DNA of 64,000 bases, from contig NC_057756.1 in the NCBI RefSeq assembly GCF_004010195.1, positions 8,158,676-8,222,675 on the forward strand, written 5' to 3'. Positions within the stretch are counted from its first letter, which is position 1. Each line of letters begins with the position of its first letter. The notes under the pieces are model-generated. The model did not search any database. It had not been told where the DNA came from and saw nothing but the letters and a program-made list of their open reading frames with translations. Made by a program: the position numbers and the translations under genes. Source of the stretch: Chiloscyllium plagiosum. Taxonomy: Eukaryota. This document shows, in pieces, positions 1 to 64,000 of the stretch.

Positions 1-1932
1 CTCAGAGGCCTCTAAGATAATCTTCCAGTCCAGGGTCCGCTCGGTGGAGCAGGACGAGACGTGGTCACGTTTCTTCTTCCAGAAGGTGCACAAAGAGAGC
101 TCCGTGCTCAGCAGCCTGAAGGAAGAAGATGGCTCGATAATGTCATCTCAGGCTGACATCATGAGGATCAGCAAATCCTTCTACGCCAGTCTGTATGACG
201 CGAAGCCAACCAACAGCGTGGCCTCCCAGTTGTTCCTGTCCTCTATCATGGATATCTTAGACGACAGAACACGGGAGAGGCTGGGCCAGCCGCTATCTCT
301 GGACGAGCTGACCAAGGCCCTCGAGTCCTTTGAAAAGAATAAAACTCCCGGAAGCGACGGCTTACCGGTCGAGCTCTATTCCGCTCTGTGGGACTTGATT
401 GGCCGGGACCTGCTGGAGGTATATGTCAGTATGCTTCAGGCAGGTACCATGAGTGAATCCATGAGGAAAGGCATCATCACCCTCGTCTACAAGCAGAAGG
501 GTGAGCAGGAGGAAATCTGAAATTGGAGACCAATCTCACTATTAAATGCAGATTACAAAATCTTGGCAAAGATCATCGCCAACCGGGTCAGGTCTGCTCT
601 GGGATTGGTGATCCACCCTGACCAAACCTGGCTGTACCGGGCAGGAAGATCACTGAGAGTCTTGCACTCCTCAGGGATAGGATCACCTAAGTGCAGGACA
701 GAGGGTTGGACACCTGCCTGATCAGCCTGGACCAGAAGAAAGCCTTTGACAAGATATCTCATAAGTATATGAGAGATGTTCTCTCCAAAATGGGCTTTGG
801 GAGGGAACCTGCAATTAGATCAGACTGCTCTACACCAACATTGTCAGTGCAGTCTCAATCAATGGGTGGGAATCAGATAGCTTCCCAGTCAGATCTAGAG
901 TCAGGCAGGGCTGCCCGCTCTCTCCTGCCTTGTTTGTGTGTTGCATAGAGCCATTTGCCGAGTCCATCAGGAAGGATGCGAACCTAAAAGGGGTGACTAT
1001 TCCTGGCCGCGGGGGCCTGCAGGTTAAGGCCTCCCTGTACATGGATGACGTCACCATTTCCTGCTCGGATCCGCTGTCCGTGCACAGACTATTGTGCATC
1101 TGTGACCAGTTCTAATGGGCCTCGGGGGCCAAGGTCAACTGAGGCAAGAGCGAGGCCATGTTCTTCAGGAACTGGGCCGACCAATCCTCGATCCCCTCAC
1201 CGTCAGGACTGACCACCTGAAGGTGCTGGGTATTTGGTTCAGGGGGGCTGGGGCGTGCGCCAAGTCTTGGGAGGAGCGTATCAGCAAAGTGAGGCAGAAA
1301 CTGGATGGATGGAAGCTTCAGTCGCTCTCCATCGTGGGTCAAAACCTGGTTATCAGGTGTGAGGCACTGTCATTGCTATTATACGTGGCACAGGTCTGGC
1401 CTATTCCCAGAACGTGTGCCGCTGCAGTCACCCGGGCCATCTTCCAGTTCATATGGAGTTCAAAGATGGACCGGGTCCGAAGGGACTCACTGTATAAAGA
1501 TCTGGACAACGGGGGAAAAATTACACCCAATGCCACCCTCACCCTGCTGGCCACCTTTGTGTGTGGCTGCATCAAGCTGTGCGTGGATCCCTGGTACGCA
1601 AACACCAAGTGTCACTACGTACTGAGGGTTCTACCTGTCCCCGGTGTTGCGAAGGATGGGCCTGGCCTCGCTGCCGCGGAACGCTCCAAGTAGTTGGATC
1701 ATTCCGTATCACCTGTCCTTCGTGGAGAAATTTATGAAGAAAAACACTTTTGACCACAAGTCCATCAGGAAGTGGTCAGCACGTAGTGTCCTTGAGACCC
1801 TTCGGGAGAAGGAGAGGGCGGATCCTATCGAGCGGTTCCCTGAGCAGACTGTCAAAGCCATTTGGCTGAATGCCTCATCGCCAGAACTTTCCAACAAGCA
1901 CCAAGACATGGCTTGGCTGGTGGTGAGAAGGG

Positions 1933-2024
1933 GTGGAAATGTGTTGCTGGAAAAGCGCAGCAGGTCAGGCAGCATCCAGGGAACAGGAGAATCGACGTTT
2001 CGGGCATTAGCCCTTCTTCAGGAA
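1933..2024 (-). mobile_element. 92-bp Penelope-like terminal-repeat fragment inserted in Tx1 copy A, carrying a minimal hammerhead motif
   Basis: 15-bp TSD TGGTGGTGAGAAGGG at 1918-1932 and 2025-2039; the paralogous site in copy B (about 7437-7451) has a single copy and no insert. The same sequence adjoins Penelope RT at 17818-18981. Confidence 0.85.
1991..2024 (-). ncRNA. Minimal type I hammerhead ribozyme motif (family 1)
   Basis: Minus strand reads ttc-CTGAAGA-a-gggc-taat-gccc-GAAA-cg-TC-gat: CUGANGA core, 4-bp helix II, GAAA, palindromic ACGU helix III and GUC site. Confidence 0.78.
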
Positions 2025-2697
2025 TGGTGGTGAGAAGGGCTCTGCCTGTGAGATCCTTTATGCACACCGGACTCTCAGCCGCCCCGCACGCTGCCCTCGA
2101 AGTGGCTGCGGGGGGTATGAGACTGTCACACACCTCCTTCTGGAATGTGCCTACGCAGAAGAAGTCTGGAGAGGAATGCAGTGGTGTTTGTCGAGGTTCG
2201 TCCCAAGCAGCGCTGTGACGCGGGACTCCGTGCTCTACGGCCTGTTCCCCGGTGACGCACACCGAGACGAACTTCAACTATACCTGGAGGATCATCAACT
2301 CGATGAAGGACGCTCTCTGGACGGTCCGAAACCAGTTGATCTTCCAGCTGAAGGAGCTGATCCCAACTGAGTGTTGAGGACTGGCACATTCCAAGGTCCA
2401 GGACTACGTGTTGGACGCAGTGAAGCTTGGGGCAGCTGCCGCCAAGGCACGGTGGGGAAAGACCACCGTGTAACGTCTGTCTGCCAAAGAACAGGGGGCC
2501 CACGCAGTAAGTGGGCTCTGCTGGCGCCTCAGCTAAATATATGGATAGTAAATGTACAGACCTGTATATAGGAATGATTAATTCCGATCTCTGTATGCAA
2601 AGAAATTGAACATTTATGTATGTATGGCATGACCAACTGTACAAATTATCAAAATATTTTATGAATAAAATATATTTTTGAAATTTTTAAAAAAAAA

Positions 2698-5600
2698 TTA
2701 CTGCCTGCAGGATTTCCCTGGGGCAGGCCATTTCAATGTGACCTTCAGGAGTGTGAAGCAGCTCCTGAAGGTATTGAAGAAGAAGGAAGGGGAGCCTCTG
2801 TTCTCCATTTTGTTGGTGGTCTTGTGTGTGCTTCTTGCACAGAGGCGTCGGGTTGTTACCATCCATATGTACAAACCCCACGTCTCAGCAGCTGTTGTCC
2901 TGACCTTCCTGGGACAGTATGTGCAGGTCGAAGGTGACAGCATGGATGTGGTTGACCCATTTGGTATCTGGACCAGCAAACGGCAGGTCCAAGTAACGCT
3001 GAAGGTGGACGCCAGCAGGAACATCCTCCACCCACCCTCCAGCTTCGCATTCGGAGGGAGCAGGGGGCTACCTGACGTACGCAGGGCAGCTGAAAGTGTG
3101 CCGAACCTGTGGGAAGTCAGGCCACATGGCAGCGGACTGTAAGGTGACCATCTGCAGGAACTGTAAGCAAGAGGGTCACCTGACAAAGGACTGTAAGGAG
3201 GCGAAGAACTGTAATCTGTGCGGAGAGGCAGGTCACATTTACAAGGCCTACCCAAGACGGGAGGGAGGCAGCCACTTACACACAGATGGCCGGGGGTAGC
3301 AAGGTGAGCTGTGGACCCCAAAGACCAGCAAGGTCCAATCAGACAGCAGGGGGAACTGAGTCTGGGGGCACACAGAAAGAAGGACAGGCTGGAACGGAGC
3401 AGGCAACAGCCAGTGGATAGGTACAGCAGCCGACCCAAGCTCCGACAGGACAGACGGAGACAATGGAGGAGGAACGAACCAAGGAGGCAGGGGTGTGGAT
3501 ACCTGTGAAAAACAGGAAACGGAAAACCCGCCAGGTCCCCAAAGCAACCCAGCAAAGTGGAAACAGCAGCTGCACGAGGAGGATACAGGCAGCTCTTCAG
3601 ATGGTGAAGACGGGCGCAAGGAGGGTCGTCACTAAAAGAAGAGGCAGAGTGCCGAGGGGAGAAAGGAGGGCGACACCCACCAACCAGGACACAACGCACC
3701 CTCTGAGGTGGCTGGTAAAGCCCACCGCCAATCTCCCCTCCCTAACTAGGTGAAAACCAGGAGATACCCAATGCCCCACAGCTCCACTTAACTGAGAGCA
3801 GCAATCCTCTGACAGCCCCGCTGTCAGACACAGAACTGGACTGGTCATGGCCCGATGACACCAGAGTGGGGAAATGACCCCAGCGAGGAACTGGACAGCT
3901 ACCTCAGCCCTGCAAGTGTCCAGCAGTTCGCCTTTACCATGGGGACGCAGACATCTGCCACGGAGACAGTGGTAACTTTGTAAACTGTAAGATGGCCATT
4001 AAAATTGCCAGCATTAACCTGCATAGCATTTAATCTTCTATGCGAAGTGTTTCTACGATGGCCTTCCTGGCCAACGTTACAGCTGATGTCCTATTTCTGC
4101 ACCTCAGCAGTTACAGGAGATGGTCAAGCTTGTGGGCCCATGGGCTGTCAGTTTGGTCGGGGGGAGCAATGATACTGGCCTGAGTATCCTGCTCCGAGGA
4201 GGCGATTTCACCATCTCCGAGGTTAAGGAGGTGGTGGGCGGGCGCCTCCTTGTCACCGACGTCATGTACAGGAATGCTCCCCTGAGATTGATTAATGTGT
4301 ACGCCCCAGTGGGTAAGAGTGAACGGTTGGCCGTCCTGCAGCAGCTTCCACTGTTGCTGGCTATATCCAGGCCGGTCATTCTGGACAGAGACTTCAACTG
4401 TATCATTGATGCAGACGGATGATCCGACGGGGGGGACAGTAAACTGGACGCCACGTCCAGAGCCCTGATGGAAACTATCAAAGACGCCAAGCTGCACGAC
4501 GTTTACAGCACCCCTGCAGACGGAGCGCAGCGTAGATACACCTGGTCATGGGCAGACGGGTCTATCCACTCAAGGATAGATTACCTGTTTGTGTCCCGGT
4601 CTCGGACAGATCCACCGACGTCAAGCTAGTGTTCTTCTCTGACCACTGCCTCCTGCTGGCCGACTGTTACCTACAGGATGAGCAGCGGGCTGGTAAGGGA
4701 ACGTGGAAGCTGAACACAAAGCTGTTGACCCCGGGAAACATTGAGGAGCTCAGGAGGGACTACGCAGGTTGGAGAACCGTGAAGCCCCTCTTTGAGTCCT
4801 CAGCGGACTGGTGGGAAACAGTAAAAGGGAACATCAAGAGATTCTTCATCCTCAAAAGTGTTCAGGAGGCGAGAGGGAGGCGGGGAAAACTGTCCCAACT
4901 CCAGGAAAGTATGTAGAACCTGCGCCTGCTGCAGACGATGGGGGTTGATGTCACGGAGGACCTCCAGGAGGTGAAGGGCCAGCAAGCCTCGCTCTTTGCC
5001 TCGGAGGCCTCCAAGATAATCTTCCAGTCCAGGGTCCGCTCGGTGGAGCAGGACAAGACGTGCTCATGTTTCTTCTTCCAGAAGGTGCACAAAGAGAACT
5101 CCGTGCTCAGCAGCCTGAAGGAAGAAGATGGCTCGCTAACGTCATCTCAGGCTGACGTCATGAGGATCAGNNNNNNNNNNNNNNNNNNNNNNNNNNNNNN
5201 NNNNNNNNNNNNNNNNNNNNNNNNNNNNNNNNNNNNNNNNNNNNNNNNNNNNNNNNNNNNNNNNNNNNNNNNNNNNNNNNNNNNNNNNNNNNNNNNNNNN
5301 NNNNNNNNNNNNNNNNNNNNNNNNNNNNNNNNNNNNNNNNNNNNNNNNCAGGTTGGAGAACCGTGAAGCCCCTCTTTGAGTCCTCAGCGGACTGGTGGGA
5401 AACAGTAAAAGGGAACATCAAGAGATTCTTCATCCTCAAAAGTGTTCAGGAGGCGAGAGGGAGGCGGGGAAAACTGTCCCAACTCCAGGAAAATATGCAG
5501 AACCTGCGCCTGCTGCAGACGATGGGGGTCGATGTCATGGAGGACCTCCAGGAGGTGAAGGGCCAGCAAGCCTCGCTCTTTGCCTCAGAGGCCTCTAAGA

Positions 5601-8092
5601 TAATTTTCTGGTCCAGGGTCCGCTCGGTGGAGCAGGACAAGACGTGCTCACGTTTCTTCTTCCAGAAGGTGCACAAAGAGAACTCCGTGCTCAGCAGCCT
5701 GAAGGAAGAAGATGGCTCGATAACGTCATCTCAGGCTGACGTCATGAGGATCAGTAAATCCTTCTATGCCAGTCTATATGACGCGAAGCCAACCGAAAGC
5801 GCGGCCTCCCAGTCGTTCTGTCCTCTATCACGGAGGTCTTAGACGACAGAACACGCGAGAGGCTGGACCAGCCGCTATCTCTGGACGAGCTGACCAAGGC
5901 CCTCGAGTCCTTCGAAAAGAATAAAACTCCCGGAAGCGACGGCTTACCGGATGAGATCTATTCCGCTCTGTGGGACTTGATTGGCCGGGACCTGCTGGAG
6001 GTGTCTGTCAGTATGCTTCGGGCAGGTACCATGAGGAAAGGCATCATCACCCTCATCTACAAGCGGAAGGGGGAGAGGGAGGAAATTTGAAATTGGAGAC
6101 CAATCTCGCTATTAAATGTGGATTACAAAACCTTGTCAAAGGTCATCGCCAACCGGGTCAGGTCTGCTCTGGGATCGGTGATTCACTCTGACCAAACCTG
6201 TGCTGTTCCGGGCAGGAAGATCACTGAGAGTCTTGCACTCCTCAGAGATACGATCACCTATGTGAAGGACAGGGGGGTGGACACCTGCCTCATCAGCCTG
6301 GACCAGGAGAAAGCCTTTGACAAGATATTGCATACATAGATGAGAGATGGGCTTTGGGGAGGGAATCTGCAATTGGATCAGACTGCTCTACACCAACATT
6401 GTCAGTGCAGTCTCAATCAATGGGTGAGATTCAGCCCTCTCTCTCCTGACTTGTTTGTGTGCTGCATAGAGCCATTTGCCGAGTCCATCAGGAAGGTTGC
6501 GAGCCTGAGAGGGGTGACTATTCCTGGCAGCGGGGGCCTGCAGGTTAAGGCCTCCCTGTACATGGATGACGTCGCCGTTTTCTGCTCGGATCCGCTGTCC
6601 GTGCACAGACTCATGTGCATTTGTGACCAGTTCGAACGGGCCTCGGGGGCCAAGGTAAACTGAGGCAAGAGCGAGGCCATGCTCTTCAGGAACTGGGCCG
6701 ACCAATCCTCCATCCCCTTCACCGTCAGGACCGACCACCTTAAGGTGCTGGGTATTTGGTTCGGAGGGGCTGAGACGCGCGCCAAGTCTTGGAAGGAGCA
6801 TATCAGGAAACTAAGGCAGAAACTGGGTAGATGGGGGAAACGGTCGCTCTCCATCGCGAGTCAAAACCTGGTCATCAGGTGTGAGGTTCTCTCAGTTTTG
6901 TTATATGTGGCACAGGTCTGGCCTATTCCCTGAACCTCTGCCACCCCAGTCACCCGGACCATCTTCCACTTTATGTGGCGATCAAAGATGGACTGGAACC
7001 GAAGGGACACATGTAGAAAGGTCTGGGCAACTGGGAAATAACACACCCAATGCCACCCTCACCCTGATGGCCACCTTTGTGTGTGGCTGCATCAAGCTGT
7101 GCATGGATCCCCGATACGCAAACACCAAGTGTCACTACGTAATGAGGTTCTACCTGTCCCCGGTGTTGCGAAGGATGGGCCTGGCCTCACTGCCATGGAA
7201 CGCTCCGAGTAGTTGGACCATTCCGTATCACCTGTCCTTCATGGAGAAGTTTATGAAGAAAAACACCTTTGACCACAAATCCATCAGGAAGTGGTCAGCA
7301 CGTAGTGTCCTTGAGAGCCTTCGGGAAAAGGAGAGCGCGGATCCTATCGAGTGGTTCCCTGAACAGACTGTCAAAGTCATTTGGCAGAATGCCTCATCGC
7401 CAGAACTTTCCAACAAGCACCAAGACATGGCTTGGCTGGTGGTGAGAAGGGCTCTGCTGGTAAGATCCTCTATGCACGCCCAGACTGTCTGCTCCACCTC
7501 ACGCTGTTCTCGAAGCGGCTGTGGACAGGACGAGACTGTCACACACCTCCTTCTGGAATGTGCCTATGTAAAGGAAGTCTGGAGAGGAATGCAGAGATGT
7601 TTGTCGAGGTTTGTCCCAAGCAGCTCCATGACATGGGATTCTGTGCTCTCCAATCTGTTCCCCGGGACACACACTCAGTCAAACATCAACTGTGCCTGGA
7701 GGATCATCAACTCGGTGAAAGACGCTCTTTGGTCTGTCCATAACCTGTCGGTCTTCCAGCTGAAAGAGGTGACCCTGACTGAGTGTTGCAGACTGGCACA
7801 TTCCAAGGTCCAGGACTACGTGCTGAAGCTTGGGGCAGCTGCCGCCAAGGCGTGGTGGAGAAAGACCGCCGTATAAGGTCTGCCTGCTGAAGAACAACGG
7901 GGGACCCACTCAGCAATTGAGCTCCGCTGATGTCTCAACTCAACATCCAGATGGTCAACATACAGAATTGTAAATACAAATGATTCAGTCTGGTCTCTGT
8001 ATGTAAAAACATGTAATGTATATATGAATGGCATCACTGTACAAATATCAAAAGATATCTACGAACCAAAATATATTTTTGAAATAAAAAAA
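2698..8092 (+). mobile_element. Tx1-clade LINE, copy B: partial ORF1 with three CCHC knuckles, ORF2 (APE-RT-zf) from ATG 3992, 3' UTR and A-rich tail; decayed
   Basis: ORF1 contains [28 protein letters not shown] and [17 protein letters not shown] motifs LINVYAP, DFNC, FSDH; RT motifs SLDQEKAFD and YMDD; CSRSGC...ETVTHLLLEC. Interrupted by the gap at 5171-5348. Confidence 0.92.
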
Positions 8093-9552
8093 TGAGTACA
8101 GAAAGAAAACAAAATGAATCAAATTCGAGATTTACTCCCCTTGTTTACATGACGGCATAATTTAGAAAAGTAAATGATGAGTCCAGGCATATGCGTGATG
8201 ACAAATATTTTACTGATAAATATTCTATGATGAAAAACAAATATATAATCCCTTCCTTGTCGCAGATGGATGTTGGTGGAAAAGCAACATCGAGGGACAA
8301 AGGGCCTGTTCTGCACTGAATTGTTCCATGTAATACAGTAGATTTGTACAGGTGAGTGAAAAGTGAAATTAATGAAAAAAATCTATGTCATATCTTGGTT
8401 TCTAGTACTGGCGACCCCAGACTTTCAGTAATGTGACTGTCCATAGCTGCTGATTTTTTGTTTGTTAAACATTCACAGGATGTGTGCCTCGCTGGCTTGG
8501 CTAGCCTTTCTTGGCCATGCCTAACTGCTCAGAAGGCAGACGAGATTCACAAAACAGCTGGTCAGGAGTCACCAAGGATGACAGCTTTTCTTCCCTGCAG
8601 GATAGTACTGAACCAGAACGCAAAATGGGCGAAAGGTTTCGACAGTTAATACAGTAGGACATCACAGCTAAACTTGTAGTTTCCATATAGATATACTGGA
8701 TAAGATGAGATTCTCCTTAGGAAGAACCATAAGGGAAGTTAACCAAGTTTCTGTAAGCAAGCAGTTCTAAACATATAAACATTTTAAAAAGGGGCAGATT
8801 TGTAAGGCCTAGTTTTTGCCACAGTTCCAATCTTTTTATAGAGGAATAATTGAATGGAAAAGTATTCCCCTATAGTATTTTATACTGTTTAGGTAATTGT
8901 ACAATTAGAAAGGCACACAACAAATTCGTGTGCTCATTCCTTGAGCAAATGTTTATAGGCAGCAAAGAGGCCCAATGTATTATTATGGAAGATAAAGGAA
9001 TAAATGGTATAAACAAAATCTCCAAAAAATCCATTGGCACAGGAGAAAAGTTGTAACAAGAGAGGTCATGACAAGAGAAAGATAAACAATTGAAACTTAG
9101 GTGTAGATGTAAATGAGTTGAGCAAATTCTTGCACCCAAAGATCAAGGGAATAGTGACAAACACAGATTAAAAAATACAGAGTAAAGATGTGGTTGTCCC
9201 CTAGTTCTTTGTAGAATCTAATCAAGTTTAATTTAATGGCCTCCTGAAGTTGTAACATGGTTGAATTTCATCCTCTTCAGTGAAAATCAAATAGATATTT
9301 CTAATAAGGAAGGATAATTAGCAATATAAAGTGTTTAGAGTGGAAACAGTAAATATTTATTTAAAGATGAAAGTTTAGTTTAACTCCACTTACAACATGT
9401 AAATAGCAGCTTGTAAACTGCAGGTGATTATCAGAAGGACTGTTGTTTGAACTCAGGCTGAAGTGAGAGAGGGGTTGTGGTCAATTTGTCAACTCTGTTT
9501 CAGTAACTTTATATTAGAATTGGTTTTGAGGACTATATAACAATTAGTAGAA

Positions 9553-10434
9553 AATAATATCCTTCCTAATCTGCCATACTAAAGTAAGCACAGAATTTGG
9601 AAGGGTTCTTAGTAAAATGTAAGCCTTTGGTCAATAATGTGGGTCAGCTGGTAAATAGCAGCGAGGTAGTAAAACTGTCAGAAGCATTTTCAGAAGATCC
9701 CAAATACAAAGGATGGAGTTATCTGGTAGACATCATGGTCACAATGCAGATATTAGAAGTGAGGGCCACAATGAAATCCATGCCTCTCATAATCATATAC
9801 ATTTCCGTAACTTACACCCCTCAGTCTCCTTTGATCGAAAGAAAAGATTTCTAGCTTGTCCAAATAATATCCTTCCTAATCTGCCATACTAAAGTAAGCA
9901 CAGTATTTGGAAGGGGTCTTAGTAAAATGTAAGCCTTTGGTCAATAATGTGGGTCAGCTGGTAAATAGCAGCGAGGTAGTAAAACTGTCAGAAGCATTTT
10001 CAGAAGATCCCAAATACAAAGGATGGAGGTATCTGGTAGTCATCGTGGTCACAATGCAGATATTGCAAGTGAGGGCCACAATGAAGTTAGAAAAGATAAG
10101 CAAGCCAGCTCAGATACACTCACTGACATCTTCTCACACCAAATCTCTCAGACTCACCTCTGGTCTCTGCTCTCCAAACTCTCTCCCCCACCGGCAACTC
10201 CCCGCCAACCTACTAACCAATACTAAAGCGAAATCGTGAAAACACTTGCTCCGATTTCTTTTTCCATTTGCCATCTGGCGTTTACCTCCCCGGATGCAGC
10301 TTCCCGATGGGAAACATTGGAAACGGAAGAGAATCCTGTTCCAGCGTTCAGGATCCATGTGTGACAGTGACATTAAGGTGCACAGCTCTGAGTTAATAGA
10401 ACCCAGAGTGAGTTTAAAGTTCCCCCACACCGAG
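9553..10434. repeat. Local duplicated block: ~310-bp-period tandem copy (9553-9775 and 9863-10085), with a further copy at 13915-14185 plus 14583-14961
   Basis: AATAATATCCTTCCTAATCTGCCATACTAAAGTAAGCACAG occurs at 9553, 9863 and about 14002; 10045-10434 matches 14583-14961 with small indels. Confidence 0.9.
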
Positions 10435-10523
10435 TGTGCACAGAGCAAACAATTTCTGTACATCTCGCACCTCCCTTTATCGCAGACAATCCCATACACA
10501 GAGCAATAGAACATGCAGCTTAC

Positions 10524-10841
10524 CAAGTACATGCAGGGTGAGGATCGCTGATGCTTGGGCACCCATTTCAGGAACCATGGTAACAGTGTACTCCCCACTG
10601 TCTGAAAACATCACGGACTTCAGCAGGAGCGATCCATTTGGTGTTAAAATCTCAGCTCGCAACTTGTAATCATTACTTATTGAAGCAGATGAACCGATCC
10701 ATAACCCAATGTTTTTCCCTTGGAATTCCCAGTTCCCATTCCTCACAGCAGCTGATGGTTTCGCTGAAAAGTTTGCCGTTTCTCCAACAGTCACATTAAT
10801 CTGTCTGTGTTCGGTCTGGATCGTGAACGACTGGGGCTCAG
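10524..10841 (-). CDS. Exon encoding a cysteine-free IgV (N-type) domain, CEACAM/HEPACAM/CD2-like
   Basis: 318-nt phase 1-1 exon with tttcaccAG acceptor and G|GTAAGC donor. Encodes AEPQSFTIQTEHRQINVTVGETANFS...NWEF...PNGSLLLKSVMFSDSGEYTVTM...LTLHVL: NGSL and DSGxY motifs, no Cys. Confidence 0.85.
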
Positions 10842-11113
10842 CTGGTGAAATCAACATCATTAAGGAAGTTACAAACAGAAACTCTCCAGGATACATATTT
10901 CTCTAAAATGCTGTACATCGCTCTGGCTTTTCCTAACATCGTGTCTGGTCTTGTTTCTCCAAGTTCCCAAATAGTTATTACACTGTGTTAGCATTCCTCC
11001 CTCCGACCCTGGGCTCCCAGGTACAAGGCTTACCTTCTCTGGAGTTTCTAATGGGTTCCCTGCAAAGGTGAAGTCGGAAAATATCGAGAATAGTAAGAGG
11101 AAGTGTATCTCAC

Positions 11114-11165
11114 CTACTGCCATTAATAAGCAAATAGAGATGGTGGTAAGAGGCAGTTTGGCCAT
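11114..11165 (-). CDS. Signal-peptide exon of the CEACAM-like gene
   Basis: MAKLPLTTISICLLMAV plus 1 nt, with a G|GTGAG donor. Phase 1 joins in frame (G+CT = Ala) to the IgV exon. There is an upstream in-frame stop and a good acceptor at 11308. Confidence 0.82.
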
Positions 11166-11928
11166 CCCGAGTGCACTCCACCGTCCCTCCCCACCCAACA
11201 ACCCTTCCAGTCTCTGTTACATTTACAGACGGATCCTCTCCGCCTGGTGCAGGTCGTCGAAGATAGTTTCAAAAGATGCAATGCTAACTGCTCCGAATTC
11301 TGGTCATCTGACAGGAAACAAATTGCACAAAGTACAGGGAGAGGTTAATAATCAGGAACAAACGTTTGCAGCAGAATCAGGTTACAGCTCGTTCAGAAAT
11401 CGAAATGTTGCAGTCATGTAACCATGACGCCTATTATTCCTTCAGGCAGGACGGTCTTGGTTTAATTTCCATGTTCGCTGCTTGTGCCTGGCCTTTCTGG
11501 ATGGTCCTTAGGTCCAATCACAGTTCCTCAGGGAATGCAGTTGGCCTGGCCTCGCCTGCAGCTGGATCTATGCAGCTCCAGTGTCTGGTCTGAAGCAGGA
11601 CCAAGAACATTCCTACCACAGAGGAATCAGATAATTCCATTTCTATCAAAAATGTGAAACCAGCCCTTTGCGTTCAATGGCATTCTCTACTCTCTCGATA
11701 GTGTGATGGTCATCTTTGAACAGAAACTTTCATGAACACCGCAGAATCACGCTCTGATCAGTGAACTGAATCGAATTAAATTGATTGTCACGTGTACCGG
11801 GGTACAGTGAAGAACTTTGCCTTGCGAGCAACACAGGCAGATCGCAGAGTTAATGTGTGTCCCCTCACCAAAGCAAAAACTTTTCATCATTTACAATGTA
11901 CATGTTGAAAGTTTGATGCAATAGTCCG

Positions 11929-12021
11929 AACATCTCTGAATATACACAGCTGAAGAGATCCTTGTCTCGGATAAAACATCTCTGAATATACACAGCTGAA
12001 GAGATCCTTGTCTCGGATAAA
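11929..12021. repeat. Perfect 46-bp tandem duplication
   Basis: CATCTCTGAATATACACAGCTGAAGAGATCCTTGTCTCGGATAAA starts at 11931 and at 11977. Confidence 0.9.
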
Positions 12022-12295
12022 GGCATCTATCTGTGAGAACCGAAAGATAATCAGCCAATTCAACTTGAGCACACTGTGGTAACAGTCTATTGGGTACACA
12101 TAAGCACTACAGCACATCATCAAGCTTTCTCCAACAACTCATTGCTCGAGTATCACCTTTGTTTTCTGGAAAATCTCTTCCTATTGGTTGAGGAATTGAA
12201 GGAGACAGCTGTAACCAACACTTGAAAACCACAAAAGAAGCAATGACGACTGGATGGAATGACTTGGAAACGCCATGTTTGACTGGAGTGGACAA

Positions 12296-12386
12296 AGTTA
12301 AAAGTCACAAAACACCAGGTTACAGTCCAACAGGTTTATTTGGAAGCACTAGCTTTCGAAGCGCTGTTCCTTCATCAGGTGGTTGA
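12296..12386 (-). mobile_element. Penelope-like terminal fragment, family 2, with hammerhead motif at 12347-12381
   Basis: Minus strand reads cac-CTGATGA-aggaacagcgcttc-GAAA-gc-TA-gtg; homologous to 28411-28531. Confidence 0.7.
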
Positions 12387-12789
12387 CTGGAAGGAAAGCT
12401 TAGTTCAGAATAACTCATTCTCATCTGCTGTGCCCTGCCTGAGGGGATAATGGAAGGATGTTTATTCATGGTGTTCAAAAAGAAAGCAAGATCAGTCTCT
12501 GAAATGGAATATACGCAGGATATGAAGCAATGACCTTGGATGGCGTTTGTTGCAGTTTTTATTTCTAACGGCAAAGATGCATCAAATGGACTTCTTCAGG
12601 TTGGCAACAATCTATATTGCTTCAGTGTAGAAGAGGCATCAGCATGAGATCCAGAGAAAGTTCAGCTTTAATCACCACTATCGTTTGTCGGCCAGAGAAT
12701 CTCGAAAGATTGTCATCCAACACATTTTCATCTGAATCTTCCCTTCTGTCCTACAGACTATATATATGTATGTTCATTCGTCAGATAGC

Positions 12790-13582
12790 AGGGTCACTGG
12801 CTGAGCTATCAGTTATCGCCTTGCTGCTGGTGAGAACGTGATGGCGAGCTGCCTTCCTGAAATACTGTAGTCTATATGTTGTAAGTAATGCAGTTAGGGA
12901 GGCAGTTCCAGATAATTCCACGGAAGGAGCTGTTATATAATTCCAGATGGTGGAATGAAGTCAGGAAAGTGTGTGGCCTGGATGGGAAATTACACCTCAT
13001 CATATTCCAATATTCCAACATTTGAGGGGATGATGGTTGCGGTTTTGGAAGGTGCTGTCTATGGATTGCTGATGAAGTTCTGTAGGGCTTATTGTAGATG
13101 GTAGAGACTGCTACTGCTGCTGAGCATCATTGGTGAAGGGATTGGATGTTTGTGGATGTGATGCTCAGCAAACAAACTGCTTCGGCTTGGATGAGGTTAA
13201 GCTTCCTTAGTACTGTTGGAGTTTCATTCCTCCTGGCAGGGCTGGAATACTTGACCTTGTTCCTCATTCAGCCTTGTGTACAGACTCTGGGGAGTCAGGA
13301 GGTGAATTGCGTGCTGCATTATTCTGTGCCTTTGACCTGTCCGTGGAGCAATTGTATTCATATGGTGAGTTCAGTTCAGAGTTTGGACAATACTACCTGA
13401 TTAGGTTGCTGAACATGGTCACATCATTGAATGTCGAGGCTTGATTGGATCCTGTTGAAGATGGTCTTTGACTGACATTCACTTGGTGCTGAAGTTCCCT
13501 GTCACTTTTCAGCACAAGTCTGCATATTGTCCAGGTTATGCTGCATTTGAACATGGCTGCTTCAGTGCCTCTGGAGTTGTGA
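12790..13582 (-). mobile_element. Old decayed interspersed repeat, probably a LINE 3' end; related copies near 46390-46870, 49990-50156 plus 50790-50930, and 52400-52510
   Basis: Shared degenerate blocks such as GTGAGCTGCCTTCTTGAA, TTTGGAAGGTGCTGTC and GAGCTTCTTGAGTGTTGTTGGA; family not assigned with certainty. Confidence 0.5.
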
Positions 13583-14001
13583 ATGGTCATCGAGTCATAG
13601 AGCCCTACAGCATGGAGACAGGCCATTCGGCCCAAACTGGTCCACACTGACCAAAATGTCCATCCACGCTTACCCCTTTTCTCTGCATTTGGCCCAAATG
13701 CTTCTAATCCTTTCCTATCAATGTATTTGTCCAAATGCCTTTTAAATGTTGTTAATGTACTCAACTCAACCACTTTTGCTGGCAGCTCATTCCTTATGCA
13801 TACCACCCTCTGTGTAAAAAACTTGTCTCTGAGGTTTGCTTTAATCTTTCACCTCAAACCTTAAACTGATGTCCATTCCCTATACTTAAGAAAAAGACTG
13901 AATGCATTTACCCTATCCATGCCTCTCATGATCATATACATTTCCGTAACTTACACCCCTCAGTCTCCTTTGATCGAAAGAAAAGATTTCTTGCCTGTCC
14001 A
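13583..14001 (-). mobile_element. CR1 LINE 3' end; duplicated at 14958-15232 plus 16570-16700
   Basis: Minus frame encodes WNELP-like ELPAKVVE...TFKRHLDKY; tail ends ...GGGCTCTATGACTC. Confidence 0.8.
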
Positions 14002-15232
14002 AATAATATCCTTCCTAATCTGCCATACTAAAGTAAGCACAGAATTTGGAAGGGTTCTTAGTAAAATGTAAGCCTTTGGTCAATAATGTGGGTCAGCTGG
14101 TAAATAGCAGCGAGGTAGTAAAACTGTCAGAAGCAGTTTCAGAAGATCCCAAATACAAAAGATGGAAGTATCTGGTAGACATCATGAGATTATGAGATGA
14201 CCAATGGCTGTACATAGAGTTATCCATCACTGATTGTGTGTTTACCAAATTGAATGGATCGATTGGAGGGATGTGGCCAACTATGATATCAATATTGCAT
14301 ACAATTATTATTACGCGAAAAGTTTGAAAACATTGCATTTTGCCAGAGAACGTCTGATTGAACTTCTGATTTGAACTGTGATTAAGAGGGTGACTGGGCC
14401 TCAGATTTGAGGTGGTCCCTGAATGTGGTAATAGAGTTCTGAATGAAGATCGCTTGTGCTAAGTGACACAGGGCTTAAAACACCTCTTTGATATTTCCTC
14501 CTACAACAATTGTCTAGCAATGATACCATTCGGCCATCTCCTCCCAAGAAATGGCCCTAAAACGGAAGGGGCAATGAAGGACGATCACAATGTAGATATT
14601 GCAAATGATGGCCACATTGAAGTTTGAAAAGATAAGCAAGCCAGCTCAGATACTCACTGACATCTTCTCACACCAAATCTCTCAGACTCACCTATTTTCC
14701 ATTATCCCTCTGGTCTCTGCTCTCCAAACTCTCTCCCCCACCGGTAACTCTCCGCCAACCTAATAACCAATACTAAAGCGAAATCGTGAAAACACTTGCT
14801 CCAATTTCCCATCTGGCGTTTACTTCCCCGGATGCAGCTTCCGCTGAAACGGAAGAGAATCCTGTTCCAGCGTTCAGGATCCATGTGTGACAGTGACATT
14901 AAGGTGCACAGCTCTGAGTTAATAGAACCCAGAGTGAGTTTGAAGTTCCCCCACACCGAGTGGTCATCGAGTCATAGAGCCCTACAGCATGGAGACAGGC
15001 CATTTGGCCCAAACTGGTCGACACTGACCAAAATGTCCATCCACGCTTACCCCTTTTCTCTGCTTTTGGCCCAAATGCTTCTAATCCTTTCCAATTAATG
15101 TATTTGTCCAAATGCCTTTTAAATGCTGTTCATGTATCCAACTCAACCACTTCTGTTGGCATTCCATCCTCTGTCAAAAAAAGTTGCCTCTGAGGTTCAC
15201 TTTTATTCTTTCACCTCAAACTTTAAACTGAT

Positions 15233-16570
15233 TTAATGTTGCAGTTGTATAAGACTCTGGTGCGGCCACATCTGGAGTATTGTGTGCAGTTTTGGTCACC
15301 ATACTATAGGAAGGATGTGGAGGCACTGGAACAGGTGCAAAGGAGGTTTACCAGGATGTTGCCTGGTATGGTAGGAAGATTGTATGAGGAAAGGCTGAGG
15401 CATTTGGGGTTGTTTTCATTGGAGAAAAGAAGGTTTAGGGGTGACTTGATAGAGGTGTACAAGATGATTAGGGGTTTAGATAGGGTTGACCGTGAGAACC
15501 TTTTTCCACGTATGGAGTCAGCTATTACGAGGGGGCATAGCTTTAAATTAAGGGGTGGTAGGTATAGGACAGATGTTAGGGGTAGGTTCTTTACTCAGCG
15601 AGTCGTGAGTTCATGGAATGCCCTGCCAGTAGCAGTGGTGAACTTTATGGGCATTTAAGCGGGCATTGCATAGGCATATGGAGGATAGTGGGCTAGTGTA
15701 AGGGATAGGATTGTAAGGGATAGGATTTATGCACATCTGGATAGGAATAATGTGATCAAGGATAGTCAGCATGGTTTTGTGAAGGGCAAGTCGTGCCTCA
15801 CAAACCTTATTGAATCCTTTGAAAAGGTGACGAAGGAGGTTGATGAGGGGAAAGCAGTAGATGTGGTATANNNNNNNNNNNNNNNNNNNNNNNNNNNNNN
15901 NNNNNNNNNNNNNNNNNNNNNNNNNNNNNNNNNNNNNNNNNNNNNNNNNNNNNNNNNNNNNNNNNNNNNNNNNNNNNNNNNNNNNNNNNNNNNNNNNNNN
16001 NNNNNNNNNNNNNNNNNNNNNNNNNNNNNNNNNNNNNNNNNNNNNNNNNNNNNNNNNNNNNNNNNNNNNNNNNNNNNNNNNNNNNNNNNNNNNNNNNNNN
16101 NNNNNNNNNNNNNNNNNNNNNNNNNNNNNNNNNNNNNNNNNNNNNNNNNNNNNNNNNNNNNNNNNNNNNNNNNNNNNNNNNNNNNNNNNNNNNNNNNNNN
16201 NNNNNNNNNNNNNNNNNNNNNNNNNNNNNNNNNNNNNNNNNNNNNNNNNNNNNNNNNNNNNNNNNNNNNNNNNNNNNNCTTTTTCCACGTATGGAGTCAG
16301 TTATTACAAGGGGGCATAGCTTTAAATTAAGGGGGGGGGGGTAGGTATAGGACAGATGGTACGGGTATGTTCTTTACTCAGCGAGTCGTGAGTTCATGGA
16401 CTGCCCTGCCAGTAGCAGTGGTGGACTCTCCCTCATTATGGGCATTTAAGCGGGCATTGGATAGGCATATGGAGGATAGTGGGCTAGTGTAGGTTAGGTG
16501 GGCTTGGATTGGCGCAACATCGAGGGCCGAAGGGCCTGTACTGCGCTGTATTCTTCTTCTATGTTCTATG
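15233..16570 (+). mobile_element. Young CR1 LINE RT C-terminus and 3' tail; spans a gap and is partly duplicated across it
   Basis: [56 protein letters not shown] tail repeats at 16556-16571. Splits the minus-strand CR1 tail. Confidence 0.88.
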
Positions 16571-17335
16571 ATGTCCATTCCCTATACTTGAGAAAAAGAC
16601 TAAGTGCATTCACCCTATCCATGCCTCTCATGATCATATACACTTCCATAAGTTATGCCCCTCGGTCTCCTATGATTGAAAGAAAAGATTTTTAGCTTGT
16701 CCAACCTCTCCCTATAACTCAGATTGTTAAGTCCTGGCAAGATCCTTGTAAATTTCTTATTATCCTTTGCAATTAAATAACATCCTTCATAAAACAAGGT
16801 GACCAAACCTGAACACAATATTCTAAGTACAGCCTCACCTACATCCTATACAACTGCACAATATCTTCCCAACTGCCTGACTAATGAGGCCAGTGTGCCA
16901 AAAGCCTTCCTCATTGCCCTGTCTACCTGTGACTCCACCTTCAGGAAACCATGCACCTGAACTGCAAGGTCCCTCTGTTCCACAACCCTCCTTCAAGCCC
17001 CACCATTCACCATGCAATTCCTATCTTGATTTGAGTTTCCAAATTGCAAGACCTTACAATTCTTTGTATTAAACTCATTTCCCATTTCTCAGCACACTTC
17101 CTCAGCTGGCCAAGGTCATGCTGCAATTTCTGATAGCCTTCTCACTGTCCACGATACCGCTTATTTCAGTGTCATCTGCAAACTTACGAATCATGCCTTG
17201 TACATTCTCATCCAAATCATTGATATAGATAACAAACAGCAGTCACAGGCCTACAATCCAACAAACATCCTTCCACTACTACACTCTGCTTCCTCCCATC
17301 AAGACGATTGTGTATCCAATTTGCCAGCTCTGTCA
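16571..17335 (-). mobile_element. Decayed CR1 LINE RT fragment
   Basis: Minus strand contains the KFADD region (gtcatctgcaaac at 17171) and FTRILPGLNNLSYRERLDKL. Confidence 0.8.
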
Positions 17336-17817
17336 ATTGTGAATGGTATTGAACATTGTGCGGTCATCAAACCTTATCCTTATGATTCAGGGAAGGTCAT
17401 TGATGAAGGAGTTGAAAATAGATAGCCATAGGATATTAGCCTGAGGAATTCCTGCAGAGATGTTCTGGAGCTGAGATGACAAACTTAAAGTAATCATAAT
17501 CAGTTTCCAATGTGCCAGCTATCAATCCAAACAGCGAAGATTCTCATTCACTCCAGTTTTGCTGGGAATCCTTGATTCCACATCTTGTCAAATACAGCCT
17601 TCCTCTGAAGGAAAGTCACCCTCACCCCTTTATTACCTGCTCTCACAATCTGAATGTTCTGCTTTTGGAAGGCAATTTACACAACACTATTAATTCAGTT
17701 CCAACAACAGCAGAAAAATCTGGAATATAGAACTTGTATCTGTGATGAACTCTAATTTTCAGAAGAAAATGCAAAGCCATACTGCGAAATGTTTACTTTT
17801 GTTCATTTGTATATGCT

Positions 17818-18981
17818 GGAAATGTGTTGCTGGAAAAGCGCAGCAGGTCAGGCAGCATCCAGGGAACAGGAGAATCGATGTTTCGGGCATAAGCCCTTCT
17901 TCAGGAATGGGGAAAGTGTGTCCAGCAGGCTAAGATAAAAGGTAGGGAGGAGGGACTAGGGGGAGGGGCGTCGGACATGTGATAGNNNNNNNNNNNNNNN
18001 NNNNNNNNNNNNNNNNNNNNNNNNNNNNNNNNNNNNNNNNNNNNNNNNNNNNNNNNNNNNNNNNNNNNNNNNNNNNNNNNNNNNNNNNNNNNNNNNNNNN
18101 NNNNNNNNNNNNNNNNNNNNNNNNNNNNNNNNNNNNNNNNNNNNNNNNNNNNNNNNNNNNNNNNNNNNNNNNNNNNNNNNNNNNNNNNNNNNNNNNNNNN
18201 NNNNNNNNNNNNNNNNNNNNNNNNNNNNNNNNNNNNNNNNNNNNNNNNNNNNNNNNNNNNNNNNNNNNNNNNNNNNNNNNNNNNNNNNNNNNNNNNNNNN
18301 NNNNNNNNNNNNNNNNNNNNNNNNNNNNNNNNNNNNNNNNNNNNNNNNNNNNNNNNNNNNNNNNNNNNNNNNNNNNNNNNNNNNNNNNNNNNNNNNNNNN
18401 NNNNNNNNNNNNNNNNNNNNNNNNNNNNNNNNNNNNNNNNNNNNNNNNNNNNNNNNNNNNNNNNNNNNNNNNNNNNNNNNNNNNNNNNNNNNNNNNNNNN
18501 NNNNNNNNNNNNNNNNNNNNNNNNNNNNNNNNNNNNNNNNNNNNNNNNNNNNNNNNNNNNNNNNNNNNNNNNNNNNNNNNNNNNNNNNNNNNNNNNNNNN
18601 NNNNNNNNNNNNNNNNNNNNNNNNNNNNNNNNNNNNNNNNNNNNNNNNNNNNNNNNNNNNNNNNNNNNNNNNNNNNNNNNNNNNNNNNNNNNNNNNNNNN
18701 NNNNNNNNNNNNNNNNNNNNNNNNNNNNNNNNNNNNNNNNNNNNNNNNNNNNNNNNNNNNNNNNNNNNNNNNNNNNNNNNNNNNNNNNNNNNNNNNNNNN
18801 NNNNNNNNNGTCGGTTTGTAGGAGATGTCCGTGTTGATTCGGTCGCGTGAGATAGAAATAGAAAGGTCGAGGAAGGGGAGGGAGGAATCTGAGACTGTCC
18901 AGGTGAATTTGAGGTTGGGGTGGAAGGTGTTGGTGAAGTGGATGAACTGTTCAACCTCCTCGTGGGAGCACGAGGTGGCAT
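17818..18981 (-). mobile_element. Penelope-like element, family 1: RT C-terminus, gap, then 3' terminal repeat with hammerhead at about 17873-17908
   Basis: 18810-18981 minus frame reads EEVEQFIHFTNTFHPNLKFTWTVSDSSLPFLDLSISISRDRINTDISYKPT, a typical PLE RT end. Left part reads attc-CTGAAGA-agggcttatgccc-GAAA-ca-TC. Linkage across the gap is assumed. Confidence 0.8.
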
Positions 18982-21299
18982 TTGTATATGATTATGCTCC
19001 TATGAGACGGATCACAGAGATGACAATGCTGTGGGGTGACTGCAGGGCAGCTGGTAGGGTAGAGGAGTACAGGAATATGACTCCTTTAATCTCTGAAGTA
19101 CAATACTGCAAAAAAAAGGGTAAGAATGGATTTTTGAATCATTATGTTCTAACAGTTCTTTCAGAAAAACAGAGCAATATGTCGAACATGGCAGTGAAAC
19201 TAAGAGCTGTTTCCATGCTGCACATTTGTCCAAATCACAGAAAGGTGAGAGCAAGGAAAAATGTTAGAACACTTGGCCTCTCATCCATACTGCAGTTCCT
19301 TCAAAGGGCTTTGATAGGTACTCCTATCAATGTAAATTTGATCCCCTTTCAGTACTTATCCATACGTACTTAAGTGATGTCCTAATGCTATATCTCACAA
19401 CAAATGGGTCAGATTTTAGAAAAATGATGGTGGCATCGCTATGTATGAACGTTGCCAAACACTGAGGTACCCTAAGTTTATCTCTGTATGTCTGTGCAGA
19501 ACTGAAGCTGTAATGACGTTTACGCCTTAACGGTTGAAATGTGGTCAACCAGAAGGAAGTTTGAATGTTGCAATTGTGTGCAGAGGTGTTCAAGTCTTAT
19601 TTCTCTGCAGTAGCTGCCCGAGACTATGTACTAATATTTGAGTAGTAGGTAATATTGGACTTGTCCTTTAATATTTTAGAAATAATTTGAAGAATGTGAA
19701 TGGTTCAAATAAATGAAAACCCACAGATATATCACCTTGTCCTGCAGGATTTTTTCATGTGAAAGAGAAAGTGTGATTGCATTTTCAGCACTGTTAAGTT
19801 TCATTGCAAGCAATTATATGTGGACAGTCGTGGCTTTAAGATCAAGGATAATGCCAGTCAATTATGAAGCAGAAGAGTTCATTTGCTTGCATCCTCTCTG
19901 CATGAACAGCAATGGAAGCAAAACAAATTATTTGAGTTGAATCTTGTTTTTGAAATGGTGCCAACATTTTAATGGGAGTTAGCAATGAATGGACGCATGA
20001 TGAAATTGAAAATGGAAGATATAGGAATTCCAGAAAGAGACCTGTTTGAGGAGAATGATAGAAGCAGAAGAGTCTCCACACTGTAAGATACAATGACACT
20101 GGCTGATATAAAGTTACAACACTGAATAAAGGTGCTGACTGATGTCATTTAGGCAATGAAATGTGGGGTCATTAATCTGGCAAGCCATTGAGTTCAAGGG
20201 TGGATTATGGATGTAAAAGGCCCACTCAGACACGATCTTAAAGCTATCCCACGTACCACAGACACATCATCTGCACCAATCACCAAGACTAAGCTTCTCT
20301 GTTCCCTTTAATTCATAAGTCGTGGTCTGAACAAAATTTGCTGATGTTCTGATGGATTTAGTGTGATCTTGTAAAATTTGCATTTTCCTCTCTGACGACA
20401 TAGCTATGCAAGTCCATTGTTGTGAAAAGAAGTTGCAACTGCTCAAATACAACCAGTGAAATTCCGGACTGTTTCTAAATAGTTAACTTGGAAAGCCGAG
20501 TTTTAAATAGTCTGCCAGATAAAGGGAACCTAAAATTTGTAAAGGAAGTTCTTTCACACTTGCTTTAATCTTGTGGGTTTGGGCAGTTGAAAGAGGAAGG
20601 AGGGAATGAGGAACTACATGTGTCCAAAAGTGACCAAGCAAGAGAACAAATGCAAACATTTGAACCAATCCATGGTAAGAAGCACATGCAATTTTCTTTC
20701 TCAAGACTTTTTTTCATGCCATGCACCTATAACCGCGTGAGCTATAGTTCTGAATACTTGCAGAGTGATTTAGGGTTGGCAAGATTCAAGGGATAATAGG
20801 AAAGGACGGGGAAAGAGGCTCAAGAGGGGAAAGAAATGGACAGACTCATTGAGTGGGCGTGCCTCTCTATTTGACGCTCATTACTGATTTTCTTTGAAGT
20901 AAGAACTTCCGATTGGAGACCATTTGGCAATTACAAAATGAATCTTGTTGTTCCAGACCTTGAGTTACACAACCCATTGCCACACTGAAACTTCACAAGG
21001 TTATTAATCTTCCTAAGTAAATACACAACAAGCATATATCTGGTTTCTTTGACTACAGTATTAAACCCTTCAGCACTTGTGTAATGTTTCTGAAAGAGCA
21101 GTTTCTTGGCGAATGCTGGAAAGAGGGACTAATGCAGATTTAGTGTAGTCCTGTGCAGGCTCAATGGGCCAAAGGGTCTTTTCTGTGCTGTATTGTACAG
21201 CCTAAAGAAAACGGCAATGTCGCAGCAGAGTGACGTGCATCAGACATGAAACGGACATCAAAATAACTAATAGAAAGTGAGGATTATAAATGTCAGCGA

Positions 21300-21550
21300 T
21301 CAGAGTCGAAAAGTATGGCGCTGGAAAAGCACAGTCAGTCAGGTAACATCAAAGCAGCAGAAGAGTCCACGTTTCGGACATAAGCCCTTCATCAGGAATG
21401 TGGTCAGGTCCAAATTCAGATGTTCTGAATGTAGTCTGGAGTCTGTGCAGGATAAGTCGGTTGAAAGGCTTCTGCCCGATATGTCCACTGCCCTGCTCCT
21501 CGGATGCTGCCTTGACTTGCTGTGCTTTCCCAGCACCACACCTTTTGATC
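21300..21550. mobile_element. Inverted pair of Penelope family-1 terminal fragments
   Basis: 21300-21402 (minus sense, CTGATGA...GAAACGTG) and about 21462-21550 (plus sense, degraded) are reverse complements of each other around a ~60-bp spacer. Confidence 0.75.
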
Positions 21551-22693
21551 AAAATAACTAAGTACACAATGGCAGAAATGAGCAAAGAGGAAGAGGTGGA
21601 AAGATGAAAAGGTTTTGAGATCTGATTGTGGAACAAGACTAGTACTATCATCAAGAATATTGTAAATAGGTACCAGGAATGTTGACAGACAGTGACAATC
21701 ACAGCCCACAAACAGATGCATGACAAAACTAAATATAATTTAATTTCCACAGTGTTCCCTGAGGTAAGTGATTTTGAACTACATTTAATATTGACTGAAC
21801 TGTATAAATAGTGTGCTATTTCGGCTGGAATATACGGGGATATGGTTGTGGATTGGGTGGGAGATGCACGTGTAGTGCTTGCAAAAAAAGTGCTGGATTA
21901 GTACGGCAGTGGCTATTTTCACGGGGAGGATGGGGTTTCAGCTCAAGTTCCATCACAAACCAAATACAAATTACATCTTCACCTATTCGTACACCTTACT
22001 CAAAAATAATCAAGAAGGTTATGGAATTCTGTTTGAATGTTACTAGTTGTGCTCATCCAGCATGGTGTCATCCGGCAAATTCTGATATTACATCGGCAAA
22101 GTCACCACTGATCTCTTGTTATAAACAGCGGACAGATGATGAATTTTTACTTCAGGTGTGTCAGGCCTGAAGTAAGATGGGAGGTTAAGATGGTGGATCT
22201 TCATGGTAACCTCAATGGATACAAGTATTGAACCTGCAAGCTGGGAGCACTCACTATCACAAATCAGCTATGCAGCCAACTGAGCTGCAGCTAACAGGAA
22301 AACTGTAGGAAAATAATGGTCAAAGTTCAGTCGCCCTCAACAAGAATCGCAGGTTTCCCCAACAGTATTAAATGTACAGAGGAGAGGAATTGCTTTGGAA
22401 TTTTTCAAAAATGCTTACTTTGTGAACTTGAATGTTACTTCGGTTACAATATGACTGTTTGAATATTGCATCATGACTAATGATGGATTTTCTTGTTCCT
22501 TTTCCTCTGCTTTTCAGCAGTAGAGGAATTCAAATACAGGAAAAAGATGAAAGCAATGTGCTCAGTAATTGTGAACACTGACGCCAGGGAAGATGTTGCA
22601 TAATGGAGACCCTGAGGGGTTTTCTTCTCTATGGATAGACTCCACCACCCTGTCAGTTTGAAAATGCTGAGACATTATCACTTCTGACAGAAT

Positions 22694-22763
22694 ATGCATG
22701 AATCATTATCTGGTCTGGTGTATGCAATTTACAATCCATTTCTTGCCATTCTGGGTATCCCAG
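22694..22763 (+). pseudogene. Exon 1 of a GPR139/GPR142-like GPCR pseudogene (N-terminus and start of TM1)
   Basis: MHESLSGLVYAIYNPFLAILGIP plus 1 nt, CAG|GTAATT donor; phase 1 joins the acceptor at 25219 to give ...GIPVN. Confidence 0.75.
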
Positions 22764-23424
22764 GTAATTTGTAATCTTGAGAATTGTGTGGTATTATCTC
22801 ATTATACTTGCTTCGTATCTGCTGAGTTTAATTAAAATGTGGCCATTCTCTACTGCAATGATTTAATTCGTATACTTTTTCAACGGTCCTCTAAAAAGTA
22901 AATTTCAGTCCCAAATAAATAATGATTCGGGTGAGTAGTGTTTCATTGTATTTTTGAATATTGGTGTGTCCTGCATGCTGATATTGATCCAGCGTCCTCT
23001 TGTAGGGAGGTGAGGCAGAATGCATTCTCACCATTATTCCAAGTTTGGCGAGTGGCTGTGCTTTATCAAAGGGTGTTGTCATGTTTTCCATTCTAATGCT
23101 TGACTTCTGTCCATTATAAAACAAACATTTAAATTAAACCAAAACAATATTGTAACTAGCACACAGTTTTTCAGTAGTACATAGTGGTACATTAGCTTTA
23201 TACGCCAATCAAAGCTTTTCACTGTGCCTCGGTACATGTGACAATAAATATATACAATTCAACCATGTTTATCATTTATATTATTTTAAAATGACACTAT
23301 GCAATCCTTTGATGGACTGCAGCTAGGATATTTACGCACCTTCTCCCTGTTTCGATTATGTGCTTTGCCTCACTTGTCTGGTTTCTTTCTCTGTCTCTTA
23401 CTACTGCCTGACGCTTTTGAACAA

Positions 23425-23645
23425 GAGAGTTTGCACGTTCTCCCTGTGTCTGTGCGGGTTTGCTCCGGTTTCCTCCCACAGTCCAAATATGTGCAAGTTA
23501 GGTGAATTGGCCATGCTAAATTTCCCGAAATGTTAGGTGCATTAGTCAGGGGCAAATGTAGGGGAGTGGGTTGCTCTCTGGAGGGTCGGTGTGGACTTGT
23601 TGGGCCGAAGAGACTGTTTCCACACTGTCGGGAATCGAATCTAAT
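23425..23645 (+). mobile_element. HE1-type V-SINE, 5' truncated
   Basis: V-domain GAGTTTGCACGTTCTCCCTGTGTCTG...TCCGGTTTCCTCCCACAGTCCAAA...GTTAGGTGAATTGGCCATGCTAAAT followed by a CR1-like tail. Confidence 0.8.
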
Positions 23646-23807
23646 GTCCAATAACACAGAGGAAGCAGAACTTTTCAAAACGGGGTACAATTACTCAGTC
23701 ACTGTTACTCAACTAAGGAAATGTATACAATTATATTGAAACCAACATTGTAAATCTTATTATAATAGTGACAAAGTCACTGCTTACAAAGCAAAAACAG
23801 GCAAGCC

Positions 23808-24116
23808 AAAGATTGGAAGGATGTTGTGAAACTTAAAAGAGTTCAGAAAAGATTTACAACGATATTGCTGGGGTTGGAGGGTTTGAGCTATAGGGAGAGG
23901 CTGAATAGGCTAGGGCTGTTTTCCCTGGAGCATTGGAGGCTGAGGGGTAACCTTACAGAGGTTTATAAAATCATGAGGGGTATGAATAGGATAAATAGAC
24001 AAGGTCTTTTCCCTGGAGTGTGGGGAGTTCAGAACTAGAGGGCAGAGATTTAGGGTGAGAGGGGAAAGATTTAAATGGGACCTAAGGGGCAATGTTTTCA
24101 CACAGAGGGTGGCGCG
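23808..24116 (+). mobile_element. CR1 LINE 3' RT fragment running into a gap
   Basis: RVQKRFTTILLGLEGLSYRERLNRLGLFSLE and FTQRV. Confidence 0.85.
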
Positions 24117-24644
24117 NNNNNNNNNNNNNNNNNNNNNNNNNNNNNNNNNNNNNNNNNNNNNNNNNNNNNNNNNNNNNNNNNNNNNNNNNNNNNNNNNNNN
24201 NNNNNNNNNNNNNNNNNNNNNNNNNNNNNNNNNNNNNNNNNNNNNNNNNNNNNNNNNNNNNNNNNNNNNNNNNNNNNNNNNNNNNNNNNNNNNNNNNNNN
24301 NNNNNNNNNNNNNNNNNNNNNNNNNNNNNNNNNNNNNNNNNNNNNNNNNNNNNNNNNNNNNNNNNNNNNNNNNNNNNNNNNNNNNNNNNNNNNNNNNNNN
24401 NNNNNNNNNNNNNNNNNNNNNNNNNNNNNNNNNNNNNNNNNNNNNNNNNNNNNNNNNNNNNNNNNNNNNNNNNNNNNNNNNNNNNNNNNNNNNNNNNNNN
24501 NNNNNNNNNNNNNNNNNNNNNNNNNNNNNNNNNNNNNNNNNNNNNNNNNNNNNNNNNNNNNNNNNNNNNNNNNNNNNNNNNNNNNNNNNNNNNNNNNNNN
24601 NNNNNNNNNNNNNNNNNNNNNNNNNNNNNNNNNNNNNNNNNNNN

Positions 24645-24752
24645 AAACTGGTGAAATCGGAGTTCATCCCTTGTGGTTGGAGGGTTCCTAGGCGGAAGAT
24701 GAGGCGCTCCTTCCTCCAACCGTCATTTTGTTGTGGTCTGGCGATGGAGGAG
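24645..24752 (-). mobile_element. Penelope-like element, C-terminal end of the GIY-YIG endonuclease
   Basis: Minus frame reads WRKERLIFRLGTLQPQGMNSDFTS (E..LIFRLGTL.P.G.N pattern). Confidence 0.7.
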
Positions 24753-25219
24753 TTAGCCCTCTGCCAATTGTCATCTACAAAAATGGGAATGGGCAGGTGG
24801 TGGTGCAATGATGATGTCCCTAGATTGATTAAGCAAATGCCAAATGACATTTTGGAAACATGAGTTCACCTCACTGCACGCACTCACAAATTTTTGGCTC
24901 ATGAGCATCATTTTTGGAAAGAAATATCCTTTCTGACCTTGTCTGGTTTACAAATGACACCAGACAAACATCAAGATCTGCCTCCTGAGGAATGAATGAT
25001 TAGAAAAAAAAACAACAGCCCAGTGAGTTGATGCTACTGATCATAAAAATCATACTTTCATTGTTATTCATTGTTCTTAGGTGACATTTGTGGGCATTTG
25101 TCATCATAAAAACAAAATGATTCACTTCAACATTTCTAGTGGTATCTCTGAGTGAATCTGTGCTAACTGTTGTTTTGTCATGGCGTCTAAGTGTCTTACC
25201 TATTCACGTTTCTGAACAG

Positions 25220-25780
25220 TTAACAGGTAGCGATTGCAATCTTTGCCCGGTGCAAGTATGATCTTTCAAAATGTGTCACCTATTACTTGATGGCGATGAC
25301 AGCAGCAGACCTGTCAATTATTTCACCAGTGTTATACTCAATTGAATTATTGGCATTTTCTTTTCCAGAAACTATCCATCGTTGACTCCAGTATGTCGAA
25401 CAAAAACTGTCCTGGTTTATATAACAACAGACTGCTCTGTATGGTTTACTGTTGCATTTACTTTTGATCACTTTACAGCCATCTGTTGTCACAAGTTGAA
25501 GAGCAAATATTGTGCACAGGCAATGGCAGCTGTGGTAGTAGGGATTCTGTGCGCTTATAGTTGTTTGAAGAACATTCCCTGATACTTTCTGTTGGAATCT
25601 TTGTACTTAATTAACAACTGGCCTTGGTATTGCTGAATAAGACCAAAATTTCATATTTTAACCGTATGCCTAACATTTTCTTATTTTGGCCAGATTAAGA
25701 CTCCTTTTCTGCCATTTCTGGTTATTGTGGTGCTTAATGATCTCACCATGAGAAAAATAATCATTGTGAGCAAAGCTCGT
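25220..25780 (+). pseudogene. Exon 2 of the GPR139/GPR142-like class A GPCR pseudogene (TM1-TM5), truncated by CR1
   Basis: VAIAIFARCKYDLSKCVTYYLMAMTAADL, TPVC, DCSVWFTVAFTFDHFTAICC (DRY position), KYC, KNIP*YF, TPFLPFLVIVVLNDLTMRKI; at least three TGA stops and several frameshifts. Confidence 0.85.
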
Positions 25781-26119
25781 GTTCCTCTTGTAGAATGTGG
25801 GAGGTAAGGGTCCCCATTAGTGTCCCCACTGACTTCATCTGCAGGAAGTGCACCCACCTCCAGCTCCTCGGAAACTGTGTGAGGGAGCTGGAGCTAGATG
25901 AACTTCAGATCACTTGGGAGGTGGTGGGGGTAATTGAGAGGAGTTACAGAGAGGTAGTCTCACCTCAGGTACAGGAAAAAGGTAGATGGGTTACAGTCAG
26001 GACGGAATGGGAGCAGGCAGATAGTGCAGGGATACCCTGGGGCAATTCCCCTTAAGAATAAGTGTACCATTTTGGATACTGTTGGAGGGGCATGACCTGC
26101 CAGGGGAAAGCCATAGCAG

Positions 26120-26207
26120 GAGAAAGTGAGGTCTGCAGATGCTGGAGATCAAAGTTGAAACTTTATTGCTGGAACAGCACAGCAGGTCAGGCAGCATCCA
26201 GGGAACA
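26120..26207 (-). mobile_element. 88-bp Penelope family-1 3'-terminal insert within CR1 ORF1
   Basis: 15-bp TSD GGAAAGCCATAGCAG at 26105-26119 and 26208-26222; body matches 47981-48070 and 49803-49898. Confidence 0.82.
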
Positions 26208-28410
26208 GGAAAGCCATAGCAGCCAGGCCTCTGGCACTGAGCCTGGCTCTGTGGCTCAGAAGGGAAGGGGAGAGAATAGAAAAGTGCTAGTGGTAGGAGA
26301 CTCAACAGTTAGAGGAACGGACAGGAGATTCTGTGGTCACAAACGGGTCTCCCAGAAAGTATGCTGCCTCCCAGGTGCCAGAGTTCGTGATGTCTCTGAT
26401 CAAGTCAACAGGATTCTGAAGGAGGACAGTGAGCAGCCAGATGTTGTGGCACCAATGACATAGCTAGGAAAAGGGATGAGGATCTAAAAAGTGATTTCAA
26501 GGAGTTGGGTTGGAAGTTAAAAAGCAGGACAAGCAGAGTAGTAATGTCAGGAGATTAGTAATCCACTCCCTGGTGCAGGAGGGGGAGGCTTCAGATACGT
26601 AGATCATTGGAGTACCTTCTGGGAAAGGTGGGACCTGTACATGAAGGACGGGTTGCACTTAAACTGGAGGGGCACCAATGGTTAGAGCAAATTGGGAGGG
26701 TTTAAATTAGTTTGGCAGGGGGATGGGAACCAGAGTGACAGATCAGGGGAGAGCGTAATTGTTGAACAGGCAGAAAAAGAATGCAGAGAGTCTGTCAGGA
26801 AAGATACAGAATTGACAGGGCAAAGAGATGGGTTAAAGTGTGCTTGTTTCAATGCAAGAAGTATCAGAATTAAGAGTGATGAACTTAGAGCAGGGATCAG
26901 TACTTCAAACTTCGATGTTGTGGCCATAATGGAGACATGGATTTCACAGGGGCAGGAAAGGTTGCTGAATGTTCCATCATTTAGATCTTTTTAAAAGAGG
27001 AGGAGAGTAGTGTTGTTAATTAGAGTGTGCATTGCAGCTTGAGAAAGAGGGTTGATGAAGAGGGATTGTCTACTGAGTCAGTATGGGTGGAAGTCAAGAA
27101 CAGGAAAGGAGCAGTCACTTTATTGGGTGTTATCTATAGACCCCCCCCCAATAGCAGCAGAGAGATGGAAGAACAGATTTGTACAGCAGATCTTGCAAAG
27201 GTGTAGATGTAACAAAGTTATTGTTATGGGTGTCTTCAACATCCCCAATATTGATTGGAACCTCCTCAGTTTGGATGGAGCTGATTTTGTCAGGTGTGTC
27301 CAGGAAAGATTTCTGATTCAGTATGTAGATAGGCTGACTGGGGCAGGGGGGTGGGGGGGGGGAGGTGGTGTTGCATTTTGGATGCACCAGGCCAGGTGTC
27401 AGACCTCTTGGTGGGAGAGCATTTCGGTGACAGTGACTACAACTGCTTCACCTTTACTGTGGCCATGGAGAGGGATTGAAACAGACAGAATGGTAAGGTA
27501 TTTAACTGGGGGAAGGGAAATTATACTGCTATTAGACAGGAGCCATGGAAAATAAATTGGGAAAATTTGTTCTATGGGAAATGCACAACAAAAATGTGAA
27601 GGCTGTTTAAGAAGCACTTGTTGCGAGTGCTGGATAACTTTGTCCCACTGAGACAGGAAAGAACAGTACAGTGGATGGCAAGAGCAGCACAGCTTCTAGT
27701 CAAAAGGGAGAAGGAAGCTTACTTAAGGTTGATGAAGCAAGGATCTGGCACAGATTTACATGATTACAGGGTAGCTCGGAAAGAACTCAAAAACGGACTG
27801 AAGAGAGCTAGGAGGGGGCATGAAAATGCCTTGGCGGGAAGGATTAGAGAAAACCCAAAGGCGTTCTACATGTATGTGAGGAATAAGAGAATGACCAGAG
27901 AGAGGTAGGGCCGAACAGGGATAGTGGAGGGAACTTGTTCCTGGAGTCTGAAGAGTTAGAGGAGGCCTTCAATGAATTTTTTGCTTCAGTATTTATGAGA
28001 TGGGGGACCTTGTTAATAGTGGGAACACCGTGGACCAGATTAATAGGCTTGAACAGACTGATATTAAGAAAGTGGATGCACTGGAAATTCTGGGAAGCAT
28101 CAAGATAGATAAGTCCCCAGAGCCAGACCAAACATATTCAAGTTTACCATGGGAAGTGATGAATGAGATTGCTGCACCTCTGGTGATGATCTTGGCATCC
28201 TCGCCCTCCATGGAAGTAGTACTGACTGACTAGAAGGAGGCGAATGTTGTTCCTCTGTTCAAGAAAGGAACTAGGGAAATCCCTGGGAATTACAGACTGG
28301 TCAATCTTACATCTGCGGTAAGCAAGGTACTGGAAGGTTTCTGCGAGGTAGGATTTATGACTATCTGAAAAAACAAAGTTTGATTAAAGATAGTCAGCTT
28401 AGCTTTATGA

Positions 28411-28531
28411 AGTTAAAAATCACACAACACCAGGTTATAGTCCAACAGGTTTAATTGGAAGCACACTAGCTTTCGGAGCAACACTCCTTCATCAGGTGGC
28501 AGTGGAGGGCTCAATCCTAACACACAGAATT
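28411..28531 (-). mobile_element. Penelope family-2 terminal fragment inserted in CR1 ORF2
   Basis: Interrupts the SQHGFVKG codons with diverged direct repeats (gctttatgaag / gctttgtgaag); homologous to 12296-12386. Confidence 0.75.
28464..28498 (-). ncRNA. Minimal type I hammerhead ribozyme motif (family 2), core intact
   Basis: Minus strand reads cac-CTGATGA-a-ggag-tgttg-ctcc-GAAA-gc-TA-gtg: helix I CAC/GUG, helix II GGAG/CUCC, palindromic AGCU, CUA site. Confidence 0.78.
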
Positions 28532-29460
28532 TCAAATCATGGCTTTGTGAAGGGCAGGTCGTGCCTCACAAACCTTATTGAGTTCTTTGAGGATGTGACG
28601 AGACAAGTTGATGAAATTCGAGCAGTGGATGTGGGGTGTATGAATTTCAGTAAGGCATTTGATAAGGTTCCCCTTGGTAGGTTCATTCAAAAAGTTAGGA
28701 GGTATGGGATACAGGGAAATTTGGCTGTCTGGATACAGAATTGGCTGGCCGACAAACAACAGCCAGTGGTAGTGGATGGTAAGTGGAGGTCGGTGACCAG
28801 TGGTGTCCCACAGGGATCTGTCCTTGGGCCTCTGCTCTTTGTAGTTTTTATAAATGACTTGGATGAAGAAGTGAAATGGTTGGTTAGTAAGTTTGCTGAT
28901 GACACAAAGTTCGGTGGTGTTGTAGATAGTGTTGAGCACTGTTGCAGGCTGCATAAAAACATTGGCAGGATGCAGAGCTAGACTGCGAAGTGGCAGATCG
29001 AGTTCAACCTGGATAAATGTGAAGTGACTCATTTTGGAAGACTGAATTTCAATGCTGAATACAGGGTTAAAGACAGGATTCTTGGGAGTGTGGAGGAACA
29101 GCAGGATCTTGGTGTCCATGTACATAGATCCCTTAAAGTTGCTACTCAAGTTGATAGGGTTGTTAAGAAGGTTAATGGTGTTTTGTCTTTCATTAACAGA
29201 AGAATTGAGTTTAAGAGCTGAGAGGCTTTGCTGCAACTCTATAAAAGCCTGGTTAGACCACACTTGGAATATTGTGTACAGTTCTGGTCGCCTCATTTTA
29301 GGAAGGATGTAGATGCTTTATAGAGGGGGCAGAGGAGATTTACCAGGATGCTGCCTGGATTGGCCGACTTGTATAATGAAGAGAGATTGAATGAGCTAGA
29401 GCTTTTGACACTGGAGAGAAGAAAGAAGAGAAGTGACTTGATAGAGATGTGCAAGGTAAT

Positions 29461-30100
29461 AAGAACATAAGAACTTAAGAACTAGGATAAGGAGTAGGCC
29501 ATCTGGCCCTTTGAGCCTGATCCATCATTTAATAAGATCATGGCTGATCTTTTCGTAGACTCAGCTCCACTTACCTGCCCGCTCATCGTAACCCTTAATT
29601 CCTTTACTATTCAAAAAAAATCTACCTTCGCTTTAAAAACATTTACTGAAGTAGTGTCAACTACTTCACTGAGCAAGGAATTGCACAGATTAACAACCCT
29701 CTGGGTGAAGAAGTTCCTTTTCAATTCACTCCTGAATCTGCTCCCTCTAATCTTGAGGCTATGACCTCCTGTCCTAGTTTCACCTGCCAGTGGAAACATC
29801 CTCTCTACTTCTATCTTGTCGATTCCCTTCATAATTTTATATGTTTCTATAAGATCCCCCTCAATCTTCTGATTTCCAATGAACTTAATCCCAATCTTCT
29901 CAGTCTCCCCTCATAAGACAAGCCCCTCAACTTTGGAATCAACCTAGTGAACCTCCTCTGCACCCCCTCCAGTGCCTTTCTCAAGAAAGGAGAACAAAAC
30001 AGCACACAGTACGCCAGGTGTGGCCTCGCCAGCACCTTGCACAGTTACAACATAATCTCCTCACTTTTAAACTCAACCCCTTTCACAATGAAGGACGAAA
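29461..30100 (-). mobile_element. CR1 LINE 3' end, head-on to the plus-strand CR1
   Basis: LARPHLAYCVLFCSP, FFTQRVVNLCNSL; TTCTTATG-type tail repeats at 29461-29482. Confidence 0.85.
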
Positions 30101-30102
30101 TG

Positions 30103-30860
30103 CCAGCACTGACCCTCTGACAATGCAGCACTCCCTCAGCACTGACCCTCTGACAGTGCAGCACTCTCTCAGTATTGACCCTCTGACAGCGCAGCACTCC
30201 CTCAGTATTGACCCTCTGACAGTGTGGCTCTCCCTCAGTACTAATCTTCCAACAGTGCGGTGCTCTCTCAGTGCTGACCTTCCAACAGTGCGGCGCTCTG
30301 TCAGCACGGACCCTCAGTGCGACTCTCCCTCAGTACCGACCTTCTGACAGTGCAGCACTCCCTTCATACTGACCCACACTGACAGTGTGGCTCTCCCTCA
30401 GTACTGACCCTCCAACAGTGCAGTGCTCCCTCAGCACTGACCCTCAGTGCGACTCTCCCTCAGTACCGACCTTCTGACAGTGCAACACTCCCTTCATACT
30501 GACCCACACTAACAGTGTGGCATTCACTCAGCACTGACCCTCAATGCGACTCTCCCTCAGTACCGACCTTCTGACAATGCAACACTCCCTTCATACTGAC
30601 CCACATTGACAGTGTGGCATTCACTCAGCACTGACCCTCCAACAGTATGGCATTCTCTCAGTACTGACCCTCCGACAGTGCTGCATTCCTTCAGTATTGA
30701 CCCTCTGACAGTGTGGCTCTCCCTCAGTACTAATCTTCCAACTCTCTCAGTAATGCCCCTCCAAGAGTGCAGCACCCTCTCTGAACTGACCCTCTGACAG
30801 TGTGGCTCTCCCTCAATACCTACCCTCCGCAGTGCCTGTCCTTCAGTACTGACTTTCCAG
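30103..30860 (+). repeat. Degenerate 33-bp minisatellite (CTGACCCTCCGACAGTGCAGCACTCCCTCAGCA type)
   Basis: About 22 diverged units, with an internal three-unit block repeated three times at 30311-30620. Confidence 0.92.
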
Positions 30861-31284
30861 TATAGAGGCACAACAACCGACCCAACCTCCACCTGAGGTG
30901 TTAAAGTCAATGGAGGAGGAGGAAAGGGAGGAGGTGGGAGAATGGATAACAGTGAGAAACGTCCAGAATCGGAAAATGTGTCAGGCCCCCACAGGCCCAT
31001 AGCTAAAAGGAAAGAGGCAGCTGCAAGATGGACACACCAGCAACTCATCTCATGATGAAGGTGTGCCGAGGGATGGCCACCAACAGAAAAAGAGGTTCAC
31101 ACCATGGGGAAGAAGGAGAGGAATACCCACCAATCCAGAAACAGCCAATGTCCCAAGGGGTCTGATAAAACCCGACAGCCAGCCTTCAGAAATCACAGCT
31201 CTGGGCAACCGGGAGCAGCAACATTCAGAACTAGGAACAGAGCACGACAGTGCCTCTGTCAGACTCAGAATCGGAACTGAAAAC

Positions 31285-31375
31285 CAAAATGCTTGAAATG
31301 ACCATGGGTCAGGCAGCATTCATGGAGAAAGAGCAAGCTAAATTTCAAGTCTCGATGACTGTCCATCAGAACCTG
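31285..31375 (-). mobile_element. Old Penelope-like terminal fragment with a degraded hammerhead
   Basis: Shares GGTCAGGCAGCAT with family 1; minus strand reads CTGATGG...GAAATTTA. Confidence 0.45.
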
Positions 31376-33395
31376 AACTTCCTGGTTTTGCTCCCACCCT
31401 AATGACACCAAATTCGGACATTTCCTCCCAGGGAGGAAAATGGCAGCTACCTCAGTGCAGAGAGTGTTCAACAGTTACCCTACAACACCAGGATGTAGAG
31501 AGTCCACCAGTGACAAGATCGCCGGTGAATGGACAATGGGTCAATGGGTAATTCCATGAACTCTCAAAATGTGTTTTAAAATTGCCTTTATTAATATGTG
31601 TAGCTTTAAATGTATTGTAAAATGTGTTTCCACGCTAGCTTTACCTGGCCAAAGTCAAAGCAGATCCCCTGTTTCTGCAGGAGTGTAGGGTACCGCACCT
31701 TAGCAGCTACAGGAGATGGTCAAGCTAATGGGCCAACGGGCCTTCGATTTGGTTGGGGAGAAGGGAAACGGTTATTGTTCTTCCTACCTGGGTACTCTAC
31801 TGTGAGGAGGCAACTTCACTACCTCCGAGGTTAAGGAGGTGTTGGGTGGCCGACTCCTCGTAGCAGACGTTACATAGAGCAACGTTCCCAAGATTAATTA
31901 ATATATAAGCCCCGTTAGTAAAGAGTGAGTGGCTGGCCATTCTGCAGCAGCTCCCACTATAACATCACCATCTTCCACAAGCAGGAGGGAGGAGATTTGA
32001 AATTGGTGACTAATTTCATGCTGAATGCAAATGACAAAACTCTGTCTAAAGTCATCACTAAACGTGTCAGGTCTGCTCTGGGATCAGTGATTCACCCTGA
32101 CCGAACCTGTGCTGTAGTTGGCAGGACGATCTCTGAAAGCCTTGTGCTCCTCAGGGATACAATTGCCTATTTGTAGGATAGAGGGAGTGGACACTTGCCT
32201 CATCGACCTGGACCAGGAGAAGGCCTTTTACAGGATATAGCACATGTACATGTGGAATGTACTCTCCAAAATGGGGTCTGGGAAGGGAATACACAATTGG
32301 ATCCAATTGCTTGCCACAACATTGTTAGTGCAGTCTCAATGGGTAGGAATCAGGAAGTTTGTCGATCAGATCCGGAGTCAGGCAGGGCTGCCCACTCTCT
32401 CCTGCCTTGTTTGTGTGTTGCATAGAGCCCTTTTCTGAGTATATCAGAAAAGATTGTGAGCCCAAGAGGGTGACTTTTCCAGGCAGCGAGGCCAGCAGCT
32501 CCAAGCCTCCCTGTACATGATTGATGTCACCATTTCTGCTCAGATCCGCTGTCAAAGCACAGACTCATTGGAATCTGTGACCATTCCAAACTGGCCTCGG
32601 GAGTCAAGGGAAATCAAGGCAAGAGCTAAGCAATGTTCTTTGGGAACTGGGCTGACCAATCCTTTATCCCCTCCACCATCAGGGCAGGTTACCTGAAGAT
32701 GCTGGGACTATGGTTTGGAGGGGCTGAGGCATGTGAAAATTTTTCAGAGAAGTGCAGCACCAAAGTGAAGCAGAAACTAGTCTTTTGGGAGCACGGCTCC
32801 CTCTCCATTATGGGTAAAAACCTGGTCATCAAATGTGAGGCACTCTCTCTGTTGTTGCATATAGCGCAGGGCTGGCCCATTCCCAGAACCTGCACCATTA
32901 CAGTCACCTGAACCATCTTCCAGTTCATCTGGAGGTCTAAGATAGACCGGATCTGCAGGGACTGCCTGCACAAAGCTATCAATAAGGGGGGCGGGGGGGG
33001 TAGGGCAATAATCTACCCTCATCCTAATGGCCACTTTGAGTGTGATCCTTGATAGGCAAATACCAAGTGTCACTACATACTGAGGTTCTACCTGTCCCCG
33101 CTGTTGCAAAGATGGGACTGGCCTCGATGCCGCGGAATGCTCCAAGACCATTCTATATCATAAGTCCTTCATGGAGAAATTTGCAAAAAAAAACAAATCA
33201 ACCATAAGTTCATCAGGAAGCAGTCAACACGTAGGATCCAAAGACCCTGAGGGAAAAGGAGAGAATAGATCCTGTCATGTGGTTCCCTGAGCAGACTGTC
33301 AAAGTCATTTGGCAGAATGCCTCATCTAACGAGCACCAAGACATCACTTGGCCTGCAGTGAGAAGGGCAATACCTGTGAGATCCTTCATGTACAC

Positions 33396-34490
33396 TTTTG
33401 GAGAAGATTTGTAGCTCAGGTTGAGGTTCAGGTTGTAAGTTTCCTCGCTGAACTGGCAGGTTTGGTTTCAGACATTTCGCCACCATGTTAGTTAGGTAAC
33501 ATCATCAGTGATCCTCTGGTGAAGTGCTGGTGTTCTGTCCCACTTTCTATTTAGGTGGGTGATATCATTTCAGGTTCTTTTTCTCAGAGATTGGTAAATG
33601 GGGTCCAAATCAATGTGTTTATTGAGTTCTGATTTGAATGACAGGCCTCTAGGAAATCCTGTGTGTGTGTCTCTGTTTAGCCTGTCCTAGGATGGATATG
33701 TTGTCCCAGTCAAAGTGATGTCTTTCTTCGTTTATATGTAAGTATACTAGTAATAGTGGGCCATGCCTTTTTTGTGGCCAGTTGGTGTTCATGTGCCCTG
33801 GTGGCTAGTTTCCTGCCTGGCTGTCCGATGTAGTGTTTATTAGTCCTTGCATGGTATTTTGTAAATTACATTCATTTTGCTGGTTGTTCGTATAGGATCC
33901 TTTGGGTTCATCAGTAGTTGTTTTTCTATGTATTGGTAAATTTGTGTGTTACCATGATGCCAAGAGGTCAGAGTAGTCTGGTAGTCATCTCTAAGATGTC
34001 TTTGATATATGGTATTGTAGCTAGAGTCTCTGAGCATGTTATCTACTTTGTTTGGGTTTGCTGTTAAAGAATTGGTGAACTGTGTTTATTCTTCTGAATA
34101 TGCTGTATTTTCTTCTCCTGGCTGCTGCAATGTATTGTGGCCCATTTAAGTAATGTCCTGATGCAGCTACGTTTGTGGGTTTTGGGATGATTGTTTAAAT
34201 GGGCATCCATCCTTGGACACGCTAAACAGAGACATGCATGGAAATTCTGAGAGGCCTGGCATTTAAACCAGAACTCAATGAATAGACACATCGATCTGGA
34301 CCCCATTTACCAAACTCTGAGAAAAAGAACCGGAAATGATATCAACCACCCTAACAGACCAAGACACATAAATAGAAAGCAGGACAGAACACCAGCACTT
34401 CACCACAGTCTCACTGATGATGTTACCTAGCATGGTGATGAAAAGTCTGAAATCAAACCTGCCAGCTCAGCGAGCAAACCAACAACCTGA
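33396..34490 (-). mobile_element. Penelope-like element, family 3 (Poseidon-like): GIY-YIG region plus an inverted terminal repeat, each repeat with a hammerhead
   Basis: Minus frame reads NVIYKIPCKD...YIGQPGRKLATRAHEH. 34196-34490 is an inverted copy of about 33428-33710. Diverged TSD atccttcatgtacac / atacttcatgcatgc in the Tx1 host. Confidence 0.85.
34411..34450 (+). ncRNA. Minimal hammerhead motif (family 3); inverted partner at 33468-33511 on the minus strand
   Basis: tca-CTGATGA-t-gttacc-tagcat-ggtgat-GAAA-ag-TC-tga; partner reads tca-CTGATGA-t-gttacc...ggtggc-GAAA-tg-TC-tga. Confidence 0.72.
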
Positions 34491-35594
34491 TACTTCATGC
34501 ATGCCTGGTTGGTCTGCACCACCACACGCTGCCCTTGAAGCAGCTCCGGTGGCAGGGGATGAGATCGTCACACATCTGCTGGAATGTGCCTTTGTAAAGG
34601 AAGTCTAGAGAGATGCAGTACTTTGTCTCGAGGTTCATCCCGAGCAGTTCCGTGCCATGGGATTCCGTGCTCTATGGTCTGTTCCTGGGATGCACACCTG
34701 GAGGACCATCAACTCACTGAAAGATGCTCTTTGGTCTGCCTGAAACTTGTTGACCTTCCAGAACAAGGAGTTGACCCTGACTAAGTGTTGCAGACTGGCA
34801 TATCCCAACGTTCAGAACTACATGCTGAGTGAAGCACTAAAGCTTGGGGAAGCTATTGCCAAGGTGCAGTGGGGAAAGACCGTCTTCTGGGGTCTTTCTG
34901 CTGAAGTTAAATGGGGATCCATTCAGTTTTCAGACCCTCCAACTAAAAATGTATGTAAATACAGTATTGTATGTGTTGGTGAGGACTTTGGTTTTTTGGG
35001 ATAGAGTCAAACTCAAATGTGTGTTTGTTTCCTTGATCTGCAACTGTGCATCACAGGACTGTGTTTGTAACTACGTACATATATAAAGGTATTTTTATGA
35101 ATAAAGTACATACTTGAAATTAAAAAGGACGTTCTCCCAGGACAAGACTACCCCATTGCACTTTGGGTGTGCTAACCCCTGCAATGTCCCCAAAAGCAGG
35201 AAATTCGACTGCAAAGTTTGTCACAGTGGGGGACTGCGTTCACACTCTTAAAAAGATTTAAAAGCTAAAAGCAGATTATTTCAATATTGGCCAATAAAGA
35301 GTGCTCCTTTGAGAATACTACTGTATTTTAGCTGTTTCTCTTTAGGTGCTATTCCACCACATTCTGCCTCCTTTTACATTACTGCACACTGCAAAAAACG
35401 TAGATGGTACCCAATGACTATGCGTGGACTATTGCAACGGCAATGCAGTTGTAAAGTCTGAGTCATATCCTTTTCCACTTTTGGAAGGCTGTATTGAAAA
35501 GGTGGGATAAGCAATCCATATTTCTTAATTAGATTTAGAGGATAGTGGCAAGTATCTTTATAGAATTTGGTCTTTTATGACACTCAATGAACAG

Positions 35595-36415
35595 TTCAGC
35601 ACCCCCACAGCACTGATTCTCTGACAATGTAACACTCCCTCAGTACTGACCCTCTGACAGTGCAGCACTCCGTGAGCACTGACCCTCTGACAGTGTGGTA
35701 CTCCCTCAGCACTGACCCTGCAACAATGCGACATTCCTTCAGCACTGTTCCTCCAACAGTGCAGCACTCCCTTAGTATCAACCCTCTGACAGTGCAGTAC
35801 TCCCTCAGCGCTGACCCTCCGACAGTGCAGTACTCCCTCAGCGCTGACCCCCCGACAGTGCGGCACTCCCTCAGTGCTGACCCTCCAACAGTGCAGTACT
35901 CCCTCAGTACTGACCCTCTGACAGTGCAGTACTCCCTCAGCGCTGACCCTCCGACAGTGCGGTGCTCCCTCAGCACTGACCCTCCAACAGTGCGGTACTC
36001 CCTCAGCACTGACCCTCCGACAGTGCGGCACTCCCTCAGCGCTGACCTTCCGACAGTGCGGCACTCCCTCAGCACTCGACAGTGCAGTACTCCCTCAGCA
36101 CTGACCCTCTGACAGTGCGGCGCTCCCTCAGCACTGACCCTCCGACAGTGCAGTACTCCCTCAGCACTGACCCTCTGACAGTGCGGCCCTCCCTCAGCAC
36201 TGACCCTCCGACAGTGCAGCACTCCCTCAGCACTGACCCTCCGACAGTGCGGCAGCCCCTCAGCACTGACCCTTCGACAATGCAGCACTCCTTAGTACTG
36301 ACCCTCAGATTGTGCTCCACTCCCTCAAAACTGACCCTCTGACAGTGCAGCGCTCCCTTAGTACCAATCCTCCGACAGTGCGGCACTCCCTCAGTACCAA
36401 TCTTCCGTAAATGCA
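35595..36415 (+). repeat. 33-bp minisatellite array
   Basis: About 25 units of CTGACCCTCYGACAGTGCRGYACTCCCTCAGCA. Confidence 0.93.
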
Positions 36416-37002
36416 CCCCTCCCGAGAATAAATTTTTAATAAAGTTGAGTTCCTGGTAAACAATAGTGCTTGCCCCTAATTGCCTTTTCTGGAGTCAGTT
36501 AAGTGGAAATGGAGTCCATATGACAGTGGAACTGGATTCAGGAGGAGCAATATCCCGTGTTATCTGCCTCCAGAGGCTCTGAGATCAGCAACTGAGAGAA
36601 ATGTTCCCAGTATTGCTCCTGGACCTCGGGAGAAATATTTGCTGTGCAGGAGAAATTGGAGGAGGAGACCACATTACCAAGGAGGTTAGATCAAATGAGG
36701 ATGGTTGGTTGCTGATTGTGTAATATTGTGAACAAGATGAAGTTCCTCAGTGACTACTGAGCGATTCTTAGTCATTGTACTAACAGGCATGTTCAAATTG
36801 CCATTTGGAAATCATCCTCAATTCTACTAGCTGTGCTACTCCATTGAAAGTAATGTCTCCAAAAACAGCCCGTTCATCAATCAAGCTCACATTATTCAAA
36901 AACAGGTTTCATCAGCTGGTTTCTCAGGAAATGAAACCTCCACCCATTTCTGGAGAAAATACTCTGAGAGCAGTATTCAAGTTATTAGTTATATCAATAT
37001 CT

Positions 37003-37140
37003 AGGCACTGCCTCAGCACTGATCCTCCTATACTGCGGCACTCTCTGACAGTGTGGTACCCCTTCAGCACTGATCCTCCGACAGTGTGGTTCGCCCTCAT
37101 TACTGAACCTCTGACAACACGGCAGTCCTTCTTAATACTG
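37003..37140 (+). repeat. Short degenerate 33-bp minisatellite
   Basis: About 4 units of the same motif. Confidence 0.8.
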
Positions 37141-37199
37141 GAGGATGTCAGCCTGAGCTTTGAGGTGAAGTCCCAACCTGGCCGTAATCTGATGCAGGA

Positions 37200-37640
37200 G
37201 GAGCAAGAGAGAGAAAGAGCAAAATCAAAAGAGAACAGGAGACAAAGCAAGTTGGACACAGTAAGTCAGAGACAGAAGCGGGTTTAAGTCTAAGAGAGAC
37301 ACAAATTGTGAGGGAGAGAGCTAGTGAGAGACAGTTTGAGGGCTACAGATTACAAAAGAGAAGAAGAAACAAAGAAACGGTGGAAGAGATAGAGACAGCG
37401 GGAGAAAACAGAGACAGAAAACCAAGATAGAGAAGAAATTAGAGAGAGGCAGAGAAAGTGAGTGGAGACAGAAAGAAATCGAGAGGGAAACAGATGGATG
37501 GTGAGAAAGATAGAGACAGACAAATTAGAAAAAACAGAAACCATGAAAGAGAGAGAGATGAAAGAGACAGAGAAAGAACAGCAATTGACAGGGAGAGAGA
37601 GAAAGACAGACAGAGGGAGTGACAGAAAGAAAGAGATAGT
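37200..37640. repeat. Purine-rich (GA/GACA) low-complexity tract upstream of the Siglec-like leader exon
   Basis: Plus strand is dominated by A and G. A candidate donor ACA|GTAAGT at 37260 may end a non-coding first exon. Confidence 0.7.
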
Positions 37641-37751
37641 GATAACTCGAAACTTTAACTCTGTAAAATGTGTACTTGAACACTGGTTGTTGTGTTTGAT
37701 GAAGTATTTTATTAAAATGTCTCTTTTTTTTGTTTAGGTGAGGAACTGAAG

Positions 37752-37797
37752 ATGGGAAGAATGGCTGTGGTATTGATAACTCTCAGATTGCTGTCAG
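37752..37797 (+). CDS. Signal-peptide exon of the Siglec/MAG-like gene
   Basis: Strong acceptor at 37737; MGRMAVVLITLRLLS plus 1 nt; CAG|GTACGA donor; phase 1 joins the V-set exon (G+AT = Asp). Confidence 0.72.
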
Positions 37798-38481
37798 GTA
37801 CGAAGCAATTATTACCTAATCTCGCCAAAAGGACATGATTCAGGCCATCATGCCTGGCTGGCTCTTTGAAAGATCTCTCCACTTAGCTTCAGTCTTCTCA
37901 TGCTTACCACCCTCCCCACCCTGCACTGTCCTTGCAATCTCTTCCCCCTGCAGTATTTCACTGACACCACTGTTTTCAAAGGTTCCTACTGAATGTACTC
38001 CCACTTCCTTTCAGACAAAGGAACTCAGAGTACAAAAACTTGTTGAGTCAAAAAACCAATTCTCCTCCTCTCCCTCCCCCTCCTCCCATTCTTTTCCTGA
38101 TTCTCTCCAATCTGTCTCCCTCTGGTGACTGACACCCTCCACCCCCCACCCCCAACCTCCCAGACAGATATCTGTCTGTCCTTAAATAGCAAGATTAAGC
38201 ATGTCAGTGAGGTATGCAGCAACCAGTGTCCTATACAACTGTTGCAAAATGGTTGCACTACATCTCTTTTTCAATAAAATCTGATATTGTGTTTGCCTTC
38301 TCATTAAGTACATAAAGACAGTGTCCACAGCCTTACTGCAGACTGTCTATACTATGGCACAAGTGCATTCCATTCTTCAACTCCAAAGAAACAACACTGT
38401 TTTGAATTTTGTTGATTTCAATTTTGATTTTTTTTTTAAACAGTGCCTCTTCCAGAGGCTGACACCCTTTAATCTGCTTTC

Positions 38482-41400
38482 GAGTCATAGAGACATATAG
38501 CACGGAAACAGACCCTTTGTTCAAATGCGTCCACGCCGACCAGATATCCCAAACAAATCTAGTCCCACCTGCCACCACCCGGCACATATCCCTCTAAACA
38601 TTTCCTTTTCATAACCTATCCAGATGCCTTCTAAATGTTGCAATTGTACAAGCCTCCACCACCACTTCCTCTGGCAGCCCATTCCATACAGGTACCACCC
38701 TCTGCGTGAAAAAATTGCCCCTTAGGTCTCTTTTATATCTTTCCCCTCTCAACCTAAACCTATGCCCTCTAATTCTGGACTCCTTCATTCCCTGTCTATT
38801 TACCCTATCCATGCCCCTCATGATTTTGTAAACCTCTATAAGGTCACCCCTCAGCCTCCGGTGCTACAGGGAAAACAGCCCCAGCCTATTCAACTTCTCC
38901 CTGTAGCTCAGATCCTCCAACCCTGGCAACATCCTTGTAAATCTTTGCTGAACTCTTTCAAGTTTCACAACATCTTTCCGATAGGAAGGAGACCAGAATT
39001 GCACACAATATTCCAACAGCGGCCTAACCAATGTCCTGTACAGCCGCAATATGACCTCCCAACTCCAGTACTCAATACTCTGACCAATAAAGGAAAGCAT
39101 ACCAAACACTGCCAATTAAATCTGAATAAACACTTTTCACTTGGCTCAAAAGACCGGCACTTTATTAGATCCTGAAAGGTCTTTTCAGATTGGATGTGGC
39201 AAGGATGTATCCTTTTAGAGTCACACAGCAGGGAAACAAACCCTTTGGTCTAACCGGTCCATGCTGGCTATTATCCCAAACTCAACCAGTCCCAACTGCC
39301 TGCACTTGGCTCATGCCCCTCCAAACATTTTTTATTCATGTAATTATCCAAATGTCTTTTAAATGTTGTAACTGTACCTGCAACCACACTTCCTCTGGAA
39401 GTTCATTCCACATACAGACCACTCTTTGTGTAAAAACGTTGCCCCCATGTCTTCTTTAAATCTTTAGCCTCATCCCTTAAAAATATGCCACCTATTCTTG
39501 AAATCTCCCACCATTGGGTAAAGACACGTGCCATTCACTTTATCTATACACCTCATGATTTTACAAACCTCTTTAAGATCATCCCTCAACTTCCTACACT
39601 CCAGTGATAAAAGTCCCAGGCTATCCAGCCACTCTCTTCCATTCCGAGCAACATCCTGGTAAATCTTTTCTGAACCTTCTTCAGCTTAATAATATTCTTC
39701 CCCAGATAAATTGATGTTTTTTTTTCCCTGATTGGAGATCAGTGGCTAGTGGTGTGCGTCAGAGATCAGTATTGAGACCTCAATTGATTACAATTTACAA
39801 AGATGATTTAGAGTTGGGGACCAAGTGTAGTGTGTCAAAGCTCGCAGGTGACACTGAGATAACTAGTCGAGCAAAGTGCGCAGAGGACACTGAAACGCTG
39901 CAGTGGGTTATGGACAAGGCTCTGGTCAATGAGTACAATGTTGGTAAAGGCCATCCATTTTGGTAGGAATAACGACAAAATGGACTATTAGTTAAATGGT
40001 AAAAAATTGCAGCATGCTCCTGTGCAGAGAGGCTTGGGTGTCTTCTGCATGAATCATGAAGAAGTTGGTTTGCAGGTGGAGCAGGTAATCAAGAAGGCAA
40101 ATAGAATATTGTCCTTCATTGCGAGACAAATAGAGTTTAAAATAGAGAGTCCGTGCTGCAGCTGTATAGTGTGCTGATGAGGCCACACCTGGAGTACTGT
40201 GTAAAGCTTTGACCTCATTATTTGAGAAAGTATGTACTGGCACTGAAGTGGGGTGCAGAGGAGGTTCACCAGATTGAGTCCGGAATTAAGAGGGTTGGCT
40301 TATGAGGAGAGATTGAGTAGACCGGAACTATGCTCACTGGAGTTTAGAAAGATATAAAATTATGAAAGGAATAGATAGGAAAGAAGCAGGGAGGTTGAGT
40401 CCACTGGTGGGTGTAACCAGAACTAGGGGGCACAGCCTCAAAGTAAGGGGGAGCCAATTTAGGATTGCATTGAGGAGGAACATTTTCACCGAAATCTGTG
40501 GAATTCCCTGCCCAGTGAAGAAGTTGTGGTTGCCTCACTGATTTTTTTTTTAAGGCAAACTTAGATTTTTGAACAGTAAAGGAATTAAGGATTCTAGTGA
40601 GCAGGCGAGTACGTGGAGCTGAGTCCACGAAAAGGTCAACCGTGATCTTACTGAACTGTGGAGATGGCCTACTCCTGCTACTATTTCTGATGTTCTTATA
40701 ACAAGGCAGCCAGAATGGCACACAGTACTACAGAAAAGGCCTCACCAATGTCCTTTACAACCTCAACATGAATTCCCAACTCCTATACTCAAAGGTCTGA
40801 GCAATGAAGGCAAGCATAGTATACATCTTCTTAACTACCCTGTCTACATGTGTAGTATACATCTTCTTAACTACCCTGTCTACATGTGATGCAAACTTCA
40901 AAGAATTATGCATCTGAACCTGTAGGTCCCTCTGTTCTACAACTCTACCCAAGGCCCTACAATTATTGTATGACACTTGCCCTTGTTGGTTTTACCAAAA
41001 TGCAATACCTCATATCTATCCAGTTAAACTCCATCTATTACTCTTCAGACCATTGACTCAATCAATCAGGATCACTTTGGAATCTTAGACAGCCATCTTC
41101 ACTATTAATGATGCCACCAGCTTTGGTGTCATCACAAACTTACTAACCATGCCTTTTATATTCTCATCCATGACAAACATAAGGGGATCCAACACCAATC
41201 CCTGTGGAACACCACTGGTCTCAGATCTCCAGCCCGAAAAACAACCGTCCACCACCACTCTCTATCTCCTGCTGTTAAGCCGATTTTCTTTCCCATTGGC
41301 AAACTCACCCTGAATCTCATGTGATCCAAATTTACTAATTAGTCTATCATGCAGAACCTTGTCAAAGGCTTTACTAAGTCCAAGTAAACAATGTCTATTG

Positions 41401-41760
41401 CTCTGCCCTCATCAACTTCTTTGTTACTTCCTCAAAAACTCAATCAAGTGGGTGAGACACGATTTCCCTCACACAGAAGCATGCTGTCTGTCCCTAATCA
41501 TTCATTGCCTCTCCAAATGCATCTAAATCCCAACTTTCAAAATCACCACCAACAACTTAGCCACCACCCACAGGTCTATCGTTCCCAGGCTTTTCCTTGC
41601 AGCCTTGCTTAAACAATGGCACTGTCCAGTCACCCTGCACCTCACCCGTGGCTATAGATGATACAAATATTTCCGAATGAGCACTGCAAATTCCTCCCTA
41701 ACTTCCCACAGCACCCTGGGATACACTAGATCAGGTCTTGGGGATTTATCCACTTTTATG
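38482..41760. mobile_element. Cluster of CR1 fragments in intron 1: minus 38482-39110, minus 39218-39700, plus 39720-40700, minus 40700-41760
   Basis: [49 protein letters not shown] (with a 36-bp internal tandem duplication near 40817-40888). Confidence 0.85.
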
Positions 41761-42136
41761 GCTCTGTGCTAAATTTGCCATTTTAAAACAGAACATGTAT
41801 GTGACTTTGGAACTCATTGCCTCAGGCAATGGTACAAGTGGGAACTGTAAATATTTTTAAGGCGGGGTGGATTCTTGTTGGGCTGGGGAATCAGCGGTTA
41901 TTGGGATAGTTGGGAATGTGGAATTCTAAACATAAACAGATCAGGCATGACCTTATTGAATGGTGGAACAGGATCAAGGGGCTGAATGGCCAACTTCTGT
42001 TCCAGATTCAGATATTCATTCACACTAATTTGCTGTTATCCATGTTAGCCTCCTCTGTACTCTGTCTCCTAATTCAATGATAATTGGTTGTGTAATGCCC
42101 TATACCTCTCCCTATCTCTCTGTCTCTCTTACTCAG

Positions 42137-42493
42137 ATGTGGCGACAGAAGAATGGACAATGACAACTTCAGATCGAAAGGCCATCAGTGGGTCGTGTGT
42201 GGTTATACCTTGTACATTTGACTTTCCGTCCCACACTTACAAGGCCGTGCACGGAGCTTGGTTTAAGTACTGGTACTCATGGAAATACACTATCGCCTAC
42301 AGCAAAGATCCCAATTATAGGATGTCCATCTTTGTTGGACGCACAGATATAATTGGGGACTTGGAGCAGAAGGATTGCTCCTTGAAGATTGATAACCTCA
42401 GACCTGAAGACAGTGACAACTATTACTTTTATGTGGATGTGAAGGGATTTGATGATCACACCTTCACAAAACCAATCCAGCTACAGGTTCTAG
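42137..42493 (+). CDS. Siglec-type V-set Ig exon (domain 1) of a MAG/Siglec-like gene
   Basis: 357-nt phase 1-1 exon with ctcAG acceptor and G|GTAAG donor. GSCVVIPCTFDFP, HGAWFK, GRTDIIGDLEQKDCSLKI and DSDNYYFYVD give the Siglec cysteine pattern. Confidence 0.92.
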
Positions 42494-42594
42494 GTAAGCC
42501 CCAATCCCTGTAACAATCCATTGGGGTATGGGTCAGACTGAAAGTTGTGTGTTCAGGTCTCACTGCAGGAGATATCTCACTGATTTGTTCACAG

Positions 42595-43195
42595 GATGCT
42601 GCACTGTCAGATGGTCACTACTGGCGTAGTGCCGCACTGTTGGAGGGCCAGTACAGTGAAAATGCAGCACAGTTGGAGGGTCAGTGCTGGCGGAATGCCA
42701 TACTGTCAGAGGGTCAGTGCTGAGGGACTGCTGCATTGTCGGAGGGTCAGTGCTGAGGGACCGCTGCATTGTTGGAGGGTCAGTACTGAGGGAGCACCGC
42801 ACTGTTGGAGGGTCAGTACTGAGCAAGTGCTGCATGTCAGAGGGTCAATGCTGAGGGAGTGCAGCACTGTCGGAGGGTCAATGCTGAGCGAGCACCACAC
42901 TGTCGGAGGGTCAATGCTGAGCGAGCACCACACATGTCAGAGGGTCAGTGCTGAGCGTGCACCACACCGTCAGAGGATCAATGCTGAGGGTATGCCGCAC
43001 TGTCAGAGAGTCAATGCTAAGGGAGTGCAGCACTGTTGGAGGGTCAATGCAGAGGGAGCACTGCACTGTGGGAAGGTCAGTGTTGAGAGAGTGCCGCACT
43101 GTCAGAGGGTAGCTACTGAGGAAGTGCTGCGCTGTCAGAGGGTCAGCACTCAGGGAAGGCTGCACTGTTAGAAGGTCAGTACTGAGGGATTTCTG
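42595..43195 (-). repeat. 33-bp minisatellite array in the opposite orientation, ~100 bp after the V-set exon
   Basis: About 18 units of GAGGGTCAGTGCTGAGGGAGTGCNGCACTGTCG. Confidence 0.9.
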
Positions 43196-43936
43196 TATTA
43201 TTGACAGGTCGGTAGATGAGTCTAATAATTGCCAGTTATATTGGCTCCCGCATTTGCCATATCACTGCTTGTGAACCAGAGGAGGTCTGTGTGGAGGGAC
43301 TTGGAGATTCAGAAGAGGAGAGACTATTGCTATTTTGAACATTTTCACCATTCAGTGGAACTGAATTTGAAGTTTTGAAAATCATACAGACCTTGCCACC
43401 GTGGTTGGTCACCAGGAAGAGAGATTCAAGGAGAACTGTGCAAGGGAGCAGTGATCTGGGCAGAGAAATGGCAGGGTCAGTTCAGTGCTGAGAAGTGTGG
43501 AGTGATGTACTTTGATAGCACTAACAAAGAAAGAAAACAGACAACAAACAATTGTAGTTGGACAGACAGACATACCCATTTTGAAAGATTACACTAATAA
43601 AGTGGTTGAAACAGTACATGGGTCCCTTCTGCTTTGAACCTGAACTTGGGGTGAGTGCAGAGAGAGATCGCTGCACGGTTAGAAGTGGATGGTTCAAGCT
43701 CCAGTTCAGTACTGACCTGAGCTCCCAGTCACTACAATAAAGATGCAAAGGCTCTGGAAATGGTGCTGGAGAGATTGACCAAATGGTTCCCGGGAGCAGG
43801 GATTTTTGTGACAGGTTTCAGGTGAAGAAGCTAGAGCTGTTCCCCTCACAGTGAAGGAGACTGGGGGCAGTCTGACCAAGGTGGTGCAGATTGAGGACAG
43901 GTTTACATCAGGGAAACAAAGGAAAGCTGTTTCCAT

Positions 43937-44400
43937 TGTTATGAAGGTGTAGATCTGTACTGTACCTTTAAGACAGAGTGGTAGCTGGCACGGACCTAGA
44001 GAGGCTCAGAGTGTGCTGGAAGATTTAAAAATGTAACATTTGGTTGACACAAACAGCTGATGCTGCGTTACCATGGTACAAAACAAATTCAAATTCGGCC
44101 AGTTTAAATTATGCCCTAGATACCAAAATCTGATCAAAGTTGAATTTTACTGTTTTGAATGACATCAAACCAATGAAATGATCCAATGTTTTGGGGTATA
44201 AAATCAGACATCTTGAACAGTTAGGAGGAGAGTAGCAAAGAGCACCAATGAACACAGACTGCTAGCAGAATATCTCTCTGAAAGGTACCTGTTTATAAGA
44301 ATTTTGTGCAGCAGAAGACTGGAGAAAAGACGACCCAGGACAATCTAGAGAGGAGAATCTAGAGAGGAGAATCTATGTAGAAGAATCTACACAGCAGAAT
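43937..44400 (+). mobile_element. Possible LTR fragment
   Basis: Begins TGTTATG..., contains GGGTATAAAA, and interrupts a decayed CR1 (43400-43936); the 3' end is not defined. Confidence 0.35.
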
Positions 44401-44519
44401 CACTGTGTAACGGGTGACTGATGATACAAGGACCAGGGGAGACAGATTGAAGCTTCTGTGGAAGAGATACAGAGGGGGGGTTTGTGAGGAAAGACAGGAG
44501 TTTGGAAGAATGAGTTGGG

Positions 44520-44870
44520 GAGGTGAGGGGATATCAAAGAAAATTTAAAAATTCTGACAGGACTAGACAGGGTAAACACAGGAAGGATGTTCCCAATGAC
44601 CAGGGTAGTACACAATCAAAAGGTGGCAATCTAAGCAAAGAAGGTAAAATATTTAGGACTGACATGAGGAGAAATGCCTTTACCCAGAGAGTGGAGAGTC
44701 TGTGTAATTCTCTATCACGGAAAGTAGTTGAGGCCAAAACATGGAATGTTTCCAAGAAGGTGTCAGATATGATAATAAGGGCTAAAGGGATTAAAGGGTA
44801 TGGGGGAGAAAATGAGGAACAGGGGATGAGCTGGGTGATCAGCCATGATTATACTGAATGGCGGAGCTGA
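44520..44870 (+). mobile_element. CR1 LINE 3' fragment
   Basis: FRTDMRRNAFTQRVESLCNSL and the GIKGYG tail. Confidence 0.8.
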
Positions 44871-45127
44871 AGGTGGAATGGAAGGGGTTATTGTCAGTGA
44901 TTTCAAAAGAAAATTGGATGGATGCTTGAGCGAAATAAACTCATAGAATGACGGGAAGAGAGCAGGAGAATGGGACTAACTGGATTGCTCTACAGGGCAA
45001 GCCAGCACGGAGTGGATGGGCTGAAAGTCCTTGAGTTTTTAAGATTCTGAATTCTGACGGAATGCCATAGAACCAACCCCAACATCCTTCTAATGGATGC
45101 TAACATCTGGCTCTTCCCATTTTACAG

Positions 45128-45415
45128 ATGCTCCTGACCGTCCCAAGATGTTACTCCCAGAGGATATAAAGGAAGGGACACTGGTACACATCATCTGCAA
45201 AGCCCTCCACACGTGCCCTGATAACCCTCCCAAACTGACCTGGAGTCAACTGCCGTCTTCCTCAGTGAGTGACACCATAGAGAGCGGGGACGAGATTTCC
45301 ACAGTGCTGACTTTTAACCCTTCATACAGGCATCACAATCAAATTGTCCACTGTACATGTGTCTACCCTCAAACGAACCATCGAGTGTTCAACTCAGTCA
45401 CCTTGAGTGTGAAAT
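45128..45415 (+). CDS. C2-type Ig exon (domain 2) of the Siglec/MAG-like gene
   Basis: 288-nt phase 1-1 exon: DAPDRPKMLLPEDIKEG...ICKALHTCPDNPPKLTW...STVLTFNPSYRHHNQIVHC...VTLSVK, with the extra Cys typical of Siglec domain 2. Confidence 0.92.
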
Positions 45416-45768
45416 GTAAGTTATTGGTAACATATTGCTGCCTCTGATTGAGATTGCATTGGTCTTGTATTAAATCAGGCATTGGAGAAGGTGCAAATAG
45501 GATCTATAATGGATGATGCCAGAACTGAGAGGTTATAGCCATCAGGAGAAACTAAACAATCTGAGGCTCTTTGGTCTTGATGCTTGATGAAGCTGATGGG
45601 TGACCTGATCGAAGGTGCTTAAAATTCTGAAAGGGTTTTCCATCGGGGAAACATAGAGAAGATGTTTCCAGTTGTGGGAGCAGGGGGCCGATCATAGAAT
45701 GCACTCCCTAAAAAATCCAAATGCAATTCAGAAGAAACATCTTTCCCTCGAAAGTGGTCAGGAGGTAT

Positions 45769-46062
45769 AAATGTGGGATTCATTCCCAAAGGGAGTGGGC
45801 TGGAGGGAAATGTGGTACTCGCTCCCATAGGGAGTGGGGGTGGGGAGAATGTGAGACATGCTCCCACAGGGAGTTTGGAGGCGGGAGAATGCGGCCTTGC
45901 TCCAGCAGGGAGTGTAGGGTGGGAGGGGGTAATGCGGAGGCAGAATGTGGGACTCGCTTCTATAGGGAGTGTGAGGTGGGGGGGGGGGGGGGAGTGAATG
46001 TGGGACTCGCTCCCACAGAAATGTGGGGGGAGAATGTGGGACTCACTCCTAAGGGGAGCATT
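45769..46062 (+). repeat. G-rich ~39-bp minisatellite embedded in a CR1 3' end
   Basis: About 7 degenerate units of AATGTGGGACTCGCTCCCACAGGGAGTG, between CR1 pieces at 45480-45770 and 46062-46240. Confidence 0.75.
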
Positions 46063-46917
46063 GGGGTGAATTATTTCAATGTATTTGAGTGGGAGAAGTT
46101 GGATAAACAGATGAGGGAGAAATGGAGAGAAGGAGATGGTGATAGGGATGGCAGATGCTGAAGAGGTTGGAAGCAGGCTGGTGTGGGGCAGAAACACCGG
46201 CATGGAGAGGAGAGGAATGTTCCTGTGTTGTAGTTTTGTTGTAATTCTGTGTAAAATTATCTGCGGGTCAGGGACCAACGCAGTTTATACACATACTAAA
46301 CTTGAAGTTGTCTGCAGCTCATTATTATTTTCAATTGCTATCTATATCTGGTGGTTAAACCTTATTCTCTTGCATAGTTATTTACATAATGTGGGTAAAG
46401 CTGGCTGGACCAGTATTTACTGCTACTTGAGAAGGTGGGGGTGAGCTGCCTTCTTGAACCGCTGCAGTCCATTTGCTGTAGGCAGACCCACAATGCACAA
46501 TGCCCTTAGGAAAGGCATTCCAGGATTTTGACGCAGTGAACCAGATGATATATTTCCAAGTCAGGATGGTGAGTGCCTCAGATGGGAACTTGCAGGGGGT
46601 GTTGTTCCCACGAATCTGTGCTCCTGTCCTTCTAGATGGAAGGGGTCATGGGTTTGGAAGGGGCTGTCTAAGGAACCTTGGTGAATTTCAGCAATGTATC
46701 TTGTAGACGGTACACACTGCTGCTACTGAGTGTCGATGATTGAGGGAGTGGATGCTTATGGATGTGATGCCAACCAAGCAGGATGCTTTGTCCTGGATGG
46801 TGTTGAGTTTCTTGAGTGTTGTTGGAGCTGCACCCATCCAGGGCAAGTGGGGAGTATTCCATCAGACTCCTGATTTTATCCCACTAGTTAATATGTTGAT
46901 AATTTTGTATTTGAAAG

Positions 46918-47175
46918 ATTCTCCTCACAACACATCGGTCAGGATGACAACAGGAAAAGGAAAGACCGTTTCTTTAATCTGTTCCAGTGATGGGAATCCA
47001 GCAGTTCACAGATTCAACTGGTTCAAGATTTCCAAAGGGAATGTCACCAATCTGACATTATCTGGTCAAACTATCACTGTTCCTTATGGATTTGAGGTGG
47101 AAATCTCCTACTACTGTGTTGCAACAAACAGCCTGGGCAGCTCACAGTCTCTCCCTGTTCATATTCCCACAGAAT
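46918..47175 (+). CDS. C2-type Ig exon (domain 3)
   Basis: 258-nt phase 1-1 exon: YSPHNTSV...VSLICSSDGNPAVHRFNWFK...YYCVATNSLG; T|GTGAGT donor. Confidence 0.92.
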
Positions 47176-47980
47176 GTGAGTACTTTTAATCCTCGTTTTA
47201 AAACAACTTCACATCACCTTGAAGCTTCCGGATGAAGCGAATACCTTTTCAGTCAGTGTTCTGTCATTCAGAAGTTTTAACGCTCTCTCGGATGATTCCT
47301 GGAACATGGGTCAAAAAAAATGTCAGGGTTCAGGTGTAGCAAGTGCTTTGGAATGCAAGTGGGTTGTTGATGGTTGTTCCAATGGGAATTGGGAACAAAA
47401 GTTAATGGTGTTGTTACAGCTGTGTGGTGCCCTGAACACATTTGGAGAACTGGTCTCATCACTGAAACAGTAGAGGTGGCGGTGTACAGGAAATGTCACT
47501 GGCCTGATAATCCAGACCCCACCCCAGCTCATCCTCATGGGGGACATGACATTCCAACCTACCATGTCAGATGGTGATATCAAAATTCAACAAAAACGCA
47601 GAATAAAAAAGCATCTTCATGCAACCACTGTCAATTATTACACAAACCTACTGGGTTCACTAATATCACAGTCACAGATAGTCATAGAATCATACAGCAT
47701 GCAAACAGACCCTTCAGTCCAACTAAATCTGTCATTCCTACCCAGATATTGATGTGGTTGACAATTAACTGCCATCTCAAACAGCCCCCGCAAGGCACTC
47801 AGTTTTATTCCCAAGGATCAGTTAGTGATGTAAAAATGATACAGGCTCACCATTATCAAATACATTAAAATGGAACAGAATGCATTTAATGGAACAGAAA
47901 TAAGACTTTAAACTGGGTGCAGAATTTACAAAGGACGATTCCAGAACTAAGAGATTATAACTACCAGGGGAAACAAAAAA

Positions 47981-48116
47981 GGAGAAAGTGAGGGCTGCAG
48001 ATGCTGGAGATCAGAGCTGAAAATGTGTTGCTGGAAAAGCGCAGCAGGTCAGGCAGCATCCAAGGAGCAGGAGAATCGACGTTTCGGGCACAAGCCTTTC
48101 CAGCAACACATTTTCA
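47981..48116 (-). mobile_element. Penelope family-1 terminal insert with a 20-bp inverted cap
   Basis: 48097-48116 (TTTCCAGCAACACATTTTCA) is the reverse complement of about 48018-48037; flanked by AAACAAAAAA...GG direct repeats. Confidence 0.8.
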
Positions 48117-48595
48117 AACAAAAAAAAAGGCTGGGTTTCCTTTCTCCAAGAAAAAAGCTGGTTGAGGACGAAATGAAACCAGAAAATGCTGGCAGTGTCT
48201 GTGGAGTTAATGTTTTTGTTAGCTTTAGAATGAGGAGGCGAAGGAATGACCTGATTGAGGTCTTTAAAATTCATGGAGATGTAGAGAGGATGCTTCCAGC
48301 TGGGAGATGGGAGTGAGGGGCCACCAATAGAAGGCAGCCCTAAATAACTCCAATGGGTTAATTCAGGTTTTGGTAAGTGTGAAGTTCAGAATAAGATGGA
48401 ATAGTGGCAGATGAGGTAAATGAGGAGAAGTATGAGATATATGTGTTGGCTCACATACACACTTTGGTGCAAAGAACATGGAGAGATAAAATAAAGGGTA
48501 GAAGTATGTACAGGAGCATGGAAGGTGGCAGGACCAGTGAGGAGCAGTTAATAGAGCATACAATGTCATAGGTTTCATTAACAGGTGCTTAAAGT

Positions 48596-49281
48596 GCGTC
48601 GGGTAGGTTTTGGCGTCACCCTTTTAGCGCTGATCATTTGGCCCCGCTGTTTTGGCTCTGAACTGTTTTGGCACTCATTAGTTTGGCACTGAGCTGTTTT
48701 GGCGCCAATTCAGAATTGAAAAAAAGTCTTGTTTGGTTAAAGAAGAGAGGATGACTAACGACCCGATGTAATTTTCTCAACTAGTAAGAGTTGATAGTCA
48801 AAGCTGTAATGACCCACTGTAGATTCAAATCTCGTTTTGCAATCATTTTCTCATTTAACAACTGTTAATAGCCTTGATGATACTTAAGCCCTTCTGTCTT
48901 CACATTGGAAAGCTGTAATACAATTTTCTTTGTATTTTCTTGAACAGCGCCTAGCAGAAATGGCTGAAAACATTCTAAGCAAGAGAGACGAACCAAAATT
49001 TTCACACAATGGTTATCTATATGTGTTTGATAAATGTAGCAAAATGTAGAAATTCATTTTTATAATGGATAGGTTAAAAATAATGAATAAAAAAGAATTA
49101 GATTTATTTCTTACAATGCAATAAAAACTAATTTCTTACGTGGTCTACAAGACATTTTTTATTCTGAATTGGCGCCAAAACAGCTCAGTGCCAAAGTAAT
49201 GAGCGCCAAAACAGTTTAGAGCCAAAACGGCAGGGCCAAATGATTGGCGCTAAAAGGGCGGCGCCAAATAGTCCCATTCCG
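48596..49281 (+). mobile_element. Non-autonomous Mutator-like (MULE) DNA transposon derivative
   Basis: ~130-bp imperfect TIRs built from TTTTGGCRC subrepeats. 9-bp TSD GCTTAAAGT (48587-48595) / GCTTAGAGT (49282-49290) in a CR1 host. Internal stub at 48960-49049, MAENILSKRDEPKFSHNGYLYVFDKCSK, resembles a FLYWCH N-terminus. Confidence 0.75.
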
Positions 49282-49802
49282 GCTTAGAGTACAGCAGCAA
49301 AGAAGTGATTTCAACTGTACAAGGTACATGTTAGACCTCAACTTGTGTATTGTGTACAGTTGTGGGCACCACATTATAGGAATGATGTGAATGCACTGGA
49401 GAGAGAGTTCAGAAGATATTTACAAGAATAATTCCAGGAATGGTAACAGAAACTTTAGCAAGGAGGGTAGATTGGAGAAGTTGGGACTGTTCTCCTTAGA
49501 GAGGAGAAGGCTGAGGAGAGATTCATGAGTGGTCTGGACAGAGTGGAAAGGGAGAAACTGTTCCCACTAATAAACAGAGGAACAAACAAGGGGAACAGTT
49601 TGACAATGTTTTGTAAAACAAGCAAATGTAAATCACAGAAAATCTTTATCACACAGAGAGGTTTGGGTCTGGAATGCACTGCCTGAAATTGTGATGGAGG
49701 CAGGTTCAATTGAGACACTGGAGAGGAAATAGGACGTTTATTCAAACAGACACAATATGTTGGGTAATGGGGAAAAGGCAGGAGATTGCCTTTCTGAATT
49801 GT

Positions 49803-49898
49803 GGGAGAAAGTGAGGACTGCAGACGCTGGAGATCAGAGTCAAGAGTGTGGTGCTAGAAAAGCACAGCAGGTCAGGAAGCATCCGAGGAACAGGAGAA
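49803..49898 (-). mobile_element. Penelope family-1 3'-terminal insert
   Basis: Direct repeat CTTTCTGAAT at 49790-49799 and 49901-49910; body matches the other family-1 copies. Confidence 0.78.
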
Positions 49899-50156
49899 CT
49901 CTTTCTGAATGGTAACAATTCTGAGACTCTCCAAACTAAGGGAAAGGGGGTAGTTAGTTTCAGGGTTTTAAGCCAGTGATATTGAAGGATCGGCGATGTT
50001 TCCAAGTGAGGATGGTGAACAAACTGGAGGAGAACTTTCAGGGGGTGGTGTTCCCATGTATCTGATGTCCTTGTCCTTCTAGATGGAAGGGGTCATGGAT
50101 TTGGAAGGTGCTGTCCAAGGCACCTTGAGGAAGTTGTGCAGTGTACCTTATGGACG

Positions 50157-50789
50157 TATGGTGATGCTGCTCATTTAACAAGGTTATGCTGTCCTTGGCG
50201 TTTTATTCAGAGAAGTGGTAAAAGACACAGACTCCGAAAAGTTTAAGTTTGAAGGTTTTAAGGCCAATTTGATACTGCCTCAGGCAAAAGGCTTTTAAGT
50301 TTAAAAAAAAGCACATACAATGAAAGGACGGTGGCCAGTTCTCCCACCTCAGCTTTTCTCTGGTTTGGTTTGGTTTTTTGACAGTCTAGCTATTCACTGA
50401 AAGCAGTCAGGCAGTTGTGAAGCTGCTGGACTCAAAGAAGCAGCTCCATGCTAATCCTTCCTCTCCTGTAAGACCCTGTATTGGATTTTACCTTTTGCGC
50501 CAAGGGATATTTGTGGGGATTGTTGCAAATATTTGGAATAGCATCATTAAATTGAAATAATCTGTTTGGGTTTTCCGAGAGGTTAAGTTATTCTGTATTC
50601 TGTTCTCTTTTGCTTGTGTTTCATTCGGTATTCTTGCAAATAAATTCTGTTTCATTTAAAACTAAGTAGGTTGACCAGCTACATCCCTCCTGGAATATCC
50701 GTGTTACACCTGCTTAAAACAACGAGTAAAATTAGGGTCTGGGCTACTTTCTTGAATTGTTTTGAGAGGGTCTGGCCTGGTCCACAACA
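50157..50789 (+). mobile_element. Probable solo LTR, ~633 bp
   Basis: Ends ...GGTCCACAACA with an AATAAA near 50639; 4-bp flanks GACG / GATG. Splits an old repeat that is contiguous upstream of the domain 3 exon (about 46700-46720). Confidence 0.6.
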
Positions 50790-50978
50790 GATGGAACACA
50801 CTGCTGACGACTGGTGGTGAAAGGAGCGAATGGTTGTGGATGTGGTGCTTTGTCCTGGATGGTGCTGAGCTTCTTGAGTGTTGTTGGATCTGCATCCATC
50901 CAGGCAAGTGAGGAATATTCCATTGCACTCCTTCCTTTAGCTCAGAGTTTAACGTGTTGATAATTTTGTATTTGAAAG

Positions 50979-51236
50979 ATTCTCCTCGCAATACGTCTGT
51001 CAGAATGACAACAGGAAAAGGAAAGACCATTTCTTTAAGCTGTTCTAGTGATGGGAATCCAGCTGTCCACAGATTCAACTGGTTCAAGATTTCCGAAGGG
51101 AATGTCACCAATCTGACATTATCTGGTCAAACTATCACTGTTCCTTATGGATTTGAGGTGGAAATCTCCTACTACTGTGTTGCAACAAACAGCCTGGGCA
51201 GCTCACAGTCTCTCCCTGTTCATATTCCCACAGAAT
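50979..51236 (+). CDS. C2-type Ig exon (domain 4), duplicate of the domain 3 exon
   Basis: 258-nt phase 1-1 exon with the same splice sites; four amino-acid differences from 46918-47175. Confidence 0.9.
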
Positions 51237-51280
51237 GTGAGTACTTTTAATCCTCGTTTTAAAACAATTTCACATTTTCT

Positions 51281-51368
51281 AAGAGTCTGGTGCTGGAAAA
51301 GCACAGCTGGTCAGGCAGCATCCAAGGAGCAGGAGAATAAATGTTTCGGGTATAAACCCTTCATCAGG
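51281..51368 (-). mobile_element. Penelope family-1 terminal fragment with hammerhead motif
   Basis: Minus strand reads c-CTGATGA-a-gggt-ttat-accc-GAAA-ca-TT. Confidence 0.75.
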
Positions 51369-51369
51369 T

Positions 51370-51795
51370 GACATAAGAGAGGTAGAATCAGTTAAGACTA
51401 TACTCACTGGAGTTCAGAAGAATGAGGGGGGAATCTCATAGAAACCTACAAAACTCTAAGAGGACTAGAGAGGGTAAACAGTTAGGCTAGATCTGAGGAT
51501 CACAGTGTAAACATACAGAGTAGTCCTTTTAGGACAGAAATGAGGAGAAATCTCTTCACCTATAGCATGGGGAGCCTGTGGAATTCTCCGCCATAGAAAG
51601 CAGTTGAGGCCAAATCACTGAATGCTTACAAGAAGAAGATTAAGTGTTTGGGACTAAAGGAATCAGAATGTATGGACAGAGAGAGCAAGAACAGGGCGGT
51701 GAGTTGGATGATCAGTCATGATCCGATTGAATGGAGAATTGGTTTGAGGGGCGAAATGGCCTACTCCTGTTCCTATTTTCTATGTTGCTATGACT
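51370..51795 (+). mobile_element. CR1 LINE 3' fragment
   Basis: YSLEFRRMRG-like segment, TTTAGGACAGAAATGAGGAGAAAT, and tail GGCCTACTCCTGTTCCTATTTTCTATG. Confidence 0.78.
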
Positions 51796-52042
51796 TTGGA
51801 GCTAAATGGCATTATGGCATTTATCACAAAGGGAACCAGGTGGAGCTTGACAATAAGGAATACCAGGTACATGATCATTGTCCCTGAGAATTGCATAATG
51901 TGAAATTAAATTGAACCACCTCTTAGTGGTTCCTAAACAAGTTCTTAGGGCGTTAGTGAGTCTGACTGGGTGTCCAGCCCAGTGACATTACTACAACACC
52001 ATGGTGTCCCCCTGAACTCATTGTTTTTACTGTGTCTCACAG

Positions 52043-52345
52043 ATGGTGCTGTCATATTGCCAGAGTCAAGGTGTACCCAGTATCAGACCTACATCATCTG
52101 CCTGTGTCTGGTCCAGACCAACTCCACTGTTAACGTCACATGGGCTCTTCCAGATGGAAGCACTGGTGAGACGGGATCAGATGGAATCTATGAAGCACAG
52201 TCAGTCACAAACAGCTCCTTGATGACCAACACTCTCACCATCAGAGGTGGAAAATTGTTTGAGGGGATAAACTGCTCCATAGCAGACGATGGAGGTGGAA
52301 GACCCTTACAGAGGCTTTTGGAAATCCAGTCTGATGGCAGGCCAG
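52043..52345 (+). CDS. Membrane-proximal Ig exon (domain 5) of MAG domain 5 type
   Basis: 303-nt phase 1-1 exon: YGAVILPESRCTQYQTYIICLCLVQTNS...VTW...TLTIRG...INCS. The ES.C...C.C pattern recalls MAG domain 5; G|GTCAGT donor. Confidence 0.85.
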
Positions 52346-52959
52346 GTCAGTATCTGCCCAAGGTCAATTTAACAAAAGCTTTCCTTTTAAAAGAAATAAT
52401 TCACAGGATGTGGGTATCACTGCCTAGGCCAGCACTTATTGGTCATCCCTAACTCACCCTTGTGAAGGTGCTAGTGAGCTGCTGTCCATGTGATCAAGGG
52501 ACACCTGCACTGCTGAGTGAGCTGATATTCATGCCCCACTGTTCATGAAATAATCACCAAAGATCACAACTAGACCACCAATTCATCTGACTGGATAAAA
52601 GGAATCTACAGCAGGTTTTGTAATTAATAAAAAGTTGCTTTATTTATTGGAACACACTTAACTTCAATAAGAGCAGAAAAATTAATGGACTTCTAATTTA
52701 CTACAATGCAACTGAGACTCTACCCCTTCAGAACAGCAAAATACACACACACACACACACTTGTTCAGAATTAAGACAGACAAATGACTGACAGTTTTAC
52801 ACAAAGACAATGGATGCAAAACAATATAGACAGAGTAAAGTAAACTTTGAAGATCAAAACTCAGTCTGCAAGGTGAACAATCATTTTCGAATATAGGAGC
52901 ATGAATTTTTAATTTTAGCAACATTGACATGAATTTTTTTCTAGGTGATGGTTGCTATC

Positions 52960-54607
52960 TAGAGTCTTAGAGATGTACAGCATGGAAACAGACACTTCAG
53001 TCCAACCCGTCCATGGCGACCAGATATCCCAACCCAATCTAGTCCCACCTGCCAGCACCCAGCCCATATCCCTCCAAACCCTTCCTATTCATATACCTAT
53101 CCAAATGCCTCTTAAATGTTGCAATTGTACCAGCCTCCACCACATCCTCTGGCAGCCCATTCCATACACGTACCACCCTCTGCGTGAAAAGGTTGCCCCT
53201 TAGGTGTCTTTTATATCTTTCCCCTCTCACCCTAAACCTATGCCCTCTAGTTCTGGACTCCCCGACCNNNNNNNNNNNNNNNNNNNNNNNNNNNNNNNNN
53301 NNNNNNNNNNNNNNNNNNNNNNNNNNNNNNNNNNNNNNNNNNNNNNNNNNNNNNNNNNNNNNNNNNNNNNNNNNNNNNNNNNNNNNNNNNNNNNNNNNNN
53401 NNNNNNNNNNNNNNNNNNNNNNNNNNNNNNNNNNNNNNNNNNNNNNNNNNNNNNNNNNNNNNNNNNNNNNNNNNNNNNNNNNNNNNNNNNNNNNNNNNNN
53501 NNNNNNNNNNNNNNNNNNNNNNNNNNNNNNNNNNNNNNNNNNNNNNNNNNNNNNNNNNNNNNNNNNNNNNNNNNNNNNNNNNNNNNNNNNNNNNNNNNNN
53601 NNNNNNNNNNNNNNNNNNNNNNNNNNNNNNNNNNNNNNNNNNNNNNNNNNNNNNNNNNNNNNNNNNNNNNNNNNNNNNNNNNNNNNNNNNNNNNNNNNNN
53701 NNNNNNNNNNNNNNNNNNNNNNNNNNNNNNNNNNNNNNNNNNNNNNNNNNNNNNNNNNNNNNNNNNNNNNNNNNNNNNNNNNNNNNNNNNNNNNNNNNNN
53801 NNNNNNNNNNNNNNNNNNNNNNNNNNNNNNNNNNNNNNNNNNNNNNNNNNNNNNNNNNNNNNNNNNNNNNNNNNNNNNNNNNNNNNNNNNNNNNNNNNNN
53901 NNNNNNNNNNNNNNNNNNNNNNNNNNNNNNNNNNNNNNNNNNNNNNNNNNNNNNNNNNNNNNNNNNNNNNNNNNNNNNNNNNNNNNNNNNNNNNNNNNNN
54001 NNNNNNNNNNNNNNNNNNNNNNNNNNNNNNNNNNNNNNNNNNNNNNNNNNNNNNNNNNNNNNNNNNNNNNNNNNNNNNNNNNNNNNNNNNNCTTTCCAAA
54101 TACATGTACATCCTGTCCCTCAGGATTCCCTCCAACAACTTGCCCACCACAGAGGTCAGGCTCACCGGTCTATAGTTCCCTGGCTTGTCCTTACCACCCT
54201 TCTTTAACAGTGGCACCACGTTTGCCAACCTCCAGTCTTCCGGCACTTCACCTGTGATATCAATGATACAAATATTTCAGCAAGAGGCCCAGCAAGCACT
54301 TCTCCAGCTTCCCACAGAGTTCTCGGATACACCTGATCAGGTCCTGGGGATTTATCCACCTTTAACCGTTTCAAGACATCCAGCACTTCCTCCTCTGTCA
54401 TCTGGACATTTTGCAAGATGTCACCATCTATTTCCCTACAGTATATATCTTCCATATCCTTTTCCACAGTAAATACTGATGCAAAGTACTTGTTTAGTAT
54501 CTCCCCCATTTTCTGTGGCTCCACACAAAGGCCGCCTTGCTGATCTTTGAGGGGCCCTATTCTTTCCCTAGTTACCCTTTTATCCTTCACCTATTTGTAA
54601 AAACCCT
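52960..54607 (-). mobile_element. Young CR1 LINE ORF2 fragment and 3' tail spanning a gap
   Basis: ILNKYFASVFT, KSPGPD, PEDWRLANVVPLLKKG...NYRPVSLTS, FTQRVVRVWNGLP. Confidence 0.9.
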
Positions 54608-55074
54608 AATTTACTGTTTGGCTGGTTACATCTTGGTCTTTTCTCAATTTATATAAAGATTTTGCAGTTATCTCTGCAAGAGGTAAAGAAAGTCGGATAG
54701 ATGGGTGCTTTCCAGTTGCAGGCACTGCATGTTCCTCTCAATCGCCATGGCACTTAGAACACAACCTATCAGTCAGCTGTTGTCAGGCAGAATTTGTTTA
54801 CCTCACTGTGCAATCTCAAACTTAAACTCTCACCACTTCAAATAGCAACACTGGACTGCTGAGCTCAATTAATAAGCAGAACATGACTTTCAAGTTATGA
54901 AACTCTCCTGGTGTTTCAATTATACAAAACTAGACTCCATTTCATTTTATAGCTCTAAAGGAGAAAACTGTGGGGCCTGTTGCAAAAGTATAAATTTGCC
55001 ATTATACAACCAGGATATGACCACCTATCATAACAATTGTGAATAATAATCACTATGTTCAGTGCTTCTCTCCT

Positions 55075-58000
55075 GTTGTCGAAGGGTCAGCACTGAGGGA
55101 ATGCCTCACTGTTGGAGGTTCAGTGCTGAGGGAGCTCTGCACTGTCGGAGGGTCAGTGTCGAGGGAGTGTCTCACTGTCGGAGGGTCAGTGCTAAGGGAG
55201 CTCTGCACTGTCGGAGGGTCAGTGCTGAGGGAGCGCCGCACTGTCGGAGGGTCAGTGCTGACGGAGCACTGCAGTGTAGGAGGGTCAGTACTGAGGGTGT
55301 GCTGCACTGTTAAAGGGTCAGTGCTGAGGGAGCGCTGCAGTGTAGAAAGGTCAGTACTGAGGGAGTGCCGCACTGTCAGAGGGTCAGTGCTGAGGGAGCA
55401 CTGCACTGTCAGAGGGTCAGTGCTGAGGGAGTACTGCACTGTCAGAGGGTCAGTGCTGAGGGGGCACTGCAGTGTAGGAGGGTCAGTACTGAGGGAGTGC
55501 TGCAGTGTAGAAGGGTCAGTATTGAGGGTGTGCTGGGTCAGCGCTGATGGAGCACTGCAGTGTAGGAGTGTCAGTACTGAGGGAGTGCAACACTATAGAA
55601 GGGTCAGTACTGAGGGTGTGCGGCACTGTCAGAGGGTCAGCGCTGATGGAGCACTGCAGTGTAGGAGTGTCAGTACTGAGGGAGTGCAACACTATAGAAG
55701 GGTCAGTACTGAGGGTGTGCGGCACTGTCAGAGGGTCAGCGCTGATGGAGCACTGCAGTGTAGGAGTGTCAGTACTGAGGGAGTGCAACACTATAGAAGG
55801 GTCAGTACTGAGGGTGTGCGGCACTGTCAGAGGGTCAGCGCTGATGGAGCACTGCAGTGTAGGAGTGTCAGTACTGAGGGAGTGCAACACTATAGAAGGG
55901 TCAGTACTGAGGGTGTGCGGCACTGTCAGAGGGTCAGCGCTGATGGAGCACTGCAGTGTAGGAGTGTCAGTACTGAGGGAGTGCAACACTATAGAAGGGT
56001 CAGTACTGAGGGTGTGCGGCACTGTCAGAGGGTCAGCGCTGATGGAGCACTGCAGTGTAGGAGTGTCAGTACTGAGGGAGTGCAACACTATAGAAGGGTC
56101 AGTACTGAGGGTGTGCGGCACTGTCAGAGGGTCAGCGCTGATGGAGCACTGCAGTGTAGGAGTGTCAGTACTGAGGGAGTGCAACACTATAGAAGGGTCA
56201 GTACTGAGGGTGTGCGGCACTGTCAGAGGGTCAGCGCTGATGGAGCACTGCAGTGTAGGAGTGTCAGTACTGAGGGAGTGCAACACTATAGAAGGGTCAG
56301 TACTGAGGGTGTGCGGCACTGTCAGAGGGTCAGCGCTGATGGAGCACTGCAGTGTAGGAGTGTCAGTACTGAGGGAGTGCAACACTATAGAAGGGTCAGT
56401 ACTGAGGGTGTGCGGCACTGTCAGAGGGTCAGCGCTGATGGAGCACTGCAGTGTAGGAGTGTCAGTACTGAGGGAGTGCAACACTATAGAAGGGTCAGTA
56501 CTGAGGGTGTGCGGCACTGTCAGAGGGTCAGCGCTGATGGAGCACTGCAGTGTAGGAGTGTCAGTACTGAGGGAGTGCAACACTATAGAAGGGTCAGTAC
56601 TGAGGGTGTGCGGCACTGTCAGAGGGTCAGCGCTGATGGAGCACTGCAGTGTAGGAGTGTCAGTACTGAGGGAGTGCAACACTATAGAAGGGTCAGTACT
56701 GAGGGTGTGCGGCACTGTCAGAGGGTCAGCGCTGATGGAGCACTGCAGTGTAGGAGTGTCAGTACTGAGGGAGTGCAACACTATAGAAGGGTCAGTACTG
56801 AGGGTGTGCGGCACTGTCAGAGGGTCAGCGCTGATGGAGCACTGCAGTGTAGGAGTGTCAGTACTGAGGGAGTGCAACACTATAGAAGGGTCAGTACTGA
56901 GGGTGTGCGGCACTGTCAGAGGGTCAGCGCTGATGGAGCACTGCAGTGTAGGAGTGTCAGTACTGAGGGAGTGCAACACTATAGAAGGGTCAGTACTGAG
57001 GGTGTGCGGCACTGTCAGAGGGTCAGCGCTGATGGAGCACTGCAGTGTAGGAGTGTCAGTACTGAGGGAGTGCAACACTATAGAAGGGTCAGTACTGAGG
57101 GTGTGCGGCACTGTCAGAGGGTCAGCGCTGATGGAGCACTGCAGTGTAGGAGTGTCAGTACTGAGGGAGTGCAACACTATAGAAGGGTCAGTACTGAGGG
57201 TGTGCGGCACTGTCAGAGGGTCAGCGCTGATGGAGCACTGCAGTGTAGGAGTGTCAGTACTGAGGGAGTGCAACACTATAGAAGGGTCAGTACTGAGGGT
57301 GTGCGGCACTGTCAGAGGGTCAGCGCTGATGGAGCACTGCAGTGTAGGAGTGTCAGTACTGAGGGAGTGCAACACTATAGAAGGGTCAGTACTGAGGGTG
57401 TGCGGCACTGTCAGAGGGTCAGCGCTGATGGAGCACTGCAGTGTAGGAGTGTCAGTACTGAGGGAGTGCAACACTATAGAAGGGTCAGTACTGAGGGTGT
57501 GCGGCACTGTCAGAGGGTCAGCGCTGATGGAGCACTGCAGTGTAGGAGTGTCAGTACTGAGGGAGTGCAACACTATAGAAGGGTCAGTACTGAGGGTGTG
57601 CGGCACTGTCAGAGGGTCAGCGCTGATGGAGCACTGCAGTGTAGGAGTGTCAGTACTGAGGGAGTGCAACACTATAGAAGGGTCAGTACTGAGGGTGTGC
57701 GGCACTGTCAGAGGGTCAGCGCTGATGGAGCACTGCAGTGTAGGAGTGTCAGTACTGAGGGAGTGCAACACTATAGAAGGGTCAGTACTGAGGGTGTGCG
57801 GCACTGTCAGAGGGTCAGCGCTGATGGAGCACTGCAGTGTAGGAGTGTCAGTACTGAGGGAGTGCAACACTATAGAAGGGTCAGTACTGAGGGTGTGCGG
57901 CACTGTCAGAGGGTCAGCGCTGATGGAGCACTGCAGTGTAGGAGTGTCAGTACTGAGGGAGTGCAACACTATAGAAGGGTCAGTACTGAGGGTGTGCGGC

Positions 58001-61000
58001 ACTGTCAGAGGGTCAGCGCTGATGGAGCACTGCAGTGTAGGAGTGTCAGTACTGAGGGAGTGCAACACTATAGAAGGGTCAGTACTGAGGGTGTGCGGCA
58101 CTGTCAGAGGGTCAGCGCTGATGGAGCACTGCAGTGTAGGAGTGTCAGTACTGAGGGAGTGCAACACTATAGAAGGGTCAGTACTGAGGGTGTGCGGCAC
58201 TGTCAGAGGGTCAGCGCTGATGGAGCACTGCAGTGTAGGAGTGTCAGTACTGAGGGAGTGCAACACTATAGAAGGGTCAGTACTGAGGGTGTGCGGCACT
58301 GTCAGAGGGTCAGCGCTGATGGAGCACTGCAGTGTAGGAGTGTCAGTACTGAGGGAGTGCAACACTATAGAAGGGTCAGTACTGAGGGTGTGCGGCACTG
58401 TCAGAGGGTCAGCGCTGATGGAGCACTGCAGTGTAGGAGTGTCAGTACTGAGGGAGTGCAACACTATAGAAGGGTCAGTACTGAGGGTGTGCGGCACTGT
58501 CAGAGGGTCAGCGCTGATGGAGCACTGCAGTGTAGGAGTGTCAGTACTGAGGGAGTGCAACACTATAGAAGGGTCAGTACTGAGGGTGTGCGGCACTGTC
58601 AGAGGGTCAGCGCTGATGGAGCACTGCAGTGTAGGAGTGTCAGTACTGAGGGAGTGCAACACTATAGAAGGGTCAGTACTGAGGGTGTGCGGCACTGTCA
58701 GAGGGTCAGCGCTGATGGAGCACTGCAGTGTAGGAGTGTCAGTACTGAGGGAGTGCAACACTATAGAAGGGTCAGTACTGAGGGTGTGCGGCACTGTCAG
58801 AGGGTCAGCGCTGATGGAGCACTGCAGTGTAGGAGTGTCAGTACTGAGGGAGTGCAACACTATAGAAGGGTCAGTACTGAGGGTGTGCGGCACTGTCAGA
58901 GGGTCAGCGCTGATGGAGCACTGCAGTGTAGGAGTGTCAGTACTGAGGGAGTGCAACACTATAGAAGGGTCAGTACTGAGGGTGTGCGGCACTGTCAGAG
59001 GGTCAGCGCTGATGGAGCACTGCAGTGTAGGAGTGTCAGTACTGAGGGAGTGCAACACTATAGAAGGGTCAGTACTGAGGGTGTGCGGCACTGTCAGAGG
59101 GTCAGCGCTGATGGAGCACTGCAGTGTAGGAGTGTCAGTACTGAGGGAGTGCAACACTATAGAAGGGTCAGTACTGAGGGTGTGCGGCACTGTCAGAGGG
59201 TCAGCGCTGATGGAGCACTGCAGTGTAGGAGTGTCAGTACTGAGGGAGTGCAACACTATAGAAGGGTCAGTACTGAGGGTGTGCGGCACTGTCAGAGGGT
59301 CAGCGCTGATGGAGCACTGCAGTGTAGGAGTGTCAGTACTGAGGGAGTGCAACACTATAGAAGGGTCAGTACTGAGGGTGTGCGGCACTGTCAGAGGGTC
59401 AGCGCTGATGGAGCACTGCAGTGTAGGAGTGTCAGTACTGAGGGAGTGCAACACTATAGAAGGGTCAGTACTGAGGGTGTGCGGCACTGTCAGAGGGTCA
59501 GCGCTGATGGAGCACTGCAGTGTAGGAGTGTCAGTACTGAGGGAGTGCAACACTATAGAAGGGTCAGTACTGAGGGTGTGCGGCACTGTCAGAGGGTCAG
59601 CGCTGATGGAGCACTGCAGTGTAGGAGTGTCAGTACTGAGGGAGTGCAACACTATAGAAGGGTCAGTACTGAGGGTGTGCGGCACTGTCAGAGGGTCAGC
59701 GCTGATGGAGCACTGCAGTGTAGGAGTGTCAGTACTGAGGGAGTGCAACACTATAGAAGGGTCAGTACTGAGGGTGTGCGGCACTGTCAGAGGGTCAGCG
59801 CTGATGGAGCACTGCAGTGTAGGAGTGTCAGTACTGAGGGAGTGCAACACTATAGAAGGGTCAGTACTGAGGGTGTGCGGCACTGTCAGAGGGTCAGCGC
59901 TGATGGAGCACTGCAGTGTAGGAGTGTCAGTACTGAGGGAGTGCAACACTATAGAAGGGTCAGTACTGAGGGTGTGCGGCACTGTCAGAGGGTCAGCGCT
60001 GATGGAGCACTGCAGTGTAGGAGTGTCAGTACTGAGGGAGTGCAACACTATAGAAGGGTCAGTACTGAGGGTGTGCGGCACTGTCAGAGGGTCAGCGCTG
60101 ATGGAGCACTGCAGTGTAGGAGTGTCAGTACTGAGGGAGTGCAACACTATAGAAGGGTCAGTACTGAGGGTGTGCGGCACTGTCAGAGGGTCAGCGCTGA
60201 TGGAGCACTGCAGTGTAGGAGTGTCAGTACTGAGGGAGTGCAACACTATAGAAGGGTCAGTACTGAGGGTGTGCGGCACTGTCAGAGGGTCAGCGCTGAT
60301 GGAGCACTGCAGTGTAGGAGTGTCAGTACTGAGGGAGTGCAACACTATAGAAGGGTCAGTACTGAGGGTGTGCGGCACTGTCAGAGGGTCAGCGCTGATG
60401 GAGCACTGCAGTGTAGGAGTGTCAGTACTGAGGGAGTGCAACACTATAGAAGGGTCAGTACTGAGGGTGTGCGGCACTGTCAGAGGGTCAGCGCTGATGG
60501 AGCACTGCAGTGTAGGAGTGTCAGTACTGAGGGAGTGCAACACTATAGAAGGGTCAGTACTGAGGGTGTGCGGCACTGTCAGAGGGTCAGCGCTGATGGA
60601 GCACTGCAGTGTAGGAGTGTCAGTACTGAGGGAGTGCAACACTATAGAAGGGTCAGTACTGAGGGTGTGCGGCACTGTCAGAGGGTCAGCGCTGATGGAG
60701 CACTGCAGTGTAGGAGTGTCAGTACTGAGGGAGTGCAACACTATAGAAGGGTCAGTACTGAGGGTGTGCGGCACTGTCAGAGGGTCAGCGCTGATGGAGC
60801 ACTGCAGTGTAGGAGTGTCAGTACTGAGGGAGTGCAACACTATAGAAGGGTCAGTACTGAGGGTGTGCGGCACTGTCAGAGGGTCAGCGCTGATGGAGCA
60901 CTGCAGTGTAGGAGTGTCAGTACTGAGGGAGTGCAACACTATAGAAGGGTCAGTACTGAGGGTGTGCGGCACTGTCAGAGGGTCAGCGCTGATGGAGCAC

Positions 61001-63470
61001 TGCAGTGTAGGAGTGTCAGTACTGAGGGAGTGCAACACTATAGAAGGGTCAGTACTGAGGGTGTGCGGCACTGTCAGAGGGTCAGCGCTGATGGAGCACT
61101 GCAGTGTAGGAGTGTCAGTACTGAGGGAGTGCAACACTATAGAAGGGTCAGTACTGAGGGTGTGCGGCACTGTCAGAGGGTCAGCGCTGATGGAGCACTG
61201 CAGTGTAGGAGTGTCAGTACTGAGGGAGTGCAACACTATAGAAGGGTCAGTACTGAGGGTGTGCGGCACTGTCAGAGGGTCAGCGCTGATGGAGCACTGC
61301 AGTGTAGGAGTGTCAGTACTGAGGGAGTGCAACACTATAGAAGGGTCAGTACTGAGGGTGTGCGGCACTGTCAGAGGGTCAGCGCTGATGGAGCACTGCA
61401 GTGTAGGAGTGTCAGTACTGAGGGAGTGCAACACTATAGAAGGGTCAGTACTGAGGGTGTGCGGCACTGTCAGAGGGTCAGCGCTGATGGAGCACTGCAG
61501 TGTAGGAGTGTCAGTACTGAGGGAGTGCAACACTATAGAAGGGTCAGTACTGAGGGTGTGCGGCACTGTCAGAGGGTCAGCGCTGATGGAGCACTGCAGT
61601 GTAGGAGTGTCAGTACTGAGGGAGTGCAACACTATAGAAGGGTCAGTACTGAGGGTGTGCGGCACTGTCAGAGGGTCAGCGCTGATGGAGCACTGCAGTG
61701 TAGGAGTGTCAGTACTGAGGGAGTGCAACACTATAGAAGGGTCAGTACTGAGGGTGTGCGGCACTGTCAGAGGGTCAGCGCTGATGGAGCACTGCAGTGT
61801 AGGAGTGTCAGTACTGAGGGAGTGCAACACTATAGAAGGGTCAGTACTGAGGGTGTGCGGCACTGTCAGAGGGTCAGCGCTGATGGAGCACTGCAGTGTA
61901 GGAGTGTCAGTACTGAGGGAGTGCAACACTATAGAAGGGTCAGTACTGAGGGTGTGCGGCACTGTCAGAGGGTCAGCGCTGATGGAGCACTGCAGTGTAG
62001 GAGTGTCAGTACTGAGGGAGTGCAACACTATAGAAGGGTCAGTACTGAGGGTGTGCGGCACTGTCAGAGGGTCAGCGCTGATGGAGCACTGCAGTGTAGG
62101 AGTGTCAGTACTGAGGGAGTGCAACACTATAGAAGGGTCAGTACTGAGGGTGTGCGGCACTGTCAGAGGGTCAGCGCTGATGGAGCACTGCAGTGTAGGA
62201 GTGTCAGTACTGAGGGAGTGCAACACTATAGAAGGGTCAGTACTGAGGGTGTGCGGCACTGTCAGAGGGTCAGCGCTGATGGAGCACTGCAGTGTAGGAG
62301 TGTCAGTACTGAGGGAGTGCAACACTATAGAAGGGTCAGTACTGAGGGTGTGCGGCACTGTCAGAGGGTCAGCGCTGATGGAGCACTGCAGTGTAGGAGT
62401 GTCAGTACTGAGGGAGTGCAACACTATAGAAGGGTCAGTACTGAGGGTGTGCGGCACTGTCAGAGGGTCAGCGCTGATGGAGCACTGCAGTGTAGGAGTG
62501 TCAGTACTGAGGGAGTGCAACACTATAGAAGGGTCAGTACTGAGGGTGTGCGGCACTGTCAGAGGGTCAGCGCTGATGGAGCACTGCAGTGTAGGAGTGT
62601 CAGTACTGAGGGAGTGCAACACTATAGAAGGGTCAGTACTGAGGGTGTGCGGCACTGTCAGAGGGTCAGCGCTGATGGAGCACTGCAGTGTAGGAGTGTC
62701 AGTACTGAGGGAGTGCAACACTATAGAAGGGTCAGTACTGAGGGTGTGCGGCACTGTCAGAGGGTCAGCGCTGATGGAGCACTGCAGTGTAGGAGTGTCA
62801 GTACTGAGGGAGTGCAACACTATAGAAGGGTCAGTACTGAGGGTGTGCGGCACTGTCAGAGGGTCAGCGCTGATGGAGCACTGCAGTGTAGGAGTGTCAG
62901 TACTGAGGGAGTGCAACACTATAGAAGGGTCAGTACTGAGGGTGTGCGGCACTGTCAGAGGGTCAGCGCTGATGGAGCACTGCAGTGTAGGAGTGTCAGT
63001 ACTGAGGGAGTGCAACACTATAGAAGGGTCAGTACTGAGGGTGTGCGGCACTGTCAGAGGGTCAGCGCTGATGGAGCACTGCAGTGTAGGAGTGTCAGTA
63101 CTGAGGGAGTGCAACACTATAGAAGGGTCAGTACTGAGGGTGTGCGGCACTGTCAGAGGGTCAGCGCTGATGGAGCACTGCAGTGTAGGAGTGTCAGTAC
63201 TGAGGGAGTGCAACACTATAGAAGGGTCAGTACTGAGGGTGTGCGGCACTGTTGGAGGGTCAGTGCCGAGGGAGTGCAACACTATAGAAGGGTCAGTACT
63301 GAGGGTGTGCGGCACTGTCAGAGGGTCAGCGCTGATGGAGCACTGCAGTGTAGGAGTGTCAGTACTGAGGGAGTGCAACACTATAGAAGGGTCAGTACTG
63401 AGGGTGTGCGGCACTGTTGGAGGGTCAGTGCTGAAGGAATGCCATGCTGTCAGAGGGTCAGTGATGAGAA
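55075..63470 (-). repeat. 33-bp satellite array with a homogeneous 99-bp (3 x 33) higher-order repeat, 78 units at 55535-63256
   Basis: Unit GGGTCAGCGCTGATGGAGCACTGCAGTGTAGGA-GTGTCAGTACTGAGGGAGTGCAACACTATAGAA-GGGTCAGTACTGAGGGTGTGCGGCACTGTCAGA; 7722/99 = 78; diverged monomers flank both ends. Confidence 0.97.
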
Positions 63471-63612
63471 TGCATCACACTTTAGGACTTCCTGAGAGGC
63501 TAAAGCAATGCATGCATCCTTGATACTTTCTGCTGTGTCAGCAGCCTCTCCCTGCTCTACTTCCCAGCTCCCCTATCATGGCCAAGGAGGTCAAGGCTGG
63601 ATGTTCCAGGAT

Positions 63613-64000
63613 TGAGTCAAAACGTGTGGCGCTCGAAAAGAATAGCAGGTCAGGCACCATCTGAGGAGCAGGATAATCAACATTTCAGGCATCAGCCCTT
63701 CATCAGGAATGTGGGGGGAAATGGGGAGAAGGGTGCTGAGAGATAAATAGGAGGGTGGCGCTGTGGGGTGGTAGCTGTGAAGGCAATATGTAGATGCCAA
63801 CCTATCACTGTCACCTCCCACCTGCATCTTCCCAACTACCTTCCCCCCAGCCCCACTCCCACCCTCCCATTTATCTCTCAGCCCTCTCCCCCCTATTCCT
63901 GATGAAGGGTTTATATCCGAAATAGTGATTCTCCTGCTCCTTGGATGCTGCCTGTCCTGCTGTGCTTTTCCAGCGCCACATTTTCGACTCTGATCTCCAG
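63613..64000. mobile_element. Inverted pair of Penelope family-1 terminal repeats, each with a hammerhead-like core
   Basis: 63613-63797 and about 63825-64000 are diverged reverse complements; cores at 63675-63710 (minus) and 63895-63930 (plus, degraded). Confidence 0.8.

What the first reader, a model, noticed from the sequence alone, without database searches (positions are those of the whole stretch)
1991..63930. About ten minimal hammerhead-ribozyme motifs from three Penelope-like families in 64 kb
Seen: CTGANGA-hairpin-GAAA-NN-TH cores at 1991-2024, 12347-12381, 17873-17908, 21365-21399, 28464-28498, 33468-33511, 34411-34450, 51336-51368, 63675-63710 and 63895-63930. The three families have unrelated helix II sequences that each pair (GGGC/GCCC, GGAG/CTCC, GTTACC/GGTGRY). 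Family 1 also shows a compensatory GGGT/ACCC variant at 51336-51368. The best copies keep a palindromic helix III (ACGT, AGCT). Established: Penelope-like elements carry minimal type I hammerheads in their terminal repeats, thought to work as dimers. Inference: this genome holds a large dispersed pool of self-cleaving motifs, some possibly still active. The ORF track does not show them.
Basis: partly seen in the sequence, partly recalled or inferred. Interest (0 to 1): 0.72.

Follow-up and report, generated by a model that had tools for sequence, protein, structure and literature searches.

The report
Shark Penelope hammerheads in dead stubs
The ten motifs are real minimal hammerhead-ribozyme sequences at the ends of three families of Penelope-type jumping genes, a known pairing, and they occur over 90,000 times in this likely shark genome, mostly as solitary decaying copies that were likely copied from uncut RNA beginning at the ribozyme.

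Summary
All ten motifs are present and far exceed chance (8 descriptor hits against a shuffle mean of 0.15). They lie in the terminal repeats (pLTRs) of three Penelope-like families, each linked here to a reverse transcriptase or GIY-YIG frame. Exact genome-wide matches number 78,128, 13,666 and 933. This is the minimal hammerhead described for these elements in 2014. Only 2 of 10 window copies are fully intact, and a third keeps its core. The GGGT/ACCC 'compensatory' variant is near the double-mutation expectation (19 seen, 11.4 expected). Copies decay neutrally, mostly at CpG. Covariation exists between source families, including a U3-A8 core family outside the window. Family-1 copies start at the first base of helix I 26 times more often than at the cut site (6,301 against 244), about 30 nt after a TATA-like box. 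The scan noted this pile-up before, in this and other genomes. New here: poly(A) reads end 26-30 nt past the family-2 cut site, after AATAAA/ATTAAA, so a unit transcript would carry one ribozyme at each end. Cleavage was not tested. Verdict: new members of a known kind.

The parts
1933..2024 (-). Family-1 stub (hammerhead plus tail), 92 nt, inserted in a Tx1-like LINE; motif intact, predicted cut after 1994
   Evidence: 15-nt perfect target-site duplication, empty site seen in the LINE paralogue near 7437-7451
12288..12385 (-). Family-2 stub; core and AGCU palindrome intact, one helix II mismatch; predicted cut after 12350; AATAAA at 12340-12335
   Evidence: 9-nt duplication; family-2 poly(A) ends map to 12324 and 12320
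17816..18978 (-). 5'-truncated family-1 element: RT thumb fragment (18812-18978), N run, pLTR with motif 17873-17908 (palindrome broken by a CpG change)
   Evidence: 12-nt duplication; translation; thumb-to-motif link in 25 of 30 genome loci
21298..21552 (.). Head-to-head pair of old family-1 copies; minus copy 21365-21399 has G17 (not cleavable), plus copy from about 21458 is degenerate
24647..24865 (-). C-terminal end of a family-1-type GIY-YIG frame, cut by an N run
   Evidence: translation resembles the end of the L127 frame; no Pfam hit on this short piece
28410..28530 (-). Family-2 copy; motif 28464-28498 fully intact; ATTAAA follows the cut site
33391..34488 (-). Family-3 (Poseidon-like) insertion: broken RT-thumb and GIY-YIG remnant, 3' pLTR with motif 33468-33511, inverted pLTR 34205-34490 with motif 34411-34450 on plus
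   Evidence: translations; inverted homology; 11-nt duplication with one mismatch
51278..51368 (-). Decayed family-1 stub with GGGT/ACCC helix II; helix I and palindrome lost
63612..64000 (.). Head-to-head pair of old family-1 pLTR copies; 63675-63710 (minus) weakened, 63895-63930 (plus) has lost U16.1
48002..48100 (-).
26142..26210 (-). Family-1 tail-only stub
49803..49900 (-). Family-1 tail-only stub starting within about 2 nt of the cut site
   Evidence: (10-13-nt duplication)

Best explanation
The motifs are minimal type I hammerheads in the pseudo-LTRs of three Penelope-like retrotransposon families, and the dispersed copies are likely dead insertions copied from uncut RNA that likely begins at or just before the ribozyme. 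Shown: anatomy, link to RT/GIY-YIG frames, copy numbers, target-site duplications, 5' ends heaped at the motif's 5' edge, a TATA-like box about 30 nt upstream, decay at CpG, and poly(A) ends just after the family-2 motif. Inferred: in source elements the motif is kept by selection and cleaves slowly, only as a pair joined through the ACGU or AGCU palindrome or with help from the element's protein. Inferred: reverse transcription starts in the tail about 55-130 nt past the cut site and often runs off the RNA's 5' end, giving 90-160-nt stubs and fold-back pairs. Inferred: solitary stubs rarely cleave and lose activity over time.
For: Parents: family-1 motif downstream of the RT thumb in 25 of 30 loci; L127 frame has RVT_1 and a weak GIY-YIG hit with a CxxxxCxxC linker; L140 has two same-strand family-2 motifs 2.5 kb apart around an RT frame; family 3 has RT-thumb and GIY-YIG remnants. 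Selection in sources: N7, loop II and the helix I mismatch vary between subfamilies while other core bases do not; five families change helix I and II pairs on both sides and use ACGU or AGCU; a family of 1,037 copies carries U3-A8 (94 of 100 listed, none with G8). 5' ends: 30 of 147 family-1 copies start at -33 to -31, 5 at the cut; genome-wide 6,301 against 244; 26 of 76 family-2 copies start at -39 to -29; TATAAA at -28 to -32 in 13 of 13 long family-2 copies checked. Uncut RNA: poly-T loose ends in 131 and 174 reads 30 and 26 nt past the cut, and 114 reads running on upstream. Literature: single motifs inactive and dimers weak (PMC4209133); anole motif protein-assisted and not needed for insertion in vitro (PMC11167929).
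Against: No cleavage was measured. The start site is inferred from DNA ends and motifs, not from capped reads; no read-end pile-up was flagged. About half of the helix-I starts (48 of 100 listed) are fold-back junctions, and family 1 starts at ATT, a reported endonuclease preference (PMC11167929). The family-1 box is only TTTAT(C). An extra G at the junction is seen in 6 of 7 exact family-2 breaks but not in family 1 (28 G against 24 A). Family 3 shows no clear pile-up. D. virilis Penelope has a TATA-less internal promoter (PMC2377424). Nearest-neighbour folding does not give the double hammerhead as the minimum-energy form.
Confidence: 0.75

Rival explanations
1. The motif in source elements is kept for structure (promoter, protein binding, priming) and hardly cleaves in vivo.
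For: No excess of plain insertions starting at the cut site: about 21 of 100 listed matches at 0 are neither fold-backs nor one-base insertions, total 244, against 230 at +3 and 65 at -3. Polyadenylated reads span the site. Cleavage was dispensable in vitro for the anole element (PMC11167929).
Against: The U3-A8 swap, the free N7 and the kept palindrome match catalytic requirements, not a generic hairpin. The anole motif does cleave with protein.
Confidence: 0.2
2. The pile-up of 5' ends comes from microhomology at ATT or from RT stalling and fold-back at the hairpin, not from a transcription start.
For: Family 1 starts at ATT; 56 of 147 copies have an inverted copy upstream; 64 of 100 cut-site starts are helix I fold-backs.
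Against: Family 2 starts at ACA/ACT, 30-32 nt after TATAAA. The ends sit on the far (5') side of the structure, where a stall would not be expected. 52 of 100 helix-I starts are not fold-back triplets.
Confidence: 0.2
3. The stubs are a self-propagating non-autonomous family (retrozyme or SINE-like).
For: Most copies are 90-160 nt and some have their own target-site duplication. Tandem retrozymes derived from pLTRs are reported in vertebrates, including one chondrichthyan (bioRxiv 10.64898/2026.07.22.740005).
Against: No tandem array of the motif in the window. Same-strand neighbours in the sample are 381 to 6,295 nt apart (14 spacings). Stubs that start at +1 lack the upstream box. 5' ends form a continuum into the ORF, and stubs share subfamily marks with long copies.
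Confidence: 0.1
4. The dispersed copies are an active pool that cuts host transcripts and is maintained by the host.
For: 45 of 107 sampled family-1 motifs are sequence-intact. Sense-strand RNA reads cover the motifs.
Against: Neutral, CpG-driven decay including G12, C15.2, G16.2 and C17. 7 of 10 window copies are damaged in core or palindrome. Solitary motifs lack a partner.
Confidence: 0.08

Closest known systems
[quoted passage not shown]
   Same: Type I, no helix III stem, palindromic 15.2-16.2, extra base between 9 and 10.1, G10.1-C11.1, short helix I, several families per genome, mostly single dispersed copies, inverted pairs, U3-A8 variant.
   Different: Host group (no shark term in the searched supplements) and scale: over 90,000 exact copies here against about 4,000 in coelacanth and 9,000 in Xenopus.
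Poseidon element of Anolis carolinensis (Frangieh et al. 2024, PMC11167929; parts 1-2 of 4 read)
   Same: Motif in the pLTR, two tail ends, copies made from uncut RNA.
   Different: There the ORF starts in stem II; in family 2 the first in-frame ATG is 92 nt past the cut. The parts read do not report a start site at the motif or a poly(A) site after it.
Animal non-LTR retrozymes (bioRxiv 10.64898/2026.07.22.740005; parts 1-3 of 5 read, supplements closed)
   Same: pLTR-derived type I hammerheads in vertebrates.
   Different: Those are tandem repeats; these are dispersed monomers and head-to-head pairs.
Penelope pLTR structures in Adineta vaga and D. virilis (PMC3846280, PMC2377424, PMC8557442; passages only)
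   Same: Inverted 5' pLTR, optional tail, target-site duplications; putative TATA plus initiator in the Adineta pLTR.
   Different: D. virilis uses a TATA-less internal promoter with an intron.

Membership tests
PLE minimal hammerhead (min-HHR) | Core CUGANGA and GAAA with UH cleavage triplet | tested here: met
   8 of 10 window copies; family patterns match 78,128, 13,666 and 933 times with zero reversed-pattern controls
PLE minimal hammerhead (min-HHR) | Helix I and II pairing, extra base after position 9, G10.1-C11.1 | tested here: met
PLE minimal hammerhead (min-HHR) | No helix III stem; palindromic 15.1-16.1 | tested here: met
   ACGU or AGCU in 65 of 89 sampled hits with helix I; 4 of 10 in the window
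PLE minimal hammerhead (min-HHR) | Located in the pLTR of a PLE | tested here: met
PLE minimal hammerhead (min-HHR) | Self-cleavage as dimer or with protein | not testable with these tools
   Bench assay needed; read ends gave no signal
Endonuclease-positive Penelope-like element | One ORF with RT and C-terminal GIY-YIG | tested here: met
   Family 1: L127 (RVT_1 E 1e-8, GIY-YIG E 6e-4, below curated cut-off). Family 3: remnants by eye. Family 2: weak RT hit; endonuclease not shown by profile.
Endonuclease-positive Penelope-like element | Direct or inverted pLTRs, tail, 5' truncation | tested here: met
Neptune clade (family 1) | Zn-finger-like linker between RT and endonuclease; RT phylogeny | tested here: inconclusive
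   CX4CXXC linker seen in L127 (criterion from PMC8557442, shared with Nematis); no tree built
Penelope/Poseidon clade (family 3) | No linker Zn-finger; RT phylogeny | tested here: inconclusive
   No linker motif seen in broken translations; clade label rests on recalled motif likeness; no tree built
Non-LTR retrozyme | Tandem repeats with a hammerhead in each unit | tested here: not met
   (window and 1.33 Mb sample only)
Rfam hammerhead families | Match to a curated model | tested here: not met
   None among 7 hits at E<=1; likely because helix III is missing (inference)

The most novel reading that the evidence does not exclude
The pLTR works as a compact U3-R-U5 unit whose R region is the ribozyme. 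In family 2: TATA box, start 5 nt before helix I, hammerhead, poly(A) signal, poly(A) site 26-30 nt past the cut, then RT start sites before the ATG. A unit transcript would carry exactly two hammerheads, one at each end. They would pair through the palindrome, remove cap and poly(A) tail together and release a unit-length RNA able to circularise. Stubs would come from the capped linear RNA and long copies from the circle or from read-through RNA.
Probability: 0.3. Interest if true: 0.65.

Novelty: new member of a known kind. Interest (0 to 1): 0.36.

Why it matters
The role of hammerheads in Penelope-like elements is stated to be unclear (PMC8557442, passage read). This genome holds tens of thousands of recent copies whose ends record where the template RNA began and where copying started, plus natural variants such as U3-A8. 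That makes the question testable with ordinary RNA-end mapping and cleavage assays. The motifs themselves are expected biology, and the idea of a host-relevant active pool has no support here.

Tried and rejected
Rfam scan: no hammerhead hit. GGGT/ACCC as covariation: rejected, odds ratio 1.7, nominal P 0.024, explainable by mixed copy ages; the test covers only copies with an intact ACGTCGA. Excess core conservation among inserted copies: not seen in 39 copies. Insertions from cut RNA: 5 of 147 starts at the cut looked suggestive, but genome-wide 64 of 100 listed are helix I fold-backs, 15 look like one-base insertions, and totals do not exceed the +3 control. Cap-derived G: not seen in family 1 (9 of 15; 28 against 24); 6 of 7 in family 2, a small post hoc count. 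Cofolding gave no double-hammerhead minimum and is not informative for non-canonical cores. Sequencing-run search: no RNA holder listed on record; run X22 laid 0 reads; no read start or end pile-up in X21, a 3'-type library of which about 2 in 100 reads were read. Short window RT and endonuclease fragments gave no Pfam hit. The first profile script returned 0 rows from a register error and was redone. Literature: 'hammerhead ribozyme, shark, retrotransposon' gave 3 papers, none on shark motifs by listing (one checked); 'hammerhead, ribozyme, elasmobranch' gave 0; two searches listed nothing on a poly(A) site after the motif. The library lacks most subscription papers and Repbase or Dfam entries.

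Full report
Observation. All ten motifs are at the stated places, eight on the minus strand. A descriptor scan finds 8 of them, against a mean of 0.15 in 200 shuffles. Rfam lists no hammerhead among its 7 matches. Copy by copy: 1991 and 28464 are intact; 12347 has an intact core and palindrome with one helix II mismatch; 33468 and 63675 keep only wobble palindromes; 17873, 34411 and 51336 have broken palindromes; 21365 has G17; 63895 has lost U16.1.

Host and scale. The window lies in a 3.56-Gb genome. The best protein relatives of the family-1 frame are from carpet sharks and rays (79% to Chiloscyllium punctatum), so the host is likely a shark. Exact patterns match 78,128 (family 1), 13,666 (family 2) and 933 (family 3) times, with no reversed-pattern controls. 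In 140 evenly spaced 10-kb stretches (1.33 Mb) the descriptor gives 110 hits, 89 with helix I and 65 of those palindromic, against 0-3 in five shuffles. Extrapolated, that is about 170,000 well-formed motifs. The window is ordinary for this genome.

Parents. In 25 of 30 loci found with the window's RT-thumb fragment, a family-1 motif lies downstream on the same strand. L127 carries a 673-residue frame with RT, a CX4CXXC linker and a GIY-YIG hit below Pfam's cut-off. L140 has two same-strand family-2 motifs 2.5 kb apart around a broken RT frame, with the ATG 92 nt past the first cut site. Family 3 in the window is a broken thumb and GIY-YIG remnant with a 3' pLTR and an inverted pLTR. Target-site duplications bound five of the twelve window elements tested, including a perfect 15-nt one around the 92-nt stub at 1933-2024. 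Clade labels (Neptune-like, Poseidon-like) rest on motifs, not on a tree.

Covariation. The GGGT/ACCC variant occurs 19 times; single variants occur 1,266 and 686 times, giving 11.4 expected. It is not a subfamily among young copies. In 39 tail-anchored copies, non-CpG core sites changed at 8 of 390, helix II at 4 of 273, tail at 11 of 312, and CpG sites at 36 of 234. Inserted copies therefore decay about neutrally, and three CpGs inside the motif speed inactivation. Selection shows between sources. Among 74 family-1 copies N7 splits 36 A to 35 T, and loop II and the helix I mismatch vary, while other core bases stay fixed. Five families use different paired helix I and II sequences and ACGU or AGCU. 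One family outside the window has U3-A8 in 94 of 100 listed matches, of 1,037. That swap was already reported in Schistosoma (PMC4209133).

Where copies begin. Of 147 sampled tail-anchored copies (about 16 belong to other families sharing the tail), 30 start at -33 to -31, the first base of helix I, and 5 at the cut; 56 have an inverted copy upstream. Genome-wide, matched patterns give 6,301 starts at helix I and 244 at the cut, with 230 at +3 and 65 at -3 as controls. By my count of the listed rows, 48 of 100 helix-I starts and 64 of 100 cut-site starts are fold-back junctions. In family 2, 26 of 76 copies start at -39 to -29 and 6 at -1 to +2. TATAAA lies 28-32 nt before the modal start in 13 of 13 long copies checked. 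Family 1 has TTTAT(C) at about -31 to -33 and an initiator-like YYATTCC. I infer a transcription start at the ribozyme and run-off copying of uncut RNA. I saw the pile-up before consulting earlier notes; the TATA and extra-G tests followed leads from them. The extra G was not confirmed for family 1.

RNA. Run X21 (poly(A) single-cell reads; contigs under the same species label match unique window DNA with 0-1 differences) laid 967 reads on window 8100-15800. Loose poly-T ends stand before 12324 (174 reads) and 12320 (131 reads), so family-2 sense RNAs are polyadenylated 26 and 30 nt past the predicted cut, and 114 reads continue upstream into pLTR sequence. AATAAA or ATTAAA follows the cut within 25 nt in 21 of 30 family-2 loci; family 1 has a signal in only 5 of 30 and family 3 in 4 of 30, at scattered places. 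A GU-rich run follows, and the genomic sequence there is not A-rich. These reads come from other copies of the family, the number of source loci is unknown, and they could be host transcripts using the signal. No sharp read ends were flagged at cut sites, which this library type could not show well.

Mechanism. Published single minimal motifs did not cleave and dimers cleaved weakly (PMC4209133). The anole motif needs the element's protein, is not needed for insertion in vitro, and RT starts internally at the tail ends (PMC11167929). The best reading is a slow, paired or protein-assisted ribozyme in source elements, with the dispersed stubs as by-products. The boldest reading is that a unit transcript has one ribozyme at each end and is trimmed to a circle-ready monomer; circles were proposed in PMC4209133 and are untested here.

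Verdict. A real feature, new members of a known kind. Searches found no shark description, but repeat databases, most subscription papers, one supplement of PMC4209133 and the preprint's supplements were not visible. Interest 0.36.

Noticed in passing
G000, 1,037 places, e.g. L141, L142, L255, L266 (not in window): A further hammerhead family with a U3-A8 core, helix I AGCU/AGCU and ACGU palindrome, sharing the family-1 tail; its parent ORF was not traced.
   Followed up: partly
L157, L228 and other sampled stretches: At least one more family (helix I GUU/AAC, 14-nt helix II hairpin) and older relatives sharing the same tail.
   Followed up: partly
window 12320-12340 (minus): Family-2 poly(A) signal in use; scattered family-2 copies could supply 3' ends to host transcripts.
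   Followed up: partly
window 55535-63461: Array of 80 copies of a 99-nt unit, 99% identical, built from a 33-nt satellite also at 30104-30731, 35591-36394 and 42597-43189; it gives stop-free frames over 2,600 codons that are likely not genes.
   Followed up: no
window 35106-35252 (+): Decayed U1 snRNA copy (Rfam E 1e-4, below the gathering score).
   Followed up: no
window 10477-11259 (-): Immunoglobulin-domain exon (CEACAM-like by recalled likeness) with a spliced junction 10800-11114 in one contig of run X2.
   Followed up: partly
window 42073-52452 (+): CD22/Siglec-like gene pieces: V-set exon 42073-42513, Ig exon 46740-47189, and a 92% duplicate of 46784-47214 at 50846-51275.
   Followed up: no
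window 1106-8007 and 32867-34926: Three copies of a Tx1-like LINE 3' region (zf-RVT hit); two are interrupted by Penelope-like insertions, 25-40 nt apart in the LINE.
   Followed up: partly
L134:6061-6885 (-), just beyond the window: Intronless frame that reads like a G-protein-coupled receptor (by eye only).
   Followed up: no
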